From Mobula hypostoma (lineage: Eukaryota), in assembly GCF_963921235.1 (NCBI RefSeq), contig NC_086107.1:99636001-99700000 (forward strand): a stretch of DNA of 64,000 nt, given 5' to 3'. The notes beneath the pieces are model-generated. The model ran no database searches. It worked only from the letters and a program-made list of their open reading frames with translations, and had not been told where the DNA came from. Below, piece by piece: positions 1 to 64,000 of this stretch (within the stretch, counting starts at the first letter, position 1; each line of letters begins with the position of its first letter). The translations under genes were made by a program, and so were the position numbers.

Positions 1-3000
1 CACTGGTATTCACTGACTCACACTGGACTACACTGACTCACACTGGTCTACGACTCACACTGGTTTACACTGAGTCACACTGGTCTACACCGACTCACAC
101 TGGTCTACACTGACTCACACTGGTCTACACAGACTCACACTGGTCTACACCGACTCACACTGGTTTACACCGACTCACACTGGTCTACACCGACTCACAC
201 TGGTCTACACCGACTCACACTGTTCTACACCGACTCACACTTGTCTACACTGACTCACACTGGTCTACACCGACTCACACTAGTTTACACCGACACACTG
301 GTCTACACCGACTCACACGGGTCTACACCAACTCTCATTGGTCTACACCGACTCACACTGGTCTACACCGACTCACACTGGTCTACACTGACTCACACTG
401 GTTTACACCGACTCACACTGGTCTACACCGACTCACACTGGTCTACACTGACTCACACTGGTCTAGACCGACTCACACTTGTCTACACTGACTCACACTG
501 GTCTACACCGACTCACACTGGTTTACACCGACTCACACTGGTCTACACCGACTCACACTGGTCTACACTGACTCACACTGTTCTACACCGACTCACACTT
601 GTCTACACTGACTCACACTGGTCTACACCGACTCACACTGGTATTCACTGACTCACACTGGTCTACACTGACTCACACTGGTCTACACTGACTCACACTG
701 GTCTACACAGACTCACACTGGTCTACATGGACTCACACTGGTCTACACAGACTAACACTGGTCTACATGAACTCACACTGGTCTACACTGACTCACACTG
801 GTCTACACCGACTCACACTGGTCTACATGGACTCACACTGGTCCACACTGACTCACACTGGTCTACACAGACTCACACTGGTCTACACCGACTCACACTG
901 GTCTACACTGACTCACACTGGTCTACACAGACTCACACTGGTCTACACTGACTCACACTGGTCTACACCGACTCACACAGGTCTACACTGACTCACACTG
1001 GTCTACACCGACTCACACTGGTCTACACTGTCTCACACTGGTCTACACGGACTCACACCGCTCTACACAGACTCACACCGGTCTACACCGACTCACACTG
1101 GTCTACACCGTCTCACACTGGTCTACACTGACTCGCACTGGTCTACACCGACCTCACACTGGTCTACACCGACTCACACTGGTCTACACCGACTCACACT
1201 TGTATTGACTGACTCACACTGGTCTACACAGACTCACACCGCTCTACACAGACTCACACCGGTCTACACCGACTCACACTGGTCCACACCGACTCACACT
1301 GGTCTACACTGACTCGCACTGGTCTACACCAACCTCACACTGGTCTACACTGACTCACACTGGTCTACACCAACCTCACACTGGTCTACACCGACTCACA
1401 CTGGTATTCACTGACTCACACTGGACTACACTGACACACACTGGTCTACGACTCACACTGGTTTACATGGACTCACACTGGTTTACACTGACTCACACTG
1501 GTCTACACCGACTCACACTGGTCTACACTGACTCACACTGGTCTACACCGACTCACACTGGTCTACACGGACTCACACTGGTCTACACCGACTCACACTG
1601 GTCTACACAGACTCACACTGGTCTACACCGACTCACACTGGTTTACACTGACTCACACTGGTCTACACCGACTCACACTGGTCTACACTGACTCACACTG
1701 GTCTACACTGACTCACACTGGTCTACACCGACTCACACTGGTCTACACTGACTCACACTGGTCTACACTGACTCACACTGGTCTACACCGACTCACACTG
1801 GTTTACACTGACTCACACTGGTCTACACCGACTCACACTGGTCTACACTGACTCACACTGGTCTACACTGACTCACACTGGTCTACACCGACACACTAGT
1901 TTACACCGACACACTGGTCTACACCGACTCACACTGGTCTACACCGACTCACACTGGTCTACATGGACTCACACTGGTCTACACTGACTTACACTGGTGT
2001 ACACAGACTCACACTGGTCTACACAGACTCACACTGGTCTACACTGACTCACACTGGTCTACACAGACTCACACTGGTCTACACCGACTCACACTGGTCT
2101 ACACTGACTCACACTGGTCTACACCGACTCACACTAGTTTACACCGACACACTGGTCTACACTGACTCACACTGGTCTACACCGACTCACACTGGTCTAC
2201 ATGGACTCACACTGCTCTACACAGACTCACACTGGTCTACATGGACTACACCGACACACTGGTCTACACCGACTCACACTGGTCTACATGGACTCACACT
2301 GGTCTACACTGACTTACACTGGTGTACACAGACTCACACTGGTCTACACCGACTCACACTGGTCTACATGGACTCACACTGGTCTACACTGACTTACACT
2401 GGTCTACACAGACTCACACTGGTCTACATGGACTCACACTGGTCTACACTGACTCACACTGGTCTACACCGACTCACACTGGTCTACATGGACTCACACT
2501 GGTCCACACTGACTCACACTGGTCTACACAGACTCACACTGGTCTACACCGACTCACACTAGTTTACACCGACTCACACTGGTCTACATGGACTCACACT
2601 GCTCTACACAGACTCACACTGGTCTACATGGACTACTGGTCTACACGACACACTGGTCTACACAGACTCACACTGGTCTACACAGACTCACACTGGTCTA
2701 CACTGACTCACACTGGTCTACACAGACTCACACTGGTCTACACCGACTCACACTGGTCTACACTGACTCACACTGGTCTACACCGACTCACACTAGTTTA
2801 CACCGACACACTGGTCTACACTGACTCACACTGGTCTACACCGACTCACACTGGTCTACATGGACTCACACTGCTCTACACAGACTCACACTGGTCTACA
2901 TGGACTACACCGACACACTGGTCTACACCGACTCACACTGGTCTACACTGACTCACACTGGTCTACACCGACTCACACTAGTTTACACCGACACACTGGT

Positions 3001-5555
3001 CTACACTGACTCACACTGGTCTACACCGACTCACACTGGTCTACATGGACTCACACTGCTCTACACAGACTCACACTGGTCTACATGGACTCACACTGGT
3101 CTACACAGACTCACACTGGTCTACATGGACTCACACTGGTCTACACTGACTCACACTGGTCTACACAGACTCACACTGGTCTACACCGACTCACACGGGT
3201 CCACACCGACTCACTCTGGTCTACACCGGCTCACACTGGTATTCACTGACTCACACTGGACTACACTCACACTGGTCTACGACTCACACTGGTTTACACC
3301 GACTCACACTGGTTTACACCGACTCACACTGGTCTACACCGACTCACACTGGTCTACACCGACTCACACTGGTTTACACCGACTCACACTGGTCTACACC
3401 GACTCACACTGGTCTACACTGACTCACACTGGTCTACACAGACTCACACTGGTCTACTCGGACTCACACTGGTCTACACCGACTCACACTGGTCTACACT
3501 GACTCACACTGGTCTACACTGACGCACACTGGTCTACACCGACTCACACTGGTCTACACGGACTCACACTGGTCTACACTGACTCGCACTGGACTACACA
3601 GACTCACACTGGTCTACACCGATTCACACTGGTCTACACCGACTCACACTGGTCTACACCGACTCACACTGGTCTACACTGACTCACACAGGTCTACACC
3701 GACTCACAGTGGTCTACATGGACTCACACTGGTCTACACTGACTTACACTGGTCTACACAGCCTCACACTGGTCTACACGGACTCACACCGGTCTACACA
3801 GACTCACACCGGTCTACACCGACTCACACTGGTCTACACCGACTCACACTGGTCTACACGGACTCACACTGGTCTACACTGACTCGCACTGGACTACACA
3901 GACTCACACTGGTCTACACCGACTCACACGGGTCCACACCGACTCACTCTGGTCTACACCGGCTCACACTGGTATTCACTGACTCACACAGGTCTACACC
4001 GACTCACAGTGGTCTACATGGACTCACACTGGTCTACACTGACTTACACTGGTCTACACAGCCTCACACTGGTCTACACCGACTCACACTGGTCTACATG
4101 GACTCACACTGGTCTACACTGACTCGCACTGGACTACACCGACCTCACACTTGTCTACACCGACTCACAGTGGTCTACACCGACTTCACACTGGTCTACA
4201 CCGACTCACACTCGTCTACATGGACTCACACTGGCCTACACCAACTGTCATTGGTCTACACCGACTCACACTGGTTTACACCGACATACTGGTCTACACC
4301 GACTCACACTGGTCTACACTGACTCACACTGGTCTACACCGACTCACACTGGTCTACATGGACTCACACTGGTCTACACTGACTTACACTGGTCTACACA
4401 GACTCACACTGGTCTACATGGACTCACACTGCTCTACACTGACTCACACTGGTCTACACCGACTCACACTGGTCTACATGGACTCACACTGGTCCACACT
4501 GACTCACACTGGTGTACACAGACTCACACTGGTCTACACCGACTCACACTGGTCTACACTGACTCACACTGGTCTACACCGACTCACACTGGTCTACACC
4601 GACTCACACTGGTCTACATGGACTCACACTAGTTTACACCGACACACACTGGTCTACACTGACTCACACTGGTCTACACCGACTCACAGTGGTCTACATG
4701 GACTCACACTGGTCTACACTGACTTACACTGGTCTACACCGACCTCACACTGGTCTACACCGACTCACACTGGTCTACACTGACTCACACTGGTCTACAC
4801 CGACTCACACTGGTCTACATGGACTCACACTGGTCTACACTGACTCACACTGGTCTACACAGACTCACACTAGTCTACATGGACTCACACTAGTCTACAT
4901 GGACTCATACTGGTCCACACTGACTCACACTGGTGTACACAGACTCACACTGGTCTACACCGACTCACACTGGTCTACACTGACTCACACTGGTCTACAC
5001 CGACTCACACTGGTCTACACTGACTCACACTGGTCTACACCGACTCACACTAGTTTACACCGACTCACACTGGTCTACACCGACTCACACTGGTCTACAC
5101 TGACTCACACTGGTCTACACGGACTCACACTAGTTTACACCGACACACACTGGTCTACACCGACTCACACTGGTCTACACCGACTCACACTGGTCTACAT
5201 GGACTCACACTGGTCTACACTGACTCACACTAGTTTACACCGACACACTGGTCTACACCGACTCACACTGGCTTACACTGACTCACACTGGTCTACACCG
5301 ACTCACAGTGGTCTACACCGACACACACTGGTCTACACCGACACACACTGGTCTACACCGACTCACACTGGTCTACACTGACTCACACTGGTCTACACCG
5401 ACTCACACTGGTCTACATGGACTCACACTGGTCTACACTGACTCACACTGGTCTACACCGACTCACACTGGTCTACATCGACTCACACTGGTCTACACGG
5501 ACTCACACTAGTCTACACCGATTCACACTGGTCTACACCGACTCTCACTGGTCTA
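1..5555. repeat. 20-bp tandem minisatellite (consensus GACTCACACTGGTCTACACC/T), starts before the window
   Basis: Directly visible 20-nt periodicity with variant units (..ACATG, ..ACACA, TAGTTT, GTATTC). The long HTGLHRLTLVYTDSHWST ORFs are translations of this repeat. Confidence 0.97.
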
Positions 5556-5595
5556 TATTAACTGATAGTCAAATACATTTACTTAAACATTTCTA

Positions 5596-6310
5596 CATTG
5601 ACTTAAAGTTCAACGTAAATTTATTATCAATGTACATATATTCCACCATATACAGCATACTCAATAAAACCATCATAGAATAATAACCATAATAGAATCA
5701 ATGAAATACCCCATCAACTTGAGCTTTCAACCATTGTGCATAAGACAATAAACTGAGCAGATGCAGAAAGAAAAAAATGATAATAAGAAATAAATAAGCA
5801 ATAAATATTGAGAACATGAGATGAGGAGCCCTTGAAAGTGAGTCCATTGGTTGTGGGAACATTTCAATGATGGGGCAGGTGAAGTTGAGTGAAGTTATCT
5901 CCTTTGCTTCAAGAGCCTCAAGGTTGAGGGGTAGCAACAATTTCTGAACCCGGTGGTGTGAGTCCTGAGGCTCCTGTGATAGCTTCCTGAAGGCAGCATG
6001 AAGAAGAGAGCATGTCCTGGACAGTGGTGATTCTTGATGATGAATGCTGCTTTCCCACAGCAACGTTTCGTGTAGATGTGGTCAATGGTGGGGAGGATTT
6101 GTCCGTGATGGACTGCGCTGTATCTGTAGGGTTCCATCCAAGGGCATTGGCGAAGCAACCAGTCAACTCTCCACTGCACATCTATGGAGATTTTTCCAAG
6201 TTTTAGATGTTATACCGAATCTTTGCAAACTTCAGAGGAAGTTGAGGTGCTACTCTGCTTTCTTCATAATTGCACTTATGGACAGTCTTCTGAAATTATA
6301 ACAGTAAGTA
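5596..6310 (-). mobile_element. Rex1/Babar-type LINE 3' fragment (degenerate)
   Basis: Minus-strand peptides TIDHIYTKRCCGKAAFIIKNHHCPGHALFFMLPSGSYHRSLRTHTTGFRN match the C-terminal motif of the copies at 8.5-9.4, 32.1 and 49 kb. Confidence 0.75.
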
Positions 6311-6606
6311 CTTTCAAATTGCTATAGTTTAAAGTAACTTACACTGGTCTACATTAACCCATAGTGACCTACGTTTATTTACGCTGAACTGCACTGATCT
6401 ACGCTGACTTGCGCTGGCCTAAGTTCACATATACTGGGTCCCTATTAGGTAAAATGGTTGTTGTGACGCATCTAGTGTGCTTGTGCAGTGAGTGGTGCTT
6501 GTCGCTCTCATTTTCAGCTTCCACCGCTGGCTAGCAGTCTTGCGAAAATGAGAGCTGAATGTATAAATCTCTCCGACAGCAAGCCTCATGCAATGCCTCC
6601 TCACTG

Positions 6607-7809
6607 TGTCATGGTCCGGTCCGTGAAGTCTGTATTCCAGTTCACGGTCCGGTCCATCGACCCTTGCTCCAGGTTTTCCTATCTACACTGTTTCTGTTCT
6701 TATTGAGCACTAATTGAGGTAGCTGATGCTCATTGGGGCTGGCTGCATAAATACCTTCAGAGACCCAGGCATGGCTGCTGGATTGTTCTTCCCCTTACTC
6801 CTTGTATCCCTCCCTCTGCCTTCTGTTTCCTCGCCTGAAGCCCTGCCTTGTCTTGCCAGTAACTCTCGCCTCACCTGAAGTTCTCATCTCGCCTTGCTTT
6901 GCCAGAAGCCTTGCCTTGTCTTGTCGGTAACTCTTGCCTCATCTCGCCAGCAATCTTGCCTTGGAGTCACCCTGTACCTAGATCCCTTCCTGTCCCTTGC
7001 CTCTGCCCAGGTAAGCCAGGCCAACTTGCCGTTACCTGGGGTTGCTTCTGTCCCTCCTGTCCCATGCCTCCGTCGGGTGGTGAACGGCGCCCTGCCCAGA
7101 TGTACCGCGCCCTGCCCAGGTGATCCGCGCCCTGCCCAGGTGAACCATGCCCTGCCCCGGATGAGCCTGCCTAACCTCAAGCCTGAGGACTCCACCCTCC
7201 AGCCCAGCCTCGCCTCAAGTCACCTGCCTCCAGCCTCCAGCCCAGCCTCACCTCGTCTCCTGCCTCCAGCCTCCAGCCCAGCCTTGCCTCAAGTCTCCTG
7301 CCTCCAGCCTCCAGCCCAGCCTTGCCTCGTCTCCTGCCTCCAGCCTCCAACCTCACCTCGCCTCAAGACTCCAGCCTCCTGCCTAGCCTCAAGTTAGAAG
7401 ACTCCAGCCTCTAGCCTCTTGCCAAGCCAAGCCAAGTCTCTAGCCTCTAGCCTCTTGCCAAGCCAAGCCAAGTCTCTAGCCTCTAGACTGAAGCCTGAAA
7501 GCTCCAGCCTCCTGCCTCCTGCCAAGCCTCGCCTCTAGCCTCAAGCCTGAAGATTCCAGCCTCGTCCTGCCTGCCTGCCAAGCCTCGTCCTTGCCTAGTT
7601 CTGGGGTCCAAGACCCAAGTACTGGGTCCTTGTCCAGTCTCTGGCTCGGAGTCCAAGCCCGGGCTCCTAGCTCTCTTGTTCAGTCCTGTTCCAGGTTCCT
7701 GGTTTTCCTGTCCATGTCCTTGCCATTGCCCTGTATCCTAGTCCTGTCCCTAGTCCTTCAGTGTCAGTGTCTTGCACTTGGGTCCGTTCCCAGCCACCGC
7801 TTTAAGACA
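6607..7809 (+). mobile_element. Solo LTR (TG...CA) with internal CCAGCCT/CAAGCC tandem expansions
   Basis: Starts TGTCATGG and ends TAAGACA. Flanked by a perfect 5-bp TSD CACTG (6602-6606, 7810-7814). Both ends are homologous to 18664-19532. Confidence 0.8.
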
Positions 7810-8514
7810 CACTGGCAACACACGGAAGCTGAACTCCTTTCAGACTCAGGCTGAACTACAGAGGACGGGGAGGAGGTCTGGCCCCTGCTCACACAGCACA
7901 CTGGTGTGTGGACGCACCCAGGTGTTTATGGACCAGATCCCCAGCTATGGGTAAGTAGTCCCACTGCCCTGTGGGCAGCCTCGGGAGAGACGAAGGCTAC
8001 AGGAGTAAATCCAGACAGCAAATCCGGAGTGGAGCCCCTAAGGCAGCTGGACATCACTGAACATCCTTCCGGCAGCTCCTGCAGCCAAGCTGCTGCCAAA
8101 CGTATTGCTCCATAAGTTTTCCTTTGGACTACACTGGTGAGGCTGAGAGGGGGATCTGGACAACTGGGCTTCTCAAGATCTCCATACCTTCTGCCCAGGC
8201 TTGTGATGATGATCACCATCACCCATTGTCCTTTGAGACAGATGGATGACAATCATTAGGCAAAACTTTCAGTTTAAAAGATAATATTTATTTTTGTAAA
8301 CAGACAGTACTGGAGACGCTTTGTAGGGAAAGGCAGCACCCAGGGACGGAGAAACAAAGTTAACATTTCAGGTTGAGGATCATTTATCATGACAGAAAAC
8401 TGTTAGCTTGAAGTAGCAGAGAAGACAGGGAAGGCATGGGTAGAGAAAGAAATACCTCTCATAGGGCAAGACTCTGACTGTGTGGCTAGGCATAACTCAA
8501 ATGGAAAGGAAGGA

Positions 8515-9410
8515 ATTTATTGATGATACAACCATTGTTGGTAGAATCTCAGATGGAGAGGAGAGGGCGTACAGGAGTGAGATATGCCAACTAGTGGAGT
8601 GGTGCCACAGCAACGACCTGGCACTCAATGTCAGTAAGATGAAAAAGCTGATTGTGGACTTCTGGAAGAGTGAGACGAAGGAACACATACCAATCCTCAT
8701 AGAGGGATCAGAAGTGGAGAGAGTGAGCTGTTTCAAGTTCCTAGATGTCAAGATCTCTGAGGACCTAACCTGGTCCCAACATATCGATGCAGTTATAAAG
8801 AAGGCTAGACAGTGACAATACTGTACTTCATTAGGAGTTTGAAGAGATTTGGTATATATATCAACAAAAACATTCAAAAATTCTATAGATGTTCTGTGGG
8901 GAGCATTCTGACAGGCTGCGTAACCCTCTGGTATGCCGGGGGGGGGGGGGAGGATTAGCTGCAGAGGGTTGTAAATCTAATCGGCTCCATCTTGGGTACA
9001 AGCCTACAAAGTACCCAGGACATCTTCAAGGAGCGTTGTCTCAGGAAGGTAGCATCCATTATTAAGGACCTGCAGCACCCTGGACATGTCCTTTCCTCAC
9101 TGTTACCATCAGGTAGGAGGTACAGAAGCCTGAAGGCACACACTCAGAGATTCAGGAACAGCTTCTTCCCCTCTGCCATCCGATTCCTAAATGGACATTG
9201 AACCCTTGAACACTATCTCACTTTTTAAGTATATGTTATTTCTGTTTTTGCATGATTTTTAATCCATTCAATAGATTAAATTGTAACTGATTAACGTACT
9301 TATTATTTTTACTTTTTTTTCTCGATTATGTATTGCATTGAACTGCTGCTAAGTTAACAAATTTCACGACACATGCCGGTGATAATAGACCTGATTCTGA
9401 TTCCGATTCT
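8515..9410 (+). mobile_element. Rex1/Babar-type LINE, 5'-truncated
   Basis: FIDDTTIVGRISDGEERAYRSEI...LALNVSK...LTWSQHIDAVIKKARQ and RCLRKVASIIKDLQHPGH...LPSGRRYRS motifs; ends in a (GATTCT)n tail. Confidence 0.85.
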
Positions 9411-9920
9411 GTAATGGGGCAACTCTAACAGGACAACTGAAGAACAGTTAAGTGAGTTTGAGCTTCTTTGTCTCTGTAACTTACGCCAACCCTACTCCTT
9501 CTCCCCCCGAGATCTCCTTCACTTCAGTTGCTGGGCTCTGTACTCCAGAGGTCGCCCCCTATACCGTTCGGCCAGGACGTTCCCAACCTTGTTTATGCCA
9601 TGGACCCCTACCATTAACCAAGGGTTCTGTGGACCCCAGTTTGGGAACCCCTGCTCAATGCCACTTTCTTCCGATGAACAGCAATCTTTGTGGCTTTCCT
9701 CTGTGTGTTTGATGTCCGTGAGGGCACTTTATGCAGAGGTCACCACTCAAAGGTGCAAGTTGTTAACATATGTGATCTGAAAGCACCTAGTCTAGACTCC
9801 CCTACAATAACCTATTATGGTTGACCCATTGGGCTCTTTCCTGGGAAAAGAGGGTCATCCTATCATCAGCTGCTAAATAAATGGATCTCCTTGTTTGGAG
9901 TTTAGTAGAATGATGAATAA

Positions 9921-10572
9921 ACTTTTTTTAATTAAATATTTTTATTTTTATTTATCACAAACAAACAAAAAACACAAAAAAAAAGCACATCCACAAAAAC
10001 CACAGCGATAACAAAATCAAATTAAGTATTGAGCAGCAAGAGGGAGAAAAATATAAAGGCAAAAGTAAACATACACAGCAGAGGTGTACCGCACCAAAAA
10101 ACCTCAGTCCTCACCCCGTAAGAAAGTCCAATACAGGGCCCCATATCCTTTCAAAGATGTCCCCTCTGCCCTCATTACATAGTCTCAGTCTCTCCAAATG
10201 TAAAGTATTTGCTGGTTCTCTCAGCCACAGATCATACGTAGGCACAGAGTCCATTTTCCACATTTGCAGGATTAACTTCTTAGCAATCACCATTCCAAAC
10301 AATACAGCCATTTTTTTTCATACATATTGGCTGAAGATAGGGAGCTTGTTGCTCCAAGGATGGCTATGAGCAGGTCTGGTTTCCACCGCTTCCCGAAAGC
10401 CTCAGAGAAACAGTGAAAAATACTTTTCCAGTATGCATAAATCTTACAACATGACCAGAATGTGACAAGTTACTGTTCACAGATTTACATCTATTACAAA
10501 CTGGTGAAACATCAGGGTAGAAACTGTGCAACTTTTCTTTGGAATAATGGAGTAACAGTTTTGTTTTAAAGT
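9921..10572 (-). mobile_element. 5'-truncated L1-clade LINE inserted in an old CR1 fragment
   Basis: CNRCK zinc-knuckle region and HLERLRL..IFERIWGP C-terminus; T-rich tail on +; 13-bp TSD GAATGATGAATAA (9908-9920, 10573-10585). Confidence 0.75.
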
Positions 10573-11270
10573 GAATGATGAATAACCTTATCAAAACCTG
10601 TACGATCCTTAGAGGCTATGATAGAGTTGGTATTAAGATGCTGGTAGGAGCCTCTTGAAAGAAGGGACATAGTTACAAGGTTAGGGAAGGACACTTAAAT
10701 CTGATATTTGGGGATTTCTTTTCACAGAGGATTCTGAATCCCTGGAATTCTCTATTACAGAAGTTTAAGGAGCCCTGAGTATCTAAAGAGGAAGCAAGGA
10801 AAGTTTTGAAAGAACAAGAGACTGGCACAGAAGAGGAAGTGAGACATGGGGCAGGTTAGCCATGATTATGTTGAAACGCAGATTGCAGGGGCCACATGGC
10901 TTACTGTTCCGATGTTGTGAGGTAGAATCCTGGGGAAGGAGGGACCTCTAACCTTCCCTGACAGCATAACAAGCCATTCCTTCCAAACCCCACCCCCACA
11001 CCCCGGTCTCTGCACAGTGCATGATCATGTGGACCAACGGAAGCCCAGTTCAAGGTCTGAAGGCCAGTCGGAAGTCCAGGGGTTGAGCCCCAACGGCAGG
11101 AGCCCAAATCTGCGAGTCTGCTGAGGAAGTCAAAGGCTCAATGTATACCCATCCGCCAGCCCGTTAGGGGCTGGACGCCAAAGGACACGGTCTGTCCCGG
11201 AGTGGGAGAGCTGTGAATGTGCGTGGGTGGGGGGGTTTAGGAAAGGGGCTTGTTTTGTTTTGAAAGGGGT

Positions 11271-12068
11271 ATGTAAGCGTAAGTGCTACACCTGTCCCTA
11301 CACCTCCTCTCTTGCCACCATTCAGGGCCCCAATCAGTCCTTCCAGGTGAGGCAACACTTCGCTTGTGAGTCTGTCGGGGTCATCTATTGCATCCGGTGC
11401 TCCCGGTGCGGCTTCCTCTACATCGGTGAAACCCGACGCAGATTGGGGGACCGCTTCGTCGAGCAGCTCCACTCCGTCTGCCACAACAGACAGGATCTCC
11501 CAGTAGCCACCCACTTCAACTCTGCTTTCCACTCTCATTCAGATATGTCCATACATGGCCTCCTCTACTGCCATGGTAAGGCTAAACTCAAGTTGGAGGA
11601 GCAACACCTCATATACCGTCTAGGTAGTCTCCAGCCCCTTGGTATGAACATAGAATTCTCCAACTTCCAGTAATTCCCTTCCCCTCCCTTCCCCTATCCC
11701 TATTTCACTCTGCCCCCTCCCCCAGCTGCCTACCACCTCCCTCATGGCTCCACCTCCTTCTACTACCCATTGTGTTTTCCCCTATTCCTTCTTCACCTTT
11801 CCTGCCCATCACCCCCCTGCTTCCCCTCCCCCACCCCTTTATCTTTCCCCTTACTGGTTTTTCACCTGGAACCTACCAGCCTTCTCCTTCCCACCCTCCC
11901 CCCACCTTCTTTATCGGGCCTCTGCCCCTTCCCCCTACAGTCCTGACGAAGGGTTCCGGCCCGAAATGTCGACTGATCGTTTCCACGGATGCTGCCCGGC
12001 CTGCTGAGTTCCTCCAGCGTGTTGTGAGTGTTGCTTTGACCCCGGCATCTGCAGAGTATTTTGTGTTT
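11271..12068 (+). mobile_element. Penelope-like element 3' part (GIY-YIG endonuclease plus terminal repeat with hammerhead motif)
   Basis: VIYCIRCSRCGFLYIGETRRRLGDRFVEQL...GMNIEF is a PLE GIY-YIG domain. Its 3' half is nearly identical to 54030-54525 (-). Confidence 0.85.
11938..11975 (+). ncRNA. Minimal type-I hammerhead ribozyme motif (one stem-III variant)
   Basis: CAGTC-CTGACGA-A-GGG(TTCCGG)CCC-GAAA-TG-TC-GACTG. Confidence 0.55.
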
Positions 12069-12789
12069 GCTGCTGTTGTTTCGTTGTTTGTTCTATTCTG
12101 TGTTGTTCTGCCAAGCATTGTGGGCGTGCTATGTTGGCACCAGAATGTGTGGCAATACTTGCGGGCTGCCCCCAGCGCACCCTTGGGTGTGCTGCTTGTT
12201 AGCACAGATGACACATGTTTTGATGAACGTGTGTTAAATAAATCTGAACAAGATGCTGAAGGAGCTCAGCAGGTCAGGCATACCTCTGAAGAGGAGTCAA
12301 CAGTGATATTTTGCACTGAGACCCTTCACTGGGGCTTCGTTTATCATCCCCTGAGAGACAGAGCCACTGAAGGCAGCTCTTGGCTCAGAGGCAGGAAGCG
12401 GCCGAACGACTTGTATGTCTCCAGTACTCTGGAGGAGGCAGAAAGTGTCGGTCCTCACCACAAAACTGCTACTGCTCACAGGACAATTGGATCCCGTCCA
12501 TAAAGTGTGCAGGGAGAAGTACCCAGCTCGGGGCTCCGAAATGGAGACTTTGTTCATGGAATGCAGGTTGACAGGTGACCAGCTCGGGGCAGACCTGGTC
12601 CAATCACCACTACTGTGAGTTCACAGCACAGACATAGCCTGCCCCTGTAAATTCCAGCTGTCCTCGGTGTCCAGCCCATACCCCTCCACCCTGTTGGATG
12701 ACCAGGTCATTTCCCACAAGTAAATGAATCTCCGGGTTGAACATGGTGACGTATATGTACTTTGATGACAAGCCTACCTTGAACTTTGA

Positions 12790-13070
12790 GATGGCTGACG
12801 TGCAGACAAGACCATCATCCACTTCTTGGTGGAAGTCTAGAAAAGGGACGCGGCGGTCCTTGTCAAGGTCTGCCCCGAGCAGGAACATAATAGAGGACTC
12901 TCTCATCTACTGTCTGTACCTGGGTCACACACGTACGGACGTTAAGTGCTGGCATCAAGTCAGCTTGGTGAAAGGCACTCTGAGACCTGCTCAAACTTCC
13001 AGTGGAAGGAGGACAACTGGTACATTTCAGAGTGAGGGAGTGTGTGCTGACAGACTGTCTTTCAGTTTAT
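12790..13070 (+). mobile_element. Degenerate Tx1/L1-like LINE fragment
   Basis: EDSLIYCLYLGHTRTDVKCWHQVSLVKGTL resembles a Tx1-type ORF2 C-terminus (recalled similarity only). Confidence 0.4.
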
Positions 13071-13654
13071 AATATCTCACCGTATTTATGATTGAGAATG
13101 ATCGGTATGGATGGCATAAGGCAGTTCTTTTTATTGTACCTTGGTATATTTGGCAATAATAAACCAAATATCAATTAGATTCAGATTTATCGATCACATA
13201 TTTGATCTATACTATCTAATCATCTATACTTTCCTCCAATTATGCCCCATCATTTTAGCCATGGGAAAAGGTCTCTGACTGTCCACTTGATCTACGTCTC
13301 TACCAAGACACCTCTCGTCCTCCTTTGCTCCAAAGGAAAAAGCCCAGGCTCGCTCATATTTCATGCCCTCGTATTGGTAAGCAAAGGATGTAATTGTTAT
13401 TATCATTGATCGATAGGATCTGTTGGTGGTCAGTACTGGTTGATAGAGGACGTATTGGCAGTCATCCTCCAAAATTCCACAGATTATGGAACCATTCCTG
13501 TGAAGGAGAGGATGGAGACTTCTATCGCAAAAAGGAGGGCCAGCAAACAATAGGGACTGTAGATGTTTAGCCTAACACCAGTAGTGGGAAAAACTGCTGG
13601 AGGCCATTACAAAAGATAACATGACATCACACTTACAGAATATAAAAAGGATTA

Positions 13655-14285
13655 TATTCATGGCGGTGCGATGGCAGCACGCGCGGCCTCTCCAGTGAAT
13701 GATATCTGTAATCTGTCAAGTAGGGGACCGTGCACAATTCTGATTTGATGGAGATGGACGTGAGGGTACGGAGGAACATCTGGAAAAACTTCTGATATGC
13801 TCGCTTTGCTGCCGCTGCTACTGTGTGATAACCAGAATCTCCGGAGCAGAAGGCCCCGAATCCTCGGCTTTGCTTGTTTCAGCGGCCGGTGCTAGGTCGA
13901 AGGCGCTCGGCAGAGGATGGCGCTCGGGAGGATGTATCGGAGGGGCTGGTCGGAGGCTCGAAGTTTTCAGACGGACGGACTCAGTGTCGGCTGTGGTCGG
14001 CTACTTCCAAGGCATCAGCAGGTTGTCGGTGCCTGGAGGTTTATGGCAGGGAGTTTCTCCCTTTTGCCGCCTGCTATCGGGGACTCGGGAGTTGATCGAC
14101 TCGGGGACTTTGAGACTTTTTTTACCGTGCCCATGGTTTGTTCTTCATCAAATTATGGTATTGCTTTGCACTGCTGTAACTATATGTTATAATTATGTGG
14201 TTCTGTCAGTGTTAGTCTTTGGTTTGTCTTGTCTTTTGTGATATCACTCCGGAGAAACATTGTATCATGTTCTCATAATCTAATC
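13655..14285 (+). mobile_element. Non-autonomous retroposon with (TAATC)n tail
   Basis: 12-bp TSD TAAAAAGGATTA (13643-13654, 14286-14297). A reverse-complement partial copy lies at about 26629-26860. Confidence 0.7.
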
Positions 14286-14853
14286 TAAAAAGGATTAGGC
14301 AAAGTCAGCATTGATTTCAGATTCAGATTTACTTATCGAAACATATAGTGAAACGTATCATTTGTTCAACAACCAACACACCCAAGGGTGTGCTGGGGGC
14401 AGCCCGCAAGTGTTGCCACATATTCCAGCGCCCACATAGCGTGCCCACCAGGCTCGGCAGAACAAGACAGAACACAGCAAGCAACAAACCAACAACAGCA
14501 AAACAAGCCCCTTCCTACCCCCCCCACCCCACAGACAGTCCTCCAACTCCAGGACAGACCTCTGGGCCTCCAGGCTTCAGCCATCGAACTTTGACAACCC
14601 GATCTGATGACAGGATCCTGAGCTCCAGGCTCAAACTCTGGAAGTGCCAACTGCTCGCAAGGACATCCAATCCTGGGACTGTAGAGCGCGGAGCAGAATC
14701 CGAGTCTCCGGCATCCTTCACCCCCACGTTGGGAGCAGCTGGGTAGGATCGTTGGGTAACAGACTCTCACACACTTCATGGAAACATTGTTTAAGGAGGA
14801 AACAGGAGTGGTGTTAATGACTTTTAAGAATGTAATGTTACATTGAGTTTAGA

Positions 14854-17800
14854 TTACAGGGAGGACCCTCTGGTCTTAGACACTCCCACGATAGGCACCA
14901 TCCTCTCCAAATCCACTCTAGCAAGGCCTTTCACCATTTGATAGGTTTCAATGAGATCCCCGCTCATTCTCCTGAATTCCGGTGAATATAGGCCCAGAGC
15001 CATCAAGCACTCTTCATATGACAAGTTGTTTAATCCTGGAATAATTTTTGTGGACCTCATTTGGACCCTCTCCAATTTCAACACATTCTTTCTTAAATAA
15101 GAAGCCCAAAACGGCTCACAATACTCCAAGTGAGGCCTCACCAGTGCTTTATAAAGCTTCAACACTACATCCTTGCTTTTATGTTCTAGTCCTCCCGAAA
15201 TGAATGCTAATATCACATTTGCCTTCCTCCCCACAGACTCAACCTGCAAATTGTCCTTTAGGAAATCCTGCACAAGAACCCCCAAATCCCTTTGCACCTC
15301 GGGTTTTTTTTCATATCTTCTCTCTATTTGCACAATAGTCAACTCTTTTATTTTTTCAACCAAAGTGCATGACCATACACTTCTCAACACTCTATTCCAT
15401 CTGCCATTTCTTTGCCCATTCTCCTAATGTGTCTGACCTTCTGTAGTCTCTATTTCTTCAAAACTACCTGCCCCTCCACCTAACTTTGTATCATCTACAG
15501 ACTTTGCAACCAAGCCATCAATTGAATCATCCAAATCATTTACAAACAATGTAAAAAGAATTGGTCCCATCATAGACCCCTGCGGAACACCACTAGTCAC
15601 TGGAAGCCGGTTGGAAAAGGCTCTCTTTTTCCCACTCTTTGTCTCCTGCCAATCAGCCACTGCTTTATCCATGTTGGAATCTTTCCTGTGATACCATGGG
15701 CTCGTAGCTTGCTAAACAGCCTCACATGTGTGGCACCTTGTCAAAGGCCTTCTGAAAATCCAAATGCACAACATTCTCCTTTTTCTATCCTGCTTGTTAT
15801 TTCTTCAAAGAATTCCAACAGATTAGTCAGGCAAGATTTTCCCTTGAGGAAACCATGCTCTCTATGGCCTATTTTATCATGCACCTCCAAGTACCCTGAA
15901 ACCACATCCTTAACAATCAACTTCAACATCTTCCCACCCACTGAGCTCAGACTAACTGGCCTATAGTTTCTTTCTTCTGCCTCTCTCCCTTCTTGAAGAG
16001 TGGAGTGACATTTGCAATTTTCCAGTCTTCCGGAACCATTCTAGAATCTAGTGATTCTTGAAAGATCATTACGAACGCCCACATAATCTCATCAGCCACC
16101 TCTTTCAGAACCTGGGGGTGTACACCATCTGGTCCACATGACTTATCTATCTTCAGATCTTTCAGTTTCCCAAGAACCTTCTCCTGAGTTATGGTAACTT
16201 CACACACTTCATGACCCTTGACACCTGGAACTTCCACCATACTGCTAGTGTCTTCCTGAGAGAAGACTGATGCAAAATACTTACTTAGTTCATCTGCTAT
16301 TTCCTTGTCCACCATTACTGCCTCTCCAGCATTGTTTTCCAGCAGTCTGATATCCACTTTCGCCTCTCTTTCACACCTTATGTATCTGAAAAATCTTTTG
16401 CTCTTTAATATTATTGGCTAGTTTACCTTCATATTCCATCTTTACCTTCTTATTGACTTTTTTACTTGCCTTCTGTTGGTATATAAAACCTTCCCAATCC
16501 TCTAACTTCCCTAATTTTTGTCTTTTAGTTAGCCTTGACGAGGGGTCTTGACCGGGAATGTCCATTGTACCTCTTCCTATAGATGCTGCCTGGCCTGCTG
16601 CGTTCACCAGCATTTTTTGAATGTGTTGCACTAATTTTTGTTCTATTTTATGCCCTTTGGCTTTTATGTTGGCTTTGACTTCCCTTGTTAACCATGGCTG
16701 TGTCATCTTGCCTTTAGAATACTTCTTCCTCTTTGAGATACATATATCCTGTGCCTTCCGAATTGCTTCCAGAAATTCCTGCTATTACTGCTTTGCGTCA
16801 TCCCTGCCAGTGTTCTTTTCCAATCAGTTCTAGCCATCTCCTCTGTCATCATACCTCAGTAATTTCCTTTTCTCCACTGTTATACTGACTTTAGTTTCTC
16901 CTTCTCGTATTTCGGGGTGAATTTAATGGTAGTGTGGAGGAGCAGAGGGATCTCGGGGTACATGTCCACAGATCCCTGAAAGTTGCCTCACAGGTAGATA
17001 GGGTAGTTAAGAAAGCTTATGGGGTGTTGGCTTTCATAAGTCGAGGGATAGAGTTTAAGAGTTGTGATGTAATGATACAGCTCTATAAAACTCTGGTTAG
17101 GCCACACCTGGAGTACTGTGTCCAGTTCTGGTCACCTCACTATAGGAAGGATGTGGAAGCATAGGAAAGGGTACAGAGAAGATTTACCAGGATGCTGCCT
17201 GGTTTAGAGAGTATGCATTATGATCAGAGATTAAGGGAGCTTGGGCTTTACTCTTTGGAGAGAAGGAGAATGAGAGGAGACACGATAGAGGTGTACAAGA
17301 TATTAAGAGGAATAGACAGGGTGGATAGCCAGCGCCTCTTCCCCAGGGCACCACTGCTCAATACAAGAGGACATGACTTTAAGGTAAGGAGTGGGAAGTT
17401 CAAGGGGGATATTAGAGGAAGGTTTTTTACTCAGAGAGTGGTTGGTGCGTGGAATGCACTGCCTGAGTCAGTGGTGGAGGCAGATACACTAGTGAAGTTT
17501 AAGAGACTACTAGACAGGTATATGAAGGAATTTAAGGTGGGGGATTATATGGGAGGCAGGGATTGAGGGTCGGCACAACATTGTGGGCCGAAAGGCCTGT
17601 AAAGTGCTGTACTATTCTACAACCATATCTATATTATGATCACTTGCCCCTAAGAATCCTTCTACCTTAAGATCTCTAATCAATCCTGGTTCATTGCACA
17701 ACACCCAGTCCAGAAGAGTTGACCCCTAGCGGGCTCAACCACAAACTGCTCTAAAATGCCATCTCATAGGCACTCTAGAAATTCCCCCACTTGAAATCCA

Positions 17801-18615
17801 GCACCAACCTGATTTTCCCAATCGACCTGCATATTGAAATCCCCCATGACTATTGTAACATTGCCCTTCTGGCGCGCAATTTCTATCTCCTGTTGTAACT
17901 TGTAGAATGCATCCTTACTACTGTTTGGGGGCTCCATCAAGATCTTTTCACCCTGGCAGCTCCTTAGCTCCACAACAATTCAACAGCTTCTGACCTGTGT
18001 CACCTCTTTCTAATGATTTGATTTCATTTCTTACCAACAGAGCTATACAATCTCCTCCACCTACCTGCCTTTCTTTTCGATGAAGTTTGTATCCTTGGAC
18101 ATTAAGCTCCCAGCAATAATCATATTTCAGCCATGATTCAATGATGCCTACAACATCATACCTGCCAATCTGTAACTGCTATGAGTTCATCGAGCTTATT
18201 CTGTATACTGGGCTCATTCAAATCTAACACATTTAGTCCTGTATTCACCCTTTTTGACTCTCTCTGCCTTTTACGTTGCAATTTATCCTGTTGACTGCAG
18301 TTTTGTCCTATCATCAGCTTCTCCTTGCTCGGAATCTCACTACACGTTGCCTCTCTTTGTAAACTGACTCTCTCATCTTCAGCACTATCACCCCCGTTCC
18401 CAGCCCCCTGCCAAATTAGCTTAAACCCACCTGAACAACTCTAGCCAACCAGCTCGCAAGGATATTGGACCCCCTCGGATTTATGTGCAGCTCATCCCTT
18501 TTTTACAGGTCATACCTTCCCTAGAAGAGATCCCAATGATCCGTAAATCTGAACCCCTGCCCTCTGTGCCAGTTTCTCAGCCACGCATTCATCTGATAAA
18601 TCATCCTATTCCTAT
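14854..18615 (-). mobile_element. CR1 LINE (end of ORF1, EN, RT), degenerate, with nested insertions
   Basis: IVMGDFNMQVDW (EN); KSCGPDGVHP, WKIANVTPLFKKG, SCLTNLLEFFE, GVPQGS, DDTKLGG, LYKALVRPHLEYC (RT). Confidence 0.9.
16925..17620 (+). mobile_element. CR1 LINE 3' fragment (different subfamily) nested in the minus-strand CR1
   Basis: QRDLGVHVHRSLK...LYKTLVRPHLEYCVQFWSPHY...FFTQRVVGAWNALP; CR1 3' tail. Confidence 0.88.
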
Positions 18616-18663
18616 GTACAGTATACAGATTTTCTGTAATTCATGTTTTTTCTATTATTATGT

Positions 18664-19532
18664 TGTCATGGTCTGGTCCATGAAGTCCGCATTCCAGTTC
18701 ACGGTCCGGTCCGTGGACTCAGGACTCTGGGTCTTCCAGCTGTCCCTTGTTTGAATTAATCATAGGCACCTGATTCCCATCTTTGGGCTTGCAATATAAG
18801 TAGCCTTGGGATTGAGTGTGGGCTGCTAGTTTGTCTTGTCAGTCCCCCTTGGAGCAACCTTCTGATGGAAGGCTAGTGAAACCATTTGTGATTTCTAGGC
18901 CTGGTTGGAGGACCACTGCTTCATGGAGCCTTGTTGCCACATTGGAGTAGTCTTTGTGGTATGGATTCGGCTGTTTCCCGGGCCAGCTGAGTGGTTGCCA
19001 GCCACTCCGAGCTAACTCCAGTCTCCGAGTTATCAGCCTCCGCATCTCAAGACCAAGATCCCAAGCCTCAAGGATCCCAAGCCAAGACCCAAGACCCCAA
19101 GCCTCGAGGATCCCAAGCCAAGCTCAAGACCCAAGACCCCAAGCCTCAAGGATCCCAAGCCGAGCTCAAGACCCAAGACCCCAGCCTCAAGCCTCAAGAA
19201 CAAAGACCCCAGCCTGTCTCCAAGCTCAGGCCTCTAGACCCCAGCCACACCCTGTCCTGAAGCCATGTCATGTCCTTGCCTGGTTCCGGGGTCAGAGCCC
19301 GAAGCAAGACCCAGGTTTTGGGTCCTTGTTCAGTTTCGGGCTCGGAATCCAAGCATTTTCTCCTAGTCCATGGTTCCTATTCCTGGTCCCACTTTCCCTA
19401 GCCCAAGTCTGCGCTCTTGTCCCTGCTCCTTGCCTGAATCCTGTCACGTCCTTACTCTAGTCAAGTCCTGTTCCTTTTACTTCAGTGTCTGCGTCTTGCT
19501 TTTGGGTCCGTTCCCAGCACCCCATTGTGACA
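18664..19532 (+). mobile_element. Solo LTR, same family as 6607-7809
   Basis: TGTCATGG...GTGACA; perfect 5-bp TSD TATGT (18659-18663, 19533-19537); internal CAAGCC/CAAGAC repeats; interrupts a Rex1-type tail. Confidence 0.82.
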
Positions 19533-19885
19533 TATGTATTGCATTATACTGCTTCCACAAAGACAGCAAATTTCACGAAATATGCCAGTGATATTAAAAC
19601 TGATTCTGATTCTGATCCCTCTAAAGTTTTTCTATCATGGACCCGTCCAAGAGCCTTATAAACATGTTAATTATACCTGCCTCTAACATTTCCTCTCCTT
19701 CTTCCTGGTATTTACTGTATGTAGTGTGAATAAAGTATATTTTAAAAATTGAAGGCCCCAAGTCAATCATTTAGAGTCCGGAGGTAAAAAGCAGGGCAAC
19801 TAGCCACTCCTGCCACTGACTAGAAATGGGTTTCTGGCCGGTGACCTCTCACTCGTTCTAACCCACAACTGCAACTGTGAGATAG

Positions 19886-19920
19886 CACTGCTCCCTGGTG
19901 GCCAGCACTGGGGTACAGCA
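19886..19920 (-). promoter_or_regulatory. Candidate bipartite CTCF site
   Basis: Minus strand reads TGCTGTACC-CCAGTGC-TGGCCACCAGGGAGCAGTG: a core close to CCACCAGGGGGC plus an upstream TGCAGT-like motif. Confidence 0.45.
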
Positions 19921-20107
19921 GCTAATGACCTCCAAGGCCTTCGGGGCTGATGGCACTGAGTATCACCAACGACTGCACACTCACACAGCAGCAGTTCCCA
20001 GCTGTCCACATTCGAGCTGCGAAACGCACATGACCAAGCCCCTTCAGGCTGCTCTGCCGCTAGCAGCAGGGTCCAGTGCGGGAGCTCAGTCTCACTGGGG
20101 TTCTCCA

Positions 20108-20822
20108 GTATTTCAGAAGGCATTTGATAAGGTGCCACACATAAGGCTGCTTAACAGGATAAAATCCTATGACATTACAGGAAAGATGCTGGCATGGATA
20201 GAGGAATGGCTGACAGGCAGGAGGCAGCGAGTGGGAATAAAGGGGGCATTTTCTGTTTGAATGCCGGTGACTAGTGCTGTTCCTCAGGGGTCAGTACTGT
20301 GACCACTACTTTTCACATTGTTTGTCAGTGACTTGGATAATGGAATTGATGGCTTTGTGGCAAAGTTTGCGGAAGATATGAAGATAGGTGGAGGGGTAGA
20401 TAGTGCTGAGGAAGCAATGCGATTGCAGCAGGACCTAGACAAATTGGAAGACTGGGCAAAACAGTGGCAGATGGAATACAGTGTTGGGAAATGTATGATA
20501 ATGCACTTTGGTAAAAGGAACAATAGTGCAGACTATTATCTAAATGGGTAGAAGGTTCAACCATCAGAGGTGCAGAGGGACTTGGGAGTCCTCGTGCAAG
20601 ACTCCTAGAATGTTAATTTACAGGTTGAGTCTGTGGTAAAGAAGGCAAATGCAATGTTGGCATTTATTTCAAGGGGAATAGAATATAAAAACAAGAAGAT
20701 AATGCTGAAGCTTTATAAGACACTAGCCAGGCTGACTTGGAGTATCGTCAACAGTTGGGCCCCATATCTCAGAAAGGATGTGTTGTCATTGGAGAGAGTC
20801 CAGGAGGTTCACAAGGATGATC
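20108..20822 (+). mobile_element. CR1 RT fragment followed by a Penelope terminus (to about 21087)
   Basis: FQKAFDKVPH...WLTGRRQRV...AKFAEDMKIGGG. Confidence 0.85.
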
Positions 20823-21292
20823 CCCTGGGTCCCCTTCTCTTTTCCTTTCTCCTATGGTCCACTCTCCTCTCCTATCAGACTCTTTCCACCCCAGCCCTTT
20901 ACCTTTCCCACCCATCTGGCTTCACCTACCACCTTCTTGCTATCCTCCTTCCCCTCCCCCCATTTCTGGCATCTTCCCACTTCCTTTCCAGTCGTGAAAG
21001 AGGGTCTCGGCCCAAAACGTCGACTGTTTATTGATTTCCGTAGATGCTGCCTGACCTGCTGAGTCCCTCCAGCATTTTGTGTGTGTAACCCTGAGATTCA
21101 TTTTCTCACGGGCACACTCAGTAAATCCAATAACCATAATACAATTAATGAAAGACCACACCCAACAAGGCAGACAACAAGCATTCCGTTTACTTCTTTT
21201 AATATAGTTGTATTTTGTTATTTTAATTTGTAGTTCAAATTCTACCGGGTTTTTTTTTGTTCCAGTCTCAGAGCGGGCATCTGCATCCTCTA

Positions 21293-21797
21293 TGTAACGC
21301 ACTGGGAAAGGTTTCACTGCTAACGTAATGGCCTTTCTGTAGAAGCAGTGTTTGGGTTATGGTGAGAGATAACAGGTGCTTTGGAATATGAGCTGGGTCT
21401 TTTGTTCGGCTGGAGATGAAGGAAAAAAAACGCTGGGGAGAGCTGGTTGTAGGATTCGACCCGGTGGGGGACCGTGATTCGATGAAACAAGGTGAATATT
21501 ACGTTCGGGGAAGAGTTCAGTTCTGATTTGTGCACACTTGACTGTTTAATTATAATGGGCCCTTGGTGTTTTTTTCTTTCTTTTCTTTATTAACCCTTTA
21601 GTTAAGTTAAGATTCATAAATATAATTCCTTTAGTTGTATGCAGTGTGCTGTCCATTATTTCTTGGCACTGAGTTGGAACGGGGTAGCAAATTACGCAGC
21701 ATACACACGAACCAGCGTTTGGGGTGGGAGAGCATCTCAATCTCACGGGGTTTGTCTTCCCTAGACTTGCGCTGTCAAGGAAACCAGCGGGGTTTCA
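21293..21797 (+). mobile_element. Solo LTR (Gypsy-like)
   Basis: TGTAAC...TTTCA; imperfect 4-bp TSD TCTA/TCTG; shares CAGCAT.CACAC.AAC and TTCCCTAGAC blocks with the LTR at 46935-47628. Confidence 0.55.
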
Positions 21798-22729
21798 TCT
21801 GCAGATCGTGTTGATAGAGGGAGAGAGTGCGATGGGAGGGGCGGTGAAACAATTCGAGGAATGAAGAGGCAGGGAGTCTTCATTTCCTTCTGAGACGATA
21901 AGACCGTAAGACGTATGTGCGGAATTAGGCCGTCCAGCCTATCAAGTGTGTTCTTGTTAAATGGCATTGCATGAAGTTTTACACAGCTACAAAAGGATCA
22001 TGAGTCCAGTTCCAGGGTGTGTTGTACCGTACGGTTCCCCAAAAGCAGCAGCTGGATTTCTTGCAGCTGCCAGTACTTGAACCTGTAGGTTTTTGTAAAT
22101 AGAACGGCAGAGGTGCTTTAAATTTAAGGGAAACCGTGGCAATGAACTTTATTGTCAACCAAACACTGAACATAAAGCTTGGTCAAAGCTTTCAGGTCAT
22201 TACGTAAACATGTCAGACGCACCTTCGCCAAGTGAACCCCAACTCAATGTCGATGGCCGTGAATTAAGCCTATGCTTTCACCCATTACATTACCCTACAG
22301 ACACATAGCTGAGTACACGTCATCCGACCCCTAAAGACACAGTCACGTACGGCCCGCCGCGGCACTCTTCCAACTCCTGGAGAGTGCTGATCACCTCCGT
22401 GAGGCTGGATCTGTGATTCCAGGTGACAGGAAGTATGCTCCCAGGAGACCAGCGTTTTGTGTCACTGCCAGGAGGTAAGAGAGGTTAGGGAGACGTCCCT
22501 CCAGGAATAACATTTCCACGGTCAAAAGATTGGAGTCATAGGGTGATAGAGCGTGGAAACAGGCCCGTCAGTGAGTCTGTCTTTCCACATTTGGCTCAGT
22601 AGGTGGCCGGTCTGAAACAAAGGTTCACACAGTGCAGCAAGGCTACACATCAGCACTTTTCCACCGACGCCACGGCACAGAGGCAGCAGTCCCGAGTCTC
22701 ATATCACACATTTCCAGTTCGCTCAGATA

Positions 22730-24400
22730 GGGTGGAAGTTCCAGGAGTCAGAGGGACCATGAAGTGTGTGAAGTTACCATTACTAGGGAGAAGGTTCTTG
22801 GGAAACTGAAAGGTCTGAAGGTAGATAAGTCACCCAGACCAGATGGTGTACACCCCAGGGTTCTGTAACAGGCAGCTGAAGTGATTCTGGAGGCGTTAGT
22901 AATGATCTTTTATGAATCACTAGATTCAGGAATGGTTCTGGAAGATTACAAATGTCACTCCACTCTTCAAGAAGGGAGAGAGGCAGAAGAAAGGAAATTA
23001 TAGGCCAGTTAGTCTAGCCTCAGCGGTTGGGAAGATATTGGAGTCGTTTGTTAAGGATGTGGTCTCAGGGTACTTGGAGGTGCATGATAAAACAGGCCAT
23101 AGTCAGCATGGTTTCTTCAAGGGAAATTCTTGTCTGCTACATCTGTCAGAATTCCTTGAAAAAGTAACAAGCAGGGTAGACAAAGGAGAATCGGTTGATG
23201 TTGTGTACTTGGATTTTCAGACGGCCTTTGACAGGGTGCCACACATGAGGCATTTAGCAAGCTACAAGCCCATGGTATCACAGGAAAGATTCTGGCATGG
23301 ATAAAGCAGTGGCTGATTGGCAGGGGGAAAACAGTGGGAATAAAGGCGGCCTTTTCTGGTTGGCTGCTGGTGACTAGTGGTGTTCCACAGGGGTCTGTGG
23401 TGGAACGGATTCTTTTTGTGTTATATGTCAATGATTTGGATGATAGAATTGATGGCTTTGTTGCAAGGTTTGCAGATGATATGAAGATAGGTGGAGGGGC
23501 AGGTAGTTTTGAGGAAGTAGAGAGGCTACAGAAGGACTTAGTCAGATTAGGAGAATGGGCAAAGAAGTGGCAGATGGAATACAGTGTTGGGAAGAGTATG
23601 GTCATGCACTTTTGTAGAAGAAATGATAGGGTTCACTATTTTTTAAATGGAGAGAAAATACAAAAATCTGAGGCACAAAGGGACTTAGGAGTCCTTATGT
23701 AGGATTCCCTAGAGGTTAATTTGCAGGTTGTGCCTGTGGTAAGGAAGGCAAATGCGATATTAGCATTCACTTCGAGAGGACTAGAATATAAAAGCAAGGA
23801 TGTCATGTTGAGGCTTTATAATGCACTAGTGAAGCCTCACTTGGAGTATTGTGAGCAGTTTTAGGCCCCTTATTTTCGAAAGGATGTGCTGAAACTGGAG
23901 AGGGTTCAAAGGAGGTTCACATAAATGATTCCAGGATTGAATGGCTTGTCACATGAAAAGCGTTTGATGGCTCTGGGCCTGTATTCACTGGAATTCAGAA
24001 GAAAGAGGGGTGAACTCATTGAAACCTATCAAGTGGTGAAAGGCCTTGATAGAGTGGTTGTGGAGAGGATGTTTCCTGCCGTGGGAGGGTCTGAGACCAG
24101 AGGACTCAGCCTCAGAATAGAGGGGCACCATTTTAGAATGGAAATGAGGTGGAATTTCTTTAGCCAGAGAGTGGTGAATCTGTGGGATTCGTTGCCACAG
24201 GCAGCTGTGGAGGCCAAGTCTTTATGTCTATTTAAGGCAGAGGTTGATAGATTCTTGATTGGTCAGGGCACGAAGGGATACGGGGTGAGGGTAGGAGATT
24301 GGGGGCTGGGTGGAAAATTGGATCAACCATGATCAAAAGGCAGAGCAGACTTGACAGGCCCAATGGCCTAATTCTGCTCCTATGTCTTATGGTCTTATGC
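22730..24400 (+). mobile_element. CR1 LINE, 5'-truncated (RT to 3' tail)
   Basis: VDVVYLDFQTAFDRVPH, GVPQGSV, FADDMKIGGG, FFSQRVVNLWDSLP; TCTTATG tail. Confidence 0.9.
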
Positions 24401-24619
24401 CATTTCCATACAGTTATCAAAGAGAGTGACAGCAAATAATATCACAGGGAGAGTCTTTGTGAGGGCTCTTGCTGCAGCTGCTTCACAGTAGGGCATCAAA
24501 GCTTGAAATTAGGCTCTGCTTATGACCATAGACCTATGCAAGAGAAGAGTTTACCTTTAGTGGACAGGTTGGGGTCAGGGTCAGCCAGAGAAAGACTGAG
24601 ACCATGACCTTCAATGTTA

Positions 24620-27600
24620 AGTTTCTGTTAAGTTTCCCTTTTTTCCTTACTGTGTCGGGGGTACTTAGTGCAGCTTAAATGGCCAGTGTGAGTTCTTCAT
24701 GCCGGATATTGGAGTCCTGGGAGGCCCAGAGTTTCCCAGGGAACTACGTCAGCGTGAAGTGTATCCAGCTGCAGCTCCTGGAAGACCGTGTGAGGGATCT
24801 GGAGCAGCAGCTGGATGACCTTCGGCTTGTACGGGAGAATGAGGAGATAATTGATCAGTGTTACAGGGAAATAGTCGCCCTCAAGCTGTAGGAGGCAAGT
24901 AGCTGGGTGACTGTCAGGAGAAATGGAAATGTAAATAGGCAGTTAGCACAGAGCACCTCTGGGGCCCTTCCCCTCAATAAAAAGTATATAGTTTTGGAAA
25001 CTGTTGTCGGGGATGACCTCCCAGGAGAATGCCACGGAGACCAGGTTAGTGACACTGAGCAATGGTCCTTGGTACAGAAGGGATTAGGGGAGAAGAGGGG
25101 AGTGGTAGTGATAGGGGACTCAATAGTCAGAGGAACAGACAGGAGATTCTGTGGACATGAATGGGACACCCGGACGGTATGTTGCCTCCCAGGTGCCAGG
25201 GTCAGGGAGATCTCGGATCACGTCCACACAGCATTTCGTTGAGGAAGGGAGAACAGCCAGATGTCTTGGTACATATTGGTACCAAAGACATAGGAAGGAA
25301 AAGCAAAGAGGTCCTGAAGAGAGAATTTAGAGAGTTGGGCAGCAGGACCTCCAGGTAGTGACTTTTGATTGCTACCAGTGCCACGCGCCAGTGAGGGTAG
25401 AAACAGGATGATCTGGCAGATAAATGTGTGGCTGAGAAGCTGGTGCAAGGGGCAGGGCTTCAGGTTCTTGGATCATTGGGATCGCTTCTGGGGAAGGTAT
25501 GACCTGCACAAAAGTGACGGGTTGCACCTGAACCCAAGGGGGACCAATACTCTTGCGGGCAAGTTTGTTAGAACTGTTGGGGAGGGTTTAAACTAATTTG
25601 GCAGGGGGATGGGAACCGGAGTGAAGGGACTCAGGTTAGGACAGATGGTAAAAAAGCAAAGATTGCATGCACTCAGAGTGTCAGGATGAGCAGGCAGATG
25701 ACAGAACAAAGTTGCAGCCAGCAGGGCGAGTATCAGAGCACTAGGGATGCAGAATCAAAAAGGGTAGCAAATACAGCACTCAAAGTGTTACATCTCAACG
25801 CACAGAGTATAAGAAATAAGGTAGATGATCTTGTTGCACTGTTACAGATTGTTGGGTATGATGGTATGGCCATCACTGAATAGCATCTGAAGGATGGTTG
25901 TGGTTGGGAGCTGAATGACTAAGGTTACATGTTGGATCGGAGGGACAGGAAGGTAGGCAGAGGGGGTGGGGTGGCTCTTCTGGTAAAGAATGACATCAAA
26001 TCATTAGAAAGATGTGACAGAGGTTTGAAAGATGTTGAATCCTTGTGGGTTGAATTAAAAAACTGCAAGGGTAAAAGGACCCTGATGGCAGTTATATACA
26101 GGCCTCCAAACAGTAGCTGAGATGTGGACATAGGAAATAGGAAAGGTGAGTCAAAAGGGCAATGTTATGATAGTCACGGGAGATTTCAACATACAGGTAG
26201 ATCGAGAAAATCAGTTTAGTAATGGATCTCAAGAGAATGTATTTGTTGAATGCCTACAAGATGGCTTTTTAGAGCAGTTTGATATTAAGCCTACTGGGGG
26301 ATCAGTTTTACTGGATTAGGTGTTATGTAATGAACCAAAGGTGATGAGGGAGCTTAAGGTAAAGGAACCCTTAGGAGCCAGTGATCACAATATGATTGTG
26401 TTCAACTTGAAATTTGATAGGGAGAAAGTAAAGTCTGATGTAGCAGTATTTCAGTGGAGTTAAGGAAATTAGAGTGGTATGAGAGAGGAGATGGCCAAAG
26501 TAAATTGGAAGGAGATGCTGGCAGGGAGGACAGCAGAGCAGCAATGGTGTGAGTTTCTGCGGAAAACGAGGAAGGTGCAGAAGAGATGTATTCCAAAAAC
26601 AAAAGTACTTTGCTGCCAAATTTGCAGATTAGATTAGATTAGACTATGAGGACACGCAGTTCCTCCAGTAGGTACCACAGAAACACAAGACAGACCAAGA
26701 TTAAAAAACTGACAAAAACCACATAATTATAACATATAGTTACAACAGTGCAAAACAATACCGTAATTTGATAAAGAACAGACCATGGGCACGGTAAAAA
26801 AAGTCTCAAAGTCTCGAAAATCCCATCATCTCACGCAGACGGTAGAAGTAGGAAGAAAAAGATGATACAAAGGTTGGTGGAGGGGCAAGTCGTGTTGAGG
26901 AAACAGGCAGGCTGCAGAAGGACTTAGACGGATTAGGAGAATGGGCAAGAAAGTGGCAAATGAAACAGAATGTTGGAAAACCCATGGTTATGCACTTTGG
27001 TAGTAGAAGTAAATGTACAGACTATTTTTAAATGGGGAGAAAATCCAAAAATCTGAGACACAGGCACCTGGGAGTCCTTGTGCAGAACACCCTGAAGGTT
27101 AACTTGCAGGCTGAGTCAGTGGTGAGGAAGGCAAATATATTATCAGCATTCATGTCCAGAGATCCTACAATACAAGAGCAGGGATGTGATGCTGAGGTTT
27201 TGTAAGGTACTGGGGAGACCTCACCTTGAGTATTGTGAACAGTTTTGGACTCCTTATATAAGACAAGATGTGCTGTCATTGGAGAGGGGTCAGAGGAGGT
27301 TCACAAGGATGATTCCGGGAATCAAAGGGTTAACATACGAGAAATGTTTGATGGCTCTGGGTCTGTACTTGCTGGAATTTAGAAGGATGAGGAAGGATCT
27401 CATTGAAATCCTTTGAATGTTGAGGGCTGGCTGGTGGCGCAGTGACATCGGTGCCGGACCCGGGAGCGGAGGTTCCCGGGTTCAAAACCAGTCGGGTCCG
27501 CTCCCGAGTACGCTTTCCATCCGTGCCAGGTTGAGTGTTGAGATCACAACTCGACCTCATAAAATAAAAGGGAAAAATACTGTGAAAATGTCTGTGTGAG

Positions 27601-28127
27601 GAGTGGCGAACCACACAGTCTCTCTCTCTCTCTCGCTCCGCGCCTTGTAAAAGCCATGAAAAAGACACCATCACGGACGCATGCACGCACACGCAGATGC
27701 ACAGACTCACACACACACACACAGGCGCAATCCAAAAAAAAAAGAAAGAAATCTTCTGAATGTTGAAAGGCCTAGACAAAGTAGATGGAAAGGATGTTTC
27801 CCATGGTGAGGGAGTCTAGGACAAGAGGGCACAGTTTCAGGACAGAGGGGCATCCATTTAAAACAGAGATGTGGAGAAATTTCTTTAGTCAGAGGGTGGT
27901 GAATTTGTGGAATTTGTTACCACAGGCAGCTGTGGAGGCCAGGTTGTTGGGTGTATTTAAGGCGGAGATTGATAGGTTCTTGATTGGCCACAGCATCAAA
28001 GGTTACGGGGAGAAGGCTGGGGAGTAGGGCTGAGGAGGAAAAAGAAGGATCAGCCGTGATTGAACAGGGGAGCAGACTCGATGGGCCAAGTGGCCTAATT
28101 CTACTCCTGTGTCTCATGGTCTTATGG
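24620..28127 (+). mobile_element. CR1 LINE with esterase-type ORF1, EN, large internal RT deletion and two nested inserts
   Basis: ORF1 motifs VVIGDSIVRG, VLVHIGTKD, DGLHLN; EN motifs LNAQSIRNK, AITE, VIYRPP; jump near 26610 from IPKTK to AAKFAD; CR1 tail at 28110-28127. Confidence 0.88.
27424..27747 (+). mobile_element. tRNA-derived SINE with A-rich tail
   Basis: Box A TGGCGCAGTGA and box B GTTCAAAAC; 19-bp TSD with 2 mismatches (27405-27423, 27748-27766); related copies at 49136-49395 and about 47635-47760. Confidence 0.8.
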
Positions 28128-28914
28128 TCAAAGCCGCCCCCTCCTCCCTCCCAAGCTGCAGCAGAGGCATCGGCCGTCCCCTCCACTTGTACGAGCAGAA
28201 GCACTGACTTCCCCACACCATGCATGCAAAAGCCCCCCCCCCCAAAGAGACCTAGAGTCCATCAACTATTATTGTTTGCCTGCATTGTGCTGCTCTGTGG
28301 CTTTTACACTTTAGAACATACAACACGGAGCAGTACATCACTCTACAGGCTCTTCGGCCCACTATGCTGTGCTGACTTTGTAGCCTCCTTTAATATCCAA
28401 CTGACGCTTCGCTCCCACACAGCCCTCCGCTTTTCTGTCATCCATGTGTCCACTTTGAGTTTCTGAAATACCCCTCCTGTATCTGCCTTTCCTACCACTA
28501 GGGCAATGTATTCCACGCACCTCTGTCATACCCCCACGCACTAATTTCTTCCAATTACTTTCAAATTGTGCCCCTCTGTCTAAGCCTTTTCTATCCTCTA
28601 GCTATCCACTCTCTTAGCTTATTCTGCATTTTTTTTGTTCTTTGTTCTGCTTCAGCAACAGGATCTAAGACAAACTTTTCACTGTATCTCGGTACATGTG
28701 ACAACAGTAAACACTACCACAGAGTTGCTTCCCACCTATGGGCACACTTGTGGCCTGAGTCCCCATAATGAGGGAGGAAGTCCTTGCCTGTCACTTTCTC
28801 CAGTGAAGGAGAGTGCTCCATTACTGTCCCCTCACTGCAGACAGAAGCTTGGTCTCCATGCTAACATGATGTGGTGTCTGATTCCAGGTCTCTCCCTTCC
28901 CTGTTGAGTGAACT

Positions 28915-29320
28915 CGGCCTTTTTTCCTTGGAGTGACGGAGGATGAGAGGTGATCTGATAGAGTTGTATAAGATGATGAGAGGCATTGATCCTGTGGATA
29001 GTCAGAGGCTTTTTCCTAGGGCTGAAATGGCTAGCACAAGAAGGCATAGTTTTAAGGTGCTTGGGAGTAGGTACAGAGGAGATGTCAGGGGTACGTTTTT
29101 TTACGCAGAGAGTGGTGAATGCGTGGAATGGGCTGCTGGCGACGGTGGTGCAGGCAGATACGATGGGCTCTTTTAAGAGACTCCTGGACTGGTATATGAA
29201 GCTCAGAAAAATAGAGGGCTATGGGTAACTCTAGGTAGTTTCTCAGGTAAGGACACGTTGGGCACAGCTTTGTGCACCAAATGGCCTGTATTGTGCTGTA
29301 GGTTTTCCATGTTTCTATGC
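28915..29320 (+). mobile_element. CR1 3' fragment
   Basis: MRGDLIELYKMMRGID, FFTQRVVNAWNGL; TTCTATG tail. Confidence 0.8.
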
Positions 29321-29542
29321 AACTACTCAAAGCTCAAAATAAATTGGTTATCTATGTACGTAAATCACCCTGAGATTTATTTTCTTGTGGGCGTTCACAG
29401 TGGAACATAGAAATACAATAGAATCAGTAAAAAACCAGACAAAGTAAGGACGGACAAGGACCAGTGTGCAAAGGAAAACAAACTGCACAAATACAAAAAC
29501 ATAAATAAATAAATAAATAAATAAATAGAAAATAAATAGATA

Positions 29543-30334
29543 TTAACTCTTCTTCGATCTGTGCTAGTCATTCACTGATTCAATTTAAAATTGTACATTG
29601 TTACCATTTGACGAAGTAGAGATTGTCTAAAATATTTCCTAATGTTGATAGTTATTGTGATAGATGTAAAACTGAGACAGCTACACTGACACACATGTTT
29701 TGGTCTTGCTCTATACTGGAACAGTTCTGGAAGTCAGTTTTTTCGACAATTTCTAAAGCACTTAAAATTAATTTACAACCTAACAAATTAACCGTGCTTT
29801 TTGGAATAATTCCTCAAAATATCCGTGGTATCTGTGTGTCTGACCAACACATTATTGCATTTGTTACATTGATAGCTAGGAGGGCCATTTTGTTGAAGTG
29901 GAAGGATACATCAGCTCCCACTTTGTCACAATGGTTCTCTCAAGTGATGCTATGTCTTAGTTTGGAGAAAATTAGAAGTCGAACCTTTGAACCTTTATTT
30001 CATTTTGAGAAAAGATGGAGTTCATTTGCTCATTTGAGTTAATTGATAGATTTCTTCCGTGATCCAATTGTAAATTTTTGGTACCTTTTTCCTTGCTGGC
30101 GGTTTGATGTTTATCTTTAGAAGCTTTTTGTATGATGCATGGCTCCAGGGTTGTACACCTAATGGGGTTTTTTTTGCCACTTTTTCTTGCTTAGTAGGGT
30201 TTTTTTTTATTACCACCAAAAATTTTTCAATCTTTAAAATAATATTTTTTTCCTTGAGACATTGTAAGTGTTGCTTATATTGATGTACTCGTGTTATTTT
30301 TGAATAATATAATAATAAAAAGATTTGAAAAGAA
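29543..30334 (+). mobile_element. 5'-truncated L1-clade LINE
   Basis: [27 protein letters not shown]; 16-bp TSD AGAAAATAAATAGATA (29527-29542, 30335-30350); 3' end AATAAAAAGATTTGAAAAGAAAG nearly matches the full-length L1. Confidence 0.88.
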
Positions 30335-31057
30335 AGAAAATAAATAGATAGATAAATAATACTGAGAATATGAGTTGTCAAACACTTGGAAGTGAGTCTA
30401 TGGGCTGCGGACTCAGTTCAGTGTTGGTGATTGGTTCATTATTGTCACATATACTGAGATACAGTGAAAAACTTTGTGTTGCATCTCATCCAGACAGATC
30501 ATTTCATCACATAAGTACATCGACATCAAACAAAGGAAAAGTAATAATTAAATGCAGAATATAGTGTTGCAGTTACAGCGCAGGTACAGTGCAGGTTCAA
30601 AGTTTAAAGTTTAAAGAGCGCGTATTATTGTGGTACATATACATTACACAAGCTTGCAATTTGTCTCCTTACAGGCGGCCACAAATCAAAGAAACCCAAA
30701 AGAATGCATAAAACCAAAGAAGTCCGTCAAACACCCAATGTGCAGGGAAAAAAAACACAAATTGTGCAATCAGTAAAAGTAAGTAAATAGAAAGTGAGAC
30801 CACAGGCGTGAAGCCAAGCATTACTGGAGCTGGAGCAGGCCACAGCCGCAGTTCAGTGCAGAGCTGAGTCAATGTCGGGGAGCAGCAAGCAGAGCCGGCT
30901 GGACCCTTGCCTCTGGTCCCAGCACCCTACCTTTCCAATCTGGCCCGCGCTCAAATCATCCAAACATTGAGTGGTTCCTTGCTGTAGGACTCAGGCCCTG
31001 TCACTTCAATACGCTCCAGCCCTGGACCTTGCCACCATGTTCCGGCCCGTACCCAAC

Positions 31058-31650
31058 CAAGATGTGCTTGCTGGTGGGATCCCATTGGAGGTGGCGGAAA
31101 TTTCAAAGAATTGTAGCGGCCACCCGTTTTAATTCCAATTCCCATTCCCATTCTGATATGTCTATCCACTGTTGCGATGAGGCCACACTTAGATTGGAGG
31201 AACAACACCTTATATTCCGTTTGGGTAGCCTTCAACCTGAAGGCATGAACGTTTATTTCTCTAACTTTTAGTAATGTATCCCAAATCCCCTCCTTCACCA
31301 TTTCCCATTCCTTTTTCCCTCTCTCACCTTATCTCCTTGCTCACCCATCACCTTCCTCTGGTGCTCCTACCTCCTTCTCTTTCTTCCATGACCTTCTGTC
31401 TCTTTCACAATCAACTTCCCTGCTCTTTACTTCATCCTTCCCCTCCAGGTTTCATCTATCACCTTGTGTTTATCTCCCCCCTTCCCTCACCTTTTAAATC
31501 TACTCCTCAGCTTTTTTTCTCCAGTCCTACCAAAGGGTTTCAGCCCAAAACTTTGACTGTGCTCTTTTCCATAGATGCTGCCTGGCCTGCTGAGTTCCTC
31601 CAGCATTGTGTTGCTCGGATTTCCAGCATTTGCAGATTTTCTTCTGTTTG
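31058..31650 (+). mobile_element. Short Penelope-like 3' fragment with small inverted 5' piece
   Basis: [41 protein letters not shown]; degenerate hammerhead core at about 31523. Confidence 0.7.
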
Positions 31651-32104
31651 TGATGGGATTTCTCCATCAAAGCCATTACATTTCCTAACCCTGGCCCCTC
31701 CCAAACTGAGCCCTAATCTTTCCCTTATATCTGAGGGTGTGGACTTGATCCTTTACAATAGACGTCTGGCTTCACTGTTCTCTATCAGATCTGGCTGGAT
31801 CACAAAGGACTTCCTGCAATTGTTTGTGCAAGTGCATTCTGTGTTTTTTCCTCTGTACACTGGCTTTAAGATCTCTCTTATCTGTTTCCTTCATGTTCAA
31901 CTCTAGTAACAAGGCCAGTTCAGGAAGGAGCCCTTCTGATTGTCAACCTGTGCTCCCCCTTCACTGCTCAGCTTCAAAGAACCTTGAGATAGGAGCTGTT
32001 GAGCCAGGTGACGATTCCTCATTGACCCATCTGTTACAAAACTGAGATCACCTGTCTTCCTAGTCTAAACCTCCCCACCTTTCTGAATCTGAATGTACTT
32101 CTCA

Positions 32105-32878
32105 TATTCTACTGCACAGCATCAAAGTGAGTTGCAGAAAGTTGTAAAATTAGTCAGCCCCATTATGGGTACTAGCCTCTATAGTATCCAAGACATCTTC
32201 AAGGAGCTGTCCATCATTAAGGACCCCCACCACCCAGGACATGCCCTCTTCTCATTATTATATCAGCAAGGAGGTACAGAGGTATGAAGGCACACACACA
32301 GTGATTCAGGAACAGCTTCTTCCCCTCTGCCATCCAATTTCTAAATGGACATTGAACTCATGAACACTACCTCACGACTTTTTTATTTCTTTTTTTTTAT
32401 TACTTATTTTAACTTAACTATTTAATATACATATGTCTGTCTGTCTGTCCAGGTACCATATCCGATGCGGACTTTGGTGACCATGGTTTTCCATATAGAT
32501 CTATCCTTCCTTTTTTGGATGACTTCCATTTCCTCGAGGTGTAGCCACCTGGCTAGGCTTTTGATGTACATAAGCCGAGGTCTTCCTCTAGGTTTACTCC
32601 CCTCAATCTTTCCAGAGAGTACGAGTTTTTCTAGTTCATCTTTCCGCATGATGTGTCCTAGGAATCTGAGTTGTCTTTCTCTTATTGTTGGTATGAGAGA
32701 TCGAACTGCTTGGGCTGTTCTGAGAACTTCTTCATTTGATGTGTGTGCGGTCCATGTACATATACTTAATGTAATTCTGTTGTTTTCTATATTTATCATG
32801 TATTGCATTGTACTGCTGCTGCAGAGTTAACAAATTTCATGACATATGCCGGTGATATTAAATCTGACTCTGATTCTA
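32105..32878 (+). mobile_element. Rex1/Babar-type 3' fragment (interrupted by RTE piece)
   Basis: ELQKVVK..SIIKDPHHPGHALFSLL; tail matches 9330-9410. Confidence 0.7.
32433..32748 (-). mobile_element. RTE-clade LINE 3' fragment
   Basis: SNEEVL..IRERQLRFLGHIMRK..LEKLVLSGKIEGSKPRGRPR, a typical RTE C-terminus; (GACA)n tail. Confidence 0.8.
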
Positions 32879-34189
32879 GATCCGATCTTTTGACAGTGCT
32901 CACCAGTTTGCGTTCATGAAACTTGTCGAGAAGCCCAGGTTGGAGAGGTGAGCATGTCGTCAACACTGGAATGTTGCGCCCCAGATTGGAAGACGTTGCA
33001 AGTGAAATGCTGCTTCTTCTGGCAGGAGTGTTTGGTTCCCCGATTGCTGGGAAGGGAAAGGGGTGAAGGGACCAGAAGGACACGCGATGCAAATCCCGCA
33101 GTCGCAAGGGGAAGTGCTACAAGGCAGGGAGTGGTTGGTAGAACTGGAAGAGCAGAGTGGGGAACAGCAATGAGATGACTCCGAGTTTTTCCCAATTCCG
33201 ATGCAAGATCATTAACCTGAAACATTAACTCAGCAGGCCAGGCAGATGTATGGAAGAAAGTACAGCCCTGCCAAAAGGTTTTGGCATGTTACGTCGACTG
33301 TACTTTTTCCCATAGATGCTGCCTGGCCCGCTGAGTTCCTCCAGCATTTTGTGTGTGTGTGTGTGTTGCTCGGACTTCCAGCATCTGCAGATTTTCTTGT
33401 GAAACATTAACACTGTGTGTCTTTCTGACCCGCTGAGCATTTTCAGTATTTTCTTCTGTCTGCAGAGGGACTCCTCCCCAGTTGCTCTGCAGCTGAAAAA
33501 CTGATGTTTGTTCAATTGTTAATCAGGATCCTTCTGCAAATATTCCCAATTAACAGTCAGAGTTAAGCCCAAACTCTCTCCTCCTCTTCGGTCCTGTGGG
33601 AGAGTGCTGTCTGCGGCCTGTGCTGGAGTTCTAGTGACCTTGGCCATAGATGTTGGAGGCAGCCAGGTTCACAGAACCCCTTCTGCTGATTTAAGTTAGC
33701 TGCTGATGGAAATATGAAATATAAACTGAAAAAAAACTTTCAGCATCCACAACTCAGGCAGCACCTGTGGGGAGAGAAGTAGTTTTACTTATCCTTGGAA
33801 CATGGAGAAGTCTGAAAATACAGTCTGTATTTAGTCGTAGAGAAGTTTTTGGAGTGGGGACAAGGGGAGATGTGTGTGACAGAGCAGGAGCAAACAGGTC
33901 TGAATGTCACAAGGGGTGAAGGAGAGAGTAGACACGCCAACCAGCACTCTGCTTCCACAGATATCTGAGCTGCTGAGTTCTTTCAGCATTCTACGCATTG
34001 CTCTGGAGTTCCGGCCGCTGCAGAATCTCTTATGCTTAAGATCCAGCAGTTTGTAATTTGCTTTTAAAAAAAATACTTCATTTATTTTGGAAAAAGAATG
34101 CATGGAAAATTTGCACATCGCTTCCCAATCCTGACAGATCACGTGTTGGAGAACGGCACCCTTCGGGGTCTTCCCCCAAAATGCGTCTA

Positions 34190-34358
34190 AACTAATGCAT
34201 TCAGTGATTGGACGAAATAGCTGTCATTCAAAGTTAATTCTTGCTTTTACAGGCTGCAAATTCGTTCGCCCCGCCAGTGGACGCCGCCAGCGTGCTGTTT
34301 GATTGGGTCCGACCGCTGTCAATTATGTAATGGGACATCAGGCCTATTTTTCATGCAG
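34190..34358 (+). promoter_or_regulatory. Probable serhl promoter and first exon (donor CAG|GTTAGT at 34358/34359)
   Basis: Local CpG-rich non-TE patch with two TGATTGG inverted CCAAT boxes and a GCCCCGCC GC box. The 39708 exon has an acceptor, so an upstream exon is expected. Confidence 0.5.
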
Positions 34359-34537
34359 GTTAGTCCCGCAGGGCCCGGCTTTTGATCTGGCGTCTGGGGC
34401 GCTTTCACGGTCCCTTTCCGTCCCGGGCCAGAGCTGTACAGCAAAATCACAGGTTGGGTGTTAAGGAACGCTCCCCCCCTTCAAATTACACACATGAAAA
34501 ACGCAGCAGGCCAGGCAGCATCTCTAGGAAGAGGTAC

Positions 34538-34573
34538 AGTCGACGTTTCAGGCCGAGACCCTTCGTCAGGACT
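34538..34573 (-). ncRNA. Minimal type-I hammerhead ribozyme motif (intact core)
   Basis: Minus strand: AGTC-CTGACGA-A-GGG(TCTCGG)CCT-GAAA-CG-TC-GACT. Confidence 0.6.
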
Positions 34574-37041
34574 AACTGAAGGAAGAGCTAGTAAGAGATT
34601 TGAAAGTGGGAGTGGGAGGGGGAGATCTGAAATGATAGGAGAAGACGGGGGGGGGGGGAATGGAGCCAAGAGCTGGACAGGTGATTGACAAAAGGGATAT
34701 GAGATGATCATGGGACAGGAGGCCTAGGGAGAAGGAAAAGGGGGAGGGGGGAACCCAGAGGATGGGCAAGGGGTATGGTCAGAGGGACAGAGGGAGAAAA
34801 AAGAGTGAGTGAGTAAATAAATAAGGGATGGGGTACGAGGGGGAGCTGGGGCATTAGCGGAAGTTAGAGAAGTCGATGTTCATGCCATCAGGTTGGAGGC
34901 TACCCAGACGGAATATAAGGTGTTGTTCCTCCAACCTGAGTGTGGCTTCATCTTTACAGTAGAGGAGGCCATGGATAGACATATCGGAATGGGAATGGGA
35001 CGTGGAGTTAAAATGTGTGGCCACTGGGAGATCCTGCTTTCTCTGGCGGGCAGAGCGTAGGTGTTCAGCGGAACGATCTCCCAGTCTGCATCGGGTCTCG
35101 CCAATATATAGAAGGCTGTATTGGGAGCACCGGACGCAGTATATCACCCCAGACGACTCACAGGTGAAGTGTCGCCTCACCTGGAAGGACTGTCTGGGGC
35201 CCTGAATGGTGGTGAGGGAGGAAGTGTAAGGGCATGTGTAGCACTTGTTCCGCTTACAAGGATTAATGCCGGAGGGAGATCGATGGGAAAGAATGGGGGG
35301 GACGAATGGACAAGGGAGTTGTGTAGGGATCGATCCCTGCAGAAAGCAGAAGGCGGGGAGGGAAAGATGTGCATAGTAGTGGGATCCTGTTGGAGGTGAC
35401 GAAAGTTACGGAGATTTATATGTTGGCCCAGAGGCTGGTGGGGTGGAGTTCCCCTCTACCACCACTCTCCTCCGTCTAGTGGAATTAGTCCTTACTCTTA
35501 ATAATTTCTCCTTTGGCTGCTCCCACTTCCTCCAAACTAAAGGTGTAGCTATGCGCACCCGTATGGGTCCCAGCTATGCCTGCCTTTTTGTTGGCTTTGT
35601 GGAACAATCTATGTTCCAAACCTATTCTGGTATCTGTCCCCCACTTTTCCTTCGCTATATCGACAACTGCATTGGTGCTGCTTCCTGTACGCATGCTGAG
35701 CTCATTGACTTCATTAACTTTGCCTCCAACTTTCACCTTGCCCTCAAATTTACTTGGTCCATTTCCAACTCCTCCCTCCCCTTTCTTGATCTTTCTGTCT
35801 CTATCTCTGGAGACAGCTTATCTACTGATGTCTATTATAAGCCTACAGACGCTCACAGCTACCTGGACTATTCCTCTTCCCACCCTGTCTCTTGCAAAAA
35901 TGCCATCCCCTTCTCGCAATTCCTCCGTCTCCGCCGCATCTGCTCTCAGGATGAGGCTTTTCATTCCAGGACAAAGGAGATGTCCTCGTTTTTTAGAGAA
36001 AGGGGCTTCCCTTCCTCCACCATCAACTCTGCTCTCAAACGCATCTCTCCCATTTCACGCAGATCTGCTGTCACCCAATCCTCCTGCCACCCCACTAGGA
36101 ATAGGTTTCGCCTTGTCCTCACCTACCACCCCACCAGCCTCCGGGTCCAACATATGATTCTCTGTAACTTCCGCCACCTCCAACCGGATCCCACCACGAA
36201 GCACATCTTTCCCTCCCCCCCTTCTGCTTTCTGCAAGGATTGCTCCCTACGTGACTCCCTTGTCCATTCGCTTCCCCCCCATCCCTCCTCACTGATCTCC
36301 CTCCCGGCACTTACCCTTGTAAGCGGAACAAGTGCTACACATGCCCTTACACTTCCTCCCTCACTACCATTCAAGGCCCCAGACAGTCCTTCCAGGTGAG
36401 GCGACACTTCACCTGTGAGTCGTCTGGGGTGATAAACTGTGTCCGGCGCTCCCGATGCGGCCTCTATATATTGGCAAGACCTGACGCAGGCTGGGAGACC
36501 GTTTCGCTGAACGCCTATGCTCTGTCCGCCAGAGAAAGCAGGATCTCCCAGTGGCCACACATTTTAATTCCACGTCCCATTCCCATTCTGGTATGTCTAT
36601 TCACAGCCTCCTGTACTGTCAAGATGAAGCCACACTCGGGTTGGAGGAACAACACCTTATATTCCATCTGGGTAGCCTCCAACTTGACGGCATGAACATT
36701 AACTTCTCTAACTTCCATTAATGCCGCACCTCCCCTTCGTACCTCATCCCTTATTTATTTATTTATTTATTTATTTATCCATCCATCCATCCATCCATCC
36801 CTCTATCCCTCTATCTGTCTGTCCCTCTCACTATAACTCCTTGCCCATCCTCTGGGCTCCCCTCCCCTTTCTTTCTCTCTAGGCCTCCCATCCCATGATC
36901 CTCTCCCTTCTCCAGCCTCGTATCCCTTTTGCCAATCAACTTTAGAGCTCTTAGCTCCATCCCTCCCCCTCCTGTCTTCTCCTATCATTTTCAGATCTCC
37001 CCCTCCCACTTTCAAATCTCTTTCTACGTCTTCTTTCAGTT

Positions 37042-37077
37042 AGTCCTGACGAAGGGTCTCGGCCCGAAACGTGGACT
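37042..37077 (+). ncRNA. Hammerhead motif with GUC>GUG cleavage-site change
   Basis: AGTC-CTGACGA-A-GGG(TCTCGG)CCC-GAAA-CG-TG-GACT. Confidence 0.45.
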
Positions 37078-39713
37078 GTACCTCTTCCTATAGATGCTGC
37101 CTGGCCTGCTGCGTTCACCAGCATGTTTTATGTGTGTTGCTTGAATTTCCAGCATCTGCGGATTTCCTCGTGTTTGCCCCCTTCGAATTAACTGACTTCC
37201 CTTTCACTTCTGAGGGACGGTCGTTAACCTGAAATGCACAGTGCTCCTCCGTCATGCAGATGCTGTCTGACTTACTACTCTCTGTAACACACGCAAAACG
37301 CTGTAGGAACTCAGCGGGTCTGGCAGCATCTATGGGGAAAAAAGTACAGTTGATGTTTCAGGCCGAGACCCTTCGGCCAGTCCTGCGGAATGGTTATGGC
37401 CCAAAACGTTGACTGTACTTCCCCCCCATAGATGCTTCCTGGCCTGCTGAGTTCCTCCAGCATTTTGTGTGTGTTGCTCGGATTTCCAGCATCTGCAGAT
37501 TTTCTCTTGTTTTATGACTTCACTCTCTGTACTTAATTCTGGATTTGTGGCATCTGCAGGTTTTTCATTTGAGTTGCTGTTAAGTGACTCATACTCCCTT
37601 CCCTCCCTCAGTTTGTGCCTCAAGTACTGCAGCACTCCTCCTTCGTTATGCCTTCGCTAAGGTGCTGAGTGCCCAGCAGATAACTATGGGGAAGAGTTTA
37701 TTAATGAGAATGAATAAGCAGCAGTGTGGATCAAAGGGGCAGTATAGTGAAGAGGCAAATGAAAATGAACACAGGAGAGGAAAATTTTGTCTCTTTTTGT
37801 GCATGGGGGTGGGGGGAGTTAATGTCTTTCAACAACTCCCATGGTCTTTTCTGTATTTCCTGGCTATCTGGAGAAGACAAGTATCAGAGTTGTATTGTAC
37901 ACACATACTTTGACAATAAAATGAACCTTTGATAGTGGTGGAAAATAAAGGGGATGTCAGAATAAGAATCAGTTTTATTATCACTGATACATATCGTGAA
38001 ATTTGTTTTCTGTCTGTACAAGACATTGAAAGTTGCAAACAATTAATGATAACAATAAACAATAAATGATCTAAAGGAGGAATAGTGAGGTTGTGTGCAT
38101 GGGTTCATGAAGTCTGACAGCAGAGGGGAAGAAACTGTTCCTGTACCCCCTCCCTGACAATAGGAATGAAAAGGGAGCACGTCCCAGATGGTAATGACAG
38201 ATGCCACCTTCTTCAGACATTGACTTTGAGGATATCCTCGATGGGGATGTGGTGGGGGGTGGGGTGCTCAGGGTTGTGTCCATGATGGAACTGCCTGAGT
38301 AGACAGAAAGTGAATCAGAGTTAAGGAAAAAAAAATGGTAAAATGTCAAAGATAATAAAGACCATTTGTCTGAATGCTTTTGTAAAGAAAGAGATGATTT
38401 GCGGTCTCATCGTCGGTTCTGATTAAGGGTCCTTAATCTTAACTCTTCACTATTTCTCTTCACACAGATGTTGCCTGACTTGCCAAGAAATTCCAGCAAT
38501 TTGTATGTTTAGGTTAGAAGTGTAAAGAAGTTTGGGTGGTATTGTTAACAAGGAAGGTCTGGGAAGGTTTAGAGGGATATGGGACAAACGTGTTCAAATG
38601 GAACTGACTCTGGTAGAGTCATAGAAAGGTACAACTCAGAAGCAGGCCCTTTGGCCCATCTAGTCCATGCTGAGCTATTTAAACTGCCTGCTCCCATCGA
38701 CTTGCACTGGCACCATCCATGTACCAATCCAACAGACAATGCGGTCAGTACGGATATTGGGCTGAAGATCCATGTTGCATAAGCATGGTGATGAGTAGCG
38801 ACACGATGGCAGTGAATCGTGATTGGAGATCGTTCGCTGTTAATAAGGAATAGAAGGCCTAAGAAGATGGGTGGAATTGCTCTACAGACATGAAATGTTG
38901 CCTTTCCAAATGGAAATGGAGAGCTATTAAAGGTGTGTAGTAGGGAAACTCCAATTAGCATGGCTGATTTTATTCTGAACATTGGATGAATCAAACTCGC
39001 GGTGGATACTTGGAAGAGAAATTTGTGGAATTGTTTCTTCATGCAATATGCTGTAGAGCCCACGCAGAAGCAGGATGTTTTAGGTTTGGTCGTATATAAT
39101 AAGGTATGATTAAATAGACCTTGTAATCAAGGAGTCTGCTCGGCAGGTCAAGCAGCGTTTATGGGAGGAAAAGAATTGTCAACGTTTTGGGTTGAAACCA
39201 ATGAAATCATGACCCCAAACGTCAACAGTTCCTTTCCCCTCAGTGATGTTGCTCAGCCTGCTGAGTTCCTCCGGCAGATCATTCATTGCTCCAGATTCCA
39301 GCATCTTCGTTGTAATCGAAGACCCTGTGAAGAGTGGCGATCACAACATGATGGAGCTCAAAGATTCAGAGTTCGTTTATTATCAAAGTATGTTTGCAGT
39401 ATAGAACCCTGAAATTCGTCTTCCTGACAGGCAGTCATGAAACAAAGTAGAACCAACCTGATCAAAGAACTACTCCCCCCCCATGCAAAAAAAGTGTAAA
39501 CGGCAACAAAAAAAGAGCAAAATCACAGAATATAAGACATAAAAGATACAGTTCAAGGGTGAAAATCCCAAAGGTAGCAGAGTTGGGAATTAGGGAATGG
39601 TTAATGTATTGTGACTTCTTAATATAGTTCACAAGCATACAAGTGGAATGAAATTAAGATTTTTTTCCTATAGTTTATTGATGTTTGCATCTTTTTTCTA
39701 TAAATAGGCTTAC

Positions 39714-39786
39714 ATGAATCGTTTCCTGTTCTCTGTGAAGGAAAAGCATTTACTTTCAAAGTGGTTTTCGAGAACTGCCATGCGTG
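39714..39786 (+). CDS. SERHL2: serhl coding exon 1 (exon starts 39708)
   Basis: Acceptor TAAATAG|, ATG at 39714, donor G|GTAAGT; phase 1 fits the next exon. Confidence 0.7.
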
Positions 39787-42700
39787 GTAAGTCCTGACTT
39801 TGGCAGTGAGTGAGCAGTTGCCTCCTTCCCCAGTGTAAAGCAGCAGCAGAAACTGTGTTGTGAGGCAGAGACATGCACCCAGTCTCTCAGTACCTTCCTC
39901 ATGTCAATCCCATTGAATATTGAGAGCACAGTTCATTCTCCGTGTACCGGGGGTGGCCTTCAGCTGGCGGTTTCATGTCCAGAGGTTTTGGTCATGTCTC
40001 CTGGGAACATTGCAGCAGCTGTGGGCATATTTGTACCAGACCGCATACTGGGATGGTCGCTATTGCCACGGTGCTAAACTATGGAAGAGCAGTCCCATTG
40101 GCCCATGATGTCTATGTCACACATGATCTCAAATTAAACTAAATCTCTTCTTCCTGCTTGTAATCCATATCCTTCCACTTCCTGCAAATTCCTAAGCCAC
40201 TATTGTGTCTGCCCCCTTAACCATTCTTGGCAATCTGTTTTAAGCATTCACCACTCTGCGTGTTTTTTTATATAAAAAAAGATTCCCGCACATCTCCTTT
40301 AAATTTTCTTCTTTTGCCATAAACTGCGTGTTTCCTTCAATGTGTTGCTTCGGTGCAAACGGTTCCAAGAGACTCACTTTGATGATCACAGGCAGACCTG
40401 ACGACTCTTCCGTTCCTCCCTCACAGGTTTGTGCCATGAGCTGAGGATTCCAGTTCCCTGGGGCCACATTGCGGCCAAAGCCTGGGGGCGCCCCGATGGG
40501 CAGCCCGTGCTATGCCTGCACGGCTGGGCAGATAACGCAAACACTTTCGATCGGCTCATTCCGCTGCTCCCAGACGGTGAGTGTTCGACCAAGTTTCACC
40601 TTACCTTGCTCTCTAGTCCTTTAGATGATCATTACTTTTTCTTTCTTTTTAAATCTTTTTATTGAGTAAGTATACAAAAAAGGTAAGCCATATAAACATT
40701 AATACAATGCTAAAGTATAATAAAATTCCAAAAGATAACAATACCAAAAAGAAAATACTACAATGTAATTTAAGCATAAGAAACCAAGATAACATAATAG
40801 TATACTAAATTTTATATATATCAATGGAAAAAAAGAAAAAAAAAACCCCCAAAAAAAACCCACCGTGCAACTAACTAAAAGCAAGGCAAAGCAATGGGCT
40901 AACTTGAAACCAAACAGAGTTAAACTTAAAATCACGTCCTCAATCCCGACCTCCATTAAAACAGTGAAAAAAAAACAAGAAGGGTAAATATTACATTAAA
41001 TGAAAATATCGAATAAAAGGTCCCCAAATCTGTTCAAATTTAAATGAAGAATCATAAAGGTTACTTCTAATTTTCTCCAAATTCAAACATAAAATCGTCT
41101 GAGAAAACCAAAAAAAGGTAGTTGGAGCATTAAGCTCTTTCCAATGTTGTAAAATACATCTTTTCGCCATTAAAGTAAGAAATGCAATCATTCTACGGGC
41201 TGAAGGGGAAAGATTACTAGAAATTTTAGGTAGTCCAAAGATAGCAGTAATAGGGTGAGGAGAGATATCTATATTTAATACCTTAGAAATAATATTGAAA
41301 ATATCTCTCCAAAAAGGTTCCAAAGTAGGGCAAGACCAAAACATATGAGTTAAAGAGGCTATCTGCCCCGAACATCTATCACAGAAAGGATTAATATGCG
41401 AGTAAAAACGCGCTAACTTATCTTTGGACATATGTGCTCTATGAACCACTTTAAATTGAATTAGGGAATGTTTAGCACAAATAGAGGAAGTATTAACTAA
41501 TTGTAAAATCTGCCCCCAATCATCCACAGAAATGGTAAGCCCCAATTCCTGTTCCCAATCTACCCTAATCTTATCAAATGGAGCTTTCCTAAGTTTCATA
41601 ATAATATTATAAATCATAGCCGATGCACCTTTCTGACATGGATTAAGGTTAATTATCGAATCTAAAATATATATAGGAGGAAGCATTGGAAAGGAAGAAA
41701 GTATAGTACTTAGGAAATTTCTAACTTGTAAATATCTAAAAAAATGTATTCTTGATAAGTTATATTTATTAGATAATTGTTCAAAAGACATAAGGGAACC
41801 ATCTAAAAATAAATCCAAAAACCGTAAAATACCCTTAGTCTTCCAAGTTTGAAAAGCGCGATCCGTAAAAGAGGGAGGAAAAAATATGTTACCTAAAATA
41901 GGAATCGCTAACCCGAATTGATTAAGATCAAAAAATTTTCTGAATTGAAACCAAATGCGCAAAGCATATTTAACTATCGGGTTAGAGACCTGCTTAAGGC
42001 GTTTCGAATCAAAAGGAAGAGAGGAACCTAAAATAGAACCAAGTGTATAACCCTGAACAGATTGTAATTCCAATGCTACCCATTTAGGAATAGATAGTAT
42101 GTCCCGGTCAAGTAACCAAAATTTCATATGTCGAATATTAATAGCCCAATGATAAAATCTAAAGTTAGGTAATGCTAAACCTCCATCTCTCTTAGCTTTC
42201 TGTAAATGTATTTTACCCAGTCTCGGATTCTTATTCTGCCAAATAAATGAAGAAATTTTAGAGTCAACTTTATCAAAAAAAGATTTAGGAACGAAAATTG
42301 GTAATGCCTGAAACACATATAAAAATTTTGGCAAAAAAAACATCTTAACTGCATTAATACGACCAATCAAAGTTAAATATAAGGGAAACCATTTAGATGA
42401 AAGTTGAGTAATATGGTCTATTAATGGTAAAAAGTTAGTCTTAAATAAATCTTTATGTTTACAAGTAATTTTAATCCCAAGATATGAAAAGTAATTATTA
42501 ATCAATTTAAATGGAAATTTATAATATAAGGGAAGATGTTTATTAATCGGAAAAAGTTCACTCTTACTAAGATTTAATTTATAACCTGAGAAAAGACCAA
42601 ATTGTGCTAATAACTCTAAAACAGCAGGAATGGATCTCTCAGGATTAGAAATATATAAAAGTAAATCATCAGCATAGAGTGATAATTTATGGGACTTTAA

Positions 42701-45700
42701 TCCCCGAGTTATCCCAGTAATATTTGAAAATTCTCGAATAGCAATTGCAAGAGGTTCTAATGCAATATCAAATAATAGGGGACTAAGAGGACAGCCTTGT
42801 CGAGTACCACGAAAGAGGAAAAAAAGGTGAGTTTAAAGAGTTAGTACGAACCGAGGCTACAGGGGAGTAATATAACAGTTTAATCCAGGATATAAATTTC
42901 AAGCTAAAATTAAACATTTCAAGCACCTTAAATAAATAAGGCCATTCTACTCTATCAAAAGCTTTCTCGGCATCTAAAGAAATAACACACTCAGGAACAT
43001 TTTGTGAGGGAGTATAAACGATATTTAACAATGTACGAATATTATAAAAAGAGTAACGACCTTTAATAAAACCCGTTTGGTCTTCCGAAATAATAGAAGG
43101 AAGTACTTTTTCTAGTCTATTTGCTAATAACTTAGAAAAAACTTTAGAATCAACATTTAATAAAGATATTGGTCTATAAGATGCACATTGAGCAGGGTCT
43201 TTATCCTTCTTTAGTATTAAAGAAATTGATGCTCTATTAAAAGATTCCGGAAGTTTACCAAGTTTCAAAGAAGCCTCAAAAACCTTATAGAGCCAAGGAA
43301 TCAATAAAGAAGCAAAACATTTATAAAATTCAACGGTAAACCCATCAGGGCCAGGAGCTTTCCCCAGATTCATAGAAAAAATAACATTCTTAATCTCATC
43401 CATTGTAATGGAAGTATCTAATAAAGAAGACATATCCCGTGAAATCTGAGGGAAGTCTAACTTATCTAAAAAATCATTCATATATTTAGAATCTCGAGGA
43501 GACTCTGATTGATATAAAGAAGAATAAAAATCACAAAAGGTTTGATTAATCCCCACATGATCCAATATCAATCGATCATTTTGGTTATAAATCTGATTGA
43601 TTTGAGATTTAACATAATTAGATTTCAATTGATTAGCCAGCAGCTTGCCAATTTTATCACTGTGAACATAAAAATCACTTCTTGTTTTCTTTAATTGGTT
43701 TACAATCGAGGACGAGAGTAGTAAACTGTGTTCCATTTGAAGTTCAGTTCTTTGTTTGTATAGCTCCTCAGAAGGAGCCATAACATATTTCTTATCAATT
43801 TCTTTAATCTTGTCCACAATTGCCATCTCCTCCTGCTTCTGTTTCTTCCTCAAAGCAACGGAATACGAAATAATCTGACCCCGAATATAGGCTTTAAAAG
43901 TGTCCCAAAGAGTGTTAACCGAAATATCTTCTGTATAGTTAATTGTAAAAAAAAGCTCAATCTGTTCATTCATAAAATTAACAAAGTCCGAGTCCTGAAG
44001 CAACAGCAAATTAAAACGCCATTGTCTATTGTTTGGTATATTGGCCATAATTTTAATAGAAAGCTTAAGTGGAGCATGATCCGAAATGGTTATAGAATCA
44101 TAATCACATTTAATCACTGAAGGAATGAGACGAGAATCAATGAAAAAATAATCAATTCTTGAATAGGAATGATGAACATGTGAAAAGAAGGAAAAATCTT
44201 TTTCCTGAGGATGCAGAAAACGCCAAATGTCCGTCGACCCAGAATCAGAAAGGAAAAAATTAATCAAATTTGCAGATTTATTAGGTAAAGTCCGTAAAGG
44301 AGCCGAACGGTCCAAAGCTGGAGATAAACAGGTATTAAGATCTCCGCCCCAAATCAATGAAAACTCGTTCAAATTCGGAAACTGATCAAACAATGATTTA
44401 TAAAATTCCGGACAATCCATATTAGGAGCATAAACATTAACCAAAACTACTTTTTTATTAAATAGTAAACCACTAACCAATAAAAATCTACCATTCGGAT
44501 CAGAGATAATATCCTGTTGTATAAAAGTAACTGAGGAATCTATAAAAATAGAGACGCCTCGAATCTTAGCATTGGAGTTCGAATGAAATTGTTGTCCCTT
44601 CCAAAATTTGAAAAAACGTAGTCTGTCCCCCCTCCGTACATGGGTCTCTTGTAAAAATAAAATTTGTGCTTTAAGTCTCCGGAACACTTTAAAAACTTTT
44701 TTCCTTTTAATAGGATGATTAAGACCATTAGTATTCCAGGAGACAAAATTAATAATAGACTCCATAAATCCTAAAGTCAACCCACAACAAGGAGGATTGA
44801 CAATAGGCGCGACCCACAAACCCGGAGAGGAAACAGAACATACAAAAGATACCAGGGAAAAGGACGCAACCAGTACTTCAATAATGTATATAGCCCAAAG
44901 AGAAACAAACTAAAACGTGAAGCCCCTCCCACCACCCACCACCCCAAGACCCCAAGGCAAAATCTAAAGCAGACCCGCCAGAAAGAAGCAAGCGCTAAAA
45001 CTACCCCCATGACTTCCAGTATACGCTCCCTAAAAAAAAGGTATAAATATGAAAAAGATCAGCTAATTGTAAAACAGTAAAAAAATAAGTTAAAGAAAAG
45101 TTAGCTCAATTAAGATACATACAGAACAGAACAAAAACCGGAAAATATATATTAAAAAAAAACCACAATAAACCTCAAACTCATGAATAGACACAGCAAC
45201 AAAAAAAATAGGATTATTAACATAAAGTGATTATAAAAAGCAAAACAGAATAAAATTTAAAAAAAAACTACAAAATTTAAGGCCGCACAGGAAATACGTA
45301 AGATGACAAAAGGGAAGTAACCACCCAGAATCCCCTGGGAAAAGAAAGAAATGACGCAGTTAAAAAGAAAGTTTAGCAGCCATATTAAGAAATCAAAAGT
45401 AAACTTTTCTGCCCAAATAGGGCACAGAAAAGTTAAAACCAACCAATTCACAGCCTCCGATCAACGGAGATAATTAAAAAAAGGCAATTAAGATGTTGAA
45501 GATGAAAGTTGATCCAGATAACTCTGGGCATCCGATGGAGAATCAAAAAAACGAAGGGCTCCATCTAACATGCGAATCCTTAGACGTGCAGGGTACAGCA
45601 GCGCTGGTCTTAAATCCATCTTATAGAATTCCGACATCACGGATCTGTAACGGACCCGTTGGTCCCAGATTGGTTTACTGAAATCTTCCACGAATCGGAA

Positions 45701-48700
45701 CTTAAGATCCGAAAAATCAATGAAACCTTTAGATCGAGCGAATCGAAACAGTCTCTCCTTGTCTTGAAAATAATGAAAACGTAAAATAACATGCCTAGGT
45801 CTATCTGACCTAGACGAGTATGATGGGATTCTGTGAACACGATCCAGAAGCGGTGGTTGGTCAGGAAATACAGTAGGGAATGCATCTTTTAAAAGTTGAG
45901 AGAAATATTTCATGGGGTTGTTGGCTTCAACGGCTTCCCTCACGCCGATCATTCGTAAATTCTGCCGTCGCATTCTAGATTCCAAGTCAGAGTTTTTAAA
46001 AGTCAAAAAGTCCAGTTTCTTCTTCATTACATTAATTGTTTCTTCGATTTTCCCCATCTTAAGCTCACTTTGTTGCGCGAATTTTTGAAGATCAGATATA
46101 GCCGACTGATGTTCTGCAATAAATGTTTGCATCTTATCAATTAAATCGGCAATTTTCTGGAAATTAGTTGAGATTTCCGTATGAATCAGGTCTTTAACAG
46201 AGCCTGCAATTTCCGTACAAATCATCTCCCTAACAGAGGTTGAAATTTCCCTCTGAATTAACTCCGATATCGCTTTCAAAGTCACCGGTGATTCAGTCAG
46301 GGGGAGATCCGTAGCTTTCGGTTTAACCGGAGGTTTACCATCCTTGCCGTTTTTCCCGTTCTTAGACATAGCAGATCTAACCCCGTATCATCCAATTGTC
46401 AGAGAATTCAGTTTAATTCAAAGTATTATAAAAATTGATGCCTTAATGGTTAATTAAAGTATAGCTGACCATAGAGAAAAAAAACTCAGAGGTAATGGAG
46501 CGAGTCAAGAACGCGACTTCACTCCATGAGCGCTACCGGAAGTCTCCTAGATGATCATTACTTTTATAATCAGCATTGAAGTGGAACATTGAACTCCAGT
46601 GTGACGAGGTGATAATTCAGATACTCAGAGGTTTGGTGGGACCCCATTTGGAAGAACTGTTTGCTTTCAGATACCACAGCTCGGAAAGTGTGTATCTGCC
46701 TTTGACAGGTGCAGTGCTGATTTAACAGAACGATTTGAGAGGAAAAATGTTAAGTCATGATGGCAAGTTATAGAGACAAGGTTTGTGTTCCGTGCCAATG
46801 TGTAATGGATTTTGCCCTCAAGATTTGTATCTTTAATCTCAATTGTTGTTCCTCTCCGTGCCTTGTGGCGCACCGGGTGCCAACCTTGCCACTTCTTAAA
46901 CATTTTTGTCCTTTTTTTTTGGTCTTTTTTCTTATGTAGCCCCCCTGGCCACCCTCAGGGTCGCTCGGCTCGCTGTCGTCTAGGGAAACAGCCTCAGCCC
47001 CGCTAAACTGGGTAATTCGTTTGTGTGGATGCTGTGTGAGGTACCCCACCCCGCCCAAATAACAGACAATACACCAGATGCAATTAAATGATTTACAGTT
47101 TATAGATATTACTGGAACTATATAATTAATAGAGAATAAAATATAAAAGGAAAATAAAAGGCACCACACTTATCAAAGTTCAATCTCTTCGTGCACAGAC
47201 AGTTGGAGCTCGGTACACTTCTTCTTCACCCTGCCACCCCTCGGACCACCTCGACCGGCCGCCTGGGACCAACAACGGTGGTCAACCAGAGGCTCCACAC
47301 GAGTCCGTCTCCGTCTCCTCGCCGAACGCCCTCCTTGGGGTCCGACCCCGTTAGCAGACATCACAGCACCTGGTCCATTCTCTGTCTCTCTCTCCCACCT
47401 TCTGCCCCAAAACCCCGCGCATACAGTATCTTACAGATACACCAAAAACATAACAACTATCCCCATTGGTTCATAACACCTTCTTATCAGCAATGTGATT
47501 CAACAAACTGCTAGCGGGAGGGCTTTCTCAGCATTTAACATAACAAAGAAGCATTCCCAAGTATAACATAACAAAGAAGCCATTTTAATTAGCCTAGGCA
47601 GTAACATAAGAGACAAAACCCCCTTACACTTACAAGGCTAAGTTGACAGCTGAACGCTCAATGGCACGGATGAAAAGCACGCAAGGAGCTGGCCGGATTC
47701 TAACCTGGGACCACTTGCCTCAAAGTCCAAAGCTGATTGCTCTATGCCGGCCGTCCTAACCTCACTATTGGTTCTAGTAAATCTGTCAATGCATTCAGTA
47801 GAGAATTCAATAGGGACTTGGTGTGAAGCCTTTTTTTTCAGCAATCTAAGGACCATAACCTCAAAACCTGCTGAATTTGACTTGGTAAATATTATCTGGA
47901 CAAGGTAGGAATCTGAGGCCACATATGCTGTGGAACAGCAGAATGCCAGCTGCTGAGGTGATGAATTTTACTTCATCTGGAAGGTGCCAAAGGAGTATAA
48001 AAAATCCTACTTGAAATTAAATTGCACAAGAAGTGACCAAACAGCTTGTCATGGCCATACCAACTCTGGAAGAGCTGTTCAGTTAATCATAACTGTTACC
48101 CCTTTCCTTTGCAATTGCCTATTCAATCTCTGCTAGAAGCTGCAACTCAAAATATTTTTCATCTCCTTTTTTGCAGTGCGTTCCAGACCATAACACATTT
48201 TTTAAAAAAAATCTCTTCCTTCTGGTTCTTTTCTCCATCTATGAGTTACAGATGCTGCAGCCAAGGGAAAGCAATTCTCCTTATTAACTCTCTGCTCAGC
48301 ATTGTAATTTTGAATGACTCCTGTAAAATTCCTCTCCTCCAGCAAGAGCAATTCCAGCTCTGGTCTTATTCATAATAACAGAAGCTCACCCCAGTCTCAT
48401 TCCCGTTAATCTCCCATAGTATTCTCAACGCAAAACATCTGCCTGGTCAGTAAGTTGTAAAGAGTTAACATGATTTACCAATTTTTGTATTCTTGACTTG
48501 TGCAAAATTTATTAGCTTGAAATGTTAACTCTTTCCTCTCTTCACAGATGCTACCTGATTTGTTTTGCCTCCGAATGCGGCTATTGTTTGGTTCACCCTG
48601 GGCTACCAGCTTTGTCTGACACAGAGGTGACGCCCACTAACTCCTCTTTCCCCTTTCAGATTTTTATTACATGGTGCCGGACTTTCCAGGGCATGGGGTC

Positions 48701-51700
48701 TCGTCACACCTTCCTCCTGGTGTAATGTACCAGGTACCGGTATACGTATTAGCTGTGCGGAGAGTAACAGAGAGTAAGTTTCACTTCTGTGATTGGGGAA
48801 ACAACAAGTTGGCGGCAACAAATGGTCTCAAACTTCCCAAGCCTGTGAAATTTAAGAGCTATCAAACCCACAGTTGCTTCCCATCCTTCATCCGCATCAG
48901 AATGGAATTTCTTTTGATATTTAATCCAGTAAAGTCGTAGTTTAAAACAAAGAATGAGAGTCAGGGTTATTGTCACTGACATAAGTCATAAAATTTGTTG
49001 TTTTGTGGTAGCAGTACAGTACAGGCATAACAAATCACTCGAGTTATAGTAGTACTGCCAAAGGATTGCCATTTAGTGTTCATGAGTTCATGGACCATTC
49101 AGAAATCTGATAGCAGAGGGGCATTAACTATTACTTCCTTCCTAGCGTGTCGCACCAGACAGTCAGCCATTCTTGTCTGGCGCGTGGTGTCGGGATTGGT
49201 CTCCTTTCGGATTAACCGAGTCACGATATGAACGTTCCTGACTCGACCCTTGTTTTTTATGAGACCGAGTGGCTAGCTCGACGCTCAGCCCGGCACGGAT
49301 GGAAAGCGAGCTCGGGGGGTGGCCGGTCTTGGATTCGAACTTGGGAGCCTTCACTCCAAAGTCCGGCGCTGATGCCGCTGCACCACCCGCCAGCCAACTG
49401 TTACTAAACATTGACTGTGGGTCTTCAGGCTCATGTCCCTCCTCCCTGATGCTAGCAGTAAGAAGGGGACGTGTCATAAGTGGTAAAGGTCCTTTATGAT
49501 GGATGCAGCCTTCTTGAGACACCACTCTTTGAAGGTGTCCGTAATGCGAGGGAGGCTTGTGCCCCTAATGGAGCTGATTGAGTCTGCAACCCTGTGGAGT
49601 CTTTTGCGATCTTGTGCAAAGGCACCTCCATACCAGACAGTGACGTAACCAATCAGAATGCTCTCCATGGTACGTCTGTAGAAGTGTCTTCAAATTCCTA
49701 ATGACTATAGCCGCTGTGGAGCCTTCATTATGATTGCACCATGAAGCCCAGGAACTTGAAACTGCTCACCCTTTCCACTCCTACTCCCCTCAATAAGGAT
49801 TAATGCATGTTGTCCCAACTTCCCCTTCCAGAAGTCTACAGTCAATTCTTTGGTCTTGCTGACATTGAATGCAAGGTTGATATTGGAGTATAGATATTTG
49901 ATCATTTTACTGCAGAAAAAGTGTTTGCTTTGATCATCCAACCCATCCAGTTATCTCTATCAATGTAACACACACAAAATGCTGGAGGAACTCAGTAGGT
50001 CAGACAGCATCTATGGAAAAAAGTACAGTTAACGTTTTGGGCTTGACCCTTTTATTGTTATTTTTTTCCTCCAGTCCTACTGAAGGGTCTTGGCCTGAAA
50101 TGTCGACTGTACTCTTTTCCTCAGTTCTTCCAGCATTTTGTGTGCGTTGCTCAAGTCGTTCCATTAAGTCTTGTCAAACATTCTTGTTATGTAGGTACTT
50201 CTTGCTGTCATAAGAATCCAGCATTTTCTGTGTGTTCCTTGGATTACCAGCATCTGCAGAATTTCTTTTGTCAGTTTTCCCTATCCCTCATTCGTTGCAC
50301 TCCTCCCTGCCTATGGCTGTCCCACGTATCTACCCACCCACACCTCTCCTCGTTCTCTGTGTTCCTTTCACCCACGCTTCTCCATTTTATTTCTCTGTTA
50401 TTCTTTGGCTGGGGTAAGAGGCTGTGATTTCATCATGAGGTTGGGTTGGAATAGACTGTTTTCTGCTTTACCGCCAGGAGGTTCCAATACAATAGAGTCA
50501 TAGGAAAAAGCCACACAGAAATTGAATTTGTGGCAACCATCAATCACTCATTTACATGAATCCTATACTAACACACACAAAATGCTGGAAGAACTCAGCA
50601 GGTAAGACAGCACCTATGGAGAGAAATAAGGAGTTGACGTCATAAGGAATGGACAAGGGAATCGAGAAGAAAGCGATCCCTGTGAAAAGCAGAGTGGGGG
50701 CAGGGCGATAAAGTTTGTTTGGTGGTAGGATCCCATTGAAGACGGCAGAAGCTGTGGGGAATGACGTGTTGATGTGTGAGAAATTGACCGAGTTAAGTGC
50801 AGGGTGGAAGTTAGAGGCATAGTTGATGAAATTGATGAGCTCAGCATGGGTGCACAAGGCAGCACCAATGCAGTCAGCAATGTAGTGTAGAAAAAGTTGG
50901 GGAGCATTACCAGTGAAGGTTTGGAGCGTGGACTGTTCTACGTAGCCCACAAAAAGTCAGGCATAGTTGGGGCCCATGCTATTGCCCATGGCTAGACTTT
51001 GGGGTTGTAGAAAGTGGGAGCAGCCAAAAGAGAAATTGTTGAGAGCGGGGACCAGTACTGCCTGACAAAGGAGGATGGTGGTGGAGGGGAACTGGTCAGG
51101 TCTGTTGTTGAAAAAGAAGTGGAGAGCTTTAAGGCCTCTTTGATGGTAGGGTAGAAGTTTTAGGGATTGGACATCCATAGTGAAAATGAGGCTATCAGTG
51201 TCAGTGTCAACTGAAAGTTCTTGAAGAAATCGAGAGCACGTGAAGTGTCACGGATGTAGGTAGGAAGGGACTGAAACAAGGGGGACAAGGTAAAAGGACG
51301 TGAGTTCAGTGGGGCAGGAGCAGTGGGCCTACCCAGACAGTCAGGTTTTGTGGATCTTGTGGAGGAGGTGGAAACGAACAGTGCAAGGTAAGAGAATTGA
51401 GGTTGGTGGCAGTGGATGGGAGATCTCTAAAGTTGAGGAGGTTGGTGATGCAGGAGACAATGGGCTAATATTCCTGAATGTGATCCCATTCAAGGGGTAA
51501 GTATGAGGAAGTGTCTTGAGGGTTGCTGCCTGGCCTCAGCAAGCAGAGGTAGAATCCTATACTAATCTGAGGTTGAATCCTAGGTTAATCCCGTTTGTAT
51601 TCTTCCTGAAGTTTCCATCAACCTCCCCTAGATCCTGCTACTCTTTACACATGAGGGACCATAAACAGTGCTCAATCAGTCTACAACCCTTCATGTCTTT

Positions 51701-54700
51701 AGGATGAGAGAAGAAACCAGAGCACTCGGAGGAAACTTGCGCAGTCACAGGGAGGAAATACAGAGTCCGCACAGACACACTGGAGGTCAGGATCAAACCT
51801 GGGTCTCTGGTGCTGTGAGCGTTGCATTTCTGAGAACAAGAAGAGTGTAGGTGGAGAAGGAATCCCTATTCCCGATGCCCACCATGGGTATGAGGGTGAG
51901 TGTGGGGCCTGCTGATGGTCACTGCGAGATTGTTCAAAGATGTTGAGTGGTGTCCAAGAAGTCTGGTTTCCTATTCATATGTGATTAATTGTCAGGCCTG
52001 TCTATCATTGACCACGCTGGTTTACCAGAACAGTGTATGTAGAAGTTTCATCTTGCAGCGAGTGCTCCCATTCACAGTTAAACCTGAGAAACAGGTTTGT
52101 TCATTATGTGCACTGTCGGATGACATTGGCCATCATGGTCTTTCCATGACCACGATTGTCAATGGCATATTTTTCTACAGAAGTAGTTTGCCATTGCTGC
52201 CTTCTGGGCAGTGTCCTCAAGACAAGTGACCCTGACCATTACCTATGCTCTTCAGAGATTATCTGCCTGTAACCAGGGCCTGTGATGTGCACCAGCTGCT
52301 CATATGACCATTCCCACCTGCTCCCATGGCTTCATGTGACCCTGATTGGGGGTGGGGCGGGGCTAAGAGGGGCTCCACCTTGGCCAAGGGTGACCTGCAG
52401 GCTAGCGGAGGGACGGGGTGCCTTCCACTTCCTTTGGTAGAGATGTTTCCCCACCCTGCCCACCCCCCACTTTTGAGAATCTTGACAGGAACAAAATCCT
52501 GTGTTCAGCAGGTTTGAGAATCCCCAGCATTTTCTGCTCTTGCTTCATGTTTCCAGCTTCTCCGGTTGCGTGGTTGGTTTGAGACAGCATGTGGTTGGGT
52601 GTGGGGTTGATCTGTGCTCCCTGGTAGTGTCACTGATCTCAGAGCATATAGGTTGGTAATCAGCAAGTGGACACTGGATTTGGACAACGATACGTTTGAA
52701 TGAAGTGCTGGGTGAAGCTTGTCCATTTTGATAAGATTGTGGAAGATGACAAGAACTGTGCATCGGGGTAAAACAAAACAGGAAGTGCTGGAAATGAATG
52801 GCGGGCTAGAGATGCACCCTCCTCTGAAGGAGGTATAAGGGTGCTCCTTTCCCTCCGCTAGCCTGCAAGTCACCCTTGGGCAAGGTGTGGCACCCCCAAT
52901 CAGGGTCGTGTGAAGCCATGAAAGTAGATGGTAGATGGTCTTAAGAGTAGCTGGTGCACATCACAAGTCCTGGTTATGTGAGCATGGACATCAGGCAGAG
53001 AACCTCTGAACAGTATTGATGATGGCTGGGGTCACCCGTCTTGTAAAGTCACCGCCCAGAAGAAGGCAATAGCAAGCCACTTCTGTAGAAAAATTTTCCA
53101 AGAACAATCATGGTCATGACACCATGATCGCCTATGTCAAACAACATGGCACATAATGGTGATGATCTGGAAATATTCAGCAGGTCAGGTAGCAACTATG
53201 AGCAGAGAACCATACTCGACTATTAATCAGTTCCCATTCTTATTGGTGGGGCCATCTACCCAGTAACCTAGAGTAAACAGACCTGCAATTGTATTACCTT
53301 TTCATTAATTTTGGTAGTGCTAGGTGTTTTACAGTTATTGTGCATCTGCAATTGGTTTTCTTTCTTCAAGCATGTTGAAGAGATATTGTTGGGTGATTCA
53401 GAACACTTGGTTTTAGAGAGGAACTTTAGCACACAGAAGATCTTCCTGACATTGCTGTCTTCATTATTGTAGGCGACGCGGATGGAACACGGAACACGGC
53501 ACTGTGGTCTCACCCTTCAGTTAAATATTCTGCACAATTGAGCACTGACATTCACTCATCAAATTCACTGAAAAGAATTCTAATTTGCCGTCCTTGGGTT
53601 TTTCCCCTGTCAGCATCTGCAGAAGAGGCTGAAAACTGAGGAGAAATAATTTTTTTAAAAGTTGGCTGAGAAGTTAGAAGTTTTGACCACTATTTATTGA
53701 AGGTGGGAGGGTGAAAGTTTAAAATGCTAAAGGAACTCAGACAGCAGCTATGGAGGGAAATTTGGTCTTGGCTGAGTTTGGAGGTACAGCACAGTGATGA
53801 GCCGTTCCAGCCAACAAGCCCACATTGCCCAGTTACCCCCCTGTGACCTGATCAATTAACCCACGCAGCTTTGGAATGTGGGAGGAAACTGGAGCAAGCC
53901 AGTGTGATCACAAAGTGAGTGTACAGAGTCCTTACAGACAGTGACAGAATAGGATTCTGGTTGCTGGTGCTGTAACAGCGTTACACTAAACCCTACGCTA
54001 CCATGCCAGAAATGAGAAGTCATTGTTTCGGGTCAAAGCAACACCCACAACACGCTGGAGGAACTCAGCAGGCCGGGCAGCATCCGTGGAAACGATCAGT
54101 CGACGTTTCGGGCCAGAACCCTTCGTCAGGACTGTAGAGGGAAGGGGCAGAGGCCCTATAAAGAAGGTGGGGGGAGGGTGGGAAGGAGAAGGCTGGTAGG
54201 TTCCAGGTGAAAAACCAGTAAGGGGAAAGATAAAGGGGTGGGGGAGGGGAAGCAGGGAGGTGGTGGGCAGGAAAGGTGAAGAAGGAATGGGGAAAACACA
54301 ATGGGTAGTAGAAGGAGGCGGAACCATGAGGGAGGTGATAGGCAGCTGGAGGAGGGGGCAGAGTGACATAGGGATAGGGGAAGGGAGGGGGAGGGAATTA
54401 CCGGAAGTTGGAGAATTCTATGTTCATACCAAGGGGCTGGAGACTACCTAGACGGTATATGAGGTGTTGCTCCTCCAACCTGAATTTAGCCTCATCATGG
54501 CAGTAGAGGAGGCCATGTATGGACACAAAGAGTTTTGGAAGGTTTGGAATGCACTGCTGAGGAAAGTGCTCAGATAAGATAGCAACACTTAGACACACAT
54601 AACCAGGCAGGGATCTTGTACAGGTTGATGGGGTTAGTTTAGATTGACATAGCTGGTGCAGATATCGTGGACTGAATGGCCTGTTCCTACACTTTACTGT

Positions 54701-57700
54701 TCTATGTTCTATTGCAGACTTAAACTGGAAGAAATTCACCATCTTGAGCCACAGCTTGGGTAAGCAAGCACCCTTTCACCGGATGTTACTAAGCTGCATG
54801 AACACAGCTCAGGCCAAGTGTAGCAAGGTCGGGGGCCAGCGAGTAGTCTATACCTGCTTGCTGTTGTCCAGTCATTAGATCGCACTTCCACCTCAGAGTA
54901 TAGAGCCTTGAAGACAGAATCAGTGATAACTTCACCAGTACTGCGGTCAATATACATAGAGCTGGGGAAAAAGAATGATAACGTAATGCAAATTACAGGC
55001 TGATAAAATCAAAAGGCCTGAAAATTGAAGGGCGTGGGATCTGATTTCCCTAGCAACGTCAGCATTTATTGCCCATCCCTAATTGTACTCAAAGTTGTAA
55101 AGTGCCATTGCTCTGAACTACTGCAGTCCTTGCAAAGTACTCTTTTATAGTCATTCAAGGTGTGTGTGTTTCACGGGCTGAGCTAGCCCTCGAAGGTAGT
55201 GGTGAGCTGTCGTCTTCAACGTGACAGTTCTTGAGGTGTGGGTATACTTGCAGTGCTGTTGGGGAGCGAGCTCTCAGTAGTGACAATTTTCCAGCAATGT
55301 GTTTCCAAGTTGGGATGCTGTGCTACTTGGTGTAGAGTTTGCAGGGAGTTGTGTACCCTACAGGGGCTGACCGTGCTGGGTTTGGGAACCAATGACGGAG
55401 TAGTCTAGGTGAGTAACTGCGGAGTATTTTGTAGATGATGCACTGAGCAACCACCATGCATCAGTGGCTGAGGGGACTGAGTACGACCAAATGGGCTGAT
55501 TTGTCCTGGGTGATGTCAACAATCTCGAGAGGTGTTGATGCTACGCTTATCCAGGCAAGTTGATGGTATTCCATCCCACTCCTGACCTGTGTCTGGTAGT
55601 TGGTGGACAGAATTTTGTAGTGTGTGGAGGTTAGACACTTGTCATAGCCCCTGACCTTCTATTGCAGCTACAGTATTAACTCTGCACCAGTCTGTTAGCC
55701 GCTACACCTCCTCTCTGTATGCTGACTCATCACTCTTGCTGATGAGACCCACCACAGTCGTGTCATTGGCGAACTTGATGATGTGGTTCGAGCTGTGTGT
55801 TGCAGCACAGTCGTGGGTCAGCAGAGTGAACAGCAGTGGACTGAGCACACAGCCCTGGGGGGGCCCCCGTGCTCAGTGTGATGGTGTTGGAGATGCAGTT
55901 ACCAATTTGGACTGACTGAGGTCTCCCAGTCAGGACGTCTAGGATCCATTTGCAGAGGGAGGTGTTCAGGCCCAGTAGGCTCAGCTTTCCAATTAGTTTC
56001 TGAGGAATGATTGTGTTGAATGCTGAACTGAAGTCTATGAACAGCATTTGAGCGTACGTGTCTTTTTTGTCCAGGTGGGTTAAGACCAGGTAGAGGGTGA
56101 TGGCAATGGCATCGTCTGTTGAACGGTTGGGACAGTACGCGAACTGCAGGGTGTCCAGTGAGGGGGGTAGCAGGGACTTGATGTGCCTCATGACAAGCCT
56201 CTCAAAACACTTCATGATGATGGATGTGAGTGCAACGGGACAGTAATCATTGAGGCAGGACACTGAAGACTTCTTCGGCATGGGGACGATGGTGGCGACC
56301 TTGAAGCATGTAGGAACAACGGTGCTGCTCAGGGAGGTGTTGAAGATGTCAGTGAGAACATCTGCTAGTTGGTCTGCACATCCTCCAAGCTCTCTGCCAG
56401 GAATATTGTGTGGTCCAGCAGCTTTCCGTGGGTTGACCCTGCACGGGGTTCTCCTCACATCGGCCATGGTAAGACATAGCACCTGGTCATTTGGAGAAGG
56501 TGTGGTCTTCCTCACCGCCACATCATTATCCGCCTCAAACCGAGCGTAGAGGTTGTTCAGCGCATCTGGGAAGGAGGCATCACCTGCACAGTCAGGTGAT
56601 GTTGTCCTGTAGTTGCTGATGTCCTGAATGCCCTTCCACATGCGCTGCGTGTCTCCGCTGTCCTGGAAGTGGCTGTGGATTGGCTGGGCATGTGCACGCT
56701 TTGCCTCTCTGATGGCCCGGGACAGTTTGGCCCTCGCTGTTGTTAGGGCTACCTTGTCGCTTGCTCTGTAGGCGGAGTCACGGGTCCTCAGCAGCGCATG
56801 TACCTCCGCGGTCATCCATGGCTTCTGGTTAGCGCGTGTAGTGATGGTCTTAGCCACAGTGACATAATCAATGCACTTGCCGATGTAGCTAGTCACTGAT
56901 GCTGTGTACTCCTCTAAGTTGGTAGAGTCGCCATCGGTTGCAGCCTCCCTGAACATGTGCCAGTCAGTGTGCTCAAAGCAGTCTTGGAGAGCAGAGGTGG
57001 CTCCTGCTGGCCAGGTTTTCACCTGCTTCTGAACTGGTCTGGAGTGCCTGACGAGTACGCTCTACCCAGATCGCTTGGGTCTGCCTTTTGCATGCTGCTT
57101 TTCCTGTTTAGCTTGCTGTTGCAACTTCACTGAGCTGGTAGCTCATTTGCAGGTATTGCCTCCAGCCGTCCTGTCTCCATTGAACTTGCGCCAAATTGCT
57201 ACAAGGTGAGTATTTGAAATCCTGTTTAAGAGATCCTGATAAAGACATGAGGCTGGGGGCTGGTCGGGAAGGAATAGAAGTTGTGCTTGTAGGTTGAGTT
57301 GCAGAGGGTGTGTGGAGGCTTGCAGAATATAAACAGCATGTGGACTGAATCACTTGTTTCTGTTCTGTAAATGATATAGTTCTTCATCAGGCATTAATAT
57401 TTTCCATGGTTTTCCTCCAGGGGCCAATGTCGGAGGACTGGTGAGTACTGCATTTGATTTCATTCCAGCAGTCATAGTTAAATTTTGCCACTATTCTTTG
57501 GTGTTCTACATTGACATCCTTTGGTAGGGATTTTGACCATTAGATGTTGCAGGAGTAAGTGGGGTTTGCTTGGCCTCTTGGCTGTGGATGACCCAAGTGC
57601 CTTTGACCTAGGAATGACAATATTGGTGTGTCCTGAGCTAGTTAATTGCTGGAGGGTTTGATCTTGGTTCCAGTGATTACTCTATGAGCAATTACTCTAT

Positions 57701-60633
57701 GGTGTTGGCTCGCCCATCTGAACTGGAAGACCAAGTTCTTCTAGGTAGTAATCCTTGCACTGTTACCCAACAGCACTGTGACATCAGTGTCAATGACCCA
57801 ACGCTGTCAGTAAATGTCAGTTTTGGGAGTGGGTCTTTAATTCCTGATAGAGGGCTGTTAGGGATTATAAATTGTGGGAGAGACAAACCCAACCTTAAAA
57901 ATACTTAACATGTTATAAATTTGTGTTGGAGTTTTATGGGTAGTGGACATGATGGAAGTTGATGTCCTGGTAGTGAGAAGTTTCTCATTACAAGTGTCAG
58001 TACCAGACATGCTGTTACACAAAGCATAAACTATTAAATATTATGATATGGGAAGGAAAGGTAATGGAAAGAAATGGGAATTTGAATGTAGGTAACTATC
58101 AATAAAAGAAACGTTATGGTTTCTGGTATACACATGACTCTGAGGTTGGGTAATCAAGAACCAGCGGGCATAAGTTTAAGGTAAGAGGGGAGCAATTTAA
58201 TAGGAACCTGAGGAGCAACATTTACACCCAGACGGTAAGCATTATATGGAAGGAACAGCCAGAGGAAATGGTTGAGGCAGGTATATTTACAACTTTTCAA
58301 AGGCACTTGGACAGGTACACGTGCAGGAAAGGTTTGGAGGGATATGGGCCAAATGCAGGCAAGTGGGACTAGTTTAGATTGTAACCTTGGTTGGCATGGA
58401 CTGGTTGTGGTGAAGGACCAGTGTCTGTGCTCCATAGTTCTCATCATTTCATCTTTCTTATCTGACAAAGTTTTTGGTTATTTATTTGTTGAGATGCAGC
58501 GTGGAATAGGCCCTTTGAGTTGCACCGCCAACAATCCCCTGATTTAACCCTAGCCGAATCACGGGACGACTTACGATTACCAATTAACCTACAACGCTCA
58601 CTCTTGGTTACAGTTCTCCGCAGTTTTCCCGGAGATGGTGGATAAACTGATCTTGCTGGATTCATATGGTTTTACCCCGCTTACTGAAGTAAGTTTTATA
58701 TTTTTAAATTATGCATAGCATAAATATGTTGCCTGATGCACAAGCTAACAGGTGATTTATGTACGTCAAATTTTATAGCTTAGATAAACCCAGTGTGAGT
58801 TACTTACTGCCCATTACAGCACTGGCATTTGGGGCAGCAGTGAAGGTCCTCAATCTCTGGTGGCGTTCAGGCCTTCCTTTATCACGTCAGTTATTTTCAC
58901 TACTGTCAGTTCTGGGTGGAGATTCAGGACCGTCACACTCTAGAAGGATTCTTCATTATTGTTTCCTTAACAATTTTGTTTTACCAGTCAGGGTTGTTAG
59001 CCCTGAGCTGAACCCCCGAACTTGGAGGATTGATGGACCACTCTTGGTCTGGTCTTTACCCTTTGACCTGTTTGGCATGGGTGACCCTACCGAGAGCCAA
59101 AGCATAAAGCCCTGACTCCAGCCAACATAGCTCTCCGGGTCACTGAGGCACACAAACCCCCAAACTCTATGACAAGGTTGTTGTGCTCTTGGATAAACCC
59201 ACTGTGACCATCAGTCCAATTAGGTTTGCAAAGCTCCATGTATTGAGTTCCCTTTCCAATGATAAACTAAAGCAACTGTTCTTCCAGTGGAATGGGGTAA
59301 TTAAGGAATTTGAGCACTCTTGTAGATGTTCTGTGTGCTTCCGCTCCTGACAACACAGCTTTAGCCTGTGAAAATCCAAAAGGTGTAGTTGCTGGAAATA
59401 TGAAATAAAAACTGAAAAGTCTTGGAAACACTCAACAGATCAGGCAGAATCTGCAAAAGAAAAAACGATTAATGTTTCAGGTTATCAATCTGAAACATTA
59501 ACTCTATCACCTTCCACAGATGCTGCCTGACTACTGAATATTTCCTGTAGTTTTCTGTAGTTCACATTGTACTTCCACACAATTAACCGAGGGTGCACGA
59601 CACGCAGAAGCTGAGCATTACTTTGGGTTTTGAAAGTCTGGACTGAAACAGAATGCGTGAAACACTTGGCCATGGCTACAGAGAGGGAAACAGCAGTCAT
59701 TTTCTGAGTTGAAGATCTCCTTCAGAACTGGGGCAAATTAAAGAGCAAGTCTTAAGATGCAGACCTGTGAGACAGTTAGAAAGTATATGAAGGATAATAA
59801 AAGCAGAAAGATAAAGAAGGGAAGGAGATACTGTAGCATGGAGTGGGGTTAGGGAGAGTGACAGAAACTTGCTGCAGGGATAGCTTTGGGGATCATTACT
59901 TTTAAAGCAGAAGAGCAAGATGGGGAGAGACTGAAGAATTTGGTGAGTAGTCCCGGGAGACTGAAGGGTTGGCTGCCAGTGGTGCTGGTGGGAGAGCAGC
60001 CACAATAAGGGAAATGACCTCAGGGTAAACCAGAGCTTGGGGCATTGGTAGGAATAGGGAAGAAGAAGGGACTTGAAGATGAGAGCTGGGATTTTATTGT
60101 ACAAGTGGAGATGACAGACCTGGCTGATGTCATTTCAAGGCATTCTAATGAGGCGGGCACAGAAAGCTGAGCCCTGGTACAGGCTGGAGTTTGCTCTATG
60201 TCCCTGAGCAGGTTGTTAACAATAATCGGACCAAGAGGTGACAAAGGTTTAACCCAAGTTTCTTACAGCACTTTACACGTTGTGGAAACAATATTATACT
60301 TGTGAAGGTGGATGATCTTATAGCTTGGTAAGATGTGGAGTGTGAGGAGGGGATGAGAGATTAATGATAAATCTACCTGAAACAAAAACAATTTGACTAA
60401 ATTGTTTGAAAGAATGACCAAGTACTGACAGTGTTACATGTAGCAGGAGAGCAGGAAGTTGTCTTTTAATCAGTTGAAGTTGCTTTTCCTAAACTGAATT
60501 CCTATGAAGAAATGTGTTTTAATTACTAGTACACACAAGAAGAACAACTTAAGAATGCATTCAATGATCTTATAAAGCTGGAGAAGGAGCAGGGACCGCC
60601 CAGAGTGTATACTCCAGACGCAGCTCTAAAGAG
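39714..60633 (+). CDS. SERHL2: Serine hydrolase-like protein (alpha/beta-hydrolase); gene span of 7 coding exons, 3'-incomplete in window
   Basis: Spliced translation [95 protein letters not shown]...[43 protein letters not shown]... is colinear with human SERHL2 as I recall it. Intron phases are consistent. Confidence 0.93.
40427..40576 (+). CDS. SERHL2: serhl coding exon 2
   Basis: CACAG|...|[45 protein letters not shown]. Confidence 0.95.
40991..44765 (-). CDS. L1 ORF2 (APE endonuclease, RT, Cys domain) with one frameshift at about 42812
   Basis: [50 protein letters not shown]; after the shift [29 protein letters not shown]. Confidence 0.92.
45488..46369 (-). CDS. L1 ORF1 (coiled coil + RRM-like), intact 293 aa
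   Basis: [41 protein letters not shown] motifs. Confidence 0.9.
   Translation of the reverse strand: MSKNGKNGKDGKPPVKPKATDLPLTESPVTLKAISELIQREISTSVREMICTEIAGSVKDLIHTEISTNFQKIADLIDKMQTFIAEHQSAISDLQKFAQQSELKMGKIEETINVMKKKLDFLTFKNSDLESRMRRQNLRMIGVREAVEANNPMKYFSQLLKDAFPTVFPDQPPLLDRVHRIPSYSSRSDRPRHVILRFHYFQDKERLFRFARSKGFIDFSDLKFRFVEDFSKPIWDQRVRYRSVMSEFYKMDLRPALLYPARLRIRMLDGALRFFDSPSDAQSYLDQLSSSTS
46935..47628 (-). mobile_element. Solo LTR (Gypsy-like)
   Basis: TGTA...TACA termini; perfect 4-bp TSD CTTA (46931-46934, 47629-47632). Confidence 0.8.
48660..48773 (+). CDS. SERHL2: serhl coding exon 3
   Basis: Branch point CACTAAC at 48635, TTTCAG|, donor |[23 protein letters not shown]...RRVTE. Confidence 0.93.
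48950..49900 (-). mobile_element. Rex1/Babar-type 3' fragment with nested tRNA-SINE (49136-49395)
   Basis: [32 protein letters not shown]; the SINE has a 10-bp TSD AACT(A/G)TTACT. Confidence 0.75.
50570..51550 (-). mobile_element. Degenerate Penelope-like RT fragment
   Basis: [23 protein letters not shown] and GYVEQS..YIADCIG are homologous to 35443-36399. Confidence 0.75.
52100..53165. repeat. Two inverted copies of an RTE-related SINE-like repeat (about 52100-52470 -, about 52815-53165 +)
   Basis: GAAGGCAATAGCAAGCCACTTCTGTAGAAAAA and a diverged reverse complement; CCTCCGCTAGCCTGCA / TGCAGGCTAGCGGAGG. Confidence 0.65.
54030..54525 (-). mobile_element. Penelope-like 3' terminus, near-identical to 11545-12045
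   Basis: [40 protein letters not shown]. Confidence 0.85.
54097..54134 (-). ncRNA. Minimal type-I hammerhead ribozyme motif (intact core)
   Basis: Minus strand: CAGTC-CTGACGA-A-GGG(TTCTGG)CCC-GAAA-CG-TC-GACTG. Confidence 0.62.
54718..54759 (+). CDS. SERHL2: serhl coding exon 4 (nucleophile elbow SHSLG)
   Basis: TTGCAG|AC TTA AAC TGG...CAC AGC TTG G|GTAAGC. Confidence 0.9.
55683..57055 (-). mobile_element. Rex1/Babar-type LINE RT fragment
   Basis: 419-aa [46 protein letters not shown]; frameshift at about 55860; then [18 protein letters not shown]. Confidence 0.9.
57421..57440 (+). CDS. SERHL2: serhl coding exon 5 (20-nt microexon, GANVGGL)
   Basis: TTTCCTCCAG|GG GCC AAT GTC GGA GGA CTG|GTGAGT bridges phase 1 to phase 0. 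Confidence 0.85.
58614..58688 (+). CDS. SERHL2: serhl coding exon 6
   Basis: [36 protein letters not shown]. Confidence 0.92.
60530..60633 (+). CDS. SERHL2: serhl coding exon 7
   Basis: [39 protein letters not shown](R)|GTAAGC. Confidence 0.8.
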
Positions 60634-61331
60634 GTAAGCAATGATATTAGGTCTGATGTGATCTAGTATGCCTTGAGATTTCCCAGAAATCTCCTGTTAC
60701 CTTATGAATGCAGTGCTTATAGTCCTGTAAAAGCTTGTGTGAAATGCCACAAAGAATGAGGCGGCAGTGTTGGCAAAATATAATCCCTGGGAAGTAAAAG
60801 CTGATCTCCCTGGTCTTTTATACATTTGTGGAATTTGGACATTGCTGGCAAGGCCAGAATATGTTGTTCGTATTTAATTGTCCCTGATGAGATGGTGTGG
60901 CTGCTGCTTTGAATAGAAGGTACTTCTACAGTGTAATGGAAAATATTTTAAAGTACATTCCTCACTCTTTACTGATTCAGAAGCAAGAAGTCTCTGCAAA
61001 CAAAGGATGAGATAGTAAATTGGATTAGATATTGGCTTTGCAGGGGTATTGTGTGTGGATTTGATCACCTACCTACAGGAACGACGTCAATAAGATTGAA
61101 AGTGCTGAGAAATATTACAAAGATTTTGTCAGGACTTGAGGACCTAGATTATAGGAAAAGGTTAACTAGGTTAGGACATCATTCACTAGAACGTAGGAGA
61201 ATGAGGGGATATTTATAGGTATACAAAATAATGAGGGGTATAGATAGGGTAAATGAAAGCAGGCTTTTTTCACTGAGGTTAGATGAGACTAGAACTAGAG
61301 GGAGGTAAAAATGAAATTACTTCATTTGAGT

Positions 61332-62197
61332 TAGTGCCTATAAAAAGTAGTCACTCCCCTTCCCCCCCCCGCCAAAAGTTTTCATGTTTTATTGTTTTAC
61401 AGTAATGAATCATTGTGGATTTAATTTGGCTTTTTTGACGCTGAGCAACAGAAGAGACTCTTTCGTGTCAAAATGAAGACAAAATTTCTACAAATTAGTT
61501 TAAATTTATTACAATTATTAAACACAAAATAATTGTTGCATAATTATTCACCCCTTTCAAATTAATATTTAGTAAATGCACCTTTGGCAGCAATTACAAC
61601 CTTGAGTCTATGTGGATGGGTGTCCAGCTTTGCACATCTGGACACTGAAATTTTTCCCCATTCCCCTTTACAAAACTGCTCAAGCTCTGTCAGATTGCAT
61701 GGGGATCGTGAATGAACAGCCCTTTTCAAGTTCAGCCACAAATTCTCAGTCGGATTGAGGTCTGGACTCCAATTTGGTCACTCCAGGACATTACCTTTGT
61801 TGTTTTGAAGCCATTCCTGTGTAGCTTTTGGCTTTATGCTTGGGCTGATTGCCTTGCTGGAAAACAAATCTCCCGAGTCGTAGTTCTCTTGCAGACTGCA
61901 TCAGTTGTTCCTCCAAGTGTTCCCTGTATCTTGCTGCATTCATTTTACACTCTACCTTCACAAGCCTTCCAGGGCCTGCTGCAGTGAAACATCCCCGCAG
62001 CATGATGCAGCCACCACCATGCTTCATGGTAGGAAGGTGTATTTTTGATTATGTGTAGTGTTTTGAGCTTACACCAAACATAGCATTTAATCTGATGGCC
62101 AAAAAAGCTCAATTTTGGTTTCATCAGACCATAGAACTTGCTTCCAGCTGACTTCAGAGTCTTCCATGTGCCTTCTGGCAAACTCTAGCAGAGATTC
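61332..62197 (-). mobile_element. Tc1-family DNA transposon, one end plus decayed transposase C-terminus
   Basis: KHGGGCIMLRGCF..FVFQQGNQPKH; terminus AGTGCCTATAAAAAG with an inner repeat (ATTCACCCC) at about 61540. Confidence 0.8.
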
Positions 62198-63494
62198 TCG
62201 CCGTTTGAATGTAGTTGCCAAGCTCCATAGATTTTACCTTATTATGTGAATCAGAATGGAAGTTGGATTTCTATTTATCAAGGTAATGGTGGCACTTTAT
62301 TCCCTCTGGTTGTTGTCGACCTTCCCTATAGTTTCGTTCAGGCAAGTAATCTTCCCCCAACACCTCACCTTAGTGCAGTTGGGAAGAATTGTCCAAACTT
62401 GGTTCCATTCTTGCCTGTCAGAAGCAGACACCTGCGGCAGTGGCTTCCCTTGCATCTAGTGGAGGTTTGTGAGGATCTACAACCTCATGGAGGTCCATGT
62501 GCCTACCTCCATGCAGCCTCTTGGTCACCCACAGGCACGGAGTGTCTCAATGCAGCCTCCCTTACATCAAATTTAATTGACATTCAACCATACGCACGTA
62601 TACAACTAAAGGAAACTGAGTTTTTTCATGGCTAAGGTGCAAAACATAGTACCTACAGTCACACACAGCACATATAGTTACGAAAGCACATCCGGTCACA
62701 AGAAGTAATGCGTATTAGCACAGGTTCCTGTGTAACATAGCCTGAAGAGTAATGGTGCATGGAGTGTTCTCCTGGAGCCATCTTTCTGCAAGAACAAGTA
62801 TGGCAGCAGTTCCTTATCTTGCTGTGTGTCTGCGGCAGATAAAAGCAATCCAGCTTGTCTTCCGGGACCAAACTCTGGAGAGCAGCACCGACAGCAGGGG
62901 TCAGCACCCCACCCAGCACGGGTTCCAGTGTGCCTGATGTGCCTCTGCTCTCTCCCAATCTGTCTCCAACGCCTTCGTCCCTCAGTGGCTAGAATAGGCA
63001 ACGCCAGGGCATGAGGGCCTGGTTCACACAGCAACTGAGGTCACGCAGCTCCCCCGACATTGGTCTCACCAATGAACTGGGCTTGCGGTATTTTATTTAT
63101 CCACGTCCAACAGGGTCTTGCAATCACAAGGAAAATATTTAAGGGAAACATTGCACCGTTTGTTGGACTGTGTACAGCTTTTGACGCCTTCTTCCCTGGG
63201 TGGTTGTAGCAGGTGTCGACACCTTACACAATACGCCTCTGCTTTGCAGCAACACGCTGGTGAGGTAGACGCAGTACTTGGTGTTATTTATATCCAGCAG
63301 CGTCTTGCAATCATAGGAAAAACAGAAAGGCCACTGCAGTCAAGTGCCACCATCTTACCAGGAATTTGTTAGCTGGAATTATGGCACTTGGGCAGTTTCA
63401 GAGATGAGCTTTATAAAATTCCGCATTAATTAAATGACTTGAGTTTAAGGACCCCAGTGGTTGTGGTGGGATTGGGATCAGTCATCCAGAACAT

Positions 63495-63770
63495 GAGGTG
63501 GCACAGAAGTGCTGCCTCACAGACCTGCCCACCCAGGTTCAATTCTGCCCTTGGGCATCGTCTGGGTGGAGTTTGCATGATCTCCCTGTACCGCGTGGGA
63601 TTCCTCTCCATATCGCAAATGCACTCATGCTGGTAGGTTGGTTGCCTGCTGTAAATGGCCCCCAGTTTGTAGTTGAGTGGTAGAATCTGGGAAAGTGTGG
63701 AGAGTAAAACTGGATCGTTGTAAGTATTTGTTTAGTGGGCTAAAGAGCCTGCTTCTGTGCTCTATGACTC
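63495..63770 (+). mobile_element. V-SINE/HE1-like SINE, degenerate
   Basis: GGTTCAATTC box B, GGAGTTTGCATG.TCTCCCTGT.CCGCGTGGG central block, CR1-like tail; antisense relatives at about 51640-51830 and 53780-54000. Confidence 0.55.
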
Positions 63771-64000
63771 ATTGCCAGTCCAGTAGCCTAACCAGCACAT
63801 CACCATCCAGATAGGGCATATTGCTATTCCCTTCCCATCAACTCTACTCTCCCATCTCTCTGCTGTCTATCTGATCGTCTGAAACTATCCCACCCCATAT
63901 CCTCAGATTCCTAAAGCTTGTCTGCTTCCACCTTCTTTCTTTCCCCCCATCAATGTCTTGTTCACTGGAATGTGTTTTGAAGGAGGGAAATCATTGGATG

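Follow-up and report, generated by a model that had tools for sequence, protein, structure and literature searches.

The short motif that recurs through the 64,000-nucleotide stretch of Mobula DNA analysed here (the window) is, with a probability of about 0.7, a minimal type-I hammerhead in the pseudo-LTR (pLTR) of a very abundant Penelope-like element (PLE) family with a linker of the Neptune/Nematis type. Elements of this kind have already been described; the first-pass annotation, which had proposed minimal hammerheads at this motif, was a correct call of a known kind, to which this genome adds a new member.

Copies of the motif in the window

The pattern CTGACGAAGGG-N6-CCCGAAACGTC was matched against the 64-kb window and found four times, against a chance expectation of 0.00 in 100 shuffles: with 0 mismatches at 54102-54129(-), and with 1 mismatch each at 11943-11970(+), 34542-34569(-) and 37046-37073(+). 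By BLAST and alignment to a reference copy, 16 copies of the 38-base motif were recovered, at every position annotated in the first pass and additionally at 39193-39228(+), at 50026-50079(-) and in three remnants with at least 18 differences. A structural descriptor passed 2 of the 16 copies as intact (34537-34574 and 54097-54134) and returned no hit when run on the reversed window or on any of 50 windows simulated with a Markov-1 model; the core CUGANGA...GAAA...UH, in type-I order, is likewise complete in 2 of the 16. The remaining copies are decayed, mostly at CpG. The features are given below.

54097..54134, minus strand: intact minimal type-I hammerhead of the C11.1 type, predicted from sequence
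54134-54130 (CAGTC) and 54101-54097 (GACTG), minus strand: stem I of 54097-54134(-)
54129-54123, minus strand: core CTGACGA, with the unpaired A at 54122
54109-54106, within copy 54097-54134, minus strand: GAAA; stem II of this copy is GGGT/GCCC with loop TCTG
54102 and 54101, minus strand: C17 and G1.1, between which the cut is predicted
54066..54084, minus strand: conserved 19-nt block GATGCTGCCCGGCCTGCTG, 17 nt downstream of the cut site
54030..54525, minus strand: 5'-truncated PLE 3' part, of the subfamily of 11272-12042, 95-97% alike
34537..34574, minus strand: hammerhead of the dominant genomic variant (U11.1), passing the descriptor
34440..35440, minus strand: 5'-truncated PLE 3' part, in the order endonuclease remnant, about 290 nt of C-rich UTR, hammerhead, 19-nt block, 3' end
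34854-35405, minus strand: endonuclease ORF remnant within 34440-35440 (GIY-YIG, E 7.3e-4, 20.2 bits, below the Pfam cut-off of 22.6)
37041..37078, plus strand: hammerhead copy with C17 to G (GTG), wide head-to-head partner of 34537-34574(-)
36132..37142, plus strand: 5'-truncated PLE 3' part in the opposite orientation to 34440-35440, with facing 5' ends
11939..11975, plus strand: hammerhead copy with C15.2 to T (GAAATGTC)
11272..12042, plus strand: 5'-truncated PLE 3' part of a second subfamily
11125-11673: ORF overlapping copy 11272-12042(+), with a faint GIY-YIG match (E 0.0096)
16530..16567, plus strand: decayed copy, 10 differences from the reference motif
20987..21026, plus strand: decayed copy, 6 differences
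31520..31559, plus strand: decayed copy, 9 differences
33263..33300, plus strand: decayed copy, 10 differences
37347-37382, minus strand, and 37378-37415, plus strand: tight head-to-head decayed pair, joined at the motif's 5' edge
39193..39228, plus strand: strongly decayed remnant, 15 differences
50026-50079, minus strand (10 differences), and 50073-50109, plus strand (4 differences): tight head-to-head pair

The motif comprises CUGANGA, one unpaired A (between A9 and G10.1, present in all well-kept copies), a 4-bp stem II, GAAA, a palindromic ACGU (15.2-16.2) placed directly between GAAA and C17 with no stem III loop, GUC as the cut site and a stem I of 5 bp. The two cores, stems I and II, GUC triplet and palindromic stem III that the first-pass annotation had listed fit the descriptor of the minimal type-I hammerheads of PLEs. 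Its claim of two intact copies held for 54097-54134(-), whereas the copy at 34538 passes the descriptor but has CCT, not CCC, before GAAA, which turns pair 10.1-11.1 of 34537-34574(-) into a G-U wobble. The single changes that it had placed at 11938 and 37042 were identified as C15.2 to T, by which the ACGT palindrome of 11939-11975(+) is broken, and as C17 to G, by which 37041-37078(+) has lost its cleavable GUC; the decay that it had reported at 16532, 20989, 31523, 33262, 37350-37415 and 50072 amounts to 4-10 differences in the copies for which counts were made.

With Rfam, no hammerhead family was detected in the whole window at gathering thresholds or at E up to 10, nor a family of any kind at E up to 10 in the 111 nt around the intact motif. 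For a motif that lacks stem III such a result is to be expected; it also means that the hammerhead call receives no independent model support, and it is the one point in favour of a chance resemblance to a hammerhead inside an ordinary repeat. That reading is scarcely credible, given that all descriptor features occur together, that the controls gave 0 and that the motif lies in PLE pLTRs, as published.

The host element

A single PLE family accounts for all copies in the window: each is a 3' end truncated on its 5' side, with a 3' boundary common to all and a 5' end that differs. The motif is located about 290 nt downstream of what remains of a GIY-YIG endonuclease, and about 70-100 nt separate it from the end of the copy. 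A full-length copy elsewhere in the genome (L041) contains an ORF at 1399-4524 (1,042 aa) with RT and GIY-YIG, matching RVT_1 at aa 533-697 (23.9 bits, below the cut-off of 29.6) and GIY-YIG at aa 945-1019 (17.8 bits, below the cut-off of 22.6). At another locus (L025) the endonuclease ORF matches GIY-YIG at 22.9 bits, above the cut-off, and colinear RT and GIY-YIG ORFs are followed by the motif. Atlas neighbours carried HTH_animal, DUF8422, RVT_1 and GIY-YIG (score 0.98). A single ORF with RT plus GIY-YIG at its C-terminal end corresponds to the architecture of PLEs.

In L041, 366-nt direct repeats (1076-1441 and 4598-4956, 97.3% alike) extend 42 nt into the ORF and both carry the motif; in this pseudo-LTR geometry the predicted cut site lies 60 nt upstream of the first in-frame ATG, and a 42-nt tail is present. 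Like the PLEs described in the available part of PMC8557442, the Mobula family has pseudo-LTRs and a short tail, is frequently truncated at the 5' end and shows inverted partners that are 5'-truncated as well. Immediately before the GIY-YIG domain a linker CX4CX2C (C-KRNK-C-YT-C) was recognized; an extra Zn-finger-like CX2-5CxxC motif at this place marks the Neptune and Nematis clades (PMC8557442, available part), and the linker, as read from sequence, suggests a position of the element with Neptune/Nematis rather than with Penelope/Poseidon. The placement of the ribozymes at Penelope termini in the first pass was accordingly right as to a PLE terminal repeat with an RT and GIY-YIG ORF, but probably not as to Penelope proper; as to termini, the motif occupies both pseudo-LTRs of L041, whereas the window copies are 3' ends only.

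Of two further assignments, the first was rejected and the second found no support. The ATG in GATGCTGCC was considered as the start of the ORF, but its frame stops after 11-16 codons in window copies, and in L041 the long ORF begins 40 nt further on. The RT ORF at 55763-57061(-) was considered as part of copy 54030-54525, but similarity to other copies ends at 54525.

Many copies are merely about 90-200 nt long, which favours an independent short non-autonomous element (a SINE or non-LTR retrozyme) in place of a PLE terminus, and the available part of a preprint (10.64898/2026.07.22.740005) describes vertebrate retrozymes that are related to the pLTRs of PLEs. An element of that kind is nevertheless very improbable: longer copies continue unbroken into sequence coding for endonuclease and RT, the 5' ends vary at a fixed 3' end, no head-to-tail arrays of one fixed unit length were found in the 340 kb examined, and L025 and a further locus, L026, carry same-strand copies of unequal length.

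Abundance, constraint and activity

Genome-wide, 91,220 matches within one mismatch were counted, compared with 0 for the reversed-pattern control, and a random sample gave a density of about 1 copy per 5-6 kb, in agreement with the earlier proposal that a ribozyme-bearing unit is among the commonest short repeats. Letter-perfect motifs numbered 51,376 (41,863 with G10.1-U11.1 and 9,513 with G10.1-C11.1). All core letters are retained across subfamilies with flanks only about 65% alike, and the same terminus was found in contigs of four organisms, the best-supported differences within the motif being in the loop only.

Outside CpG, hammerhead columns were more conserved than flanks (0.853 vs 0.764 in 68 copies, p 1e-4; 0.819 vs 0.720 in a random sample of 36 copies, p 7e-4). 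The adjoining 19-nt block, which may be an RT-binding or initiation region, exceeds the hammerhead in conservation (0.898 vs 0.853) and coincides with the depth peak; across subfamilies, no other stretch of the terminus is as well conserved. Across species, covariation of the stems is visible in the printed 40-species alignment, as read there (PMC4209133). Among the copies of this genome the stems are nearly invariant, no compensatory covariation was found in stems I and II, and stem changes are one-sided only (U-G for C-G in stem I, G-U for G-C at 10.1-11.1); of the two signals that the first-pass annotation had named for a check, conservation above the flanks was seen, but compensatory change among genomic copies was not.

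In the CpG shared by N7 and G8, C-to-T at N7, a change harmless to the hammerhead, was more frequent than G8-to-A (3,481 vs 2,046 and 2,110 vs 1,178), compared with 1,795 vs 2,337 at the loop CpG control (ratio 0.77); the stem III CpG showed no asymmetry (2,568 C-to-T vs 2,869 G-to-A, ratio 0.90, near the loop control). This excess at N7 only is mixed and weak support for hammerhead constraint; the counts took in N7/G8, stem III and the loop. As copies are not independent, p-values on counts overstate the evidence.

The predicted monomer MFE structure is a rod with G5-G8 paired to C15.2-C17 (-15.6 and -12.2 kcal/mol), and a designed double hammerhead reached a predicted -22.1 and -12.7 kcal/mol vs dimer MFEs of -36.1 and -32.7 kcal/mol. 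Predicted folding is unfavourable to the active form but not decisive; nearest-neighbour folding leaves out the tertiary core and protein help. A hammerhead by descent that no longer works, kept as structured terminal RNA (a rod hairpin beside an RT-binding block) or as a passenger, would suit these folds, as well as the better conserved 19-nt block, the symmetrical stem III CpG and the G10.1-U11.1 pair of the dominant subfamily (41,863/51,376 perfect motifs). We regard it as rather unlikely, since every core letter is retained despite flanks of such low similarity, N7 is variable whereas no amplification of G8 variants is seen, the folding method ignores what core and protein may contribute, and some printed PLE hammerheads, namely those of cichlids, Xenopus, Latimeria and Lottia, likewise have G-U at 10.1-11.1 (PMC4209133).

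In a count aimed at copies that start exactly at G1.1, a purine replaced C17 in 1,065 matches genome-wide, 707 of them without an upstream motif, compared with 397 and 223 one base upstream and 930 and 451 one base downstream. Of 21 breakpoints inspected in 20 loci (the first such places on contig C1), about 5 were decayed or point-mutated motifs, and most others were head-to-head junctions with GAC or GACT microhomology to the inverted partner; a pile-up of copy ends as a cleavage footprint was rejected, as this microhomology confounds it. Head-to-head (-,+) orientation was found in 10 of the 14 close pairs among the matches listed (binomial p 3e-4) and in 4 of the 5 close pairs among those listed with at most one mismatch, which is expected if both target strands prime reverse transcription.

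As the motif is complete in inserted copies, the templates of these were uncut, and cleavage is probably not needed for insertion. According to the available part of PMC11167929, hammerhead mutants of PAc, the sole PLE studied biochemically, were without effect on insertion, and RNA-seq ends at the cut site were not seen. This independence, together with the good proliferation of PLE clades that lack hammerheads, which may parasitise PLEs (PMC8557442, available part), adds to the case for a motif that has ceased to cleave.

For the preferred reading, a hammerhead in the pseudo-LTR of a PLE, each window copy would represent the 3' end of an insertion that is dead and 5'-truncated. By analogy with the literature on related elements, two motifs in tandem or full-length transcripts might pair via the palindrome ACGU to form a shared stem III. 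Cleavage after GUC would follow at a slow rate, probably aided by the protein that the element encodes, and would trim the RNA upstream of the ORF.

The main amplification was driven by the G10.1-U11.1 subfamily; it is unlikely that the hammerhead of this subfamily has lost all or most of its catalytic activity even when dimeric and assisted by protein. The rod predicted for the U11.1 monomer buries the core and the cut site, and full-length copies such as L041 keep open 1,042-aa ORFs. If true, a PLE would have multiplied to tens of thousands of copies while lacking a functional ribozyme, which would speak for a hammerhead that is a passenger or that serves a structural purpose other than cleavage next to the better conserved 19-nt block. 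In the literature, as far as the available parts of the sources go, the role of PLE hammerheads is called unclear, their activity in vitro low, and they were dispensable for insertion in one reconstituted system.

As an annotation the result is ordinary: truncated PLE ends account for a repeat that is among the commonest in the window. The Mobula genome is, in addition, a natural data set of unusual size and young age, with tens of thousands of near-identical motifs, C/U variants at 11.1, full-length open ORFs and a clear arrangement of the cut site, the 19-nt block, the start codon and the tail, and hence a convenient system for asking whether cleavage matters in PLE propagation.

Comparison with known systems

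The motif agreed letter for letter with the published descriptor (CUGANGAH, G..C, GAAA, palindrome, UH) and the 40-species alignment of PLE minimal hammerheads (PMC4209133). Common to both are the type-I form, the position in the pLTR, CUGANGA with one unpaired base, G10.1 paired with 11.1, a palindromic 15.2-16.2 (C-G) without a stem III loop, a UH cut site, a stem I of 4-5 bp, and dispersed, mostly single copies with some close opposite-strand pairs. Differences from that report are the stem II of only 4 bp (GGGU/GCCC), where longer helices were stressed, a copy number far above the 4,000 and 9,000 called remarkable there, and a motif almost invariant within the Mobula genome, where high variability was reported. 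No cartilaginous fish or other obvious match was found among its 40 species, and Callorhinchus gave 0 matches; a literal search of the available literature for the motif sequence returned only unrelated primer matches.

Among the printed sequences compared, the closest is that of a Neptune-type PLE of the coral Acropora digitifera, CUGACGAA GGGC-loop-GCUC ... CGUC, with a 4-bp stem II (PMC4209133). It differs from the Mobula motif in stem I and loop letters; its element is a Neptune, and a linker of the Neptune/Nematis type is found in the Mobula ORF, a likeness seen by reading the sequences.

In its arrangement the family resembles PAc (Poseidon, Anolis carolinensis), for which the available part of PMC11167929 describes a hammerhead at the pLTR-ORF junction, reverse transcription that starts inside the RNA and leaves a tail, and cutting and extension of both target strands, which fits the head-to-head pairs found here. 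The PAc ORF begins inside the hammerhead, with the cut 26 nt after the start codon, whereas the Mobula cut is predicted 60 nt before the first in-frame ATG; PAc is of the Poseidon clade with protein-assisted cleavage shown at the bench, whereas the Mobula element is known from its sequence.

With the dimeric type-I hammerheads of newt, Schistosoma and axolotl the motif shares a weak or absent stem III with a palindrome, by which two motifs are needed for the active fold. Those tandem repeats and the non-LTR retrozymes consist of short head-to-tail units with loop-loop contacts between stems I and II, whereas the Mobula copies, in which stem I is open, are scattered ends of an autonomous element. 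With the Rfam hammerhead families the motif has the catalytic core letters in common, the stem III hairpin being absent from the Mobula form.

Motif copies and their carrier element

The pattern CTGACGAAGGG-N6-CCCGAAACGTC was matched four times in the window at ≤1 mismatch, and since shuffles gave an expectation of 0.00, the motif is not a chance occurrence. A BLAST search that used two long copies as queries, together with alignment to a reference copy, gave 16 motif places (three of them mere remnants), including all those named by the first-pass annotation and two it had missed. A structural descriptor (stem I ≥4 bp, CUGANGA, optional bulge, stem II ≥3 bp, GAAA, palindromic spacer, UH) passed 2 of the 16 copies as intact, and none in the reversed window or in 50 simulated windows. 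CpG pairs were the main sites of decay in older copies.

54097-54134(-), copy annotated as intact, in agreement with the descriptor
34537-34574(-), copy annotated as intact from 34538; passes the descriptor, but carries U at 11.1
37042, copy with one change, which puts G at position 17, so that it cannot be cut
11938, copy with one change; ACGT palindrome gone
39193-39228(+) and 50026-50079(-), copies missing from the first-pass annotation

The four best copies represent two subfamilies, about 65% alike upstream of the motif and near-identical in the motif and in a 19-nt block, GATGCTGCCYGGCCTGCTG, 17 nt beyond it. All window copies share one end, ~70–100 nt past the cut site, and differ in their starts, the hallmark of 5'-truncated retrotransposition. 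An ORF remnant matching GIY-YIG lies at 34854-35405(-), ~290 nt upstream of a motif, and a first look at the 3.48-Gb genome gave 226,838 candidates for this remnant. At locus L025, outside the window, RT, GIY-YIG (endonuclease match just above the Pfam cut-off) and motif are colinear. The full-length unit L041 encodes 1,042 aa matching RVT_1 and GIY-YIG, each just below the Pfam cut-off, between 366-nt direct repeats (97.3% identical) that both contain the motif. The reading of the motif as a hammerhead at Penelope-like element (PLE) termini was right. In L041 the first in-frame ATG follows the cut site by 60 nt, and the direct repeat extends 42 nt into the ORF, forming the tail that is familiar from PLEs. 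The family looks young, given that no fewer than 9 out of the 150 places scored lie in an open frame exactly 1,043 codons long. The linker ahead of the L041 endonuclease reads C-X4-C-X2-C, which passages of PMC8557442 give as a mark of the Neptune and Nematis clades, not of Penelope/Poseidon; the former placement is suggested by this linker motif. Clusters of unequal 5'-truncated copies, forming partial tandems in one shared orientation and adjoining or inserted into one another, were noted at L025:3472-7768 and L026:2789-6681.

Other features of the window were as follows.

11-~5000, tandem satellite, 20-nt period, >230 copies, mostly 90–94% alike; + strand C-rich, GC skew -0.40 to -0.24
14867-16213 / 22758-24103, long inverted repeat in several blocks, 81–86% complementary, arms ~7–8 kb apart
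17723-18614 and 25398-26300, further pieces related to this inverted repeat
40991-46387(-), L1-type LINE in an AT-rich stretch (GC 0.34–0.40)
45488-46387, its ORF1, Transposase_22 RBD match
42783-44909, its ORF2 in one frame, Exo_endo_phos and first half of RVT_1
40991-42832, its ORF2 in the other frame, second half of RVT_1 and zf-RVT
55763-57061(-), 432-aa open frame, RVT_1 match (E 1.6e-10), not part of the nearby PLE copy

Possible constraint on the motif

Conservation was taken as the fraction of copies showing the majority letter, averaged over non-CpG columns. Of 90 rows 68 were kept, after removal of L001-L008 and L026 (fetched by motif), the reference L041, and rows with an alignment score <60.

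Mean conservation (68 copies; 36 random copies)
Hammerhead: 0.853; 0.819
Upstream, linker and tail: 0.764; 0.720
19-nt block: 0.898; 0.871

The hammerhead was conserved above its flanks (p 1e-4 for 68 copies, 7e-4 for 36 random ones). No compensatory covariation in the stems was found among copies of this genome, because the stems hardly vary; fold-supporting covariation sits in a published 40-species alignment (PMC4209133). The 19-nt block exceeded the hammerhead in both copy sets and may be where RT recognition or initiation takes place.

Direction of CpG decay (C-to-T count; G-to-A count; ratio of the two), the copies not being independent events
N7/G8, U11.1 background: 3,481; 2,046; 1.70
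N7/G8, C11.1 background: 2,110; 1,178; 1.79
Stem II loop (control): 1,795; 2,337; 0.77
Stem III (15.2/16.2): 2,568; 2,869; 0.90

The C-to-T change at N7/G8, which is harmless, outnumbers the inactivating G-to-A change, whereas the stem III CpG resembles the control and lacks a matching asymmetry; as a sign of constraint on the hammerhead, decay direction is weak and mixed.

Abundance and arrangement

Motif numbers of 4,000 and 9,000 were termed remarkable in PMC4209133, and a 2026 preprint (10.64898/2026.07.22.740005) gives 14,255 as the highest retrozyme copy number. Here, the 28-nt pattern gave 91,220 genome matches at ≤1 mismatch (reversed control 0), and letter-perfect 35-nt motifs numbered 9,513 with C11.1 and 41,863 with U11.1. 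The window and 14 arbitrary 10-kb stretches, picked without regard to the motif (204 kb), held 36 terminus copies, about one per 5.7 kb, which extrapolates to roughly 600,000 genome-wide. Lunse et al. may give higher numbers.

Close pairs mostly stand head to head, 3' ends outward: three pairs in the window, 10 of 14 pairs separated by <2.5 kb in a listing's first 100 letter-perfect U11.1 places (p 3e-4), and 4 of 5 close pairs among listed matches to the 28-nt pattern. Head-to-head junctions inspected at L042-L061 (20 junctions on one contig) recurrently share GAC or GACT microhomology, which arises because the stem I 5' strand, once reverse-complemented, is identical to the stem I 3' strand. 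Copy ends seem over-represented at the cut site, but microhomology explains this, and it is not taken as a footprint of cleavage. The head-to-head pairs fit both the cutting and extension of both target strands described for an Anolis PLE protein (PMC11167929) and the inverted partners that PMC8557442 reports for PLEs generally. An odd micro-rearrangement was seen at L056 (G000:C1:61736876-61737000, in the assembly that holds the window), where the post-cut segment GACTGTACC...GATGCTGCCTGG occurs twice in direct orientation, 31 nt apart, and adjoins an inverted fragment.

Possible hammerhead activity and known systems

The monomer was predicted to fold as a rod with G5-G8 paired to C15.2-C17, and the predicted minimum-free-energy dimer was far more stable than the designed double hammerhead. 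Such unfavourable modelled folds agree with the low in vitro activity of relatives (PMC4209133) and with the protein-dependent cleavage stated in PMC11167929. Thousands of contigs from four runs of four organisms covered only 54030-54525; among the differences listed, the best supported within the motif were loop positions, and loose ends had the 3' half of the motif fused to other linkers. In all four organisms contig depth was highest over the 19-nt block at 54066-54084(-), which has a counterpart in every copy.

The main rival holds that the motif is inactive in this family and kept as structure or passenger. Dominance of the G-U variant, in which U11.1 wobbles with G10.1, speaks for it, but published PLE hammerheads from several further species also have G-U at this pair (PMC4209133). 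The published reading is most likely: the hammerhead of the pseudo-LTR would act as a dimer, cleaving weakly with help from the element's own protein, and would trim PLE RNAs ahead of the ORF. The template RNA of inserted copies was uncut, since these hold the whole motif. The motif fits exactly the published consensus (CUGANGAH, G...C, GAAA, palindrome, UH; PMC4209133). Hammerhead-bearing PLE termini are already a described kind, to which this family adds a member.
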